NCBI GenBank assembly: GCA_964016885.1
Contig: OZ024745.1
Coordinates: 122,450,001-122,514,000 of the forward strand
Length of the DNA stretch: 64,000 nt
Reading direction: 5' to 3'
DNA from: Eledone cirrhosa
Taxonomy: Eukaryota
The translations under genes and the position numbers were made by a program. Shown in pieces: positions 1 through 64,000 of this stretch (the stretch's first letter is position 1; each line of letters begins with the position of its first letter). The notes under the pieces were generated by a model. It had not been told where the DNA came from and did not search any database. It saw nothing but the letters and a program-made list of their open reading frames with translations.

Positions 1-96
1 ATTTGTATTTGGATAAATGGTGCTAAATTGAAGCCATTCAACGTGTGAGTCAGACTTTGTCACCCCCCTCCTGTTCATTATGTTCATACGCCGCGG

Positions 97-358
97 AGGT
101 TGATAAAATAAAGTACCAGTAATACACTGGGGTTGACTTCATCAGCTTTCCCCTCCCCTAAAATTGCTGGCCTTGTGCCTAAATCAGAAACCGTCATTAT
201 TATTATTATTATTTCAAATCCTGCTGAGGTTAGCTTTGGCTTTCATCCTTACAGGGTTGATAAAATAAAGTACCAGTCACACACTGGGGTTGATTTCGAC
301 TTTCCCTTTCCTTGCAAGTTGCTAGCCTTGTGCTGAAAGTAGAGACAATTATTATTAG
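97..358 (+). mobile_element. Two tandem 5'-truncated SINE family A-related copies
   Basis: gataaaataaagtaccag core and gctggccttgtgc..(att)n tail, twice. Confidence 0.75.
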
Positions 359-432
359 TAGTTGTAGTTTATTTTCTGATTTTAAGTTTTTTTACATCTG
401 AAATAAGGAAAAGAACAACATTTTAATTGCAG

Positions 433-528
433 GAAGAGTTGATGCGAGAACGTGAAGAATTTGAACTGGAGAAAAAAAAGAATTCGGAAAATCTGGAAAA
501 TGATAGCTTGCAGCTTCAAAAAGAAAAG
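433..528 (+). CDS. ARHGEF18: Penultimate coding exon (coiled-coil) of ARHGEF18/p114RhoGEF/Cysts-like RhoGEF
   Basis: ttgcag acceptor at 431-432 and gtgaga donor at 529. 96 nt, phase 0-0, EELMREREEFELEKKKNSENLENDSLQLQKEK. Joins in frame to exon 2077. Confidence 0.7.
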
Positions 529-1470
529 GTGAGAAAAAAAATGTTAAATGTTTGTTATTGTTCAACAAAGTTCAACAAAGTCTTAGATAGTTATGGGCGA
601 AAACTCTTGCTGGTGGGTTTCTTCTCTGATGACCTTCTGCTGTCCAGCTCTCCTGAGAGTTTCTTACTACCACTGTATCCACAATCTGGAGACAATAGAC
701 AGCTTGGTTGGTGTGATGATAAGGTTCAGTTACTTTAGTGATGTAACTATTGTTAGAGATGGAAGTAATAACTTATGGGGTTCCATTTGAAAGCATTGAA
801 AGGACTTTATGGGATATTTATTTCTCTTGGTCACAGGTGTTCCTATATATGTAAAGGATGCATTAGATCATCGTATTTGTTTCAGTTTTCTCCACTCAGA
901 ATTCCAATCCCACTGAGGGCAGCTTTACGTTCATCCATTGTATGTATGTATGTATGTATGTATGGACTAGTAACTCTTGGTGGAGGCGTATTGATAGACA
1001 GCATTTCTTGGACGTTTTAAACCTTGCATATCCTATCTCTCTCTAGGTCTGAACACAGCTGATTTCTTCCAGAGAAATACAGAGAGGGTGAGAAAGAGAT
1101 ATACAGAAAGAATTGATACCAGTACTTGACTGGTGCATTTTTGTATTGTCCTCAAAAGAAATTTCGTCCTTTCTGGATCAATAAGTGTAGTGCCAGAGTA
1201 TAGCAGTAGACTAATGAAGTTGTAAGAGTTCTAAACATGATGCTTGTGATGGCTTTTTCTGTCCTTTGCAGTCTAAGTTTACCTGTGATATCACTGGTGT
1301 CAAACTGTATTGGGCATGGCCTTTTGCTTGCACATAAGTGGTGTGGAGACATGTATGTATGGGCAACTGCTGGTCTTCCACAAAACCCCTGCCTTGGTCT
1401 GCACAGGTGTAGATCCATGGTTTCACATGACATACAGAGGCTCCAGCAGAAAAAACATCACTCTATTAAT

Positions 1471-1756
1471 CTATTAAGGTAGGCTATAGGTATAAATAGT
1501 ACTGGTCAGTCTATTAAGGAAGGCTATAGGTATAAATAGTACTAGTCAGTCTATTAAGGTAGGCTATAGGTATAAATAGTACTAGTCAGTCTATTAAGGA
1601 AGGCTATAGGTATAAATACTATTGGTCAGTCTATTAAGGAAGGCTATAGGTATAAATAGTACTGGTCAGTCTGTAGGTATGCTATAGGTATAAATAGTAC
1701 TGGTCAGTCTGTAGGAAGGCTATAGGTATAAATGGCACAGGTCAGTCTGTTAAGGA
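1471..1756. repeat. 40-bp minisatellite, ~7 copies, intronic
   Basis: ctattaagg(t/a)aggctataggtataaatagtactggtcagt at 1471, 1511, 1551, 1591, 1631, then 38-bp variants. Confidence 0.95.
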
Positions 1757-2076
1757 GAGATAATTATATTTGTCTGGTTATATAATATAAATTACTTAAG
1801 ATAATTTATTACAATTTAAGTTTTTTTTTCATTTTTAATTTTAGTCTATTATTTTATCATCATCATCATCATCATCATTGTCATCAGCAGCATTTCCTTG
1901 TTGCCATTATCATTACCATATTTGATTGTTTTACTTTTTGCAACAATGGATAAAATAGTCTAGAGTGTTAGAGCTTCTGTTTATTTGAATATTAGGAAAT
2001 GTTCTGCAAATATGTATTAATTTAACTTGAACGTATAAATCTGATTGGATTTTTTCCTGTATTTGTTCTCCTCTAG

Positions 2077-2697
2077 GATGATCTGAAGACACAGCAAGAG
2101 GAATTACTTCGCGGACAAAAGGCCCTACAAAAACAAATTGATTTGTTTATGGAACGTCGAGGTGATAACGAAGGAAGGCGACAGTTGGATAGATCAGAAT
2201 CTTCTTCTGAGCAACCAGGAATTGATGGTGATAATTCCCGTAGTTCAATACAACACAAACGTTCAGCTTCAGCGGAACTTGCATCTCAGCCTTCTGAGGA
2301 TTATATGACAAATAAAGATGTAAAGTCAGTTCCTAAGGGCTCTGTTGGTAACCCGTTGAACTCTTCTCTCAATAAACTATATGCTAGCCACTTATTTAGT
2401 GCAACAAACGAGCAGCGAAGTGGAGAGAAGTTGCAACAGTTCCTTCCTTTAAAGCTTTCTGATAGCCAATTTTCATCATTAACAACCTCTAAAGGTGCCT
2501 CACAATCACAGCACCGCACAGTACTTGGTCGATCAGCATCGAGCTCATCTTTTAGTACAGGGAAAGAGGCCAGTAGTTTGAGTCAGGTCATGAAACTCGC
2601 AGAGCCTCCTCGATCAGGTCACAAAGGACCTATTGCTCATCCACCACCAAGTCAACCAAAGACTGAACCAACAGAACAAGATGTCATTTATTTTTGA
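2077..2697 (+). CDS. ARHGEF18: Terminal coding exon of ARHGEF18/p114RhoGEF/Cysts-like RhoGEF
   Basis: Polypyrimidine ctctag acceptor. Open frame DDLKTQQEELL..HKRSASAEL..QQFLPLKLS..EQDVIYF*. The QQxxPxKL motif and acidic VIYF PDZ-type C-terminus resemble ARHGEF18 (EDVIFF) and Cysts. The DH-PH domain is not in the window, so the family call is by motif only. Confidence 0.7.
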   Translation, partial: DDLKTQQEELLRGQKALQKQIDLFMERRGDNEGRRQLDRSESSSEQPGIDGDNSRSSIQHKRSASAELASQPSEDYMTNKDVKSVPKGSVGNPLNSSLNKLYASHLFSATNEQRSGEKLQQFLPLKLSDSQFSSLTTSKGASQSQHRTVLGRSASSSSFSTGKEASSLSQVMKLAEPPRSGHKGPIAHPPPSQPKTEPTEQDVIYF

Positions 2698-2721
2698 TAT
2701 CATTTAGGGTTAGTCATCTTT

Positions 2722-2766
<45 letters not shown>

Positions 2767-4138
2767 ATATATATATATATATTTCTCTTCTAATTCTTTC
2801 AGCTTTAGTTTATATTTTATATAATCAACCTGTTTACTCACCATACATCAATAACTTCATACTTACTCCCCCCCCCCCCACACACACAGAGCAGAGAGGG
2901 CTTTTTAGCTGTGACAATAACCAACAACCTTTCTAGTGTTGGTGCCATGAAAATACACCAGGTACACTTTGTAAGGTGGTTGGCGACAGGAAGGCACCTC
3001 GCTATAGAAATCATGCCAAAGGGGTTGTGTCAAAATGCAACAACGTCTTTTGTGTTGGTGATCTATACAATAAACGCACCCAATACACACTGTAAAGTGG
3101 TTGGTGATAGAAAGGGCATCCAACCATAGCAAATTTGCCAAACAAAGGATTGTGTGGACCTTTCAGTTGTGTCAAAGACGGGACAACCTCCCTAGTGCTG
3201 GTACCACAATAATATGTATTCAGTAGAGTGTGGGAGTGTATCTAAGCGTGAAGCAGACCCTATCTATGAGGTCAGTAACTCTGATTCAGTACTAGGTAAG
3301 CAGGCATTAGATGATGATGATGATTCATCATATTTACTCTTTAACTGGTTTCTGTTATTAAACTGTGACCATGCTGGAGCACTATCTTGAAGTCAATCAT
3401 ATCAACCCCAATACCTAAGTCGATTCTATTTGTCAGTAAATGTAAACAAGGACATATACACACATGTGACAGACTTTGATTCTCCCAAATTTCACTCATT
3501 TCATTGGTTAGCCTCAGGCTACAAAGCAAACTCCTTAATCACAAAGCAATGCCTGCCTCTGTCAACATTTTCTTTTTTATGAAATTATCTATTTTGTACT
3601 TTTAAGAAATTGTTTTATTACTGAGTTCAAAATGTTTATCTCAGTTGTCTCGAGTCAAACTTATGTCAAATTACAATTTGCATTCACTTGTCTTAAGATA
3701 TAGCATCCCATCTTCATTTTTTAATAACCCATTTAACTGTTTGATTTCAAACTGCCTGAAATTGCCTCTAATAATGAGAAAGTTAGTTATATTTAAGAAT
3801 TCACTCAAATTATTGATTATTTTCAAAATGATTTGAAAATTATCAATAGTGTCTTTTATTTGAAATATGGTGACAAATTGGTTAAATTTAAGGCTGACAT
3901 GGGGCTAAACAGCAACAACAGTACCAATAACAACTAGTAAATATTCAGCATTGGCAAGGTAATAAATAAGGATGTAAAGCCAGTTCCTAAGAACTCTGTT
4001 GGTAACCTGCTTAACACTTCTCTCAGTATGTTAGCCACTTATTTAGATAAAATGGCTTGTAATTGTATATACAAACTTGTATGTTTGCTAAAGGAAGAAG
4101 TGGAGAGATGATGTTAAGGAAATGTTACATAACATAAT

Positions 4139-4440
4139 GGAAATTGTGGTGTATGTTAGATGACATCATAGAAACTGTGGTGTATGTTAGATGACATCAT
4201 AGAAACTGTGGTGTATGTTAGATGACATCAGAGAAACTGGTGTATGTTAGATGACATCAGAGAAACTGTGGTGTATGTTACATGACATCATAGAAACTGT
4301 GGTGTATGTTATGACATCATGGAAACTGGTGTATGTTACATGACATCATAGAAACTGTGGTGTATGTTATGACATCATGGAAACTGTGGTGTATGTTACA
4401 TGACATCATAGAAACTGGTGTATGTTATGACATGACAGAA
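4139..4440. repeat. 29-31-bp minisatellite, ~10 copies
   Basis: agaaactgtggtgtatgttagatgacatcat units. Confidence 0.95.
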
Positions 4441-4551
4441 CAGGCCTTTCAACTTGCCACAGAATGACAGCTCTTTTTTTCTTTTTTTTTTTATTCCAGT
4501 TTACTTTCCAAGTTTATGAGTGTAAAAATAATAATTTTTAAAAATATAACT

Positions 4552-4985
4552 TACCATATATACTTAAATATAAGCCAACCCCCTATTTTATGACTGAGAA
4601 ATGGACAAAAATCCCAACCCCATTTATAAGCTGAAGTAGGTAATCAACATGTTACATTTAGATGGTATGGTTTTGAAATACTCACGAGTGGAGAATATAT
4701 TTATGAAGCTTTAATATTTTAATATTTAAAATGTTTTAAGTGTCATGAGTATATAGTTTTTGTTTCAAAATTCTACTATGGAATGATTTTGTACTAATTT
4801 CCAACCGTTTTGACGGCCATATTCATTCAAAATATCAAGAAATATGAATTTCATGTCAAAAGTTGAACCGGTGTAATAGCACTTCATTAAAGATTGTGAA
4901 GTTGCTGAAAATTGGCAAAATATTGACCATTTTACCATAATTTATTTTCACATATTTCTCAACTTATATGCAAGTATATATAGTA
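4552..4985. mobile_element. Tc1/mariner-type MITE (related piece 48265-48445)
   Basis: taccatatatacttaaatataagcc ... aacttatatgcaagtatatatagta TIRs. Confidence 0.65.
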
Positions 4986-5116
4986 ATATTACAAATATAT
5001 GACTAAAAACTACACTAGTAGAGAAAGAACATTATAAAATTTCAATTATTGCTATTTTATATTTGTTTTTTATTCAAGCAAAATACAAAAGTAACTTTTT
5101 ATTCATATTGAGCACG

Positions 5117-5255
5117 AACATGGCTGTGTGGTTAAGAAGTTTGCTTCACAACCACATGGTTTCAGGTTTGATTCCACTGTACAGCACCTTGTACTATAGT
5201 TTTGGGTTGACTATTGGTTGATGGAAATTGTGAGGAGACCCGTCATACATATATA
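5117..5255 (+). mobile_element. SINE family B head (other copies ~11848-11985 +, ~31610-31770 -, ~61325-61480 -)
   Basis: catggctgtgtggttaagaagtttgcttc..ggtttgattccact..gcaccttg..ggaaattgtgaggagacccgtc, then (TA)n. Confidence 0.7.
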
Positions 5256-7852
5256 ATTATATTGGCGGAATCCACTATTTTTGGTAAGGTGTGTAAAGGT
5301 CAATGAATACTTAAGGTCGAGAGTAAACAGGAATCTAAGTCTAATGAAAGGTGTACTCTGAGGGTGAAGATACTTGCAGTTGAAGACAGTGAGAGTCGCA
5401 GAGCATAAATATTTAATACAGAATGAAACCAAGGTTAATTTAAATCCATCTTTAATCTCAACAATTGTTTCTGTAGAGATAAGAGACATGCCAATACATG
5501 TAAACAATGAATCAATTAGTTATAATTAATAATTTACATAGTGTTAAGACTCTGAAAGCATATCTTCAAGAATGTTAGAAGAGGAGATGAATTTATCCCA
5601 TCAACTAGAATACAAGGAAACAATAAACAATAGTATATATCATTAGCTTATAAGTGGCAAATAAAGTAAAAAAGGTTTGTTATGCCTGTGATGTACATAG
5701 TCATGTAATAATCTTTTTGAACAAGTATATGTAAGTATAGCAATAGTCATGTTGTTAAAGAGAGAAATAGATTATCAAAAATTAACAGTATTCTGGGGTG
5801 TAAAAGTTGTTTAACAATTGTTGAGATTAAAGATGGGTTTAAATTAACTTTGGTTTCATTCTCTATTAAATAGATGTGTGTGTTTCTGTGTCTTTGCATC
5901 CTTGTATTGATACCATTTAAAAACAAGCAGTGGCATTTGTTTTTATCTCTCGAAAAGTCTTGTCCAACTCTTGCCAGCATGGAAAAGCAGATGTGATGAT
6001 GATGATGACTTGTATTTATTTAGTTGAATAATAATGATAGTTTCTGATTTAGGTGTAAGACCAACAATGTCACTGGTGCTTTATTTTATCCCGTAAGGGT
6101 GAAAGAAAGCACCCAGTACATACAGTAACGTGGTTGGTGTAGGACGGACATCCAACTGTAGAAAGCCAACCCCCCCCCCCCCCCAATAAAACGTATGAGC
6201 AAGATGTGGTCATCTCACCTGACTAACCACATAACAAGCATGAAAAATTAATGATTAGAAGATTTATTTGCTCCCATTCTTCCCTCTTTGTTTTACATTT
6301 GTGTTCCATGAATTCCAAATGAAAATTTTAAAAAGCTTTTGACAGATCGTAGAGGACAGACGGACTTAAAGATTGTATAATTATTATAATATATAGGTTT
6401 TTTATGTGTTTTTTTTTGTTTTTTAACAATAAATCTAATGATTTTTTTTTTCCTGATTTTGTCTGTTTAAGTTTGTTTCTGCTGTATTTTGCTGATCCAA
6501 ATTCTTTACTGAATGGTTTCACCAGCCAGTAGCACAGCAATATACCAATGTACTGGCCATCATGTGATGGATGCATTACATGAACACCACTGGAGGGACA
6601 GAGACATCTTACTTTGCAAATTGGTTGGACTTTTTATAGAGAAACTCTAGTTGAACACTAGGGATTAGAAACAATCATTGGAGCCCAGTAGCAATATGAT
6701 TTTTGATGAATTCACATGTGATATGTTCTGAAAAATTACAAATAATGAAATGGAAACCAAAAGGAAATTGTGAATTTCGAGGCAATATGCCATTCAATCA
6801 ATGACTTTCAGAGCTTTTACAAAAAAAAACAAAAAACAAAAAAAAATCAAAGAAAAAAAAAACAGCAAAAAAATTCTGAATTGAATTGAAAAAAACGAAC
6901 AATTGCACTGAAAGTGTGTATGTTTTACTATATGAGGGTACGTCAAAATATGGTTACCTAATAATAAATGGAGAAGATAAGGCACAATGTAGGGCAATAG
7001 ATTTAGCAGGGAGTAGGAGTGTGCTAACCAAAATGCCTAACTGTGTTTATTTACTTTAATCTAATCCCTGAAAATCTTGTTTGGTTTTCATTTCTCTGAG
7101 AATGACCTGAGTATTATGGTGAAACCGATTCACTTGACCATACTTCTCCCCTTGCAAAATGTTGGCCTTGTGTCTAGTCAGTTGAATTTTTTTTTTTTTT
7201 TTTTAGACCTTGCATATAAAAAGCAAGTTTTAGACTAGCAGTATAGTGAAAGATCCTTTCTGGTGAATTGTCTGAGTGCAAGAAAGCTACTAACTGACTG
7301 TAGCATTCTGTGATTGTGTTAGTTATGAATATCTCAACATTTTAATAATGATCAGATAACAACAATAATGATCGTTATTATAACACCAGTAACATCCATA
7401 AATTCAGTTTTTAAGATTTTAAACTTGGGGGGAAAAAAAGTTTTCTAAGATATATTTTCTTTTAGATTTTATAATTTTTTCTTAATGAAATTTCAAGCAG
7501 GTAGTTTTATTTTTTTCTGTTCATACTTTGAACTTTAGTTACCTATTTGTTTATGTACATTCTTTTGAAATGAAATCCTTTTTCTTTTTAATGTGGTCAT
7601 TAGATTATACACTGTTTCATTTGACTTACTTTATATAAATGCTGATTTGGGCTTTGGCAGATTCTTTTTAAAATGTATTTTTTAACTTGAAAATCTTTAG
7701 TGGCAGTCCTTTATTTTTATATATTTTTTAAAAAACTTTATATTGTTCCTAATATACACTCATGCTCCATATGTGTATTTTAACAACAAAACATTATGCA
7801 TAATAAATTACATATGCATTAATTGTACTTCATCAGTAGGTGTATATATTAA

Positions 7853-7958
7853 CCTTTAACATGCTGTTGGCGACATAATGCACCATAGTTAGTCTCCCCT
7901 CAATACGTAATGTAGAGTAAAGGAAAAAAACTCATGAAAATTACTAGCATGCTAAAGG
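7853..7958. mobile_element. Small TTAA-flanked MITE
   Basis: TTAA-cctttaacatgct ... agcatgctaaagg-TTAA. Confidence 0.6.
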
Positions 7959-7973
7959 TTAATATTATTATTA

Positions 7974-8160
7974 TGGCAGTATCGGTAGAACGTCAGACAC
8001 CATGCTTTACAGCATAGAGTTATGGCCCTTTACGTTCTGAGTTCAAATTCCGCCGAGGTTAACTTTGCCTATCATCCTTACAGGGTCGATAAAATAAAGT
8101 ACCAGTAATGCACTGGGATAATTGCTGGCCTGGTGCCAAAAGTAGAAACAATTATTATTA
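7974..8160 (+). mobile_element. SINE family A (in inferred RhoGEF 3'UTR)
   Basis: Same head, core and tail as 57725-57909. Confidence 0.88.
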
Positions 8161-8827
8161 TTTCTGAGTAAGGTATTAAATAGAGGATAATCTTGTTTTT
8201 AAAAGATAGCTAATTTCTAAAGTTGTTTACATCTAATAAATTATACGTTGTTTAATCATTTTCGACATCTCGAATGGAATATTTGACTAAGAACCCATTA
8301 TTTTTCAAATTTCCCTGCACACAGACTGACAGATTGTTAACTGGTTGATTTGATAACTGAAGTTTAGAAATAGGTATTAGTTCTCTGCATTTAAAGATGT
8401 CCTCATTGAAGAAGCTTCCTCAGTGGGTTGTTTTGATTTTTTTTTTTTTTTTTTTTTTTTTGTATCTTGCCAACATTTCTATGGATTTGAAATATATCTT
8501 TCACCATGACATTTCACACACATATACAAATCCATAAGCCCTGAAAGGTTTCTGCACCTGTGTTAAGTTTAATAGCTGCAAAGTAATTTTAGTTGAGTAA
8601 CAATCTTATTCTAATTACAAGCATTTGTCAGCCATCTTGCACAACTTAAATATATTTTAAATATAATTGTATTATAATAGAAGTTGAGACTACAATAATG
8701 GTATCATAATAGAAATTAAAAGACTATCATATAAAAAAGGTACTCACTACATTTGTACATTTATTATATATGTTTCATTCGTATGAAATCATATGTATGT
8801 AACAGTTCTAGTTGTGTAGAAGTCATT

Positions 8828-8869
<42 letters not shown>

Positions 8870-9837
8870 GACACACACACACACTTTTTCTGTCAAATTT
8901 CATGTGTATATATCTATTAAGTTTATTATAAAAATATATATATATATATATACACATACACGAACAGACACACTAAAATTGCTCAGTGAATTACCTCATT
9001 CAGTTTTAACATTTTGTACCTTCCATTTTCTTCTTTTAAAGTAGACAATCTGCATTTTATGAAGGACCCTAAGAATTAAATTATGTAAAAAATTAATTTT
9101 TAGTGATTTCATAAAATTTGGTTTCTATATTTATGATTCTTATTTGCTTCTATTTTTTTTAAGGACAAATATAATTCTCTGCTCTTGGTGACATTCTGAA
9201 AGCACAGGTTTTATTGTGTTTTTACTCTCCATTATTTCAGGATAGCTTATTTAAATGTGTATATATATACATTGTAATAGAAACACACACACACAGATGC
9301 ATACACTTTATTCATTTTTTACATGATGGTAGACAAGCAAAGCTGTATATTTTGTACATATGTAAACTGGGATATAAAGGTATTCCCCTCATCCCATTTC
9401 CTTCCCAAGAGACAAAAAGTTGATGCAGTTTAATCATTACCAACCAGTTGGTGTGTGGGAAGAGAGACAGAGAAAGAGGGGGGAGATTGATTTCTTTATC
9501 CTAGTTACATCAGTCCCTGTTTCTTTGATAATATTTGTGTTATTTCGATCTCGGTTTCTTAAATTTAATGACTAAATATTTGGTTGTATTGATAAAAAAA
9601 ACTAAACAAACAGGAAAAAACAGTAATAAAATTAAAAAAATTATCGTATCTTCCCCACCACTAACCCAACATCTACTTGTTTTGGTTAAGAAAGTAATTT
9701 TTGAACAATTTTTTTTTAAGATTGAGAAAATAGTTTTTAAATTGAATCACTACATCGCAATCCATTTTTTCTTTTTACAAGAAATAATGGAATATTTTTT
9801 ATTAAATACTTTATATATATAAATATATATATATAAA

Positions 9838-9881
<44 letters not shown>

Positions 9882-10061
9882 AGAATACGTTGATACCTAA
9901 ATTGCATATATTTACATAAAAAAGTATGTATATATGTGAGATATTTATAACTGCACCAGTAGAATGTGATATTTCTACATGTGAATATACCTAAGGAAAA
10001 GGTAATGTATATTTATATATCTTCCCTTCAAAGCACAAGTGTGCTTATTGTACATAAAGGA

Positions 10062-10076
10062 AATAAAAATAATAAA
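10062..10076 (+). terminator. Probable polyadenylation signals of the RhoGEF gene (implies ~7.4 kb 3'UTR)
   Basis: Two AATAAA (10062, 10071) with upstream TGTA and a downstream T/GT-rich tract. UTR-like U-rich sequence ends here. Confidence 0.45.
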
Positions 10077-10417
10077 ACTTTGTCTTGAAACATATTTTGT
10101 ATTGTTTATTTATTAATTTTTTCCCCTTCTTCATCTTAAATTTTAGACTCTAAACATGATAATGAAGTTAAGAAGTTTGTGATTTTAGTTTTCAATCTTG
10201 AGTCATGGCACCTTCGACAAGTGTCTTCTAAAAGTGAGTGAATGTAGTTGGCAGAAACTGTGAAATCTCTCTCTCTCTCCCTATATATATATCATCATCA
10301 TCATCATCATCATCATCACCGTCACCGTTTTACGTCCATTCTTCCATGCTAGCATGGGTTAGATGGGATATATAATGTAATGTAAATGACAATCAAAGAG
10401 TGTTTAAAGCATTTAGT

Positions 10418-10464
10418 CACTTACAAGCGTTTTATCCTAGCACAAGGCTGGAATCATCAGAGTA
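10418..10464 (-). ncRNA. Decayed hammerhead motif between (TA)n tracts
   Basis: ACU-CUGAUGA-UUCCAGC(CUUGU)GCUAGGAU-AAAA-CGCUUG-UA-AGU. G12A change. Confidence 0.4.
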
Positions 10465-10924
10465 GATAACAAATGTAATATTTATTATTACCCACATTAT
10501 ATATATATATTTATATATAGCTATACTTTATATATAATCAATTCAATTCAATCTAGGGCCTCACTCCTAGATGATCACATGACTTTCACATGACTTCAGA
10601 AGTGAAACCATACTCACCATGTTTGGCCAGTGTATGGCTGTTGAGTTCAGATGTCATCTTTGAAGTTCTTGCTTTTTGTGCTGCTTATCCTCTGCACCAG
10701 ATCAGAATCTGGTAGGGAAGCTGGTTTAGTTACCAATCACTTGACAAAAGCCTGACGTGACACACGAATTAAAACATGAAAAAATGGATGTTAAACAGTG
10801 ATTCAGTGAATTGCTGGCAGTGACACCAAAACAACCACTCTATGTACAGGCAGAGTGTTATATTAGAAAAAAACGAGTAAATTTCATTTACATGTATTAG
10901 ATTTTTTATTGTGACTCTTCAGTT

Positions 10925-12227
10925 AGACAACATCCCTAGTGCTGGTACTGCAATAAATTCATTCAGTAGTGTGGGAGTGTATCTAAACGAGAAGCAGACT
11001 CTATCTATGAGGTCAGTAACTCTGATTCAGTACTAACTCGGTCTGTGAAGATCTATCCAATCTTTATTAGCTGGGTAAGCAGACATTAAATGATGATGAT
11101 GATTCATCTTATTTACTCTTTAACTGGTTTCTGTCATTAAACTGTGACCATGCTGGAGCACTATCTTGAAGTCAATCATATCAACCCCAATACCTAAGTC
11201 GATTCTATTTGTCAGTAAATGTAAACATGGACATATACACACATGCGACAGGCTTTGATATAATTTCCTCTCCCAAATTTCACTCATTTCATTGGTTAGC
11301 CTCAGGCTACAAAGCAAACTCCTTAATCACAAAGCAATGCCTGCCTCTGTCAACATTTTCTTTTTTATGAAATTACCTATTTTGTATTTTTAAGAAATTG
11401 TTTTATTACTGAGTTCAAAATGTTTGTCTCGAGTCAAACTTATGTCAAATTACAATTTGCATTCACTTGCCTTAAGATTTAGCATACCAATTTCATTTTT
11501 TAATAACCCATTTAACCCTTTGATTTCAAACTGCCTGATTCTCCAATACTAAGCTGGGCTAGTTAGGAGGGTAAGTGGAACCACAGCAGCACAAAAAACA
11601 AGGGCTTTAGTAGCAGCTCATTCAGAATTTTGAAGTTGCTGAAAATTGGCAAAATATTGACCATTTTACTATAATCTTTTTTCACATATTTCTCGGCTTA
11701 TATGCAAGTATATATAGTAATATTACAAATATGACTAAAAACTACACTAGTAGAGAAAGAACATTATAAAATTTCAATTATTGCTATTTTATATTTGTTT
11801 TTTATTCAAGCAAAATACAAAAGTAACTTTTTATTCCTATTGAGCACGAACATGGCTGTGTGGTTAAGAAGTTTGCTTCACAACCACATGGTTTCAAGTT
11901 TGATTCCACTGTACAGCACCTTGTACTATAGTTTTGGGTTGACTATTGGTTGATGGAAATTGTGAGGAGACCCGTCATACATATATAATTATATTGGCGG
12001 AATCCACTATTTTTGGTAAGGTGTGTAAAGGTCAATGAATACTTAAGGTCGAGAGTAAACAGGAATCTAAGTCTAATGAAAGGTGTACTCTGGGGGTGAA
12101 GATACTTGCAGTTGAAGACAGTGAGAGTCGCAGAGCACTAATATTTAATACAGAATGAAACCAAGGTTAATTTAAATCCATCTTTCATCTCAACAATTGC
12201 TATAGAGATAAGAGGCATGCCAATACA
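10925..12227 (+). repeat. Local segmental duplication of RhoGEF 3'UTR blocks (~3182-3760 and ~4897-5495)
   Basis: Near-identical sequence. The same spurious ORF appears at 3341-3529 and 11120-11317. Confidence 0.92.
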
Positions 12228-12231
12228 ATGG

Positions 12232-12375
12232 ACCCTAACCTGCTATACTAACCCTAACTTTCTATACTAACCCACTATCCTAAACCTAATCTTAACCCTA
12301 ACTAACTATCCTAACAGTAAGCCTAACCAGCTACCCTAAACCTATCCCTAACCAGCTATTCTAACACTAACTATA
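12232..12375. repeat. Degenerate (CCCTAA)n-like tract
   Basis: ccctaacc/ctaaccc/cctaaac variants. Confidence 0.7.
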
Positions 12376-12425
12376 CAGAAATTTAAACATTATTTAACTT
12401 CACAATTCAATGATTTTCCTGCATC

Positions 12426-12630
12426 TACGATGGTCGCCTGAAACTTTCATAGACTGACTATGCAGGAATGATGCTAGAGCTGTGAAATCTTGCATGCCTT
12501 AATTTCACCTCTTCTTCTTAATAACTGCTTTGTTTTTTTTCAGGGATTATGTATGTTGATAAATAAACTTTATTAGGTCTTTCCATGAGAGTATCTTGGT
12601 CAGCCAAGAACTTTTCAGTCGACCATTGTA
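12426..12630. mobile_element. Mariner-like MITE
   Basis: tacgatggtcgcctgaaactttc ... aacttttcagtcgaccattgta, homologous to 60126-60326. Confidence 0.7.
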
Positions 12631-14198
12631 TGTTAGTGTTGTTTCTTCATGGCTCCGATGAACAATGGTAAATACATTACCTCGGAGGATGGCAAATGAG
12701 ATGTTCTAAGGTAACCAGTACACCGCATGGAATTAGTTCGTTCCTGCAAATGGACAACTCCATCCTGATTATAAGTATGGAACTGGTTCAGAAACCCAGG
12801 ACACTAGTTTCCACAAGAAACATATATAACGTGCTCAGTAATATGGCAGCTTCTGATATTCAACATGTCTGACACGGAGCTAATGTAATTTCACTGAGTT
12901 GATACTGGATAAGTTACGCTGCAGGTTACACATTAGATAAATGGTATTAAAGATTGTTTGGTAGGATAACTTAAATAATTTCATTGTTATTTTGTGTATA
13001 CAGTGTGTGTGTGTGTCCCGGGTTATTTGCAGAATTTTCCTTAGAAAATAACTACTAATTGTTCGTGGAAAGCGGCGCATATTCACAGCATTGTAAATAT
13101 CTTGCGCGGTTTTTCTATGGCTTTTTCGTGGCAATATATATTTTCCACACACACTTTTTAAAGCGAAATTATTAATAACAATATACCGTAAATAATATTT
13201 AATAACAAAAATAAAAATAGACCAACATAAGATCGATAACTTTTGATTTAAAAAAAAAAAATCTTGAAAGGTTAGCAAGAGTTATTTCCCTTGAAATTAA
13301 ATTTACAATTTGATTATACTTTTTACCATGGATTTTTTTTTTTCTCCTCCAAATTGAAACGAGGGCGTCACGATTGACAAAGAAGACTTGCGAAGTTGAA
13401 TAGCCAATGCTGCGAGTTTCAGCAACTGTTCTCCATAGAAATACCGTCTTCATATTGTACGACGTGCGCTCTTGAATTATGCTGCCCAGTCAAGAGTGAA
13501 GAGTTCCCCTTTCCCTATTTCTCCCTCCTTTTTAAAGATTTATTTTTGACACTATGGCATTATAAATGTAGTCTTTATATAAACATTTCTGGGAAGAATT
13601 TTAAAAAAGTTTTTTGATTATGCAATGTTAATAAGTATTTTTACTGTTATGTAGTTGCTTAGACTTCCCCCTGAAGTTTATACCATATAGATTATATACC
13701 ACACTAGATTATATTGGATTTCTTACAGAAGTTCACTTGGATACCAAATCAACCTTCTAAACTTCCAACACACGTGTAGATGGCCTGCTGTTTGTCTTAT
13801 TATTGGTAGAAATGAGGAAGTGTGGTTCTAGGGAGATTTAGCTGCAAGTTCTAGCAGGTCAAGTGATGACCACTTAGAGGTTATATCATTATGTAAAATA
13901 ATCGAACTTATCCAGTTAATAAGTAAGTTCTTATCAGTTCAAATAGAAGAATAATTGATTTATTTATTTCTCTATAATGTCGCATAGAAATGGCCTCTAC
14001 GGGACTAGTACTGTTTCATTCGTTTGAAATCATATTTGGCTTTCTGGATTATTCCAAATTAATGAAATAGTTCTAAGCCTATAGAAGTCAATTCTATATG
14101 AAATAAATATATAACTTCTCTACTAACGTACTGAATACCTTATTTACCACTATCGTTCCCTTCAAAACACTATTCTTAAATACAATATATATATATAT

Positions 14199-14371
14199 AT
14201 AATAATTGTTTCTACTTTTGACAGTACATTACTGGTACTTTATTTTATCGACTCCGTAAGGATGAAAGGCAAAGTTAACCTCGGTGGGATTTGAATTCAG
14301 ACTGTAAAGGGACGTAACTATGCTGGAAAGCATGGCATCCGACCCTCTACCGATACTGCCAATCCACCGCC
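14199..14371 (-). mobile_element. SINE family A
   Basis: Reverse complement of the family A pattern. Confidence 0.85.
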
Positions 14372-14430
14372 CTTTATATATATAATAATACAAGGATGCT
14401 TTGTTAAGCCATCATTACGTTTATTGATTC

Positions 14431-14513
14431 GTGATGCTCATTTCGCTATTGATCAGCTCAAGGTTCGATCTGTATCGATTTGGCCTGACACTGGAACCAA
14501 AAGCTCGTCAGAC
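14431..14513 (-). ncRNA. Hammerhead ribozyme-like motif with weak stem I
   Basis: CUGACGA-GCUUUUGGUU..GAUCAAUAGC-GAAA-UG(AG)CA-UC. Only 2 bp of stem I. Confidence 0.5.
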
Positions 14514-14639
14514 CTGTGCTGGTGTAATGAATCTAAACATCGAGTGCTCACCTGGGTGAACCTACAGTAACTTCACGTTACACTCCCTGGATATATATAT
14601 ACACACTCACATACATTATGCAATATATGTGTGTATATA

Positions 14640-14920
14640 TATCCAGGACCTTCTCACTCCTGTTGAAGGAATCCCTCCCTGGTTGACCTCCACCTCTTCC
14701 TATCTCTGGCCATAATGGGCTATGAGGGACCAGATCATTCTGCCATCTTACCTTTAACTGCCCACTACTGTCTTCTGTTATCTCTGAGATGAGAGACAAG
14801 GCCAGCCAATCTTTGGTGGCCCTTATTGATGGTCTCGATCATGTCTGTCACTCAAGTCTGCTGTCGAATCCAGACATTTTCTTGTCACGTAAGGTGATGC
14901 CGAGAATAAAATACCACTGA
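14640..14920 (-). mobile_element. RTE LINE C-terminal fragment
   Basis: Minus-strand ILGITLRD..WIRQQT-like and GRG..P remnants. Confidence 0.55.
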
Positions 14921-15112
14921 TATTTTATCTGTCAATCCACCACACTTTAAATTGTTGAATATATATAGAATATTCTATAAGCCTGGTATTTCCAGGATCT
15001 CATGCTAAATACTATATTAATGTAGCACTATACTACAGCTAAATATTATATAACAGTACTATACTACAGCTAAATACTATATAACAGTACTATACTACAG
15101 CTAAATACTATA

Positions 15113-15237
15113 TAATTGTTTCTACTTTTGGCACAAGGCCAGCAATTACCCAGTACATTACTGGTACTTTATTTTATCGACCCCCGTAAGGATGAAAGAC
15201 AAAGTTAACCTCGGCGGGATTTGAACTCAGACTGTAA
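15113..15237 (-). mobile_element. SINE family A, 5'-truncated, inside a short ~31-bp tandem repeat
   Basis: Core and tail present. Flanked by tagtactatactacagctaaat units. Confidence 0.8.
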
Positions 15238-16077
15238 TGATAGTACTATACTACAGCTAAATCTGTGTGTGTGTGTGTGTCTGTGTATTACCTATAGGGG
15301 CCTACATCTTACGACCGATTTTCATGAAACTTTACAGGCTCATAGATTACTCATAGAGGAGTGTTTTCTATATATCAGCATATCGTTTTTTTTATTCCGG
15401 GGTCATTAAATATACCTTGGAGGAGGCCAGTTAAACCTGCATAGGTGTGAGCTGTCACAACAACATATAAAAGGACAATTTGTTATGTCTTCATTATGTT
15501 TATTAATGAAGACATAACAAATCGTCCTTTTATTATATTTACTCTGTTTAGTTCTACACCTCGTTACAGACAGGAATCTACGCATTGAGTGCTCACCTGG
15601 GTGAACCTACAGTAACAGCACGTTACACTCCCTATATATATATGTGTTAGGTAATTCCGAAGGAAAAGCAAAGGAAAAAAGAGTGCTCTATGTATAGAAC
15701 AGAGCTATTTAATTAGAAAGTGAACAACACAGTATATAATTACTCCATTACCAAAGGTTTCTGGATCCCAGACAAAAATAATATATATATATATATAAAT
15801 ATTTATATATATATACACATGTGTATATATATATATATATATAGTCTCTCTCTCTCTAAGAAGTCAGTTGTTGTCAATCCCAGAGAAGACTGGAACCTGT
15901 TGGTTTTAAAATGACCATGAAAATCTGTCTGTTACAACGACACACACACAACTCTCAGTAGTTGATAGTTCAATAATAAATAAATAACTATACTTCCTTA
16001 AACTTTTGTGGACACTTGGATGCTTCAACAAGCTTCAAAATACTTCTAGCATCCAATACACTTCAAGTTAAACAAAT

Positions 16078-16262
16078 AACTGTTTCTACTTTAGGCACAA
16101 GGCCAGCAATTACCCAGTGCATTACTGGTACTTTATTTTATCGACCCAGTAAGGATGAAAGGCAAAGTCAACCTCGGTGGGATTTGAACTCAGATCGTAA
16201 AGGGACGTAACTATGCTGGAAAGCATGGCGTCCGACCCTCTACCGATACTGCCAATCCACCA
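16078..16262 (-). mobile_element. SINE family A
   Basis: Full head, core and tail on the minus strand. Confidence 0.88.
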
Positions 16263-16328
16263 AATAACAATAATCAAATTGGATAGTAATGGTAAATAGA
16301 CAAACATGCTTCACTTTTGTTGGATGTT

Positions 16329-16510
16329 CAGTATCAGTAGAGAGTCGGACACCATGCTTTGCACATAGAGTTACGTCCCTTTACGGTCTGAGTTCAAATC
16401 CCACCGAGGTTAACTTTACCTTTCATCCTTACGGGGGTTGATAAAATAAAGTACCAGTAATGCACTGGGATAATTGCTGGCTTTGTGCCAAAAATAGAAA
16501 CAGTTAATTA
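16329..16510 (+). mobile_element. SINE family A (inverted partner of 16078-16262)
   Basis: Full head, core and tail. Confidence 0.88.
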
Positions 16511-16569
16511 ATAGACTTGCCATTGTATTCCTCCATTTTGATATATTAAACTCATCATATAATAATTTA

Positions 16570-16770
16570 GCAGTGGACATTTCTGGTGTCCTTGGCCCTC
16601 GGGCCATCTCCCTACTCACCACCATCGGCACAGAGTTGGCTACCTGCAGGTGTAAGCCTCAAGAGTTGGAACGGCTCTTCTAGCGCATCTCGCTCATCAT
16701 CCTCTGGAGAAACGCCTTCTCTATTCTGTCCGCCGGGGATGCAGGGTGGCCAGTGCATGGGACCCCATTG
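16570..16770 (+). mobile_element. CRE-like RLE retrotransposon C-terminal fragment
   Basis: VDISGVLGPRAISLLTTIGTELAT..ERLF*RISLIILWRNAFSIL resembles the CRE-clade end ET.G.WGP.A....IG..L....LFQRLS.AIQRGNA..IL. Confidence 0.6.
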
Positions 16771-16840
16771 CTCATAATAGGGAGAGCTGGAGGCAGTGAC
16801 AGTAGGAGTTTGGTTCCTTTGTGTTCAGACCTGGTGTATA

Positions 16841-17188
16841 CAGTATACCCCCAGCATTCGCGATCCCGGTTATTCGCAGAATTTTCCTTAGAAACTAAGT
16901 AATAATTGTTCGTGAAACCACCAGATACTCGCAGAATGATAAATATCTTCCGCGATTTATTTTATGGCTTTTTTCGTGGCCATATATATATTTTTGACAC
17001 TGAATTATTAATAACAATATACTGTATTTGCTGGCCTATTGGACGCTCCAGCACATAAAACACTCCCTCTTTTTTATTATATTTTGACGTTTATAAGCAT
17101 ATTTATGGACCATGTCAAATATTTGTGGTTTTTCACTCTTCGCAGGTGTTCTAGGAAGGTAACCCCCACAAATACTGGGGGACAACTG
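16841..17188. mobile_element. Tigger/pogo-like MITE with TA TSD (other copies ~13000-13200 partial, 47761-48260 inverted)
   Basis: TA-cagtatacccccagcatt ... aatactgggggacaactg-TA. Confidence 0.8.
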
Positions 17189-17263
17189 TATGTATATATT
17201 TATTTACTGCACTTACACGCACACACACACACATCACCTGGTGCCAATATTATTTAGCTTTAT

Positions 17264-17450
17264 TGATTGGCAGTATTGGTAGAGCGTCAGACACCATGCT
17301 TTGCCATAGAGTTATGCCCCTTTACGGTCTGAGTTCAAATCCTGCCATGGTTAACTTTGGCTTTCATCCATACTGGATTGATAAAATAAAGTACCAGTAA
17401 TGCACTAGGGTAATTGCTGGCCTTGTGCCAAAAGTGGAAACAAATTATTA
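17264..17450 (+). mobile_element. SINE family A
   Basis: Full head, core and tail. Confidence 0.85.
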
Positions 17451-17459
17451 ATTTTCTTT

Positions 17460-17770
17460 TATCAGAAAACAGTACAGCTCCCATGACTTTTAGAAACATT
17501 TTTGCTGAAGCATGGAACAAATTACCTGCATCAGTTGTTAGCTGTCAGGACACTGCAACCTTGAAAACTTCTATGCTTCCTGAAATTGCCAACACTACAC
17601 CTGATATTCCCCCTCCATACACATACATGCATGTATGGTGTGTGTGTGTGTGTGTGTATGTGTGTGTATAGCATGAATCATACACTGTTCACTTTCCTGA
17701 TATTTGTACATTATTCTATGTACTATGCATGCACCTTTGATGAGTTGTAATGCACCCGAACACTGTACAC
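17460..17770 (+). mobile_element. CR1-like LINE 3' end
   Basis: EAWNKLPASVVSCQDTA, homologous to 57320-57982. Confidence 0.75.
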
Positions 17771-18782
17771 AGAGTCACCCCAGTGGGATTTCTAGTAATG
17801 TAATTTTTTTTGTCATGTATAATGTTTTTTAGTGTATAAAAAAAATTAATTGTTGCTGAATGTTACTACTTAAAATAAAATTTTGCTGGATTTAATAATT
17901 GGGGGGTGGAATAAGAGCAAGGGTGGTAGAAAAACCTGAAAAAATAATAAGCGGGGGAGGAAGTAAGTAACGGTGCATGTATTAGTAAATTCACACTGTT
18001 ATTGTAGCATTTAAGATTTAAGTTTTCTTAGATCTGGTTTTAAATGAAATAAGGCAGCGAAATAACAGAGTCGAAATAACCAGGCGTCGAATCATTTCAG
18101 CATTTCTTCCACTTCATTGTGCTCTCAATTCAAATCCTTCTCAGGTCAACTTTGTCTTTCATCCTTTCAAGGTCCATAAATAAAATACCAGTCCAGTACT
18201 GACACTGGTTCTTCCTTCTTTTTCTCTTTATTTCTTTCTTTCTCTGGAAAACAAATCAGCTGTATTTCAACCTAGAGAGGAATGGTATGATGTATCAGGT
18301 TTGTGCCCATATGACTCTATCAACAATTAATCTTCAGCACGCTAGAAATTTTTATGAATTGCTTCCCTTGATACTGTGTTATGTATTAAGGGGAGATTAC
18401 TCTAGAAGGTTAAGGACTCTTTACTTTAAAATGAAATCTTTATCTTTAGAAGGTTAAGGACTCTTTACTTTAAAATGAAATCCTTATCTTTAGAGGTAAG
18501 GGTTATTCATTCAAATTCATAATTTTCTGCACCTAGACCATCGTCCTTCATGATTAAACTTCTAGATGTTTCCAATACGCCACAAGTACCTCTCTCCTTT
18601 GCTAACTGATCTATATGCAATGGTCTTTCAAATAATCAATTGGATCAATAAAAATAATTTGGCTCTGGTTGAATATACATCTAGTAAATCAAACAAGACA
18701 GGCTTGTCTTTTTCCACCTACTTCGTTAGCTAATCTATATACATTGTTTATTTATAGACAGTATATTATTTGACTGATATTA

Positions 18783-19210
18783 TACCATATTTCCCAGCGC
18801 CGAAGACGCTTCGTCCTCGAGGACGTCAATAAGGAAGTGGGTGTACAATCAGTGGTAAATAAATAAATAAACACGTGTTTACTATTCTAAAATAATTGTA
18901 AAATTTAAATTTAAATCAGGATTGGTTCCAACTACAGACAACAACTGATATTGCCAAAACAAGTTATAAGTATGTCTATCACTTTCCTAAAGATATATTA
19001 TAAGGATTTCATTAATGAAAAGCTTCATTTAATCATGACTCTGCATATGTACCATATTTCCCGGCACCGAACACGCTTTGTCCTCGAGGAATTTGAAAAA
19101 AATAATTTGAAAAAAAATAACAAACAACCTTTGGCCTCCAGGACATATGGCAGATTTTTTAGACTTATTTTAGGAAAAAAGTAGCATCTTGGACGCCAGG
19201 AAATACTGTA
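18783..19210. mobile_element. Tc1/mariner-type MITE
   Basis: taccatatttcccagcgccgaagacgc ... gcatcttggacgccaggaaatactgta TIRs, with an internal repeat of the left end at ~19049. Confidence 0.65.
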
Positions 19211-20362
19211 ATTCAGTAAAATAGTTACTCTCAGGTTTTGAATAACCATTCCACCCAGCTCTTATTAATTTTTCAAATCCCCCTTCCTTGCTTAATATTT
19301 CTAGTGATATTTTATTTTAAGTAGTCACATTCCTGTGGTAGTTAATTTTCTTTATACATTAAAAAACATTATACATGACAAAAAAAGAACATTACAAGAA
19401 ATCTCATATGTTATAAAATTAATAAGATGGGTTGGGGTCTCAATATGTAAACTAAACAACTAATTCCAAAAATTAGGTAGTAACATGTGCTTACGCCATA
19501 TTTTACTAAATACAATTAGTCTGTTAGTTGGGATTTAAAAAAACCCCTCTGAATGGAAAAAAGGATGAGTATTGATGGACATGGAACACAAACCCACATC
19601 TTTGGTTTGACCAATGTGCTACCATTACACCAACATGCCACACATGCTTCGTTCCATTCAATTAGTAGCTATAGCAGGTATATATATCTATATAAATAGG
19701 GAGACACAAAGCAGATTTTAATAAAATCAATGGAGATAACCTAGAAAAAATTACCCCAGTTTTCAACAATCCCCTCCCCCCCACACGTTATTTCCACCAC
19801 AACCCCTATTATTTGGGACCCAAGAGTAGGTTTATAATTTAGATACCCTCTTTAACATATGTGACAGTCCCTGCTCTAGCTTAATGTGGCCCTACCAACA
19901 CTTCCTTTAATCTTTTGGAGGCTGAATTTTTTAATGAATTACTTCCCTTGATACTGTATTATGTGTTAAGAGGAGATTACTCTATTGGTGACATATTAGT
20001 ATTATATTGCTGTTTCTCCTTTGATCAAAATAGTTAGTAAACTCTTTCAACATCGAATTCATTGACATATAAATTAAAAGTGATGCGTTTTCAATTAAAA
20101 CTAGTTCTGTTTTAATTTATATAACTTACCTTATTTATAACATCTGATCAATAACTTATTAACCTAGATCTTAGATCTTTACAAAGTGCTATCCTTTATT
20201 TCATTAATATAATTTAGCCAAACCTAAATCCAATTATCCAATTAAGGGCAGAATATTGTTTATATTAAATTAAGAGAAAGACTGAATAATTTAAATGAAT
20301 ATTGTCAATTACATTTTTTCCAATTTTTTTCAATTCCGCCGTCTTTCTAATTTCTCATTCTT

Positions 20363-20398
20363 TCTTCTGATGAAGGACTAGCGTCCGAAACGTTAAGA
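20363..20398 (+). ncRNA. Minimal (Penelope-type) hammerhead ribozyme
   Basis: UCUU-CUGAUGA-A-GGAC(UAGC)GUCC-GAAA-CG-UU-AAGA. Palindromic ACGU stem III. Lies downstream of a FINII*PNLN remnant. Confidence 0.7.
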
Positions 20399-20490
20399 CC
20401 CTCTTCCTGCTATTTCTAGCGTTAAACTAATATATTCCTTCCATATACTGTTCCGATTGTGTTGTTATTTCTGTTTACCTTTTACAAACA

Positions 20491-20527
<37 letters not shown>

Positions 20528-20591
20528 TATAGGTATTTATTTAACAATGAAAATAACAACAACAAAGTCAAGTTATTTTACCTATTCATAT

Positions 20592-20687
20592 CATTGTTTT
20601 ACGATCGTTTCGGAGGGTTGATCATATTGACATATTGTCTGATCTATAGCAGTTATATAACTGTAACCATCTTCTTCGGAAACTATG
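20592..20687 (-). ncRNA. Decayed hammerhead motif
   Basis: GUUU-CCGAAGA..long stem II..CUCC-GAAA-CGAUCG-UA-AAAC. U4C change in the core. Confidence 0.45.
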
Positions 20688-20813
20688 TTTGACTCTGTAT
20701 CTAAGGAGCTCAGCGGAACAAGGAAACTTTCTAAGGATTTTACTGGATTACTCGCCATCAGGTTACATTGAATTCTATCCATGGTACGGACCCTACCACA
20801 CTGAAATATATAT

Positions 20814-21149
20814 CATCATCATCATTTTACGTCCACTTTTCCCTGCTTGCAAGGGTGGGACGGGAACTGATTCTGGCTTGATTTCTACAGCTGGATGCCC
20901 TTCCTAACACCAACCTCATTTACAGTGAGTGCTGGGTGCTTTTTTGCCATGGCACCTCCACGACCACTTTGCAGTGGATTGATAGGGACTCCAGTCCCTA
21001 TCATCTCATTTCTACAGCTGAGTAAACTGGAGCAATGTGAAATAAAGTGTCTTGCTCAAGGAAACAACACATCACCTGGTCTGAGAATTGAACTCACAGC
21101 CTTTCGATTGCAAGGCCAATGCTCTAACCACTAAGCCATGTGCCTCCAT
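20814..21149 (-). mobile_element. tRNA-derived SINE family C with RTE-type tail, full length
   Basis: Head ggaggcacatggcttagtggttagagc..gagttcaattctc, ccttgagcaagacac domain, tail matching the RTE end at 61615-61663. Confidence 0.88.
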
Positions 21150-21651
21150 TTATTTATATATATAGTGAGTATAAATATATAAATAAAGTTAACATTATCT
21201 TCATTATCCTAATCTGTCTGCTGCAAGGCAAGACTCTTTAATCTGGTGCAAATTGGTCTTACTGTGTTCAGAACTCATCAATACAGCACTCATAAACTAA
21301 TCAATCACATCTCTCTATTTACTTCTTTCTGCTGCCTGTATGAGCTTCTTCTCCACTCAGTCTCAGTTTTGTGCACAACTTTGTCCATTTGTTTTTCTTT
21401 TATGTTTTAAATGTCATATAAATTATTTTGCTCTCCTATCTATTGAAAATCTTCTCTATCCTTTTTAGTGCCTATCACATATCTTTCCATATTACTTTAT
21501 GTTCAAAGTTTCTCCTCCATAGTTTTAATCCCCCTTCCCCCACCCATGTCTTTACTCCATTGGTAATTACTGGTATGATACACCGGACAAATATTTAGGC
21601 TCCAGGAGAGGAACTCAGGAGAGTCAACGGCCAGCCAATAATGTGCATATA

Positions 21652-21688
<37 letters not shown>

Positions 21689-21949
21689 GTATATGTGAGT
21701 ACTGGGTTCAATTGGGGGTAACTACAATAAGTAAGGTACTCAATACATAATAGAGTATATACAAGAATTTAATATAGAAATGGCTTCTACAGGACTAGAA
21801 CTGTTTCATTCGAAGGAAACTGTTCTAGTCCTGTAGAAGGTATTTCTATATTAAATTCTTATATATATATATGTATGTAGGTGTGTTTTATATAAATCTG
21901 CATATATGGAATCTGAGGGTCTAGCCTAAGATCACTTTCAGTGATCCAT

Positions 21950-23930
21950 CAGTAAGATCCTCTGTGTCTGAGCAGCCATGTTTAGGAGAGCACTGCTTAC
22001 CCCTTCTCAGGAGAAAGGACTAGAAAAGGTGCCTAAAAATTGTCTCTCAATAGAAACTGGTCAGTACACCATTACTCCTTTACGTGGTGCAAAGGTATAT
22101 ATATATAAAAGTAGGTTGTTAGAATATCATTACAAGACTCTGAGAATTGTAGAGAGAAAGACAGCAATTGTTGTTTCCTCACTGGAAAGATAGAAGATGG
22201 CTATTATTTCACGGAGGAAAGTCATTTGGACAAACTGAAGCATTATATGATTTATTGGACTGGAAATCCTGAAGATGTAATTTAGGAGTATGGAGTTGAG
22301 TTGGTTATAAAGAAAGAGATATTTATCTTTCTTGAAGAGGTGCTTCGAGTGTAAATGAGAGGAATGTGTTAATGAGACTTCCACTTGGTGGAGGTCATAA
22401 AAGTGTCTGGTGAGTGGTTAAGCTCTCTTGCTTAATCCTGCTTATGAAGTTAAGTTTTAGGAATCACTAAGAGAAATTTTGTTAGGTGTTCATAGAAATG
22501 ACAAGTTGTTTTTCATGGGCAATTTTAACATGCATGTTGGGAAGGGTTTAGTCAGACATAGAATGATCTTGATTCAATGAACAGTAAAGGGTTGCAGCTT
22601 CTCCTATTATGTGCTGACCTGGAACTTGCTATTAAGTTGATATTTAACAGTTGATGGATTCATCCCAGGTCACACAAGAGATATCTCATATATTATGTTA
22701 TCTGTTTCAGGTGTGATATTCAAGATAAAGGAAACACTAACGTTTACAGAGATGCTGATTGTAACACATATCATTAGCTTATAAGATTTAAAGTTACCCT
22801 GCATATAAGCCTTGCAAAGTGCACTAATTGTTCTACTTTGGAGGACCTCTAAATCTGTGAAGAAATGGAGAATATTATAGATTTACTGGAGTTTGATAGG
22901 ACATAGAAAGATTTTGAAAATAAGATTTACTGTGTATCTCGTGAAAGGTTAGGGGTTGTTATGCGAGTAAAGAAATTGCTTCCAGGAAAAGAATGATCAA
23001 ATTAAAGAGCTTTTAGCACTAAATGAGACGCAAGGGACCAAATTTTGAAAGCTGGAAAATCATTTCAGAATTATAGAGGTTTAGCAACTTCTTTTAACGA
23101 TACTAAGGGGCAGGTGCAAAGAGAAATAAGAAAAATGAAGGATGACTAGTGGAGAGTTATAATATCAGAATTGAAGAGCTGCTTTGTGGTATAAATGAGA
23201 GGATGATGTAAGTTGGGAGTATGACGTTGAGTTTGCTATAAAAAAAGAGATATTTATCTTTCTTGAAGAGCTGCCTCGAGTGTAAATGAGAAGATTGTGT
23301 TAATGAGACTTCCACTTGGTGGAGGTCGTTAAATGTCTTTGGTGAGTGGTTAAGCTCTCACACTTAATGTTTCTTATGAAGTTAAGATTCTGGAAGCAGT
23401 AACTAGAAAGGATGTTTTCAGGTTTCAAATGTCCAGGGTGGCACCTCTGAGGTCTAACGAGGAGATGTCCTTTTTTGATCAGAGGTGAATCCATGAACAT
23501 TATATATGTATCAGGGATTCTGCTGTGATAATGAAGTATTAGGAAGAACACTACAAGGATTGCTTTCACAACCCATCTATGGTGGATGATACTATAAATG
23601 AGAATTTACCCCAATTGACAAAGAGTTGAATAATATTGAATAATATTCCATTTATGAGGGTGTTTGATGTATTAAAATAAAGGGAAAGCTCCAGGTACAG
23701 ATGGCATACTTACAGAAGTACAGGTGTTTTGAGGAGATAAAGGCAAGCAGCTGTTAAATGACATATTTGATTCCATTTGGAATGGTTCTCCGGTGATGCA
23801 AGATTGGAAAGATGCAGTTGTGGTCCCACTGCTCAAAAGGTAAAGGCAAAAAAAGATATTTGTGACCACATCAGGGGTATTTTGTTGTTAGGCCATTGTG
23901 GCTGTCCTTAATGAGGTCCATTTAGCTGGG
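21950..23930 (+). mobile_element. Highly decayed RTE (BovB-like) LINE, endonuclease to start of RT
   Basis: Remnant motifs GNFNMHVG, WIHPRS, KGKAPGTDGI, QDWKDAVVVPL and ICDHIRGILLL. Internal duplication of ~22270-22460 at ~23215-23395. Confidence 0.7.
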
Positions 23931-24348
23931 ATTTATGTGTGAGTATATCTTACCTTATGAGAAGTAATGAAGAAGAGAAGGGAGATGACTGGAGAACAAG
24001 AAAGAGGGTGGAGAAGTACTGGAGGAGAGACAGGGGAAAAAAAGAGAGAAAAATACAGGGAGAGGGTGAAATAGAGAGCGAGAGAGAGAGATAGATGTAA
24101 GTGGAAAATTGACATTAAATGATGATACATATATGTGTGTGTGTATGCATACATACAAATAAATATGTATGTATATATATATGTATACATACAAATATAC
24201 ATATATATATAGGCATAAATATATATGTATGTATATATACAAATATACATATGTACATATATACAAATATATATATAATGTATATATATATATATATATA
24301 TCATCATCATCAACATTGTTTAACGTCCATTTTCCACATTATGTATAT

Positions 24349-24395
<47 letters not shown>

Positions 24396-24590
24396 ATATA
24401 TATATATATATATATATAATAGAATATAAAAGGAAAGCGAACACAGATATATAGATATATGTGTTCAAATCATAAAGGACCAGATTCGCTAAGGTGAAAA
24501 GAATACTAACTATGGACAATTGGGTTTGTTTGTCTCAATTTAAGAAAAAATTAAGAAAATAAATACAAACCGGAATTGTGGTAACTACCA

Positions 24591-24665
24591 ATCACCCAGA
24601 CAACTTGGTGTTTCGCAATGTTAATTGTGAATAGAATTACCAATTCAAGCTCATCAGTGGGTGAT
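24591..24665 (-). ncRNA. Type I hammerhead ribozyme, intact core
   Basis: AUCACCCA-CUGAUGA-GC..GC-GAAA-CA(CCAAGU)UG-UC-UGGGUGAU: perfect 8-bp stem I, 3-bp stem III, GUC cleavage triplet. Confidence 0.8.
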
Positions 24666-24933
24666 GAATTAGTATCCTAGACACTTCTAAGTATATTAAG
24701 AAACTGAATAGTGTGCTATATATAAAATAGCGCACATGGTATCCAATTGTCTATAGTTAGTATTCTTTTCACCTTAGCGAATCTGGCCCCTTACGATTTG
24801 AACACATATATGTATATATCTGTGTTCGTTTTTCTTTAATATTCTATTATAATATACAGCTCGGAAATATCTCTTTCTTAGAGCTATTTTGTTGTAAGAG
24901 ACCTTTTTGAGTTCCTAACTCAATATATACCTT

Positions 24934-24968
<35 letters not shown>

Positions 24969-25129
24969 TATCTACAAATATATATCCTTCGGGACATATC
25001 AAAGGACTGAAAAAAAGGAGGTAAACTTTGTTCCATCATTATGTTTTTCTGTTTTTTCTGTACAAGTTCTAGCTGTCTGATTGTACCATAACTGTTGAAT
25101 AATGGTTATCACTGAAATATATATATATA

Positions 25130-26662
25130 ATATATACCTTTGTTAACTCTGATAGGTTTCGGTCAGTATTAGCCCAGGCCATGTCTAACTTAACAGCACC
25201 ACCTGGCAAAGTCTTTCAAATCAGGATTTCGACACCATGGCCCACACAAGTAGAGAATTATTGTTTATGGAGACATATCCGGGTGTAGGAGGTTTATCCA
25301 GGATTTCTTGAACATTATGGGGTCTTTTTTTGTTTTAATGTGTTTTGGCGTAATGTTATAGAGAGCAGGGCCAATTGAGGTGAAATAATTATGCCGTATT
25401 GTTGTTATGAGTGTGATTTTTGTTGTATTGGGTGTATTTTGAAGATGATGCCAACATTATTTGGGCAATGCTGATGGAATATTTTCCACATCATGTAGAT
25501 GATGTAGTGTTCATGGTGATGTTGGAGTGAGTAAAGTTTGAGTTTTTCTAGTCAACCCCAATAATTAAGGCCGTCTCTTTTTTGTGATTGACCTTTGAGG
25601 AGCTTCAATTTTCATGATACTTTATTTCGTGTGGGGAGACCACAGTGGACAACAGTACTCAAGGTGGGGTCAGGTGCATAAGTGGAGAAGAGAAGGATAA
25701 TAGTGTGGATATCTGTCGACTGGAAGTTCTGAGAACCCAGGAACACATTCTGTGGACCATGTCAACGTTGCTGTTTATATGAGAGGCCCAGCTTATGTTG
25801 TTGCCCACAATTGCTCCCATGTCTCTGATGTTGCTGGATGCCATGAGTGTTTCACCTGAAGGAAGGGAGTATGGGAGTTTCAGGGCATCTTCTTTTCCAA
25901 AGTGGATTAACTCAAATTTATCCTCGTTCAGCAGCATATTGTTGAGCTTCTGGAGCTTGGAATCATCTGCAAAGATTCTTATGTTGCTGTGCTTGGTGAT
26001 GTCAGTAATGTCATTAATGTAGATGATGAAAAGTAGTGGGCCCAACACAGTGCCTTGCTGAAAGCCACTACTGACTTTGGGTGGGCTTGATATTACTCCT
26101 TTGACTACATGTTAGACTCTGTCTTCAGGAAACACTTGATTCATTGCAGTAACTTTCCAGAGACACCAATGTTGGACAGTTTTTTCAATAGAATCTTGTG
26201 ATCAACCCTGTCAAAGGCCTTGCTGAAATCAAGGTAGATGACATCAGTGTTGGAGCCCTCTCCCAAACCTCTCAAAATGTATTCAAAATGATGCAGGAGC
26301 TGCGTTAGGCAGTCCCTTCCGTTACAGAAACCATGTTGGTTTGAGTTCAGCAGTCTGTTGCTTTCAAGAAAGTGAGTTATTCGTGATCTCACCACCCTCT
26401 CAAATACCTTGATGATGATATGAGAGGTGAGTGAGATCAGATGGTAGTTCACTGCAAGGGACTTGTTTCCCTTTTTGAAAACTGGGACCACAGATTGGGA
26501 CAGAAAGTTTTCAGGAATATAGCCAGTGTCCAGTGTCCAGTTCTTCCGCAGATTAGCAAGAGGAGATGCAAGTTGGAGTTGACACACCTTCAGGACACAA
26601 GCAGGGAACCTAGTGGGGCCTACTGCTGAATTGTGTTTAATTTCATTTATTGCCGCTATGAC
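25130..26662 (-). mobile_element. 5'-truncated, decayed CR1/L2-group LINE (RT domain and 3' end)
   Basis: NYHLISLTS, NQHGF, YLDFSKAFDRVDH, GPLLFIIYIND and FADDSKL motifs, with frameshifts. The 5' end abuts a (TA)n tract. Confidence 0.88.
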
Positions 26663-26664
26663 AT

Positions 26665-26665
26665 C

Positions 26666-26697
<32 letters not shown>

Positions 26698-26732
26698 TTA
26701 TATATATATATATGTACATATATATATTATAT

Positions 26733-26794
<62 letters not shown>

Positions 26795-26832
26795 TATATA
26801 CATATATATATCATATCATATATATATAATGT

Positions 26833-26864
<32 letters not shown>

Positions 26865-26887
26865 ATACATATATATATATAATATAA

Positions 26888-26926
<39 letters not shown>

Positions 26927-26943
26927 TATATATAATATATATG

Positions 26944-26986
<43 letters not shown>

Positions 26987-27180
26987 ATATAATATATATA
27001 TATATATAATATATATATATAAACAATGAGTTATTTAATTTGTTGATTATTCAACAAAGTTAATTTAAAACAGATTAGAAGCACTCAACAGTTTTCTTCT
27101 GGAGTATAATATCAATTACTATTGATTTATATATATATATATAATATAATTATATATAATATATATATATATAATATAAT

Positions 27181-27220
<40 letters not shown>

Positions 27221-27252
27221 ATTATATATATATATATATTTAATATATATCA
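26665..27252. repeat. Compound (TA)n/(TAA)n microsatellite field
   Basis: Visible directly in the sequence. Confidence 0.95.
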
Positions 27253-27254
27253 TA

Positions 27255-27590
27255 ATCATTTCATTTTACGTCCGCTTTTCCCTGTTTGCAAGGGTGGGAC
27301 GGGAACTGATTCTGGCTTGATTTCTACAGCTGGATGCCCTTCCTAACACCAACCTCATTTACAGTGAGTGCTGGGTACTTTTTTGCCGTGGCACCTCCAC
27401 GACCACTTTGCAGTGGAATGATAGGGACCCCAGTCCCTATCATCTCATTTCTACAGCTGAGTAAGCTGGGGTAATGTGAAATAAAATGTCTTGCTCAAGG
27501 AAACAACACATCACCCGGTCTGAGAATTGAACTCACAACCTTTCGATTGCAAGGCCAATGCTCTAACCACTAAGCCATGTGCCTCCATTT
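27255..27590 (-). mobile_element. SINE family C, full length
   Basis: Nearly identical to 20814-21149. Confidence 0.88.
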
Positions 27591-27967
27591 AATATATATA
27601 TAATATATATATCTCTATCTATATCTAGGGTGGGTAAAATTCCACAGATCCATGGATGAGTTTTCTCCAGTGGTCTCTGTTTCTCATCATTGCAGCCATG
27701 TCCTGCGTCTCCAAGAGACCAGTGTCTGTCCTTAGGGCATCAACATATGTCAACCTCGGCCTCCCTCTTCTAGTGTAGGGGACATCATCATCATCATTGT
27801 TTAACGTCTATCTTCCACGCTAGCATGGGTTAGACGGGAGTTGTCCCAATTTGAGGCAAGATTGGTTAGATGACCGTTATATATACATATATTATATATA
27901 TATATATATATAATATATATTGTGTTGACATCAGATGTGATGCCAGCTTCGATCTGATATATATTCA

Positions 27968-28004
<37 letters not shown>

Positions 28005-28039
28005 GCTCTAAATAATTTGATTTAATTTTATAATATTAT

Positions 28040-28224
28040 AATAATTGTTTCTACTTTTGGCCAACAATTATCCCAGTGTATTACCGGTACTTTATTTTAT
28101 CGACCCCGTAAGGATGAAAGGGAAAGTTAACCTCGGCGGGATTTGAACTCAGAATGGCAAGGGCTGTAACTCTTTGCTGCAAAGCATGGGGTCAGACCCT
28201 CTACCGATACTGCCATCCACCGCC
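28040..28224 (-). mobile_element. SINE family A
   Basis: Full copy on the minus strand. Confidence 0.85.
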
Positions 28225-28739
28225 ATTCAATCGCCACCGATGAATGTGAGAAAGTTCTCCAAGAAAGTTAACCAGGAATCTTTAAAATTCTTCCCACCGA
28301 AGTTAACAAAGAACTTACTAGATCTACCAACTCATATTATCATAATATTATAAAATTAAATCAAATTATTTAGAACTACAAGTGAATTCATTCGTTTCCT
28401 TTTTTTCAAATATACCTAATGTACCAAGGACATTTTCCATTATATATATATACATACACATACATATATATATATATATATATGCTTATATATGTATACA
28501 TCCACACTGTAAACGTTGTGCATGTTAGGAAGGGCATCCAGCTGTAAAATACCCAGCCAAATTTACAGTCTTTGCTGGAGCAAAGTGCGACACATGCCCA
28601 ACCCTGGCCAATTTTGCCTCTCGGCATGGATGAACCATCTAACCCGTGCAAGCATGGAAAAATCGACATTAAACGGAAATGATGATGATGCTATATATAT
28701 ATAAATATATTAAAGCGTTTTTTAAAATATTGACTTATC

Positions 28740-29560
28740 ATCATTAATTTGTCTGCATTTCCATGCTTGCATAGCTTTTGCATGTCCTTTTCAGTGCAGC
28801 ATCTCTCCATTCATAGAAATCCTTTGTCATCTACTGTGAGCTTCATCAATTTGAGATCAGCTCTCCCTTTCAGATCTTCCTTGGTCTTCCTCTACTGCAG
28901 CTTCTTTCCCCTGAGATATCTTTGCACTTCTTCGCCCAGCGATCATCATCCATGCACATCACATATTAATACCAATGCCGTCTCCTATACTGCACACATC
29001 TAATTCCTTTTATACTCTGATTCTCTCTCATTTTATCTTTGTGTTGTCATACAGCATTGCATATCATACACAGGCATTATACAGCCAACCTTTCATTCAT
29101 AGAGAAAAACCTTATGTCATTAGCACTTTAATCATGTGTCAGATATGACAACACCTTATCACCCACCTCCACCTCTAATTATATCACTTAGAGGGCAGAA
29201 GCTGTCAACCTCTTCTATGGATCCTACCTGTGATTGTAAGAGGCCTATATTACTGACACTTCACTCTTACTATCAATTTTCCCTGAGCATCTATTACATA
29301 TAAAGACTTCCTTTCCTGTTAGGATGCCTGCTACACCTCTTGCATACCCAAGATTTGCATATCGAGCAAGGCCATTTGATGGGACCAGGGCCTTGCCTTC
29401 TTTATTACATATTAATACTTTTGTTTTTTCTAAGTTTACTCTCAGCTCATTTAATCCTGAATTCTGTTTTCACAGTCTGAATTTGTTCTCAAGTTGTCCC
29501 ACAGATTCAGCTATAAGAACCAGATCATCAGCATACAGAAGTTCCCTTGGGCAGTCTTAT
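28740..29560 (-). mobile_element. Decayed RTE LINE 3' part
   Basis: Minus-strand CPRELLYADDLVLIAES..LRVNLEKTKVL. Confidence 0.75.
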
Positions 29561-30807
29561 GGTATCTATATTCATATTACATCAGGTGGATATTATGACA
29601 TACTTTTCACATAAATAGTTCAATGTTGATTCATCTAAATCTTTGATTATAGATAACGCTACATTAGGGAATGAAAGGGTTTGAAATATGAGAACGTCGG
29701 TGAACATTTATTTAGACTTCTTTTCTTAATCAACATTTCTGGAAATATTTGATCTAGGTGATTTCTCATATCAATTGCAAAAGTTGTTCAAACCACATTT
29801 TACATCTATCTGACAAAGAAATACTATTTAATTTGGTATAATAAGATCTAGTAACATATAGTTGCAAATCTTATATTTTATTGTCAGAAGAATCATCCGT
29901 CCATTCATGTATTCTGAACTTCTGCTAAATTTGTAAGATCACCAGCATGGCATTTAAACCTGGTTGAGTCCATCTCTCTCTATGTCTGAAAATAGCCAGT
30001 TTCTTTCAGAAAGGAAGGTTTGATGCCAGTAATGGACTGGAAATTTATTTAACCTCAATCAAAAGGATGAAGGAGAAATTTGATCTTCATGTAGTCTGAA
30101 ATTGATGTTCAGAGCTAGAATGAATAACTGCAAAGAATTCTATTCAATATTCTAACAACTTTGCCAATTTGATGTCTTCTGTCAAAAGAATAAGTATCTG
30201 GTAGTCACTTACCATATAGCCCTGCTCACTCTATAATTCTTTGATCAGAAGACTATTTGTAATGCAAACATACTATGGTTCCATACTTTTCAGTCATACA
30301 CTATACATTGTATATTTTTATACTGACATGGATTGCCTGAGACTTTATTGAGGCAGCATTCTATGGTTGAATACTGTTCTGGTCACCAACTCCTTGTTTT
30401 CTTTTAAAGTAAGGTACTGATTTTATCACATCAAATCTCTGAGCTACAGAAATTATATCATTTACACACATATGCATGCATATATATATATATATATGCA
30501 CACACATAAAATAGAGGTAATAATAATAATATTATTAATAATTGGAGAATTAAAACTGCTTTACCGGAGGGTTAAAAACTCAATGCAATGGAGTTCACAC
30601 AGAACTGCTATATATTAATTTCAAAAACACCGGAGATTAAAGACATTGTCAAACTGCCTTGAAGTTTCAGTGTTTTTGAAATTAATATATATATATATTT
30701 ATGTAATAAACAACACAATACAATTATCCATTACCCAACGTTTCATGGATATAAGATATGAAATTAAAATCATAGATTTTAATTTCATATCTTATATCCA
30801 AATAAAG

Positions 30808-30880
30808 ATTCCTTCTGATGAGCGATATCAGATATTTGTATTAGAATCGTCTAACTTCGTGAAACCTTAGGTAATGGAAT
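30808..30880 (+). ncRNA. Type I hammerhead ribozyme, intact core
   Basis: AUUCCUU-CUGAUGA-GCGA..UCGU-GAAA-CC(UUA)GG-UA-AUGGAAU: stem I 6/7 pairs, GUA triplet. Confidence 0.7.
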
Positions 30881-30997
30881 AATTATATTGTGTTGTTTAT
30901 TACATAATTAAATAGCTCTGTACTTTATATAGAGCACTCTTTTTTCTTTTACCTTTTCCACAGAAATATTTAGCTCATATATATATATATATATATA

Positions 30998-31295
30998 TAA
31001 TTGTTTCTACTTTTGGCACAAGGCCAGCAATTACCAGTACATTACTGGTACTTTATTTTATCGACCCCTTAAGGATGAAAGGCAAAGTTAACCTCGACGG
31101 GATTTGAACTCAAACCGTAAAGGGACGTAACTATGCTAGAAAGCATGGCGTCCAACCCTCTATACAGTTTCTGTCTAACAAATTCACTCATGAGGCGTTG
31201 GTTGACTTGTATTAGAAGATGTTTCTCCAAGTTGCTACATGGTGGAATAAAGCCCAAAATCATGTAACTATAAAACAAACTTCATTGCCATGTGG
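30998..31295 (-). mobile_element. SINE family A abutting a SINE family B copy
   Basis: Family A at 30998-31162, then cagtttctgtctaacaaattcactca.. (family B). Confidence 0.75.
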
Positions 31296-32159
31296 CCAGG
31301 ATGGGCCATCACCTTAATCATATATATCGACCCCAATACTTCTATTCTCAGGTCTGGTATTTATTTTATTGATTACATTTTGTCAAACCACTAAGTTATG
31401 GGACATAAACACTAACAAGGACATGAATACACAAATGTACGTCAATACCCATCTTTTCCCATTTCTTAGAGGGTTAATAACCCCACTTTCAGGCTAAAAC
31501 TTCTTCAGTCAAAAATACTGCAAAAGCTTCTATTTCTAATTTCAAACTCGCTCGCTGTTTCAAAAACGAACTTACTTGACAAATATATATATATATATAT
31601 ATTTATATACACTCGACGGGCTTCTGCGGTTTCCATCTACCAAATTTCATTCACAACGGTCAATTGGTCAACACAAAGCTATAATAGAAAATACATGCCT
31701 AAGATACGAAACAGTGGGAATGAACCGAAAACCACATGGTTGCAAAGTAAACTCCTGAACCACATAGTCATAGAAATTTAATACCTAAAACAATAGGTAA
31801 TAAATAATTTTAAAAAAAATAAAGGAAAACGAGGAAAGAAAGGATTTTTGTTTTTGCCTTTTTTTTTTCTGTATCATTCGTAAACAAAACAACAGATAAA
31901 TAAAGTGTAAAAGAAATCTGCTGAATATGTTTGTTGCAGTGGTACAAGTTGTAACATAACAAATATTTGAAAATAGTTCACAGACAGTACAGAAATAGTT
32001 GCAGCAACAGTGGCAGGTTTGGATTTATAAGCAACAATTTAAATAGATTTCAAAAAATGTTTTCTAGAAAATAAATTTTATCAACAAAGTTTAGAAAACT
32101 CCCATCCCACTTTCTTTCAGAAAAAGATTTTAAAGATTTTTTAATTAAAGTAATTCTCT

Positions 32160-32164
32160 TCTTA

Positions 32165-32235
<71 letters not shown>

Positions 32236-32564
32236 ATATATATATATGTATATTATATATAAATATATAATATATTTATATATATATATAAAATATCTAT
32301 ATATGTATATATATAATACATGTATATATAATATATGTATATATAATATATATATATTATATGTATATATATATATGTATATATAATATATATATATTAT
32401 ATGTATATATAATATATATATATTTTTATACATGTATATGTATATAATAAATATATATTATATTCATATATATTACATTTATATATATATAATATACATA
32501 TATATATTATGTATTATATATATATAATATACATATTATGTATATATATAATAAATATATATTA

Positions 32565-32607
<43 letters not shown>

Positions 32608-32771
32608 CATATATATATTTTATCATATTTATATATATATTATATTATATATATTATATCTACATATTTATATATATATATATATATATATTATATTATA
32701 TTATATATATATAATATATCTACATATTTATATATATATATTAAATATTATACTTATATATATATTATATG

Positions 32772-32833
<62 letters not shown>

Positions 32834-32972
32834 TATATTATGTTTATATATATATAAATTATATATTTATATATATAAATTATATTATATTTATATATAT
32901 AATATACATATATAAATTACATTATATTTATATATATATTATATGTATATGTAATGTATATATATATGTATA

Positions 32973-33055
<83 letters not shown>

Positions 33056-33405
33056 CGTATATATGTATATATTATATATATATATATTATATATATACAT
33101 ATATATATGTATGTATATTAAATTGTAAAGAAAAAACATGCCTAGGATATTTCTGAAATAATCTTGTTACTGTAAGGTTTTGAAATAAGTAAAATAAAAT
33201 TTGAGTTAAAAAGGATACTAATGATAAAATAACTTGGATAATTGTAAAAGAAAAAAAACATTCCCTGACAAAATTTGTAGAAACGTTATATAGCTCGATA
33301 CAACCTCTGAAATTTGGCTACTTGGAAGAAAGTTTGAAAAATGTAAGTGTTAATGCTTTATTTTGTATGTGTATATTGTATATATGTGTGTATACATACA
33401 TACAT

Positions 33406-33440
<35 letters not shown>

Positions 33441-33633
33441 CGTGTATATATATATATATATATGAATACATATGAATACATAAATGTTTATATATATATA
33501 AATATATACATATATGTGTATAAATACATATATGTATGAATACATATACGTGTATATATATGAATACATATATGTGTTTATATATATATACATACATATA
33601 TATGTGTATATATATATATGATATATATATATA
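32160..33633. repeat. ~1.4-kb compound (TA)n/(CATA)n microsatellite field
   Basis: Visible directly in the sequence. Confidence 0.95.
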
Positions 33634-34125
33634 AAGTTTTTCGTGTGAATGATTATTATAATTAAGGAAAGGAAAAATCTCTAATGATTTGAAGTCATTA
33701 GTTCTAGGAATATTATCAACAAATCATATAATTTGATTGATTAAGTTTAACGTTTAAAGATTTATTTATTACTCTATCATGTTTCTAATTTATTACCTTA
33801 CACCTTTTGATGACCCTTTAGTATTTAATTATTTTCATCTCATTAGTGATAGACATAGCTAAAAATAATTTTATCTTCATGTTTTTCTCCCTGCAAAGTA
33901 ACTCTATAGCCACTTTTTGTTGTCTTGTCTTGTCTTTTTCTCTCTTACTTATTTCCTACACCATATATTTATAAGCATCCCTCTTGAATAGCAAATAAAT
34001 TTGTTGAATAAACCAACTGATCCTAAGAGATTAAAATTCAGTGGAAGATATAGCGGGGAGGGGTATTATATTACAACAAAGATAGAGAAAATAGTGTTAT
34101 AGATAGAATATATAGATTGAAAAAT

Positions 34126-34156
<31 letters not shown>

Positions 34157-34469
34157 CTTAATTCTAATTCCCAGTTTGAAATTAAAATGATATCCTTAGT
34201 TAGATTAATAAACACTATCTATTATCCAAGTTGTCATTTATCTTAGGAGATATTTCCATCCTTATTAATCAACTTCATTTGTTATCTCCACTTATCTCAG
34301 CAATCTCTATTTGTGCTTTAATATTAATATAAAAGAACAGCAACTTTAATTTAAATATATATATATTTATATATTAATATATATATTATCATAGGTGGCT
34401 GTCTCTCTCTCTACTTTTGAAATGCTTTAAAAATAAAAAGGTAGAGAGGATTCTTCAGCCGTATGAAGG

Positions 34470-34965
34470 GTATGACAACTTCCCTAATGCTGGCACCATG
34501 ATAAAATGCCCTCACTTATAGCCTGTAAAGTAGTTTGTGTTAGGAAGGGCATCCAATCATAGAAACCATGCCAAAAACTGGTAGCAAGGACTCTTTAATC
34601 ATGTGAAAGACATGAGAAACTCTTAGCGTTGATGCCACAATAAAATGCACTTGGTATACTCTATAAAATGGTTAGCATTATGAAAGGCATCCAGCCAGAG
34701 AAACCATGTCAGAAGTGCCATAAGGGCACCTTATTTATGTCAAGGATATGACAACCTTCCTAATGCTGATGCCACAATAAAATGTACCCAGTACATTCTG
34801 TAATGTGGTTGGCATTAGGAAAGGCATAAAGCTATAGAAACCATGCAAAAAAGTAATGTATGTAAGTGGGACATAGTCCCCCCAATAACCATCTAGATAA
34901 ACAATAGCTCCAACAACCTATCCAACCCAAGCCAGCATTAATACGCAGGCATAAAATGATGATAA
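34470..34965 (+). repeat. Three tandem SINE-body modules ending in an RTE-type (GAT)n tail (related pieces at 2915-3325, 55715-55910, 60860-61000)
   Basis: Repeated tgctggtgccacaataaaatgcacc..gtaaagtggttggc.ttaggaagggcatccagc.tagaaaccatgcc. Confidence 0.7.
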
Positions 34966-37937
34966 TGAAACATAAAACAAATGTAAAAAATAAAAGAATT
35001 CAAAATTCTCTCAATGCATTGAATTATAAGTTAAAACTTTTTGTTCTACTCAAATAAGGAAAATAATTAGTGAAAGGAAACTAATGATGGTCTGTGCTGG
35101 CAAAAAAGTTAAATTTATAAAATAGGATTTTACAAATTCATTCTGGGATCAATAAAATAAAGTACAAGTCAAGTACTGTGGTTGATTTAATCAACTAATC
35201 CTCTTCCCAAAATTCTGGCCACGTGTCTATCATAGAAACAATTATTATCCTTATTATTATTATTATTATTATTATATCTCCATCTAAAATAAAATTACTA
35301 CAATAATTAATTTAGTGATTTATAGATTTTTGAATGTTGCTAATTAACGTAGAGAACAATTAAAATTAATTTTTCATAAGAGAATAGCTTGAACAAGGAC
35401 AATTTTCTTTCAAGAATAAGTTGCCAATTTGATATAGTTTTCTAAAATATAAATCTATTTCCATTAAATGTCTTTCTTAAACATTTTGTTAAAAATAAAT
35501 ATTTTGATTCCATTTTATAAGAAAATTGGTGAGAACCTCAGAAGTGTGGTAATGTATGAATGGGCCCAATCCTTGATCCTGCTTATATTCCTGATCAGAA
35601 ACTACTATACTTTACCTACATTCTTTGGAAAACATTGAAAATCAGAAAGATTTCATGTATATAATAAACATGGCGGTGCCTCAGCCTGTCGGCTGGAACA
35701 TATAATAGAGTATGACTCAAGACTCGAATTTGGAATGGGATGTACTTTGACTTTGCCAGATTAATTTTGCCTTTCATGTATTACACGAAGAGGAAGTTCT
35801 GTAAACACCTGTGGCCCAATGACTTACTAAAGAAAAGACAAACTGGTAGTCTTAAAAGATTAGGAAGACTCATTTCCCTTTCATCAGTGTAAACTGCAAT
35901 CTTGGAGAAACCTGTATAAATATTCTGTTCCAAATGATAACAATATGTGGTTAAATAATGAGAAAGCTTAACTTCTATACACATTAGTTCAGCTTGGTAG
36001 GTAATTAGGCTATATAAAAGATCTGTGTGGTGAAACCCAATTGGAGAATTCATCTCATCTGTTGTAACTATATACCATCAGTGGATTGGCCTGAGATTTG
36101 TAAAAAATAAAAATATACTCAAGACAGTGTTAAAACTCTTGTTCTGGGTAGGAAGACTACAGTAAAATATGTTGAAAAAAAACTATACTAAAGATTTAGC
36201 TAAAGAAATTGAATTCAATTTTGAGATTAGCAAAAATGGGAAGTTTAAAAAAAAATAAATGTACAATAGATAACTATCATAATTGATTTAAAGTAAATAA
36301 AATAATGGGAATCCTGTTTGAAGTCTCATTTAAAGAAGAAATTTAAGTAAAGTGTGTGTGAGATATTTTCCAATTTAAGCAGGTACATAAGGTTTGCAAA
36401 AAATGTTGGAGAATAAATTAAAGTGCAATCAACAGCAAAAGATTGAATGGTTCTCTGGTAGAAAAGATTATTGAAGAAAACCTTTTGTTGAGTGCTGAGA
36501 GTTAAGGAGCTACTACATTGATCGCATAATATTCAGACACATCTCTACTATTATGGGGTGATTAAAAAGGAAATTAACCAGCTAATCTGTAAATTGAGGG
36601 GGAAATTCTTATCAGAAACTTCTCTGTCAGCTGTAACAAAATCCTTACTAGTGTTAGATATAATATAATTTCAGCTCTATGATTATAATTGTTTCCCAGT
36701 AATGTAAGATAAAATAATTAATTGGCCTGTTAGAAAAAAAAGTAATACTGATGATCAGTAAGAATCTAGATTCATCAATTTATAGAAATTTTCCACAACA
36801 AAAAAAAATCTTAGTTTACAAGTGTCAACAATCATATTCACATTTTTGTATGCAGCATAGAAATAGTTAACATTTTTCTACTGTATTTTTTATACTTCTC
36901 GATTTGAATTTTATGTGTTTATATTTGAGAAGATAATAGGATTTTGTTTTTCAATTCTTTCAATACAGTAGTTAAGTATTTATTAAAATATTTTTAAAGA
37001 TATGATTTTATCTTCTTGAAACATATAAACAGTTGCAGACATACATTGTTGCTGCATATTTTTTTAGATACCTTCTTTCTCTTATAATATTTGTTTCTTT
37101 TGTGGAATGTATTGGTTTCTTTTGTCTTTCCCTTATAGCATTAATTTTGAGATTGAAATCTGACATGTCATTGATTCCTTAAATGCCACCATATACTCCT
37201 GGTATGGAATAATTATTTCTGACCTTTTTTTTTTGTTAATCTATAACATTTAGCTGCTTCAAAAATGAATGCAGTCTTGCAATTATATGAAATAATTATC
37301 ATCATCTTCCTAAATATTTATATTACATAAGTTGTAATATAAATTAATAATATTCATCTTTACTAAATCATTTACTAGATAAGTTAACTGATACCACCGC
37401 GAAAATGACTTTGCTGTTCTCCTTCGTCAGCAATTATTATATTGAAACATTTGATTTTTCTCCAGTTTGTTTTCTAATAATATTCTATTTGATGATGCTC
37501 AATAGCAAACAATATATCATTTTCTAGACAGGATAAACAAGCCTATTATGCTTCACATATTCTAACCATTGCTTCAGTTAGATGAATGTGAAACAATAAT
37601 TAGCCATAAGGAAGGAATTATTCTATACAATCTGTTATTGTTTCTACTTTTGCTGCTGAAGATGATATCAAAGTTCCAACAGTAAAATACATATTCCACA
37701 TATTTTACTTATCCAGCAGTGGAAAGTTCAGCATACCGGAGTCACACAGATAGTTGGGATACTATGTTTAATGACTTTTATTTCAATTACTTTTATTTTT
37801 TTCCTTTATCTTTGTATGGAAAAAACAACAACAACAATAATTATTAATAATCCTTTTTTGTTTTTCAAAAGGGTAACTTTTGATCATCATCCACAGTCAT
37901 TGTTTTAGTGTCATTTCCTTTGATATACATGTGGAAT

Positions 37938-38025
37938 TACATACATACAAACACATATATACATCAAATATTTATATGTGTGTATGTCAATATATATATA
38001 CACAAACACCACACACACACACGCG

Positions 38026-38056
<31 letters not shown>

Positions 38057-38073
38057 GTATATGTATATATATG

Positions 38074-38110
<37 letters not shown>

Positions 38111-38308
38111 GTATATACATGAGTATGCATATATATGTATGTATATATGTGTTTGTATATTCATATATGTATGTGTACGTATATGAAGTTTTATTCAATG
38201 TGCATACACAATGTATGTACATACATATACAGATACACACGTAGATATATGTACACACACATACAGATATATGCAGAAATACACATACATTTGTATAAAT
38301 GCATATAT
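37938..38308. repeat. (CA)n/(TA)n/(TATG)n field at the start of the RasGRF 3'UTR
   Basis: Visible directly in the sequence. Confidence 0.9.
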
Positions 38309-38420
38309 CAAGAAAGATTTCCAAATTTCACCAATCATTCATATGGTACCACCATGAAGTGCAAGTAATCTCTGGTGGAGTGTATGTTTTGCTTTGTCTT
38401 TCACAACCATGAAATTATTT

Positions 38421-38537
38421 TCAAGGGTCTATAATAGGTACTGACAACCGTGATTGTTTGGGTTCGATTTCCAATGATGCTCTATAAGCTTCTTCATCTG
38501 TCATAAGTCTGCTGGGATCCAATAGATAGTTGGTTAC
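38421..38537 (-). CDS. RASGRF1: RasGRF terminal coding exon
   Basis: ttcag acceptor, 117 nt. VTNYLLDPSRLMTDEEAYRASLEIEPKQSRLSVPIIDP*, with the typical SLxIEP end of CDC25 domains. Confidence 0.93.
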   Translation of the reverse strand, partial: VTNYLLDPSRLMTDEEAYRASLEIEPKQSRLSVPIIDP

Positions 38538-39753
38538 CTGAAAAATACAAAATTTTATTATAGCAAAATGTTGTCAACCATATTAGGAAAAAGGGATGTA
38601 GCTGATTGTCAGATGGGACTAATGGAAACTAGTTTACATCGGTCATTCTATTGATATTATTTGCTACTTGCAATTCCTGGCAGAAGTATCACCACTTTTA
38701 CAGTAAGAAGAGGCAGGATTTGAACTCAGAACAGCCAGAGCTAGAACAGATACTGCAAAGCTCTTTACAAATTTCGTTAATCCACAACCCTTGGATAAGT
38801 ACATCATTTATTGACATTAAAAGGACAAATTGACCTCAGTGGAATTTGAACCAGAATGCAGAGGGCCAGAATAAATACAATTAGATATCTTATCCAGTTC
38901 TCGACTAATTCTGCCAATTTGCCACCTACAAAATAATTGTTTCTACTGTTGGCACAAGGCCAGCAATTACCCCAGTGCATTACTGGTACTTTATTTTAGC
39001 GATCCCATAAGGATGAAAGGCAAAGCTGTCAACTGGTGTCCTAAAAAGGCACATTAAAGTGCTTAATAAGCCTCAAGCAGCATATAATTTCATGTTGAAA
39101 ATGTTGTAAACCTGCCAATTCTATGCAAAACACTTGCTGGTCTAAAAAGCCATATTTGCTCACAGAGTGGATATATGTATGAATGTATGTATCATAGGAC
39201 ACCATTTTGGCAATTTTAAATCTTGGAGAGCCCATACCCTCTCCAGACTAGAATACAGCTGATTTCTTCCAGAAATGGAGAGATAGAAAGAGGTATAGAG
39301 ATCGAATAAATCTAAGTATTTGATTGGTCCTTTTTTTTATTGACATCAAAAGAAGAAAAGCAAACTTCTTTTACATCAATACTTTACTCAATAGGAGTTA
39401 TGGGCCTTTAAATTAAATGGTTTTTACATTGAAACATTCATTTCAAAAACAGCGATGAACTGGACTCCACCTGGCAGCAAATGGAAGCGGGTTTGCCACA
39501 GGATCACCTGGTGATAACATTCCAAAAAGACCTGATGGCACGGACATGAAAAAGCTGCCGCTGATTGTGACCATTGGCGAGTACTTACTGCTCGATGCGC
39601 CGATTGACGCGGAAGAACCCAAGACTAAGATATATATATTAGAATATATTGAAAATACCATAGTTTATATAACATTCAAACATCAACTGAATGAACATTC
39701 AGTACAATATATATATATATGTATAAAAGACTTTGGAATTGGTTATTTCTTAC

Positions 39754-39822
39754 TCTTGGATGATGTTCAATTCTATATGGTGTTTGTTGAAATACTTGTA
39801 TTTCTCTAATGACGTGAGCAAT
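39754..39822 (-). CDS. RASGRF1: RasGRF exon (CDC25 domain)
   Basis: ttcag/gtaaga, 69 nt phase 0-0. IAHVIREIQVFQQTPYRIEHHPR. Confidence 0.94.
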
Positions 39823-39839
39823 CTGAAATAATAATGATG

Positions 39840-39876
<37 letters not shown>

Positions 39877-40066
39877 TAATAATTGTTTCTACTTTTGGCA
39901 CAAGGCCATCAATTACCCAGTGCATTACTGGTACTTTATTTTATCGACCCCGTAAGGATGAAAGGCAAAGTGAACCTCGGCGGGATTTGAACTCAGACCG
40001 TAAAGGGACGTAACTATGCTGGAAAGCATAGCGTCCGACTCTCTACCGATACTGCCAATCCACCAT
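39877..40066 (-). mobile_element. SINE family A within a (TAA)n tract next to a RasGRF acceptor
   Basis: Full copy flanked by (AAT)n. Confidence 0.88.
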
Positions 40067-40914
40067 GCCAATAATAATAATAATAATAAGGGAAGAAAAC
40101 GCACATGGTGGATATATCGTTATGGAATCGCTCCCGTAAGTTTTTGATTTTTACTTATTTAAAACAACTGTGATAGAATAATTCTTATTACAAATGAAGT
40201 ATAAGATTACAGATTTTTTATGGTCAGCAAGCCACAACGCATCACATTACGGCATAGGGCCCCAATATTTAATATTTAATTTTGGATCAGAAATGTTATA
40301 GTCGAAAAAGAGAAAAATGGCAAAATGGCTAAGTGGACAGACAGGCAAATAATTTCACCACCAATACCACCACCGCCACCATCACCACTACCACGCCAAA
40401 AACTCTAGTCAAGTTACCTCAACTTCTATTTCTACTTCAACACCATCACTACAGTACTACGATCACATCACCACCACCACTGCCTCATTATCGCTACCGC
40501 CCCTATTCTCTCCCACTACCTCCTGCTAAGTACTACTAGCACACCACCACCACCACTGCCTCATTATCACTACCACCGCTATTCTCTCCCACTACCTCCT
40601 GCTAAGACAGGCATCGTAGTCTCCCCACTAAAAGAGAAGGCATCAAAAGATATAAATAGACTGATTTGATGACCCGGTCAAAAAATCAAAAAACCAGAAA
40701 TCAAAATCAAAGCAGCACAACCGCAACGAAAAACGTAAAGAAAAGAAAAAAGAAAAGAAAAACAAACAGACAGACAGAGAAGGAAAAAAAAAAAAACTAA
40801 GTCAGACATTCAAACATTACATTACAATGAAACTTATGCTTATTTTTTTGGTTTTTTACCTGTTTGTTTGTTTGTTTATTTATGTTCGTCTACAGCATGA
40901 TAGTGCCACACTAA

Positions 40915-43900
40915 AATCACCGGGGGTGATGAAATCCCCGGTGGTTATGTAACCATACATTCACCAATCCTCGATAAGAGTGTTTAAATGTCGAACCTAA
41001 ACAGTTCGAATAACGGTGAAGTGGAGACTGGAATGTCATGTGACAGACTCTCACCCAGCAGGTGCTCCCTGGCTCAGCAGCAGGGACCTGGCTGTCAACC
41101 AAATACTGCTGGTGTCGGAGGAAGAAGAAGAAGGAAAGGGACCAGAACCAACTGGACGAAAGAATTGAATAGAACTGTTATGCAATGTTACCTGAAGAGT
41201 AACCCCAAGGAGAAAGACTATAGGAAACGGATGCATAGCATCTGGAACGAGATTGGTCTATTTAAATTAGATGAACAAAAATTGGCCGGGCAGGCTCGGT
41301 TAATAAGAACTAATGGGTGGATAAGCGAACTGGAGGAACTGAGCAGAGAGATTAGGTTGGAAATGGAGAGTGGAGTATGCCAGGCAAACGAGCCAGTGGG
41401 AAATGAAGGTGAAGAGGTTGAGAGAACGGAGGAACCATCCGAAGCAGACAATGATCTGAATGCTGAAATAAATAATACCTGGAACAAAGATACGGCCATT
41501 GAGGAAATGAATGCTGACGGGCTAGGACAAGATTTGGTTGATATCCTAAACTTAGTGGTAGATGAATTGAACAATGATAGTGGGAAACCTATGAACCTAA
41601 GATTTGTAGACAGGAAAAAGTTAAAAGAAACAACAGCTAAGGTAAACAAAGTCATCTCATACCTTGAGGCGAGGAGCCTTCACCAGTGCAACAATATCCT
41701 CAGAGCAACAGCAAATGCGGTGAGGAAATTACTTGGCATAAAAGCGAGAGGAAACAACAAACAAGAAAGATCAGAACCTTGGTGGAAGAAACGACTGAAT
41801 GGTCAAATCAGGGAAATGAGAAATGACATTGGAAAGCTTGAGTCCCTACTGAATGGGACACTACAAAACATAGACACTAAAAATAGACTGGAAATAAAGT
41901 ACAAAACTAGGAGGAAAAAGCTAAATATTATCATAGAGGAACTGAAGCAACGCATTGTAGCAAAGAGTGCAAAAATTAGGCGATACGAAAGCAGAGTCAG
42001 TCAGTATAGACAGAACCGCATGTTTGACAACAACCAGAAGATGTTATTTGGACAGCTTGAAGGGAAAGAAAGAGGCAACGACTTGATCCCTGAGGCGGAA
42101 CAAACTAAGACATTCTGGAGAGGAATATGGGAGCAGGATGTTAAACATAATGACCAGGCAGTATGGATTGAGACAGTACAAAAGGAGATTAGTGAACAGG
42201 CACACCAACAAACTGATTTGAGTATCACAGTTAAAACTCTTAAGGGGCAGGCCAAAAAACTAAATAACTGGAAATCACCAGGCCCAGATGGTGTGCAGGG
42301 GTATTGGATTAAAAATATAACATCTCTCCACCCGAAACTGACAACCATGTTCAATGACTGCTTGATGTCAGGTGAGGTACCAGAGTGGTTGACAAAAGGT
42401 ACCACAGTTCTGGTAATGAAAGACCGAATCAAGGGTAATGATGTTACCAACTATAGATCTATCACATGTCTGTCCGTAATGTGGAAACTGTTGACAAGCA
42501 TTGTGTCTGAGGAAATCTACCATCACCTTCCCACAAACAACTTGTTACCGGATGAACAGAAAGGATGCCGAAAGAAGTCCCGTGGTACAAAGGACCAATT
42601 ACTTATTGATAAGATGGTAATGAGGAATTGCAAGAGGAGACACACTGGTCTTGCCATGGGATGGATAGACTACAAAAAGGTATTTGACATGGTGCCTCAT
42701 TCTTGGATCACCAAAAGCCTAGAGATCTTCAAGGTGGCAGACAACATCAGACAGTTGTTGGGCAAAAGTATGAAGTCCTGGAAAACAGAGTTAACATCAG
42801 CTGGAGAATCATTGGGAGGCGTGAAGATCAAGAGAGGTATCTTCCAGGGAGATAGTCTGTCCCCTCTGTTGTTTGTCCTTGCCCTGATGCCTCTGACCAT
42901 TATACTGCGAAAAGTGAGAGCAGGATACAAGCTGGGAAAGGGAGAGCTTACCATCAATCACCTCCTCTTCATGGACGATCTTAAGCTCTTCGGGAAGAGT
43001 GAGAAGGAGTTGGATGTGCTTGTTGACACTGTCCGTATTTTCAGCAATGATATATGTATGCAATTTGGTATTAGTAAGTGTGGAGTCCTTGTGATGAAGA
43101 GGGGGTAAATTGAGCAGAAGCAACGGAATCCAGGTACCAACAGGTGAGATGATAAAGGAAATTGACACTGAAGAAGGATACAAGTATTTGGGTGTTCTGG
43201 AGGCTGATGACATCAAGAACAAAAAAAATGAAGGAATTGATAAGATCTGAATACATTCGGAGAGTAAGGGGCGTATTAAAGTCACATCTGAACAGTAGGA
43301 ATGCCATAAGTGCAGTAAATTCCCGAGCTGTGTCTATTATTAGGTACAGTGTGGGAATTCTGAGATGGAATATTGCTGAACAAAAAGAAATGGATAGGAA
43401 GTCTAGGAAGCTATTGACTATCTACAACATGTTCCACAAGAGGAGTGATGTCGATAGACTCTACTTAAGGAGTCCTGAAGGTGGAAGAGGTCTTATCAGC
43501 ATAGAGGACTGTGTTCAGATGGAGAAAAACAACCTACACAAATACGTGACTGATAGTAAGGAACCAATGCTCAGAATTGTACTGAAGGAGAGGACAATAG
43601 ACCAGGGGATGTCGAAGGAGGAAATAACAAGGAGAAAGAGCAGCCTTCATGAAAAATCCCTTCATAGTACCTTCTTTGAGAAAACTGAATTCAGAGATCC
43701 ACAGACATGGAACTGGTTGAAAAGAGGAGACCTTAAAAAGGCTACAGAAGGAATGCTAATGGCTGCGCAAGAGCAGGCCCTCAAAACGAAGTGGTTGAAA
43801 CACCATATTTACAAGGAGGAGGCTAGCCCACTGTGCAGGATCTGTGGAGAGAGAGAGGAGACTGTGGCTCACATTGTATCCGAGTGTAAACACCTAGCCC

Positions 43901-44496
43901 AGACTCACTATAAAGGCTGGAGACATGATGGGCAGGGTGATCCACTGGCTCCTATGCAAAGTAAACAATTTACCACATTCTGAGAAGTGGTATGAGCATA
44001 AGCCAGAGTCGGTGATAGAAAACGATCAGGTGAAGGTGCTGTGGGATTTTAGGATACAGACGGACAAGAAACTGGAACACAATGGACCTGACCTGGTGGT
44101 TTTGGACAAGGAAAAAAGATCGTGCCTGATAGTGGATGTGGCCTGCCCATTCGACACGAGAGTGCAAGAGAAGAAGGAGAAAATTAACCGATACCAGGAC
44201 TTAAAGTGGGAGGTAAAAAGGATTTGGAACTGCCATGAAATCAAAGTGGTCCCGATTGTCATAGGCGCACTAGGTACTATCTTAAAAAGTTTCCAGGGAT
44301 GATTAAAGAAAATTGGCCCCACCTCGCTTTTTGGAACGCTTCAAAAGGCATGCTTGCTGGGAACAGCAAGAACCCTCCGATACGTCCTGAATATCTGAGG
44401 CTGCAGGTAGTGGCTTGATATTCATTTCAACAAACTTTCCAGTTAACTAACATCAATGACTGAGACTCAAAGAACAATAATAATAATAATAATAAT
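40915..44496 (+). mobile_element. Near full-length R4/Dong-clade non-LTR retrotransposon (RT + zinc knuckle + restriction-like endonuclease), frameshifted, antisense in a RasGRF intron
   Basis: ORF from ATG 40988 with WKSPGPDG, GIFQGDSLSPLLF and HLLFMDDLKLF. CRICGEREETVAHIVSEC..RHD knuckle and PDLVV..DVACPFD..K..Y RLE. Frameshifts near 43105, 43225 and 43930, premature TGA at 44300, natural stop 44396-44398, (AAT)n tail. Confidence 0.92.
40988..44398 (+). pseudogene. Disrupted single ORF of the R4/Dong element (ORF-track pieces of 706, 273 and 125 aa)
   Basis: Pieces 40988-43108, 43162-43983 and 43925-44302 join into one RT-RLE polyprotein across three frameshifts and one stop. Confidence 0.9.
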
Positions 44497-44504
44497 TGTA
44501 ACAA

Positions 44505-44687
44505 TAATAATTGTTTCTACTTTTGGCACAAGGCCAGTAATTATCCCAGTGCATTACTGGTACTTTATTTTATCGACCCCTAAGGAGAAAGGCAAAGTTA
44601 ACGTTGGCGGGATTTGAACTCAGGATGTAAAGGGCCATAACTCTATGCTGCAAAGCATGGTGTCTGACGCTCTACCGATACTGCCAA
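44505..44687 (-). mobile_element. SINE family A directly after the Dong tail
   Basis: Full copy on the minus strand. Confidence 0.85.
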
Positions 44688-44879
44688 ATGCTGATAATGT
44701 TGATTTCTAATTTAGGCACAAAGCTGGATTTTTTTTCCTGGAGAAGTCAATTAAATCGATCTAGTATTAAACTTATACATTATTTTATTGATTTCAGCAG
44801 AATTTAAATGCAGAACATATAGAGCAAGAAAAAAAACAAAAAAAAAACAGTAAAGTGTTTTTTGTCTGACACTCTAATG

Positions 44880-45361
44880 CAGTGATTCCTAATGGGGGGG
44901 GGGGGGGGCATGTCCCACAGGGGAGCAATTTGAATATTTAAGGAAGGCAATTTGAAAATAATGTTAATGAGAATAAACTTCAGGATTACTTTATTACTTT
45001 TACACCGAGGCAACTTTGGTACACATTACTGTCAGAAACTCCTGTCTCACCTCCTCTTCCACATGTTACTGTGTATCTGGCACCACCTAGACTGAGGCAA
45101 CTTTGGTACACATTACTGTCAGAAACTCCTGTCTCACCTCCTCTTCCACATGTTACTGTGTATCTGGCACCACCAAAACTGAGGCAACTTTGGTACACAT
45201 TACTGTCAGAAACTGTTGTCTCACCTCCTCCACACATGTTATTGTACATCTAGCACCACCTATACACCAAGTTATTTACACTTTGCAGTTGATCATTGGG
45301 GGCATAACAATTTTTGAAATGTTGAGGTGAGTCATCGTACACAAAAGGTTGGGAATCACTG
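44880..45361. mobile_element. hAT (Charlie-like) MITE with perfect 8-bp TSD and an internal 87-bp x3 tandem repeat
   Basis: TIR cagtgattcc(t/c)aa, TSD ctctaatg at 44872-44879 and 45362-45369. Repeat units at 45007, 45094 and 45181. Confidence 0.9.
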
Positions 45362-45375
45362 CTCTAATGATTGTC

Positions 45376-46135
45376 AGCAATTATCCCAGTACATTACTGG
45401 TACTTTATTTTTTTTTACCCAATAAGGATAAAAAGCAAAGTTAACCTCAGCTGGATTTGATCTCAGACCATAAAGGGGCGTAACTCTATGCTTCCAAAGC
45501 ATGGCGTCCAACCTTTCTACCGATACTGCCAATCCACCGCCTTTGTTAATTAATAATGGTTTCTGATTTAGACACAAGATCAACAATTTTGGAGGAGATG
45601 AAAGTCAATTAAAACAGTACCACTGTGTTACTGGTACTCTTTTATTGACGTTTTAAGAATCAAAGGCAAAGCTAACCTCACTGGGGTGTGAACTCAGAAC
45701 ATAAAGGGACATGACTATATGTCAAAAAGCATGTGTCTGGCAGCGTATTGATACTGTTAATCCACTGCATCAGGTGAACTGTCTAAATATAATTTTGAAG
45801 GAAAGGAATGGAGTTCTCTCAGCTCTGATTGACAACTCAATTCCTTCTTACCAACACATTGCCTGGAAGGAGGTTGAGAAAATGACCAAATACATGGGTC
45901 TTGGAAAAGAAACAAGCAAAATGTGGTAAAATAGTACCAAGAATAATTGTTTCTATTTTTGGCACAAGGCCAGCAATTACCCAGTGTATTACTAGTACTT
46001 AATTTTATCAACCCCGTAAGGATGAAAGGCAAAGCTAACCTTGGTGGGATTTCAACTCAGAATGTAAAGGACCATAACTCCATGCTGCAAACCATGGTCT
46101 CTGACGCTCTACTGATACTGCCAATACATCGCCAA
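45376..46135 (-). mobile_element. Cluster of three SINE family A copies (45376-45541, ~45550-45770 diverged, 45942-46135)
   Basis: Repeated core and head motifs on the minus strand. Confidence 0.8.
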
Positions 46136-46401
46136 TAGTACCAAAAATAATGGTGTTTGTTTGCAATTGAATATTTAAAAATTTGGAAATAAACCAAAGA
46201 TTTTTTAATGAGTCTCTAGTTTGTTGGTTTATGAAAATATAGATTTCTTTACATTGTGTTAGCATGAAAATTGTCAATGAAAATTGTCAATTAACTTTCA
46301 CTGTTAAATCAATCGTAAATAAGGTTTGGAAATAATATATTCTTAACCGTTTCTGAATTTATTGGCAACATGACCCTCCCAAAGTATAACAATATTCTTA
46401 A

Positions 46402-46668
46402 CCCTTTAGCATTTACATTACTCTATATATACTATTGTATTTTTGCAATAAAGGCTTTATCTTATGTGATATCTTATATGATATCTCATCTTTATCTTAT
46501 ATGATATCTTATATGATATCTCATATCATATCGAATCTATGAGATTTTTATATTATTTATTTTGAGAACAATACCTTAACATCAGAATGAGGAGCTGATT
46601 GGGGCTAGTTTGAATAGAAACAGGTGGGAGAATTCTGGCCAGATATGGCCGATTTAAATGCTAAAGGG
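46402..46668. mobile_element. piggyBac-type MITE
   Basis: TTAA-ccctttagcattta ... taaatgctaaaggg-TTAA. Confidence 0.88.
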
Positions 46669-46741
46669 TTAATCCATATTCATATTAACGATTTAATAAT
46701 TTTCAGACCAAGCCTTCTAAAAAAAACTTATGTTGACTTAC

Positions 46742-46859
46742 CATACGCATTTTCGAAAAGTTTACAAGCTTTTCATCTGTGAAATTTGGTGTACCTTCTT
46801 CAATAAAAGATAAATCAGTCAAATACATGCCAAGATATGGAATGCAGGGTGGATCACAT
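46742..46859 (-). CDS. RASGRF1: RasGRF exon (CDC25 domain, PCIPYLG motif)
   Basis: ttcag/gtaagt, 118 nt phase 2-0. [39 protein letters not shown]. Confidence 0.96.
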
Positions 46860-47760
46860 CTGAAAGATAAAATAACATGAGAAAATCAAATATGGGTGTA
46901 GGATATAAGTAAATAATAATTTGCATGAATGATGAAGCACAAATTTTCTGACAGTAAAAGTAGATAGAGGAATTGGATATAGAAAAGACTCTACACTTTT
47001 GGATAGAGGATAACATTTGAACATAGAATTTCCTAGTGATTCAAGTAGAAGGAAAATTAGAAAATGAAGACCAAGTAAGACACTGGAATAAGCATGAAAG
47101 TTGATCTAAGGAGGCTGAATCTTGTGGGTGACAAAAAGCCACAACAAATGACTCACCCAACCCATGAGTGCATCGAAAAAAAAACTGGATTTTACATCCA
47201 TTTTTTCCCCATACATTAATGGATTGGGTGAGTGTTCTCCATCATAGTGTCTTGCTATTTGAATCCAGTTTTGTCATAAATTGGATGGGTCTCAGAGTAT
47301 CTTGCCGCTTGTGGGGTTTTGTCATTGAGCTGTGACAGGACTAAATAATATTCTTTAACCTGTATATGTATGTTTTATTCAGTTACTGATAACCGAGATG
47401 GATTTTCTATACTATAGCTTGTGAAATCCATCTCACTTCTGTTTTGCTCTTGATAACAGATTGTGACAAGTGTTGATACGCCATAAGAAGCACCCCCAAA
47501 AAATCATCAGTGTTGCAATTAAGACCAGAGATTTTGTGCAAAGTTTATAAGATAAAGAATGTTTGTACACTTCATGACTGAATTATACTGTTGTGTGTTA
47601 GTCAGGTATTTGTCTTGTAAAATATTAGATCATCTAATGTTGATACAAAGAAAAATAATGCACTGAATTGAAGTCATATGAGAAATTAACTACAAATAAA
47701 ATTAATCATGAAGATGATTCAACATAGGCATAAGCTTGAACAAAGAAATATATATATATA

Positions 47761-48260
47761 CAGTTGTCCCCCAATATTGGCAGGGGTTCCTAGAGCACCC
47801 ACAAAGAGTGAAAAACGACAAATATTGGACGCAGTCCATAAAAATGCCTATAAACGTCAAAACATAACGTAAAATATAGGCCGGCAAATACAATATATTG
47901 TTATTAATAATTTAGTGTTAAAAATGGCAGTGGATTGGCAGTATCGGTAGAGGTTCGGACGCCATGCTTTGACGCATAGAGTTACGGCCCTTGCCATTCT
48001 GAGTTCAAATCCCGCCGAGGTTAACTTTGCCTTTCATCCTTACGGGGTCGATAAAATAAAGTACCAGTAATGTACTGGGTAATTTTCTGGCCTTGTGCCA
48101 ATAGTAGAAACAATTAATAATTTAGTGTTAAAAAGCTTGAAAAAAACCATAAAAAATTCACGGAAGATATTTACGATTCCATGAATATGCAGTGGTTTCT
48201 ACAAATAATTATTAGTTAGGTTCTAAGGAAAATTTCACGAACAACCGGGATCGCGAATCC
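47761..48260. mobile_element. Tigger/pogo-like MITE carrying a SINE insertion
   Basis: Reverse-complement homology to 16841-17188. Confidence 0.75.
47926..48113 (+). mobile_element. SINE family A with ~21-bp TSD, inserted in a Tigger-like MITE
   Basis: ttaataatttagtgttaaaaa on both sides. Confidence 0.9.
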
Positions 48261-48507
48261 ACTAATGTATTTATATCTGAGAAATGGACAAAAATCCAAA
48301 CTTTATTTATGTAGAATTTGAAGTTGATGAAAATCGTCAAAATATTGACCTCGAATATAAGCCAACCCTTGGTTTTTTTGTCACATGGTATATAATGAAA
48401 ATATATTGCAGTAACTGACGGCTTATATTCAAGTATATACGGTATATAATGATAATTACAGGAAAATATATTGCAGTAATTGACATAAAAAATGCTGCCA
48501 TATTTAC

Positions 48508-48587
48508 CTATGAAGTGCATCTCTCATGTTCTTGAACCTTCCTTCTGAGGAAACTAATGTTTGGAGCTTATCAATCATTTGTCGTGT
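48508..48587 (-). CDS. RASGRF1: RasGRF exon (CDC25 domain)
   Basis: tttag/gtaaat, 80 nt phase 0-2. TRQMIDKLQTLVSSEGRFKNMRDALH (RasGRF1 has LVSSEGRFKNLREAL). Confidence 0.95.
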
Positions 48588-48653
48588 CTAAAGAGCAAAA
48601 GAAGGAAAAGAAATTAGAAAGTCTTTTAGAAAAAAAAACAAAAAACATTTTAA

Positions 48654-48795
48654 CCCTTTAGCATTTAAACTGGCCATATCCGGCTAAAATTCTCTCACCT
48701 CTTTCTGTTCTAACCAGCTGTCATCAGCCACTCATAGTGATGTTAAGGTATTGTTCTCAAAATAAATACTATCAAAATCTCATAGATTCAATAAA
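48654..48795. mobile_element. piggyBac-type MITE, partial, opposite orientation
   Basis: TTAA-ccctttagcatttaaactggcc.. Confidence 0.75.
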
Positions 48796-48829
48796 CTTAA
48801 ACTTAAGCATCAATCCACGTTATTGTCCT

Positions 48830-48995
48830 GGTTGACAGGATGGAGACTACGGTGGGCTCTGGATGATGGCGAGGAAGACATGCTAGAACAAGTACTCCCC
48901 TCGTGGGGCTCATACTTGTGAGTAGCCAACTCTGTTCCAATAGCAGTGAGTAGAGATGTGGTCTGTGGTCCAAGAATGCCAGAAGACTGCCGCAT
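48830..48995 (-). mobile_element. Second copy of the CRE-like fragment
   Basis: SSGILGPQTTSLLTAIGTELATH is homologous to 16570-16770. Confidence 0.6.
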
Positions 48996-49459
48996 ATATT
49001 TTACACAGCTACAGTTGCTGTGCCAGTTTTTTTTTCTGAGTAAAATGAATATTTTGATTGACAAACGTCACATCAATAAACTAGTAACCCCATCTAGCTT
49101 TGAAGTTATGAAATGTTGGAAAGAAATTCAAGCATGTTAGGACGAGTTATCTCATCCATGGCACTGGATTATGAAATATTATGTAGAAAATTTAAAGCTA
49201 AAGAAGAGATTTTTAATATTTAATGTTTATTTTTAAAATGCCAATTCAATATTTGTTCTGGCACTTTACATACTACATTCAAATCCCACCACGGTCAACT
49301 TTGCTTTTCATCCTTCCAGCTTCGATAAAATAAAGTACCAGTCAAGTACTGGGGTGTATTTAATTAACTTTGCACTTTCCCCCAAATTTACTGGCCTTGT
49401 GCTTAAATTACAAATCAATATTTGATATTTATTTAAAAAGTAAAATAACTATTTCTTAC

Positions 49460-49657
49460 CTGCTTTGATATCCTTTCCCACATTTTCTTCATTCTAAAAA
49501 CTGAACTGTTCACAAATGCAGCACATATCTGTAAGACACCATTGTAATTGTGCATGCAACGACAAATATCTGCGATTGCAGCCCACTTTTCAAGACATGC
49601 TACTCTGTCTTGTATATTGGTACGTCCAACAATTTCCGACACTACCAAACGACTCAC
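49460..49657 (-). CDS. RASGRF1: RasGRF exon (CDC25 domain)
   Basis: tacag/gtaaga, 198 nt phase 0-0. VSRLVVSEIV..LEKWAAIADICRCMHNYNGVLQICAAFVNSSVFRMKKMWERISKQ. Confidence 0.95.
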
Positions 49658-49964
49658 CTGTAAAATACAGAAAGAAATTTTAACAATACATAGAACAAAA
49701 TCCCTCAGAAAATTTAAATATACCAAATATTTAATAAAACAAATTTCATATTATTTTTTTCTTATAGCGTAATACAGCATTCAATTCTCTCGTAATTAAT
49801 TCTTTTGGTATCAACCTGCTTGAAACCACCACAGGTTCTGTGATACAAAACTGTTTGTTTTAAAGTGTTTATACTTATGTTAAAACCTTCCATCTTAATT
49901 TTATGTAAAATCTTTTTTTCATGTTCCAAACACCAGCTTAATAATGAAAATGTCATTTTATTAA

Positions 49965-50154
49965 CCCGTTAACATTTACACTACTCTATATTTTCACCAT
50001 AACCCTTTGCCTCACATAATATCGAATCTGTGAGATTTTGATATTATTTATTTTGAGAACAATACCTTAACATAAGTATGAGTGACCAGTTATAGCCAGT
50101 TTGAAAGAGGTGAGAGAATTCTGACCGGATACAGCTGGTTTAAATGCTAAAGGG
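49965..50154. mobile_element. piggyBac-type MITE (same family)
   Basis: TTAA flanks, TIRs and the shared body gagattttgatattatttattttgagaacaataccttaac. Confidence 0.85.
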
Positions 50155-50361
50155 TTAAATTCCTCCAAATTATGTTAAAAATTTATTGAAACACATTAGC
50201 TGTATATTAATTTCATTAGAAATATAACATGAATTACTCTAATTACAATTAGTACAGCATTCAACACTATTCTATAATCGTTTACATGAAGTTAGTTGAC
50301 AGTTGTAAAAAGGTTATAATTTTAATACTAATGGTATTGAGTACTGTGTGTACTTTTTGAT

Positions 50362-50428
50362 GAATATAGATTGAAGAAAGCAGATGATAAAACTGAATTT
50401 TATCATCTGCTTTCTTCAATCTATATTC
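50362..50428. repeat. Perfect 31-bp inverted repeat with a 5-nt loop
   Basis: gaatatagattgaagaaagcagatgataaaa-ctgaa-ttttatcatctgctttcttcaatctatattc. Confidence 0.95.
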
Positions 50429-50894
50429 TTCAAATAGAAACCTCCCATAAGTAAATGACATAAGAGAATGATGACTCTGTCTATCAGTTTATTGTGCATG
50501 TCATCCCCCAGTAGCAGAAGCATGAAAGTCAGTCATGTAGGAGCCACAGCACAATGTGTGAAAACATGGTGAAAATGTTACAACAGATACACCGAAAACC
50601 TGAAACAGGATATGGCCTGGAATCTATACAGGAAATGAAGGACAGAGAAATGTGGTAAAAGGATGTTGTCGTGTTGGCCCATACAGGAGCCGGGTTTAAC
50701 TAAGAAACTAACTTATGTCATCCAGCAGCCTATGGTTCTCAATAGCTTTATCTTCAGCATTTCTACATATGCTTTGTCCATGCTAGCATGGGTTAGGGTA
50801 AGACTTTTTGAGGTTGGTTTTGTATGGCCAGATGCCTCTTCTAATTCAAACCCAGACTTTATTTTTTAAGTAGGATATATACTGTCAACATTAA

Positions 50895-51110
50895 CCCTTT
50901 AGCATTTAAACTGGCCATAATTGGCCAGAATTCTGTCACATCTTTCTGTTCAAACCAGCTGCAACTGGCCACTCATACTGATGTTAAAGTATTGTTCTCA
51001 AAATATATAATATCAAAATCTCATAGAATCCATATTATGTGAGATAATTATGTGAGGTAAAGCCTTTACCATAAAAAAATAATAATAAATATAGAGTAAT
51101 GTGAATGCTA
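50895..51110. mobile_element. piggyBac-type MITE, opposite orientation
   Basis: TTAA-ccctttagcatttaaactggcc.. The far TIR is decayed. Confidence 0.8.
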
Positions 51111-51500
51111 ACAGCTATGCAGCAGGACATAAATTAATATCACTGTTTTTATAAATAGTGTTTCCTCACACACATAAACATGTGGCAGACATCCTTATAG
51201 TTTCTGTCTACCAAATACACACAAGGAATTGATCAGCCTATAGATGAAAATATTTGTCCAAGGTGCTACATACTGGGATTGAACTGTTTCTAAAGCAAAC
51301 TTCTTAACCACACATCTCTTCATTGTATTTAATATAAGTTTAACATTCTGAGAGGTTTTCAAGTTCTTAAGATACATTTTTGTGTCATGATAAATTCTAA
51401 CATTTTGGGTAAGATCCTTCAGCCAACTGAAATTTGTTAACTAAGAAGGAAATAGAGTAATCAGAGTGTTGGATTAAATGCCCCTGTGATCTGAGTTTAA

Positions 51501-51708
51501 CCTTTTAGCATTTACATTACTCTGTATTTACTATTGTATTTTTGTGATAAAGGTTTTACCTCACATAATATCGAATCTATGAGATTTTGATATTATTTAT
51601 TTTGAGAACAATACCTTAACGTCAGTATATGTGGCCAGTTATGGCCGGTTTTAACAAAAAGAGGTGAGAGAATTCTGGCCGGATATGGCCAGTTTAAATG
51701 CTAAAGAG
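51501..51708. mobile_element. piggyBac-type MITE inserted in the B-box TTAA of an old SINE
   Basis: ctgagtTTAA[MITE]TTAAatcctgctgagatcaac restores gagtttaaatcc when the MITE is removed. Confidence 0.85.
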
Positions 51709-52099
51709 TTAAATCCTGCTGAGATCAACTTTTCCTTTTATCTTTTTGGGGTTGATAAATAAAACACCAGTCTAGTACAGATGGATTGGTGGAATTATTA
51801 AAGAATCAAATGGAATGCTTAGCAGTATGGCATCTGTTTCTATATGTTCTGTGTTCAAATGCTGCTGTTTTCTGCCAATATAATCGGCAAATAGGTTCAG
51901 CAATGGAAAGACTAACTGAAACATAGTTTCCTTGGTCAGATCTGATCATTGACTCCTTTCCTTTTTTAAGTATTTTAAGCAATTTTCGTCTTTTGCAGGA
52001 TTGTTAAGGTGATTAGATAATATATGAAAGATAGGATGTTGAAGTTTTTATAGTGCTACACATTAGAGATTCATGAAGATTGTGCTGGGGCAGAATAAT

Positions 52100-52516
52100 T
52101 GTTTCTATTTTTAGCATAAGGCCAGCAATTACCCTGTGCATTACTGTGTCTTGCTCAAGGATGTGTTGTTTCCTTGAGCAAGACACTTTATTTCACATTG
52201 CTCCAGTTTACTCAGCTGCAAAGTGGTCGTGGAGGTGCCACGGCAAAAAAAGCACCCAGCACTCACTGTAAATGAGGTTGGTGTTAGGAAGGGCATCCAG
52301 CTGTAGAAATCAAGCCAGAATCAGTTCTCGTCCTACCCTTGCAATCAGGGAAAAGCAGACGTAAAATGATGATGATGATGATGATTACTGGTACCTTATT
52401 TTTTTGACCCTGTAAGGATGAAAGGCAAAGTTAACCTCGGCGGGATTTGAACTCAGAATGGCTAGGGCTGTAACTCAATGTGTCCAACCCTCCACCGATA
52501 CTGCCAATCCACCGCC
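52100..52516 (-). mobile_element. SINE family A (15-bp TSD) split by an opposite-strand SINE family C fragment (52147-52383)
   Basis: Outer TSD ctggggcagaataat, inner TSD attactg. Confidence 0.85.
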
Positions 52517-53483
52517 TGGGGCAGAATAATGACTGGAAACTGTTGCATTTTGGAGAGAAGTATCTATGTATTATTGAAGTCTAGAAATAGTTTCCCTGAG
52601 ATCTTTGAACATACACAATAAAAATATGAATTGGGTTAGGTTCTAGTTTGGCTACAATCTATATACTACTAAAACTCTGTGATTGTGTGCTTGTCTGCAA
52701 TGTAATACAGCCAAAACAGCGCATAATGAGAAAATACTTTGAAAGGAAGTTGCCCCTAAATGGGAATACAAATGGAATAAAACAAGTTTTGTGTAAATCG
52801 GAGCAGGGGTTCCCGAGATATGGGGTTTTTCCTGGTACCCTCATAAACAGAGAGAGAAAGAGAAAGAGATAGTGGTTGTGAGAGAATAGATTGAAAGACA
52901 CCCATATATATATACATACACACACATATTTATATATATGTATACGCACACACACACAGACACCACACATACATATATGGGCCCATATATATATGGGCCT
53001 TCCAATTTCATTTGACATGTCTGTGTATATTTTGATTATTTAAAAATTATTTTTAAGTGAACATGATTTTATAAAAATATTGTTAAGTGAACATGACCCA
53101 ATGGGTCAAGGGTGGTCTAGTCTAATAAAAATGCGCTACAGTTAATGAATTATGTGGTTGACTTTTGTGGGTTGTTTAGAATGTACAAGTTTACCAGGAA
53201 AACTTTGATTTTGTATGGCTGACTGTTATGTATGTATCATAATGTTTCTATACATTAAAATAATGTTTCTGTACATTAAAACCAGACACTATGATTATCT
53301 ATTAATCCCTAAAAAGTTCAATAATATATTTTCTCACAGCCTTTGGAGCAGCTATAGCATCAAATGTAAAGTAAATTTCATAGTCATCATTTAAGTAAAA
53401 AATTAGTAAATATACACATTACATACAATTTTCATTGGGATTTTATATCAACTTATTATTGTTTAATGTTTTTAATAGTTTAA

Positions 53484-53786
53484 CCCTTTAGCATATACAT
53501 TACTCTATATATACTATAGCATTTTTGTGGTAAAGGCTTTATCTTACATAATTATCTCACATAATATCAAATCTACAAGATTTTGATGTTATTTATTTTG
53601 AGAACAATACCTTAACGTTGGTATGAGTGGCCAGTTACAGCCGGTTTGAACAGAAAGAGGTGAGAGAATTCTGGCCGGATATGACTGGTTTAAATGCTAA
53701 AGGGTTAAACCAGCCATATCTGGCCACATTTCTCACACCTCTTCCTGTTCAAACTGGCTGTAACTGGCCACTCATACTGATGTTAA
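53484..53786. mobile_element. piggyBac-type MITE (53484-53704) followed by an inverted partial copy
   Basis: TTAA/TIR ends. 53709-53786 is the reverse complement of ~53610-53690. Confidence 0.85.
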
Positions 53787-53789
53787 GTT

Positions 53790-54064
53790 TTTCAGTAAAA
53801 TGACTATTTTGATTGACAAACGTCACATCAATAAACTAGTAACCCCATCTAGCTTTGAAGTTATGAACTGTTGGAAACGAGTTCAAACATGCATTCCAGT
53901 GTCTCGGATGAGTTATCTCGTCTATGGCACTGAAGAGGTTAAAACTACATCAATAAACTAGTAACCCCATCTAGCTTTGAAGTTATGAACTGTTGGAAAC
54001 GAGTTCAAACATGCATTCCAGTGTCTCGGATGAGTTATCTCGTCTATGGCACTGAAGAGGTTAA
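53790..54064. mobile_element. End of a second TTAA-type transposon, tandemly duplicated (~122 bp x2), with a related copy at ~49030-49165
   Basis: catcaataaactagtaacccc...tatggcactgaagaggTTAA occurs twice. Confidence 0.7.
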
Positions 54065-54739
54065 AACCTATGTGTAAAAATAAATGTTCTGAACAGTATA
54101 TAGACACATGTATATATAAATATAGGGTTTCTGATGTTTCAATCAATTGAGTACTGAATCAATCAACACAGAGTGTAACCGATAAAGTAGCACCTCAAGC
54201 ACATTTAATTTATTACCATATTTCTAATGAAAGACACTGCTTCTTGTTTTCTAATAACTTTGAAATTAATCAAAAATTTTGAGGGATTTAGTAATATAAT
54301 TAACTTTCATATTATGTGGAGCATAACAAATGATTTAACTTAAAATTATAATGGAAGGTTTTTGTCACGACAAAAAGCGCTCAGCCCACACTGTAAAGTG
54401 GTTGTGTCGGTGACATGAAAAAAATCCCAATCCATACAGTATAGTGGTTGTATTGGTGTCATGACAAAAAGCGACCACTCCACAATGTAAAGTGGTCATG
54501 TAGGTATCATGACAAGGAGGAGGAGGAGGAGGAGGGGAGGAGGAGAAGGAGGGGAGGAGGAGAAGGAGAAGGAGAAGAAGAAGAAGAAGAAGATTTTATG
54601 TTCCAAAAGCCAGCTTTATAATGAGAAAGTTAATTATTTAACTAAATCTTGACAAATTCAAGGTTAGTTTTAAAATAATTTGAAAATTATAGAAATATAA
54701 TAATGAAAATATTATTTAATATCAAAATTTAATATTTAC

Positions 54740-54824
54740 CTCGTTAAATCTTTTTGTGACTAAATGCACATGTGGTGCCCTGACTTCCTTATCTGGTTTC
54801 ATCCACGTCTGAGATAACAGTTCA
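54740..54824 (-). CDS. RASGRF1: RasGRF exon (CDC25 domain)
   Basis: ttcag/gtaaat, 85 nt phase 2-0. ELLSQTWMKPDKEVRAPHVHLVTKRFNE. Confidence 0.92.
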
Positions 54825-56036
54825 CTGAAATATAAAGAATATAACCAATAAGTTAGGATATTTATAGTTTATAAGAAGCATTGTGAGATACGTGGTTCAG
54901 ATTGTTTTGGGAAATTTGGTACAATGTAAGTTGTAAAGGATTGAGAACTAGAGTTATGTAAGATAAACAAACCAAAACAACTGTTTACAAGTAAATTTGT
55001 AGCACAGAGGTCTGGATAACAAAAGATGTGGGTTCGACTCCCATGTATGTCAAAACTCATTCTTTTCCATTTTTTAGAGGGTTAGTCTACTAAATTTCAA
55101 CTGTTTACACTTTTACTTTATATTTCATAATATTTTGGAGTTTAAGACTTATCTCTCAATAGAGTTACAGTAATATTTTGGGGGCTAAGACTTATTTCTC
55201 AATAGAAATGAATTACAGTAATATTTTGTGGGGTTAAGACTTATTTTTCAATAGAAATGAATTACAGTGTGTTGGTGATAATGGAATCACTTCTGAGTAG
55301 ATAATAGGTCAGAGATATTAGCAATAAAATCAAAAAGATCCACATAGCAAGTATAATACTTAATAGTGCTAAAAGGATTTTCATGTATTGAACTGAAAAA
55401 TGTATTCACATTATGAATACACACACAAACAAACACACATACTCTCTCTCTGTCTCTCTCTCTTCCTCCTCTATCTATCTAGCTCTGTTTTTATCAATAC
55501 CATTAGATACCATTATAAATTCTTAATGCTGCACCAGCAGTTATTGTTATTTTAAAGTTAAGGTTATTAATGTTGAGGCAAAAGGAGGAGAATTGGATTA
55601 AAAATTCCCTGATATCAATTTGTAGTTACTTATTGATATAGAGCTATATAATGATTGGCAATCAAAGAATGACAATATAAAGTAGAGATAAATCTTCAGC
55701 TTTACCAAGGACATGACAGTCTTACTAGTGCTGGTACCACAATGAAATGCACCTAGTGCATCTTATAAAGTGGTGGGCATTAGGAAGTGTGTACAGCCAT
55801 AGAAACGATGCCAAGATAAGGAATGTAGGAAGAAGACAGTCACTAACTGTTGATGACCTGTCCAACCCATACTAGTATGGATAGTGGATGTGATAATAAT
55901 GATGATGATAATTATTGTCAAGATAAGACAAAGCAAGTATTTTTCTCTATGATGTTAATTTCTGATTTTATAGTGTTTAGATGTTGCTGAAGCAAACACT
56001 ACCCAATATTATAGGTTTATAGCACTTTCAAACATG

Positions 56037-56710
56037 TTAGGGTTAGTGTTAGGGGTAAGGATTAGAGTTAGGGCCTAGGGGTTATGGTTAGAGTTGGGGC
56101 TAGGGATAGGGTTAGAGTTAGGGCCTAGGGGTTAGGGTTAGAGTTGGGGCTAGGGATAGGGTTAGAGTTAGGGCCTAGGGGTTATGGTTAGAGTTGGGGC
56201 TAGGGATAGGGTTAGGGTTAGGGCCTAGGGGTTAGGGTTAGAGTTGGGGCTAGGGATAGGGTTAGGGTTAGAGTTAGGGCCTAGGGGTTAGGGCCTAGGG
56301 GTTAGGGTTAGAGTTGGGGCTAGGGATAGGGTTAGGGTTAGAGTTAGGGCCTAGGGGTTAGGGTTAGAGTTGGGGCTAGGGATAGGGTTAGGGTTAGAGT
56401 TAGGGCCTAGGGGTTAGGGTTAGAGTTGGGGCTAGGGATAGGGTTAGGGTTAGAGTTAGGGCCTAGGGGTTAGGGTTAGAGTTGGGGCTAGGGATAGGGT
56501 TAGGGTTAGAGTTAGGGCCTAGGGGTTAGGGTTAGAGTTGGGGCTAGGGATAGGGTTAGGGTTAGAGTTAGGGCCTAGGGGTTAGGGTTAGAGTTAGGGT
56601 TAGGGTTAGGGGCTAGGGTTAGAGGTTAGGGGTTAGGGCTAGAGTTAGGGGATAGGGTTAGGGATTAAAGTTAGGTTTTAGGGTTAGGGTTAGAGTTAGG
56701 GTTAGGGCTA
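56037..56710. repeat. Interstitial telomere-like (TTAGGG-variant) array with a 50/56-bp higher-order unit
   Basis: gggttagagttagggcctaggggttagggttagagttggggctagggata(gggtta) repeated ~10x. Confidence 0.93.
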
Positions 56711-56835
56711 AACATATTCTTAAAAGAAAACAATACAAAAATAACATCAAGAATTACAAGCAGAAACAGAATGGTACTGAAATGGTAGAAGTATATTTGA
56801 ATTATTGAGTTTGCAAAGTTTGATAGAATACTTAC

Positions 56836-56933
56836 TCACTGCGAATTGCAATAAAAATTTTATGGTCTAAGTAAGTGAGTTGTTCTGCAATATCCAATGC
56901 TGATAATGAATCTGACGTGTCTGTTGAAGATGT
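56836..56933 (-). CDS. RASGRF1: RasGRF exon (start of CDC25 domain)
   Basis: tacag/gtaagt, 98 nt phase 0-2. TSSTDTSDSLSALDIAEQLTYLDHKIFIAIRS. Confidence 0.92.
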
Positions 56934-57319
56934 CTGTAATATACAGGAAAATACATTTATCATTTCTTTTTTATTCTACAAATTTCAGCTACTGTTATTT
57001 GCCCAGACCTCTTTTATAAAGGAAAATTCAAATCTTTTTCTTTGAATTTGGAAATAATTTTTTTGTTCAGGATAAAAAACAATAAACGAAAAAAAAAAAC
57101 ACTGCATAAGAACTGCTTTTTATCTGTGGTAGTGTAAATGTTAAATATTAGGTCTTGTTTGTAAATGATGGAATATTTTAGAAAATATATTACTTGTAAT
57201 GAAATTAACGAATTGCTTCCAAACAAGGATATTATTAAAAATCCTTTTTTGTAATTGGAAGCCACTCCTAACCAGAAATAGAAAAGACACCCAAACAGTC
57301 ACTTAATTTGTTGAGAGTT

Positions 57320-57982
57320 ATAAAAACGCCTTGCTTCCCTGGGCATGGATACATTGAAGCTCCGACGTCTGGCAACTGACTTGGTAAACACCCACAAAAT
57401 TATTAACCATCTTGCCAACAACAATCCTGAGTACCTTTTTGATCTCCATGTCTAACACATGTGGGCATACCAACAAAGTCAGAAAACAGCACAGCTCCCA
57501 TGACTTTCGGAAACATTTTTTCACGCTCAGAGTTGCTGAAGCTTGGAACAAACTACCTGCATCAGTTGTTAGCTGCCAAGACACTGCATCCTTTAAAACC
57601 TCCATGTTTCCTGAGATTCGCCAACACTACACCTAATATCCCCCCTCCATACACACGCACACACATATATCATGGCTCATACACTATTCACTTCCCTGAA
57701 ATTTGTATATTATTCTATGTAAACGGCGGTTGATTGGCAGTATCGGTAGAGGGCCGGACGCCATGCTTTCCAGCATAGTTACGTCCTTTTACGATCTGAG
57801 TTCAAATCCCGCCGAGGTTAACTTTGCCTTTCATCCTTACGGGGTCGATAAAATAAAGTACCAGTAATGCACTGGGTAATTGCTGGCCTTGTGCCTAAAA
57901 GTAGAAACAATTATTCTATGTACACCTTTGATGAGTTGTAGTGTACCTGAGCACTGTACACAATAATTTCATTATTATTATT
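57320..57982 (+). mobile_element. CR1-like LINE 3' end with (ATT)n tail, interrupted by a SINE
   Basis: FRKHFFTLRVAEAWNKLPASVV..ASFK, with a SINE inserted at 57725-57909. Confidence 0.8.
57725..57909 (+). mobile_element. tRNA-derived SINE family A, full length with TSD
   Basis: A-box tggcagtatcggtaga, B-box gagttcaaatccc, central gcctttcatccttacggggtcgataaaataaagtaccag, (TTA)n tail. Flanked by attattctatgta(a/c)ac. Confidence 0.9.
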
Positions 57983-58659
57983 AAAAACAGAAGAGCTGGA
58001 CCAGTGTTTATCACACTAGACCAGAGACAATGTTTAAAACATCTATACCTATCTAAAAAGAGGGTGTAATGTGTCATATATTTTGATGAATGTGAAATTT
58101 TAATAAAAATATTCAAATATTTTTGTTATGTGAGAACACAGCTGGAAATTGAAATTCTTCAATTTAACTTTTGTATGTAAGATAAAATAAAAACATTGAT
58201 GCTTTGGCATGTGATTATGGATAATGAGAAATGTGTAAAGTGGTCTGGAAACTGGAGGCATCCAGCCATAGAAATCTATCCAGAAACAATCCTATATGAG
58301 CAATACATGGTTACCCAACCCAACTTGCCTCTAATGGGACAAACCCGTCTAACCCATGCTAGCATGGAAAATGATGATGATGATGATGATGATGAGGATG
58401 ATAGTGAGAAATTACTGAAATTCTGCAAATTACAATGGTGAAGTAAGACACTATAGAAAAGTTATTTTTCAAATCTATTCTTTATCTGTCAGAATTTAAA
58501 TATACATACACGGAACCATGATAAGGATACAGAAAAGAAATCTTGGAAAATTAGATTTCAAAATTATAGCTTCTTAAAATGATGATGATGATGAAAAGCT
58601 ATAATTTTGAAAAACAAATGATCATATCTATGGATATTATCTTACATTATTAATAATTT

Positions 58660-59815
58660 TACCCATCAAACCTTACCTATGGTCATGAATGTTGTGTAAT
58701 GACTGAAAGAATATGATCATGAAACAAGCAGCTGAAATGGGGGTTCCTCTGAAGGGTTTTTAGATTAATGTTACTCGATAGGGTGCATAGCTTGGATATC
58801 AGAGAGTCACTCCATGTAGAGCTGCTACTTCTCTGAATTGAGAGATCACAGCTCCGATACTACGGGCATGTGGTTAGAATATCTCAGGAAAGAATCGCTG
58901 GAGAGTCACTCCATGTAGAGTTGCTACTTCTCTGAATTGAGAGATCACAGCTCCGATACTATGGGCATGTGGTTAGAATATCTCAGGAAAGAATCGCTGG
59001 AGAGTCACTCCATGTAGAGCTGCTACTTCTCTGAATTGAGAGATCACAGCTCCGATACTATGGGCATGTGGTTAGAATATCTCAGGAAAGAATCGCTGGA
59101 GAGTCACTCCATGTAGAGCTGCTACTTCTCTGAATTGAGAGATCACAGCTCCGATACTACGGGCATGTGGTTAGAATATCTCAGGAAAGAATCGCTGGAG
59201 AGTCACTCCATGTAGAGCTGCTACTTCTCTGAATTGAGAGATCACAGCTCCGATACTATGGGCATGTGGTTAGAATATCTCAGGAAAGAATCGCTGGAGA
59301 GTCACTCCATGTAGAGCTGCTACTTCTCTGAATTGAGAGATCACAGCTCCGATACTATGGGCATGTGGTTAGAATATCTCAGGAAAGAATCGCTGGAGAG
59401 TCACTCCATGTAGAGCTGCTACTTCTCTGAATTGAGAGATCACAGCTCCGATACTATGGGCATGTGGTTAGAATATCTCAGGAAAGAATCGCTGGAGAGT
59501 CACTCCATGTAGAGCTGCTACTTCTCTGAATTGAGAGATCACAGCTCCGATACTACGGGCATGTGGTTAGAATATCTCAGAAAAGAATCACTGGACAGAT
59601 TTTACGGCGAAACCAACCGGAAGGAGACTGAGGGGTAGACCCAGAGCAAGAAGGTTGGATAACATCCATGAGCTTGGCTGGTTTCGCTTGGAGATCCAGC
59701 CAGATCAGTTGGAGATGGTTGCTTCTGACAGGACCTGCTGGGAGGGGTGGGGTGTTTGAGGACCCTGCCCCCATGACCCTCTCAGGAATAAGTGGGTGAA
59801 GAAAAGAAGAACTAT
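58660..59815 (+). mobile_element. RTE LINE 3' fragment containing an internal 99-bp tandem array
   Basis: EMGFL..DRV..IRESL..IERSQLRYYGHVVR..KPTGRRLRGRPRARRLDNI. Confidence 0.8.
58802..59594. repeat. 99-bp minisatellite, 8 near-identical copies
   Basis: Unit gagagtcactccatgtagagctgc...gaaagaatcgctg starts at 58802, 58901, 59000, 59099, 59198, 59297, 59396 and 59495. Confidence 0.97.
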
Positions 59816-60125
59816 AAAGATCACATAATGTCCTATATAGTGAGCGTATCCTTTAACATTGTAAGAATTTACAACAGTTTCGCTCCACAAGACACAACTA
59901 CACCTTTCAATGGAACCTGGTTAACAAAGCATGTAACTAGAGTAGCAACAATCAATTTTTGTGAGCTTCCCTGGCAGGGATATGCTTTGAATAGGGTCTA
60001 TCAATAAATTACAGAAAGGAAACAGGATTTTCATCCTTTTTATTTAGTTCATAGGAATAAACAAAGAAGTGACTTGCTTAGAAATTGTAATCAGTTTTCT
60101 AGGGTTGCTTATGTTGATTTACCTT

Positions 60126-60326
60126 ATGAGGGTTGGCTGAAAAGTTCATAGGCTGACTATGATCGAATGATGCTAGAGCTGTGAAATATTGCATGCATTA
60201 ATTTCAACTCTCCTTATTAATAATTGCATTGTTTCTTTCCAGGGTCTATGTTGAAAAATAACCTCATTTGGTTATTCCATGAGAGTATCTTGGTCAGCTT
60301 ATGAACTTTTCAGGGGACCCATGTAT
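60126..60326. mobile_element. Mariner-like MITE
   Basis: tatgagggttggctgaaaagttcataggctgac ... gtcagcttatgaacttttcaggggacccatgta. Confidence 0.75.
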
Positions 60327-61504
60327 GTTATCTTACAAAATCTCTCTCATATGTATAGATGATTTCCTAATGCCCATATTTGTTACTTCGATCATATACA
60401 TCTACACCTGGGGATGGCGATCCCAATATGTTATTTGTAAAACAGCATTGGACTTGGCAGAGTTTAATGAGAAAGGACAGCAATGTGTTCAGAAGTGGCG
60501 GAATGTTTGTCATTTTTGTTTCAAAATAATTTTACTTTTCTTTACTTTGTTTGTACAATTTACATTCTTCAAGAAAAAGAAAAGATTACAAGAAACCAGA
60601 CCTTAGTTTTACTGTAAGCTAGATATTATTTTATGTTTTAAAACAGCAAAACTTTAACTGAGTTAGTAAAGTTTTCTTTTCCTATAGTTTAGTCAAAAGA
60701 AGGATTACACCTATGATTATTTACAGAACCCCATTGATTGGTGAAGGAAATGAAAGATAGAACCCATGACATCATTGCTTGGTGAAGAAGGAAGTAACAG
60801 CACATAACATAAGAATATTAAATTATTTCTAGATTGGATACATAGCCAGAATGCTCATAATAGTGTGGACATTTGGTGATAGGAAAGACATTCAGCCATA
60901 AAAATATTGCCTTTTCAGTCACATCAAGGACAACAAAATGTGCCCAGCACACTCTGTAAAGTGGTTGGCATGATGAAGCTGCTGAAACCATGCCAAAAGT
61001 TAATGTTTCTGAACAAGATGCAGTTCGCTGATCTGTCTACGGGAATAGTAACTCCAGTTAAGTCCTGGAAAAGCAGTAAACTGATGCTAATAACACCTAA
61101 TGTGCACGTGTTGGGTGTTGAACTGAGAAGAGGATATGGCGTCCACTGTTGGAATCATGACTGGCTGACAATATCTGCGTCAGATGTCTGTGTTTGCTAT
61201 GTTTTGATGGTTTCTGTTTACGATGTTGTAGATGTACTGGATGGGAATATCTAAACCCATCCTGAATGAATACCAATACAAACCCAAGGGGATTAAGTCT
61301 ATCACCCAAGAACAGATACATCTAACAAGCTTCTGCACTGTTTCTCTCTATGAATTTCACTCATAAGACTTTGGTTCCATCCAAGGGCTATAGCAAAAGA
61401 CACTTACCAAAAATGTTGTAAAGAACGATCAAATGTTGAAGCATATTAGTGTTAAACAATTTTCTTCACCACACAGTGCCCAGACATAATATGATTTAAG
61501 ATGT

Positions 61505-61663
61505 AATAGAGGAAGACCATGGAGGTGGTGAGAGCTGATCTCAGATCGCTGAAGCTCACGGAGGAGATGACAAAGGACCGTGACAAATGGAGAGATGTTG
61601 TGCTGAATAGGACCTGTCCCACCCTTGCAAGCAGGGAAAAATGGACGTAAAATGATGATGATG
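61505..61663 (+). mobile_element. RTE LINE 3' terminus with (GAT)n tail
   Basis: EVVRADLRSLKLTEEMTKDRDKWRDVV, then cccacccttgcaagcagggaaaaatggacgtaaaatgatgat. Confidence 0.75.
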
Positions 61664-61721
61664 TCTCCAACTTTTTGTTTTTATGCTGTAATTTAATTGT
61701 CTATTGTAGAAGGAAGACACA

Positions 61722-62058
61722 GTCAAGGAAGACCATGAAAAACATGGGCGGAGGTGGTGAGAGCTGATCTCAGATCGCTGAAGCGTCTTAATGCATGGGC
61801 ACGCTGGGCAGTTGCCTGGGGGCCCCACGAGGATAGGGGGCCCATTTTGTATTTTTATTTCTGTGAGTGTTTGTGTAGGTAGGGGCCCCAGTGCTCTGCT
61901 TTGCCCGGAGGCGGGGGGGGGGGGGGGGCTATAATGCTGTTAAGACGGCCCTGACCGTGACAAATGGAGAGATGCCATGCTAAATAAGAGCCGTCCCACC
62001 CTTGCAAGCAGGGAAAAGCAGACGTAAAATGATGCTGATGATGATGATGATGATGATT
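61722..62058 (+). mobile_element. Second RTE 3' terminus interrupted by a hAT-like MITE (~61784-61953)
   Basis: Same sequence as 61505-61663, split by a GC-rich insert ending ttaagacggccctg. The left TIR is reduced to cgtcttaa. Confidence 0.7.
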
Positions 62059-62194
62059 ATACCTGTCTGTGATAAACTAGTGGCAGGAACTGAAGAATAT
62101 GATATTCATTTTTGGGGAAAATACTTATTAATTATGAAAAATAAAATAAAATAAAATAAAATGAAAACCAGAAAACACTGTTCATTCTACTTAC

Positions 62195-62374
62195 TGCAGG
62201 TGGGGCTAATAATATATCTAAATCAACTTTATTGCTATCTTGGCTTTCCTGGTTGATTATGCGTAGTATGCCTGCAGCTGCTTTATGTTCAGCTGGTAAT
62301 AAAGAGGTATTACACACCATTTCTTCAAGTAAATCAATCAAAAAAGCTTTCAATTGTGCATCTGTGTCAAAATC
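62195..62374 (-). CDS. RASGRF1: RasGRF exon (end of REM region)
   Basis: cctag acceptor, gtaagt donor, 180 nt phase 0-0. DFDTDAQLKAFLIDLLEEMVCNTSLLPAEHKAAAGILRIINQE..., similar to RasGRF1 DFETNDELK..ERKAAANIIR. Confidence 0.9.
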
Positions 62375-64000
62375 CTAGGGAAAATGAAAGAAATGTCATA
62401 GATATTATACTGCATTTACAATTATTTTTATTTTAGTATTATTAAGTTAGAAATTATTGATTTCTCAATATTAACCCTTTGAAGAAAAAGCAGCCGGATT
62501 ACTGACATAGTGTTATAGTGTGTACACTAAGTGTTCCAGTTTATATAGAGGTTACCAAGTAATCTACTGTTAAATCAGAAGCATCGTTTCATAAAGCCTA
62601 TTTCTTGTATGGTGACAGGAATATATATATATATATACATATATATTATATATACAAATATAAATTAGCGAGGATCGTATTTCGGCTATTGGAAATTAGC
62701 GAAAGACACCTTCCGAGGAGTGAGGTAAGCGCTCCATAGAAGCTAGTGTTCTAGAGCAACAACGTAAGTTAAGAGGCCAAACACACTGAGACGATGGTTA
62801 AACCATTACCCACACAGCCATAGAAATGATCATGCCATTTCGGGTCAAACACATAATAATAATAATAAAATATGATTGTGTATATATATATTATATATAT
62901 ATATATACACACACATACATACATATATATATATATATATACACATACATATATATACATACACACATATATATATATATATAATTACATATAAAAACAA
63001 AGCAAGCTAAACGGGTCAAACAAAATATGAATGAAATATTAATGAAATATTTACTATATATATGTATATGTATATATATATATGTATATGTATGTATGTG
63101 TGTGTATATATATATAATTACATATATATATATATATACACACACATACATACATATACATCATCATCACCGTTCTATGTCCGTTCTTCCACGCTAGCAT
63201 GGGTTAGATATATACATATACATATATATAGTAAATATTTCATTAATATTTCATTCATATTTTGTTTGACCCGTTTAGCTTGCTTTGTTTTTTTGGCTTG
63301 GGTGGTTGATAGCTCCTTAACTGCCGTCTCAGTTTGTATGGCCTTTATAACACATGTTTATTGCTCTGGTCCCTTTTGGTCCATGGAGCGCTTGCCAACA
63401 CAAATCGGAAATTGCATTTCACTAATTTCTACTGGCCAAAATGCGATTCTCGCTGAATTTATATTTATATATATAAATATATATATATAATATTTATATA
63501 TATAAATAAATATATATATATATATAATGTAGGAGGTGAATTTTATTGTAGAACAATAAAGCAATGCAAGTATCGGATAAGTAGCACTCAACAGTTTATT
63601 GGACTGGAGTATATATAAGAAGAAATTAAAAGATGGTTAAAACATGGGACGTTTTTAACCATCTTTTAATTTCTTCTTATATATATATATATATATATAT
63701 ATTTCAATGTGTATATAAAGATTTATTTAAGATATAACAGTCAGTATTTTTGTATTTTTACATGAATTTTTCTCATTTTTGTTGATCCAAGTTAAAAGAA
63801 GTTTACAGGCATAAAGCAATATTTTAGAAATTTGATCAAGAAGTTTGCAAAACCAGTGTAGAGGCTGCTCAACTGTAAATTTCTCAGCAGTCACAGGGTT
63901 AACGTGTTTGTTCATTAATCTCTTGCAGAAAAGGAGTGACAATAAAGCAGAGGACTAAATACATTGAATTGAGTTCAATATCAATTTCTGCTATGATAAA

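What the first reader, a model, noticed from the sequence alone, without database searches (positions are those of the whole stretch)
5270..63690. Family of small hammerhead-ribozyme fold-back elements sitting in (TA)n microsatellites
Seen: at least nine non-coding 150-600 bp inserts, mostly bounded by (TA)n, have 20-110 bp inverted arms (5405-5875, 13985-14100, 15468-15535, 21758-21868, 24413-24855, 30610-30690, 30697-30910, 62993-63292, 63610-63683). In several, the arm starts at a GAAAC-palindrome-GUH motif, the 3' half of a hammerhead (GAAACAGUACUAGUC at ~14000-14015 minus, GAAACAAUUGUU at ~5461-5472 minus). Complete or decayed hammerheads occur at 10418, 14431, 20363, 20592, 24591 and 30808. 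Several also share a CTC..GAG terminal motif (15680, 21735, 27080, 63585). Established: Penelope-like elements carry minimal hammerheads in their pLTRs and often have inverted, truncated pLTRs. Retrozymes are non-autonomous hammerhead retroelements. Inference: this is a diverse, ORF-less, microsatellite-targeting PLE-derived system, very dense here, that could yield self-cleaved hairpin or circular RNAs.
Basis: partly seen in the sequence, partly recalled or inferred. Interest (0 to 1): 0.8.

Follow-up and report, generated by a model that had tools for sequence, protein, structure and literature searches.

The report
Two-armed footprints of Penelope-like retrotransposons
The small hairpin-shaped inserts in these (TA)n repeats are mostly cut-short ends of Penelope-like retrotransposons, likely made when two DNA copies started at two fixed points of the element's RNA were joined head to head; one family is a protein-less 505-base unit with a predicted self-cleaving ribozyme that likely borrows the same enzyme.

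Summary
Observation mostly real. 7 of the 9 named inverted repeats beat shuffles, and 3 of the 6 named hammerheads are complete (3 vs 0.135 in shuffles). The inserts are not one ORF-less family. They are 3' ends (pLTRs) of about ten repeat families. Family A (21704-21863) is about 80% identical to the pLTR that precedes the ORF in 12 of 12 full-length Hydra-clade Penelope-like elements. H (20342-20484) continues upstream into decayed coding sequence. Families A, C, D, F and a coding parent have two fixed 3' ends flanking an R-CTC..GAG-Y stem. In unselected loci, 47 of 50 head-to-head pairs join one short-ended and one tail-ended arm, and in 29 of the 47 neither arm contains the other. That points to two separately primed cDNAs, not to a fold-back RNA. 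Several fold-backs lack the catalytic core. Only D (505 nt, intact hammerhead) and E (614 nt, no hammerhead found) are closed, head-to-tail units without a coding part; D fits a non-autonomous, retrozyme-like Hydra derivative. No RNA data. Known kind, new members; the two-start joining rule is a testable lead on how PLE inverted ends form.

The parts
21704..21863 (.). Family A fold-back: tail-ended arm on - (21704-21819, ref 304-415) joined to short-ended arm on + (21804-21863, ref 304-363); catalytic core (ref 297-303) absent; pLTR of a Hydra-clade PLE
13984..14147 (.). Older, decayed family A pair: short arm on - (13984-14033), longer arm on + (14036-14147)
   Evidence: 88% and 74% to the A reference
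24409..24937 (.). Family D insertion: short-ended arm on - (24409-24744, ref 89-422) and tail-ended arm on + (24743-24937, ref 309-503) of a ~505-nt ORF-less head-to-tail unit
24599..24657 (-). Complete type I hammerhead motif of D (8-bp stem I, 36-nt stem II region, GUC triplet)
   Evidence: z -2.16
30692..30975 (.). Family C insertion: short arm on - (30692-30747), junction hairpin 30746-30800, tail-ended arm on + (30769-30972)
30815..30873 (+). Complete type I hammerhead motif of C (stem I with a mismatch, GUA triplet)
15648..15761 (-). Second family C copy, tail-ended, truncated 3' of the catalytic core
63525..63685 (.). Family F fold-back: tail-ended arm on - (63525-63642), short arm on + (63639-63685); both start 3' of the family's hammerhead
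27022..27126 (-). Tail fragment of an F-like family with ACTC..GAGT stem, (TA)n on both sides
   Evidence: family not searched
5252..5872 (.). Family B, old (72-87% between copies): tail-ended arm on - with a short inverted arm at 5813-5872 that ends just before GCTC; hammerhead core decayed
14395..14594 (.). Family G: read as a short-ended arm on - with a variant hammerhead-like motif, joined to a tail fragment on +
   Evidence: reading by eye
15468..15632 (.). G-like fold-back (15471-15529) followed by ACTC..GAGT stem and tail
20342..20484 (+). Family H: 5'-truncated pLTR with minimal hammerhead (20367-20394, GUU triplet); no fold-back, no CTC..GAG tail; longer copies continue into decayed PLE coding sequence
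62993..63460 (.). Family E: 59-bp inverted arm (62994-63052) and 3' part (63233-63460) of a 614-nt head-to-tail unit, separated by microsatellite and a SINE fragment; an older E copy lies at 62662-62801; no hammerhead found
30520..30683 (.). Weak fold-back with ACTC..GAGT stem on -; family not identified
10418..10461 (-). Decayed hammerhead-like motif (core present, GAAA read as AAAA)
   Evidence: by eye; one search gives no support for the fold
20585..20645 (-). 3' half of a hammerhead-like motif, core absent
   Evidence: by eye

Best explanation
The inserts are 5'-truncated 3' ends (pLTRs) of several Penelope-like retroelement families, mostly Hydra-type, that sit in (TA)n and likely arise when the element's endonuclease opens both strands of the repeat and its reverse transcriptase primes two separate cDNAs, one at each of two fixed start points on the RNA, which would then be joined head to head. 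Shown: two 3' ends per family, the one-short-one-long pairing, variable turning points, and the link of family A to a coding element. Inferred: the UA-rich stretch at each start point pairs with the nicked (TA)n; the R-CUC..GAG-Y stem just 3' of the first start point positions the enzyme; many cDNAs run only 70-130 nt to the RNA's 5' end, just upstream of an uncleaved hammerhead, which makes tiny hairpins so common; the two cDNA ends anneal by microhomology. Family D is an ORF-less ~505-nt unit that keeps the hammerhead, the tail stem and a Hydra-like leader stem and is likely mobilised in trans by a Hydra enzyme. The hairpin is a DNA-level insertion scar, not the RNA that moves.
For: 12 of 12 full-length copies of a 758-aa-frame element carry an A-like pLTR (79-80% to A ref 200-421 in 11; 88% over 294-421 in the twelfth) directly 5' of the ORF. 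Two A loci have a related endonuclease end upstream in line (76-81% DNA identity to that element). Both abundant coding families show the Hydra motifs RWR, DKT and CxCx5C and lack CCHH (against PMC8557442 section 11). 3' ends are bimodal in A, C, D and the coding family Hy1 and F. Head-to-head pairs in loci not fetched for that family: 47 of 50 short+long, 3 long+long; in 29 of the 47 the short arm reaches >10 nt further 5' than the long arm, so neither is a copy of the other. D: 33 of 35 classifiable pairs short+long, 15 more unclassifiable. Full-length coding copies show the same rule in the 4 of 6 that have an adjacent inverted arm. 29 of 47 unselected A arms start at ref 283-300, beside an Inr-like site 26 nt after a TATA box, and 44 of 47 start upstream of the predicted cleavage site; 24 of 72 Hy1 arms start at ref 383-396. 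The stem closes A-U or G-C in different families. 3' ends are followed by microsatellite in 33/47 (A), 14/15 (C), 12/18 (D), 56/71 (Hy1) against 23% of random positions. In vitro, a PLE extends both strands, starts at two internal sites and uses uncleaved RNA (PMC11167929). D's tail-leader junction occurs 136 times exactly, control 0, and continues into D's own body in 30 of 30 loci, never into an ORF.
Against: No biochemical or RNA evidence. 16 of the 47 short+long pairs are mirror-like within 10 nt, as snap-back priming predicts. Part of the pile-up at ref 294 may be an alignment effect, because the sister pLTR diverges from the A reference there; the transcription start is predicted, not mapped. 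D and C show no comparable single pile-up. Pfam does not recognise the RT of the two Hydra-type ORFs and gives only a weak GIY-YIG match for one; no tree was built. No coding parent was found for C (30 loci, 12 extended), and none was searched for B, F or G. The second CTC..GAG stem after the long end is in Hy1 and D but not evident in the 758-aa family. E has one 3' end and no hammerhead and does not fit. One end of an unrelated SINE is also followed by microsatellite in 24 of 38 copies.
Confidence: 0.7

Rival explanations
1. Same elements, but the inverted arm is made by snap-back self-priming: one cDNA (or an antisense RNA) folds on itself at a palindrome and is copied back until a TA-rich spot that anneals to the other target end.
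For: Turning points in A often lie in an imperfect palindrome in stem II. 16 of 47 unselected and 45 of 56 selected A short+long pairs are mirror-like within 10 nt. Self-priming on an antisense template is the published reading of head-to-head PLE junctions (PMC3846280, passages).
Against: In 29 of 47 unselected pairs the short arm holds sequence that the long arm lacks, while the long arm holds the tail; several pairs do not overlap at all. Either arm can be the full-length one.
Confidence: 0.15
2. One reading: an independent ORF-less system of fold-back ribozyme elements that is amplified as units and yields self-cleaved hairpin or circular RNAs.
For: D and E are closed head-to-tail units without a coding part. 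D has an intact hammerhead and sense chains up to 927 nt, longer than one unit, as a circular template would allow. Metazoan retrozymes make such circles (PMC7229834, passages).
Against: A and H continue into coding elements. Turning points differ between copies. Four window inserts lack the core and one has it decayed. None of 30 D junction loci showed two matching cores on one strand (strict pattern), and no long tandem array was seen. An uncleaved transcript of a partial tandem explains the D lengths equally well.
Confidence: 0.1
3. Each head-to-head pair is two unrelated insertions that landed next to each other in the same (TA)n hot spot.
For: Different families do pile up in the same microsatellites.
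Against: The arms are of the same family and abut within 40 nt, mostly within about 12 nt or overlapping. Independence predicts about half short+long pairs; 47 of 50 were seen.
Confidence: 0.03
4. They are MITEs, short DNA transposons with terminal inverted repeats.
For: Short, numerous, inverted arms, TA-rich targets.
Against: Arms are unequal and vary in length, many copies have no inverted arm, D and E form head-to-tail partial tandems, and A is the pLTR of an RT-type element. Target-site duplications could not be judged inside (TA)n.
Confidence: 0.02

Closest known systems
Hydra-clade Penelope-like elements (Craig et al. 2021, PMC8557442; sections 11 and 15 and passages read)
   Same: C-terminal GIY-YIG; RWK-like, DKT and CxCx5C motifs; no CCHH; hammerhead in the pLTR; insertion in (TA)n; partial tandems, inverted 5'-truncated copy, optional tail.
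   Different: Here two such families are very abundant and young (150 of 150 scored endonuclease matches at 98-100% identity each). One has a 3' UTR with over 1.5 kb of TG/TA repeat; the other has a non-canonical core (CAGAAGA). Tails are about 55-85 nt rather than 30-40. The CTC..GAG stem and the one-short-one-long rule are not in the parts read.
Poseidon PAc of Anolis (Frangieh et al. 2024, PMC11167929; parts 1-2 of 4 read)
   Same: Two internal RT start sites bracket the tail; both target strands are cut and extended; AT-rich target; uncleaved RNA is the template.
   Different: PAc starts in an AC-rich stem-loop inside the ORF at a site not homologous to the target. Here the ends lie at TA-rich stretches that match the (TA)n target, and the genomic pairs indicate that the two arms of one insertion use different start sites, which that paper did not see in vitro.
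Non-LTR retrozymes (Cervera and de la Pena 2020, PMC7229834, passages; Li et al. 2026, bioRxiv 10.64898/2026.07.22.740005, parts 1 and 3 of 5 read)
   Same: Family D: ORF-less head-to-tail unit with one type I hammerhead, low GC, related to PLE pLTRs.
   Different: D is about 505 nt (typical about 300), dispersed as under two units with PLE-type inverted arms and tail, not in arrays; circular RNA not shown.
Non-autonomous PLEs such as MRC1 of Chlamydomonas (PMC8557442, passage)
   Same: ORF-less units that form pLTRs and head-to-tail insertions and share terminal sequence features with a coding family.
   Different: Other clade; D carries a hammerhead and shares with Hy1 only short stem motifs, not long sequence identity.
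Adineta vaga Penelope elements (Arkhipova et al. 2013, PMC3846280, passages)
   Same: Head-to-head inverted pLTRs with junction palindromes; tail on one of the inverted pLTRs; TATA plus Inr in the pLTR.
   Different: Interpreted there as self-priming on an antisense template; the non-overlapping arms here argue for two primed cDNAs.

Membership tests
Penelope-like elements (EN+) | Single ORF with RT and GIY-YIG endonuclease linked to the pLTR | tested here: met
   Family A: A-like pLTR precedes a 758-aa frame in 12 of 12 copies; YRDD and YIG motifs by eye. H: decayed ORF remains upstream in 1 of 5 extended loci by tblastn, shared upstream stretch in 3 of 5. Not met for D and E, unresolved for B, C, F, G.
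Penelope-like elements (EN+) | Profile or phylogenetic placement of the RT | tested here: inconclusive
   Pfam finds no RVT_1 in the two Hydra-type ORFs and a weak GIY-YIG in one; it finds both in a Neptune-type ORF. No tree built.
Penelope-like elements (EN+) | Partial tandems, inverted 5'-truncated copy, optional tail | tested here: met
Penelope-like elements (EN+) | Type I hammerhead motif in the pLTR | tested here: met
   A (794 exact core-to-stem III matches, control 0), C, D, H, F. Not found in E; decayed or variant in B and G.
Hydra clade | RWK-like motif, DKT, CxCx5C linker, no CCHH, CxxC and CxH near the C terminus | tested here: met
   Read from the natural ORFs against the definition in PMC8557442 section 11.
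Hydra clade | Insertion into (TA)n | tested here: met
   56 of 71 Hy1 and 33 of 47 A 3' ends followed by microsatellite against 23% at random.
Hydra clade | Grouping with reference Hydra proteins in a tree | not tested
   No reference Hydra proteins were fetched.
Non-LTR retrozyme (family D) | ORF-less head-to-tail unit with a type I hammerhead | tested here: met
   Unit about 505 nt; 41 of 158 sense chains cross the junction; longest stop-free frame 49 aa; 30 of 30 junction loci continue into D.
Non-LTR retrozyme (family D) | [quoted passage not shown] | tested here: inconclusive
   0 of 30 junction loci with two cores under a strict pattern; a few chains span the core region twice (L371, L489). 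No long array seen.
Non-LTR retrozyme (family D) | Self-cleavage and circular RNA | not testable with these tools
   No RNA holder listed; no bench test possible.
Non-LTR retrozyme (family E) | Type I hammerhead in the unit | tested here: not met
   No core with matching GAAA and stems on either strand of the 614-nt unit.
MITE | Fixed terminal inverted repeats of equal length | tested here: not met
   Arms unequal and variable.
MITE | Target-site duplication | not tested
   Cannot be told inside (TA)n.

The most novel reading that the evidence does not exclude
These scars record the unsolved step of Penelope-like transposition: a dimeric RT-endonuclease primes both target strands, one at each of two start sites set by a conserved CUC/GAG RNA stem, so every inverted insertion has exactly one tail. 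Run-off to the RNA 5' end scatters tiny hairpins through the genome, and a 505-nt hammerhead unit (D), possibly a circle, parasitises this machinery.
Probability: 0.45. Interest if true: 0.72.

Novelty: new member of a known kind. Interest (0 to 1): 0.5.

Why it matters
How PLEs make their tandem and inverted ends, their tail and their microsatellite bias is named as open in PMC8557442 (section 15), and PMC11167929 leaves the later steps unvalidated. This genome offers a countable rule (one short and one tail arm per inverted insertion, often non-overlapping), a candidate cis-acting stem with compensatory change across families, young coding families with long open frames, and a natural non-autonomous substrate. 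Together these make the mechanism testable in vitro. It also warns that such hairpins can be mis-annotated as MITEs, miRNA precursors or ribozyme genes. The elements themselves are of known kinds.

Tried and rejected
Rfam scan: no hammerhead family; hits were microsatellite-driven miRNA models and weak tRNA matches. My first reading that full-length A is a 415-bp ORF-less element with a fixed 5' end was wrong: that boundary is a TG/TA tract inside the 3' UTR of a coding element. The first hammerhead scanners missed real motifs and were widened. Single-strand folds did not favour the hammerhead fold for 5 of 6 motifs, so folding energy is no support. Neptune-type coding elements found through PF01541 have other pLTRs and no CTC..GAG tail and were rejected as parents of A, C, D, F. 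The search meant to extend C mostly returned the inverted arm; the second gave a microsatellite-rich upstream tract but no ORF in line in 12 extended loci. Earlier scan findings: none. Literature searches returned no paper describing the CTC..GAG stem or a short+long pairing rule; the library lacks most subscription journals and Repbase, and no supplements were read, where Hydra pLTR details of PMC8557442 may bear on this. An octopus repeat paper (PMC13282606, passages) lists active Penelope-like families and has no mention of ribozymes.


Full report
Setting. The window is G000:C5:122450001-122514000 of a 3.0-Gb animal genome, about 33% GC and rich in (TA)n. It holds no PLE ORF: the long frames are other non-LTR RT remains and a RasGEF exon, and a tblastn with PLE ORFs from this genome printed no window hit. 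That the genome looks like an octopod's is my impression from recall and was not tested.

Observation. With microsatellites masked there are 34 local inverted repeats against 1-5 in five shuffles; 7 of the 9 named exceed the best shuffle score and two do not. A type I hammerhead descriptor finds three motifs at score 9 or more (20367+, 30815+, 24599-), shuffle mean 0.135, 0 of 200 shuffles reaching three. The other three named motifs are decayed, half or variant by eye. Rfam has no hammerhead hit.

Families. Own-genome searches split the inserts into unrelated families. First-look candidates, which are not copy numbers: A 3041, C 2098 (26), D 2882 (27), B 298 (31), G 3024 (32), H 312 (40), E 3331 (42), F 1272 (75). 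A 34-letter pattern spanning A's core to stem III occurs 794 times, control 0. Related families show stem I pairs that change together (GGCU-UC/GAAGCC, AGAUUC/GAAUCU, GGAGCUUC/GAAGCUCC). The window's A fold-back starts at ref 304, after the core at 297-303; F's arms start 3' of its hammerhead.

Coding parents. GIY-YIG searches show many PLEs (10,597 candidates). Neptune-type elements have other pLTRs. Two further families gave 150 of 150 scored matches at 98-100% identity each. Their ORFs (713- and 758-aa frames, 50% identical) carry RWR, DKT and CxCx5C and lack CCHH, the Hydra features of PMC8557442 section 11; Pfam does not see their RT. In 12 of 12 full-length copies of the 758-aa family an A-like pLTR lies directly 5' of the ORF and its tail runs into it. 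A itself looked at first like a closed 415-bp element. However, 2 of 13 extended A loci show a sister endonuclease end upstream across a long TG/TA tract, and others share islands within that tract. H continues upstream into decayed coding sequence (tblastn hit in 1 of 5 extended loci, shared upstream stretch in 3 of 5). C has a similar repeat-rich upstream tract, but no ORF was found in line. B, F and G were not searched for parents.

ORF-less units. D is a ~505-nt unit whose tail end is followed by its own head. The junction occurs 136 times exactly, continues into D in 30 of 30 loci (22 for 300 nt or more, the rest cut or interrupted), and is crossed by 41 of 158 sense chains, up to 927 nt long; the longest stop-free frame is 49 aa. 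Its post-tail leader (GCTC..GAGC, 12-nt loop) resembles the leader that precedes the ATG of Hy1 (8-nt loop). E is a 614-nt unit, head-to-tail in 4 of 19 distinct loci by blast, with one 3' end and no hammerhead found; its mobiliser is unknown.

Two ends and a stem. 3' ends are bimodal in A (ref ~350-363 and ~410-422), C (~190-196 and 254), D (~410-422 and ~490-503) and Hy1 (~459 and ~545), and in F. The short end lies at a TA-rich stretch just 5' of an R-CTC..GAG-Y stem. Among 13 hand-picked stretches, the closing pair is A-T in 7 and G-C in 5; the old window copy of B is not clear. Ends are followed by microsatellite in 67-93% of unselected copies against 23% at random; one end of a control SINE also reached 24 of 38.

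Pairing rule. In loci fetched for other families, 47 of 50 head-to-head pairs join a short-ended and a tail-ended arm (A 20/20, Hy1 22/24, F 5/6, C none). In loci fetched for the family itself it is 104 of 108, partly by selection, and in D 33 of 35 classifiable pairs, with 15 unclassifiable. Independence would give about half. In 29 of the 47 the short arm reaches more than 10 nt further 5' than the long arm, in 2 the reverse, and 16 are mirror-like; several pairs share no sequence. Since the long arm always has the tail, in those 29 neither arm can be a copy of the other. Full-length Hy1 copies can be either arm.

5' ends. 29 of 47 unselected A arms start at ref 283-300, next to an Inr-like CAGT (ref 286) 26 nt after a TATA box; 44 of 47 start upstream of the predicted cleavage site at 335. 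24 of 72 Hy1 arms start at ref 383-396, at an Inr-like TTAGT. By eye, 24 of 30 core-selected A copies stop within about 15 nt upstream of the core. Promoter motifs are recalled consensus, not mapped; alignment trimming may add to the ref-294 peak, and RT stalling at the ribozyme is an alternative. D shows no such peak. In either case the templates were not cleaved at this hammerhead, as reported in vitro for PAc.

Mechanism. Shown: PLE pLTR identity of A, two ends, pairing rule, variable junctions, closed units for D and E. From literature: GIY-YIG nicking of AT-rich DNA, extension of both strands, two start sites (PMC11167929). Inferred: UA/TA pairing at priming, the stem as enzyme-binding site, one start site per strand, run-off to the RNA 5' end, microhomology joining, trans-mobilisation of D. 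The main rival is snap-back self-priming (PMC3846280), which can explain the mirror-like third of pairs but not the non-contained ones.

What is known. Inverted truncated pLTRs, a tail on one of them, (TA)n targets, minimal hammerheads in opposite orientation 100-700 bp apart and non-autonomous PLE derivatives are all described. Papers seen: PMC8557442 passages and sections 11 and 15; PMC11167929 parts 1-2 of 4; bioRxiv 2026.07.22.740005 parts 1 and 3 of 5; PMC7229834, PMC4209133, PMC3846280, PMC2377424 and PMC13282606 passages only; no supplements. Eight searches showed no description of the CTC..GAG stem or the pairing rule.

Verdict. Real features, mostly ordinary PLE debris rather than a new ribozyme system, with one likely non-autonomous hammerhead unit and a quantitative clue to PLE integration. 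Novelty: new member of a known kind. Interest 0.5.

Noticed in passing
window 40988-44400 (+): Broken non-LTR retrotransposon with RT (PF00078) and a C-terminal zinc knuckle plus restriction-like endonuclease motifs, with (AAT)n nearby on both sides; looks like the R4/Dong type (label recalled).
   Followed up: partly
window 49433-49750 (-), 38390-38540 (-): RasGEF-domain exon and a likely last coding exon of a host gene on the minus strand; inserts further right may be intronic to it.
   Followed up: partly
window 25659-26650 (-): Decayed RT fragments of another LINE.
   Followed up: no
window ~4890-5500 and ~11630-12230: Local duplication of about 600 bp that includes part of the family B insert (96% over the 246 bp matched); the second copy is followed by a telomere-like CCCTAA-type repeat.
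   Followed up: no
window 56036-56707 and 58802-59595: Degenerate (TTAGGG)-like array and a 99-bp tandem repeat of 8 copies at 98%.
   Followed up: no
window 16083-16500: Large inverted repeat formed by two opposed copies of a tRNA-like SINE; not a PLE fold-back.
   Followed up: partly
   Followed up: no
L217, L218, L224, L228, L230 pLTRs: Neptune-type coding elements carry hammerhead variants with a U3-A8 core (a variant described in PMC4209133), one also with GCAA for GAAA, and a different tail hairpin (GTGT..ACAC).
   Followed up: partly
L294-L329: One of the two abundant young Hydra-type families has CAGAAGA in place of the hammerhead core, suggesting it spreads with a non-canonical or dead ribozyme.
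   Followed up: no
L495-L498, L521-L532: The 758-aa Hydra-type family carries over 1.5 kb of TG/TA microsatellite in its 3' UTR, so it may itself seed the repeats that these elements target.
   Followed up: no
L143-L155 (G000:C20 3.97-5.25 Mb, C27 14.4 and 15.2 Mb): Near-identical G copies with shared flanks recur about every 110-130 kb, pointing to a large tandem segmental duplication.
   Followed up: no
L032: An A copy whose inverted part is upstream promoter sequence rather than a pLTR end, like an L1-type twin-priming inversion.
   Followed up: no

Follow-up and report, generated by a model that had tools for sequence, protein, structure and literature searches.

A TA-repeat insertion of a dispersed hammerhead-bearing repeat in Eledone cirrhosa, likely a non-autonomous passenger of Penelope-like elements

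The inverted repeat and hammerhead motif found at 24409-24941 of the window (the whole 64,000-nt stretch of Eledone cirrhosa DNA analysed here) are best read as one insertion of a dispersed, non-coding hammerhead repeat of ~510 nt into a (TA)n microsatellite. The family to which this repeat belongs is likely non-autonomous and of the retrozyme type, travelling as a passenger of Penelope-like elements (PLEs), and we give the whole reading a probability of about 0.8. The family has a defined repeat unit, its copies are joined head to head through their 5' ends, its tail stands at one end only and TA repeats flank it. The original prediction for this DNA was an intact minus-strand hammerhead in the loop of a ~110-bp inverted repeat, set in (TA)n, whose transcript would form a long hairpin and cut its own loop.

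The insertion in the window

A repeat search of the window found two inverted-repeat arms at 24415-24523 and 24743-24851, each of 109 nt, 93% complementary and separated by a 219-nt spacer, so the predicted ~110-bp inverted repeat is there. When a full repeat unit (L016:1317-1837) was compared with the window by BLAST, positions 185-521 of the ~510-nt unit ran on the minus strand from 24743 down to 24409. The unit maps to the locus as 185-521 (minus), 408-521 (plus) and 1-97 (plus), and the apparent hairpin is therefore two 5'-truncated copies lying head to head. We call these copy A and copy B. Copy B runs on into the next unit, giving a partial tandem at the right end of the insertion only. 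The insertion extends from 24409 to 24941 with TA repeat at either side, and the predicted (TA)n setting was likewise found, as runs at ~24351-24412 and ~24936-24965. The features of the locus are as follows.

24351-24412 (approximate), no strand: (TA)n microsatellite, left flank and target site, read from the sequence.
24409-24743, minus strand: copy A, unit 185-521, 5'-truncated and hammerhead-bearing, its 3' end abutting (TA)n without a tail (BLAST, 94.1% over 338 nt).
24415-24523, no strand: left arm of the inverted repeat, made up of the last ~110 nt (3' end) of copy A (repeat search pair I1).
24591-24665, minus strand: type I hammerhead motif, from the sequence, the motif scanner (helix I 8, helix II base 2, helix III 3 pairs) and covariation across families.
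24743-24856, plus strand: copy B, unit 408-521, inverted, more severely 5'-truncated, head to head with copy A and without a hammerhead (BLAST, 94.7% over 114 nt).
24743-24851, no strand: right arm of the inverted repeat, made up of the last ~110 nt (3' end) of copy B (repeat search pair I1).
24845-24941, plus strand: tail, unit 1-97, the continuation of copy B as a partial tandem, at one end only (BLAST, 95.9% over 97 nt).
24936-24965 (approximate), no strand: (TA)n microsatellite, right flank, read from the sequence and found as repeat search pair I21.

The window also holds RasGEF-domain exons on the minus strand at 49436-49750 (Pfam profile 48-117). The last RasGEF coding exon, at 46706-46885 on the minus strand, covers profile positions 145-181 of 181 and reaches its stop codon 13 residues later. 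With the last coding exon there, the element lies ~22 kb downstream of the stop codon on the same strand, which agrees with the predicted position downstream of a Ras exchange-factor gene. Other retroelement fragments lie between the stop codon and the element. Cleavage of read-through RasGEF RNA by the hammerhead, 22 kb past the stop codon, is pure conjecture, and nothing ties the element to the RasGEF gene, there being no sign of a local function for this neighbour.

The repeat family and its architecture

The 443-bp window stretch had at least 140 matches in its own 3.0-Gb genome, from 40 scored of 2658 first-look candidates. Among the matches listed, most copies cover query positions 3-331 alone, that is the left arm and the loop, at 93-95% identity. 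The unit was defined by aligning 32 distinct copies in the hammerhead sense and by comparing loci. A natural full unit is L016:1317-1837 (521 nt), at the limits of which the similarity among loci ends. The first 11 nt of the unit are the same as its last 11 nt, so the period is ~510 nt. Its longest open frame is 56 codons, even when two units are read through. A stem-loop region occupies its 3' part, at ~395-521. Many variants of the family were also seen in the short DNA-like contigs of one sample.

A 24-mer covering helix I and the core occurred 63 times in the genome, against 0 occurrences of a reversed control. All of the places found with this 24-mer were taken as the architecture sample (57 loci and the window), which gave 68 hammerhead-spanning copies at 58 loci and, being picked by the 24-mer, favours copies with an intact 5' half. 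The neighbour on the 5' side was inverted for 39 copies, direct and partial for 6 and absent for 23. On the 3' side no copy had an inverted neighbour (0 of 68), while 28 continued directly into unit positions 1-97 and 40 had no neighbour. Fourteen of the 68 copies started at unit positions 1-3 and the other 54 were truncated, starting at 28-289. The inverted partner measured from tens of nucleotides to ~390 nt, with junctions at variable unit positions.

The outer ends of the head-to-head composites were more regular. In 28 of 32, unit position 521 formed one outer end and the end of the tail (~97) formed the opposite one. The remaining 4 had an irregular end, and a tail at both ends or at neither was seen in 0 of 32. 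The tail is 86 nt long. TA runs of at least 8 nt abutted 44/58 left and 43/58 right composite ends, compared with 37/232 control positions in the same loci. No tandem array of three or more units was found among the 58 loci sampled. The longest tandem consisted of ~1.6 units and an inverted copy (L122), and a dimer was seen in a related family, family B; two direct hammerhead regions were present in both L122 and the family B dimer.

The hammerhead motif in the window copy

A hammerhead core comprises C3-U4-G5-A6-N7-G8-A9, G12-A13-A14 and an A15.1-U16.1 pair, and its cleavage triplet is N-U-H, where H is not G. The descriptor "cuganga ... gaaa" in the available text of PMC8557442 agrees with this definition. 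On the minus strand of the window, helix I is formed by AUCACCCA (24665-24658) and UGGGUGAU (24598-24591) with 8 perfect pairs. Between its strands lie the CUGAUGA box (24657-24651), a helix II hairpin of 36 nt (24650-24615), the GAAA box (24614-24611) and helix III (24611-24600), which reads C-A-[CCAAGU]-U-G and is followed by U16.1 (24600) and C17 (24599). G16.2, U16.1 and C17 make up the GUC at 24601-24599, with the cut predicted between 24599 and 24598, which corresponds to about 332/333 of the unit. The conserved core is present in the window copy (CUGAUGA, GAAA and U16.1 at 24600), and the GUC triplet leads into UGGGUGAU, which pairs with AUCACCCA, giving an N-U-H site with an open helix I. 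Since the 5' and 3' ends exit through helix I, the hammerhead is of type I. The minus-strand hammerhead of the original prediction, with its 8-bp helix I, CUGAUGA, GAAA and GUC, could thus be read directly from the sequence. Its other helices are slight: helix II is weak, with two basal pairs (G-C, C-G) and then U/U mismatches, and helix III has just 3 pairs and a 6-nt loop.

In an Rfam search of the window no model reached its gathering score. At E<=10 the window gave RAGATH-1-hammerhead at 19.9 bits (gathering 56.3) and Hammerhead_3 at 17.2 bits (gathering 48.5), and the same search of six family loci gave no hammerhead family at E<=1. These compact Rfam models penalise the long helix II insertion. 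The hairpin-type miRNA matches that Rfam gave in the six family loci correspond to palindromic junctions and TA repeats.

The motif scanner found in the window the hammerhead described above and one weak hit with a 4-bp helix I. In simulated controls (60 x 64 kb) it found 0 motifs with an 8-bp helix I and 4 with a helix I of at least 4 bp. One motif with a helix I of this length (8 bp) is out of the ordinary in 64 kb, yet in a 3-Gb genome it is not decisive; it is the family evidence that makes the motif more than chance.

Two other readings of the motif were rejected. A type III reading, after the Hammerhead_3 alignment and with an upstream GUC, failed on a GUC that is not kept in family B and on mismatched helices. 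For a dimeric hammerhead through a palindromic loop III, the helix III strand, read by eye, is not self-complementary.

Conservation of the hammerhead across families

Family B, with 1095 first-look candidates, is ~68% identical over the unit to the family of the window copy (family A). It keeps the core as CUGAGGA, which differs at the free position N7, with GAAA and GUC. Its helices differ, with helix I formed by AACAACUA/UAGUUGUU and helix III by CAGUUUU/AAAACUG. Covariation was examined in an alignment of 16 natural copies of families A, A2 (L002) and B, which were chosen for passing the motif scan. Over the 17 hammerhead pairs, 92.7% of the cells were paired, compared with 27-41% when the partners were slid by 1-3 columns. 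Helix I was paired in 99.2% and helix III in 100% of the cells of the 16 copies, and no pair in these two helices was broken between families. Double (compensatory) changes occurred in five pairs, three of helix I and two of helix III, in a comparison that covers only two or three independent lineages. All ten positions that changed belong to compensating pairs, a pattern not easily accounted for unless the fold was under selection in the master lineages.

Helix II showed no covariation in the same 16 copies. It was paired in 71.9% of the cells, only its two basal pairs were universal and its third and fourth pairs were unpaired in 9/16 sequences. The core CUGANGA/GAAA/GUC was invariant in 16/16 aligned copies, which had been preselected by the motif scan. 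Because family B keeps the core together with five compensatory pair changes, the ribozyme motif appears to be maintained at the level of the family. A further family, family C, has the TA-repeat and head-to-head habit of family A and carries a compact canonical hammerhead, which passes the Rfam Hammerhead_1 threshold (at least 18 matches from 74 scored).

Single copies show decay. By motif scan, 24/32 family A copies had an intact motif, and 9 intact motifs were found in 25 family B loci. The GAAA box was changed in 9/63 sampled copies, in 6 of them by G-to-A at CpG. Comparison of these sequences supports a genuine hammerhead motif conserved across element families, and this conserved family hammerhead likely cuts element RNA during copying.

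State of the window copy

The stretch from 15.2 through C17, which holds helix III, its loop and the cleavage site, showed several forms among 63 sampled copies. It read CAACAACAAGUUGUC in 14 copies, CAACACCAAGUUGUC in 9 (and in 2 more with a neighbouring change) and CAACAAGUUGUC in 7 (and in 1 more with a neighbouring change). The form CACCAAGUUGUC was found in 1/63, the window copy alone; copy L004, outside the 63-copy sample, has the same helix III form as the window. A 3-nt deletion in the window copy reduces helix III from 5 to 3 pairs. From this deletion and from arms that are 93% alike, the window copy appears to have mutated since its insertion.

We compared hammerhead-constrained and unconstrained folds of four copies by nearest-neighbour folding, whose energies leave out tertiary contacts and are predictions, not measurements. 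The constrained and unconstrained values were -11.0 and -20.2 kcal/mol for the window copy, -15.1 and -19.6 kcal/mol for L012, -19.2 and -22.0 kcal/mol for L002 and -13.5 and -16.0 kcal/mol for family B. The hammerhead fold was never the optimum in the 4 copies folded, lying 2.5-9.2 kcal/mol above it, with the window copy the worst.

For the full 448-nt minus-strand RNA a long hairpin was predicted at -203.6 kcal/mol (z -22.9), as the original prediction had expected. However, the hammerhead is absent from this predicted fold, in which the CUGAUGA box pairs with an upstream UCAUCA, and enforcing it costs 9.4 kcal/mol. A hairpin that cuts its own loop is not borne out by this fold, nor by the helix III deletion that marks the window copy. 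The window copy is predicted to be a decayed by-product that cleaves itself weakly or not at all and serves no local function; it is probably an inert leftover.

Penelope-like elements in the genome

A GIY-YIG profile search returned 10597 first-look candidates, and all of the matches scored (150/150) were above the Pfam cut-off. PLE frames of up to 1096 aa carry a reverse transcriptase and, C-terminal to it, a GIY-YIG domain, and they are flanked by microsatellites. With such frames abundant, the family co-occurs with autonomous PLEs. The unit, together with natural copies from families B and C, was set against 24 PLE loci (the best-scoring GIY-YIG matches), and no autonomous PLE sharing the unit sequence was found. 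In these 24 loci the tail module was matched in isolation only, over 58-90 nt in L033 and L054, and in both the match stood apart from the open frame. A scan of the PLE loci for hammerhead cores gave none that convinced, and in four long PLE copies the sense strand held no core other than one unconvincing motif. A tblastn search of PLE frames against the repeat loci showed that in L069 a PLE 3' end and a family B copy lie 660 nt apart, and we read this as a nested insertion in one TA repeat.

Comparison with known systems

In the available text of PMC8557442, PLE insertions are described as 5'-truncated, as partial tandems (pLTRs) and as joined at the 5' end by an adjacent inverted 5'-truncated copy. 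Their tail, with a published length of 30-40 bp, often stands at one end only, they are strongly biased to microsatellites including (TA)n, and their hammerheads typically lie inside the pLTRs. The accessible parts of PMC11167929 report that a purified PLE protein cuts both strands of the DNA and extends them, and that PLE reverse transcription begins at two internal RNA sites, the interval between which is the tail. In what was available of both papers, the tail is termed unique to PLEs.

The family shares with PLEs and their pLTR hammerheads (PMC4209133 and the same portions of PMC8557442 and PMC11167929) the 5' truncation (54/68), the partial tandems and the inverted 5'-truncated copy at the 5' end (39/68, with 0/68 at the 3' end). 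It also shares the one-ended tail (28/32 head-to-head composites), the insertion into a microsatellite, here (TA)n, and a hammerhead placed in the repeated non-coding part (PMC8557442, as far as available). On the other hand, the family has no reverse transcriptase or endonuclease frame (longest 56 codons), its tail is 86 nt compared with the published 30-40 bp, and the 24 PLE loci gave no sequence link between the unit and an autonomous PLE. The hammerheads of PLE pLTRs are of a minimal, dimer-dependent form, whereas the family has a stable helix III. A 5'-only inverted partner with a one-ended tail is the published PLE signature, and the family is therefore most likely non-autonomous and of the retrozyme type.

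According to the available part of PMC7229834, the type I hammerheads of animals are for the most part found in non-autonomous non-LTR retrozymes with a link to PLEs. Retrozymes are related to PLE pseudo-LTRs, with units of 51-972 bp and a monomer share from 0 to 1, in the portion available of 10.64898/2026.07.22.740005. Like the animal retrozymes in these two texts, the window family is short and non-coding, occurs as dispersed or tandem repeats and carries a single type I hammerhead in each unit. PLEs are abundant alongside it, and its unit of ~510 nt falls within the reported range. A further likeness is that some copies exceed one unit, which implies that the template was tandem or circular. 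It differs from them in consisting mostly of monomers, partial dimers and head-to-head pairs, with no long arrays at the 58 loci. As long tandem arrays were absent among the sampled loci, the classical tandem retrozyme layout is only partly present. The canonical metazoan hammerhead has a helix II of 4 bp and a helix III of 1-2 bp (PMC4209133), whereas the family has a 36-nt interrupted helix II and a helix III of 5-7 pairs.

The satellite hammerheads of newts, schistosomes and Dolichopoda (pDo500; PMC2837043) are likewise repeat-borne animal type I motifs with compensatory helix changes, and the pDo500 unit is of similar length (~500 bp). However, they form long tandem arrays with compact hammerheads (49 bp in pDo500), while the window family is scattered among TA repeats, its copies being mostly single or paired head to head, and its hammerhead is 75-82 nt long. 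Miniature inverted-repeat elements (MITEs) and foldback elements resemble the family in their terminal inverted repeats with TA flanks. In contrast to them, the family has arms of variable length, many copies without a partner, asymmetric outer ends and 5' truncation, and these properties together show a retroelement origin.

Alternative explanations

A hairpin built for the purpose of cutting its own loop, or of cutting read-through RasGEF RNA, as a local regulatory device would explain the strong predicted fold (-203.6 kcal/mol, z -22.9), the intact motif core in the loop and the strand shared with the RasGEF exons. We nevertheless consider such a device very improbable. The same arrangement is found in 39/68 sampled copies, spread over dozens of loci unrelated to one another, and its arms may have any length; such recurrence reflects an insertion mechanism and not local selection; the self-cutting hairpin of the original prediction loses its standing as a device on this count. 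In addition, the arms have diverged to 93%, the helix III deletion of the window occurs in 1/63 sampled copies, the hammerhead fold costs 9.4 kcal/mol in the hairpin RNA, and the stop codon is ~22 kb away with other retroelement fragments intervening. It is also hardly credible that the hammerhead motif is fortuitous and catalytic in no copy, even though no Rfam model passed its threshold in the window or the six family loci, helix II is poorly paired in family A and the hammerhead fold was not the predicted optimum. Against a fortuitous motif stand the core, invariant in 16 aligned copies chosen by motif scan, the five compensatory pairs across ~32% divergence with helices I and III unbroken between families, and family C, which has the same insertion habit and passes the Hammerhead_1 threshold with at least 18 matches.

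The inverted termini abutting TA on both sides, together with the high copy number, would fit a MITE whose terminal inverted repeats measure ~110 bp and whose target-site duplication is TA, and in which a hammerhead-like motif had arisen by chance. This is most implausible, since 23/68 copies have no inverted partner and 6/68 have a direct one, so that 29/68 lack an inverted partner. Moreover, the partner varies from tens of nucleotides to ~390 nt with variable junctions, the outer ends are systematically unlike (521 and tail end in 28/32 composites), and 5' ends are variable and partial tandems occur. The hammerhead also evolves by compensatory change and so is not there by chance. In L1-type twin priming an internal segment is turned around, and no second copy of the 3' end arises. 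This bears on the possibility that a short hammerhead retroelement or satellite was moved by something other than a PLE, such as a microsatellite-targeting LINE, or spread at the DNA level, for twin priming of the L1 type would not give the duplicated 3' end seen here. Such mobilisation draws some support from the 24 PLE loci, where no autonomous PLE carried the modules of the unit, from LINE reverse-transcriptase fragments, which are common and occur in the window as well, and from a tail longer than in PLE descriptions. It is unlikely, however, because the 5'-only inverted truncated partner, the partial tandems, the one-ended tail and the hammerhead form the combination described for PLEs in the available text of PMC8557442 and PMC11167929.

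A possible mechanism of integration

Within the reading of the family as a PLE passenger, we tentatively suggest that each head-to-head pair is the fossil of a single integration, in which both ends of the cut TA repeat primed reverse transcription on one hammerhead RNA at two fixed sites 86 nt apart. We regard this as a possibility somewhat short of even odds. A PLE reverse transcriptase/endonuclease would cut the TA repeat, and both cut DNA ends would prime cDNA synthesis on the element RNA at the fixed unit positions 521 and 97. These start sites are 86 nt apart, so that the second start would lie 86 nt further on. The two cDNAs would then join at a variable meeting point, which would give an inverted repeat of arbitrary length.

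The template was likely a multimer or a circle, since 28/68 copies cross the unit boundary and full-length copies make exactly one turn. In master copies with two direct hammerheads (e.g. L122), the ribozyme may cut multimeric transcripts to unit length. As has been proposed for retrozymes, a cellular ligase may then close the unit RNA into circles, which would serve as templates longer than one unit. The window copy would be one product of such two-end priming that was mutated afterwards.

Significance

The locus itself matters little, as it holds one decayed copy of a mobile element. For genome scans it carries a caution, namely that inverted repeats enclosing a ribozyme may arise as a side effect of how an element integrates. 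Comparing repeat families recovers long-helix hammerheads that structure-aware family searches miss.

The family adds a well-resolved, hammerhead-bearing, TA-repeat-targeting and non-autonomous element to the known PLE-type, retrozyme-like repeats. Its insertion scars, with a partner at the 5' end only and a tail at one end in 28/32 pairs, match the PLE integration model and could help to test it. If the proposed mechanism is true, these scars would be a genome-wide in vivo footprint of a dual-strand mechanism with two start sites that is known so far only from in vitro work on one lizard PLE. The mechanism would then extend to a ribozyme-bearing passenger, and the copies of more than one unit would point to a circular or multimeric template. 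The long interrupted helix II and the stable helix III would, in that case, represent a monomer-active metazoan hammerhead variant that current Rfam models miss.

Genomic setting and coding sequences of the window

The genome includes four chromosomes of 379-443 Mb each and many others of 24-137 Mb. TA and CA microsatellites are pervasive in it, and several repeat families nest in them. The window holds retroelement sequence of LINE type and exons of a RasGEF-domain gene, as follows.

Retroelement and RasGEF features of the window
25662-26815, minus strand: broken LINE-type RVT_1 fragment, about 1 kb from the element (the head-to-head pair of family A copies)
40988-43108, plus strand: LINE-type reverse-transcriptase frame
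43156-44302, plus strand: LINE-type reverse-transcriptase frame
46706-46885, minus strand: RasGEF-domain exon (Pfam PF00617, E 3.7e-12)
49436-49750, minus strand: RasGEF-domain exon (Pfam PF00617, E 1.1e-18)

One open LINE-type frame of 706 aa lies on the plus strand, with more open frames after it. The coding sequence of the RasGEF-domain gene appears to end with the exon at 46706-46885.

Penelope-like elements and isolated tail modules

Long open frames of Penelope-like elements (PLEs) were found at four loci of the same genome, together with two isolated copies of the family A tail module, which lies at one outer end of most head-to-head pairs.

PLE frames and tail-module copies
L051:1775-5062: long open PLE frame
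L052:4809-7622, minus strand: long open PLE frame
L053:2688-5219: long open PLE frame
L054:4722-6629, minus strand: long open PLE frame
L054:2529-2614: tail module, ~85 nt, unit positions ~3-90
L033:464-552: tail module, ~85 nt, unit positions ~3-90

In the PLE frames, which are 636-1096 aa long, a C-terminal GIY-YIG domain comes after the reverse transcriptase; the frames also have a CxxC-type linker and are flanked by microsatellites. A search of the sense strands of these four copies found no hammerhead core, although a hammerhead is, according to the literature, a usual feature of PLEs whose endonuclease is C-terminal. Both tail modules lie 1-2 kb from PLE frames and are not contiguous with them.

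Hammerheads of families C and A

The third short repeat family, C (loci L080-L091, for example L081:1440-1605), bears a canonical type I hammerhead of compact form, reading CUGAUGA-GUCC..GGAC-GAAAC-AUU-GUC. It passed the Rfam Hammerhead_1 threshold, with 18 matches above 34 bits among 74 scored. Family C copies end in (TA)n and form palindromic head-to-head junctions, as in family A, and by-eye comparison identified the short stretch 'TTCGGCTC(C/T)GTT' in both families.

Two further hammerhead-like motifs were seen. The plus-strand motif at L027:504-590 (CUGACGA ... GAAA ... GUA) is unrelated and has a long helix II. The three-way hammerhead junction is its predicted minimum-free-energy structure; the motif could belong to a further repeat that bears a ribozyme, or could have arisen by chance. 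A weak second match in the window (~32493-32523, plus strand), within TA-rich simple sequence, has 4, 2 and 3 pairs in helices I, II and III; chance alone would be expected to give a hit at this level.

In the family A hammerhead (window 24665-24651, minus strand), UCAUCA directly upstream is complementary to the CUGAUGA box, and CAAGUU of helix III is likewise complementary to AGCUUG, with which helix II begins. These competing pairings dominated the predicted family A folds and, on this modelling, might keep the ribozyme inactive.
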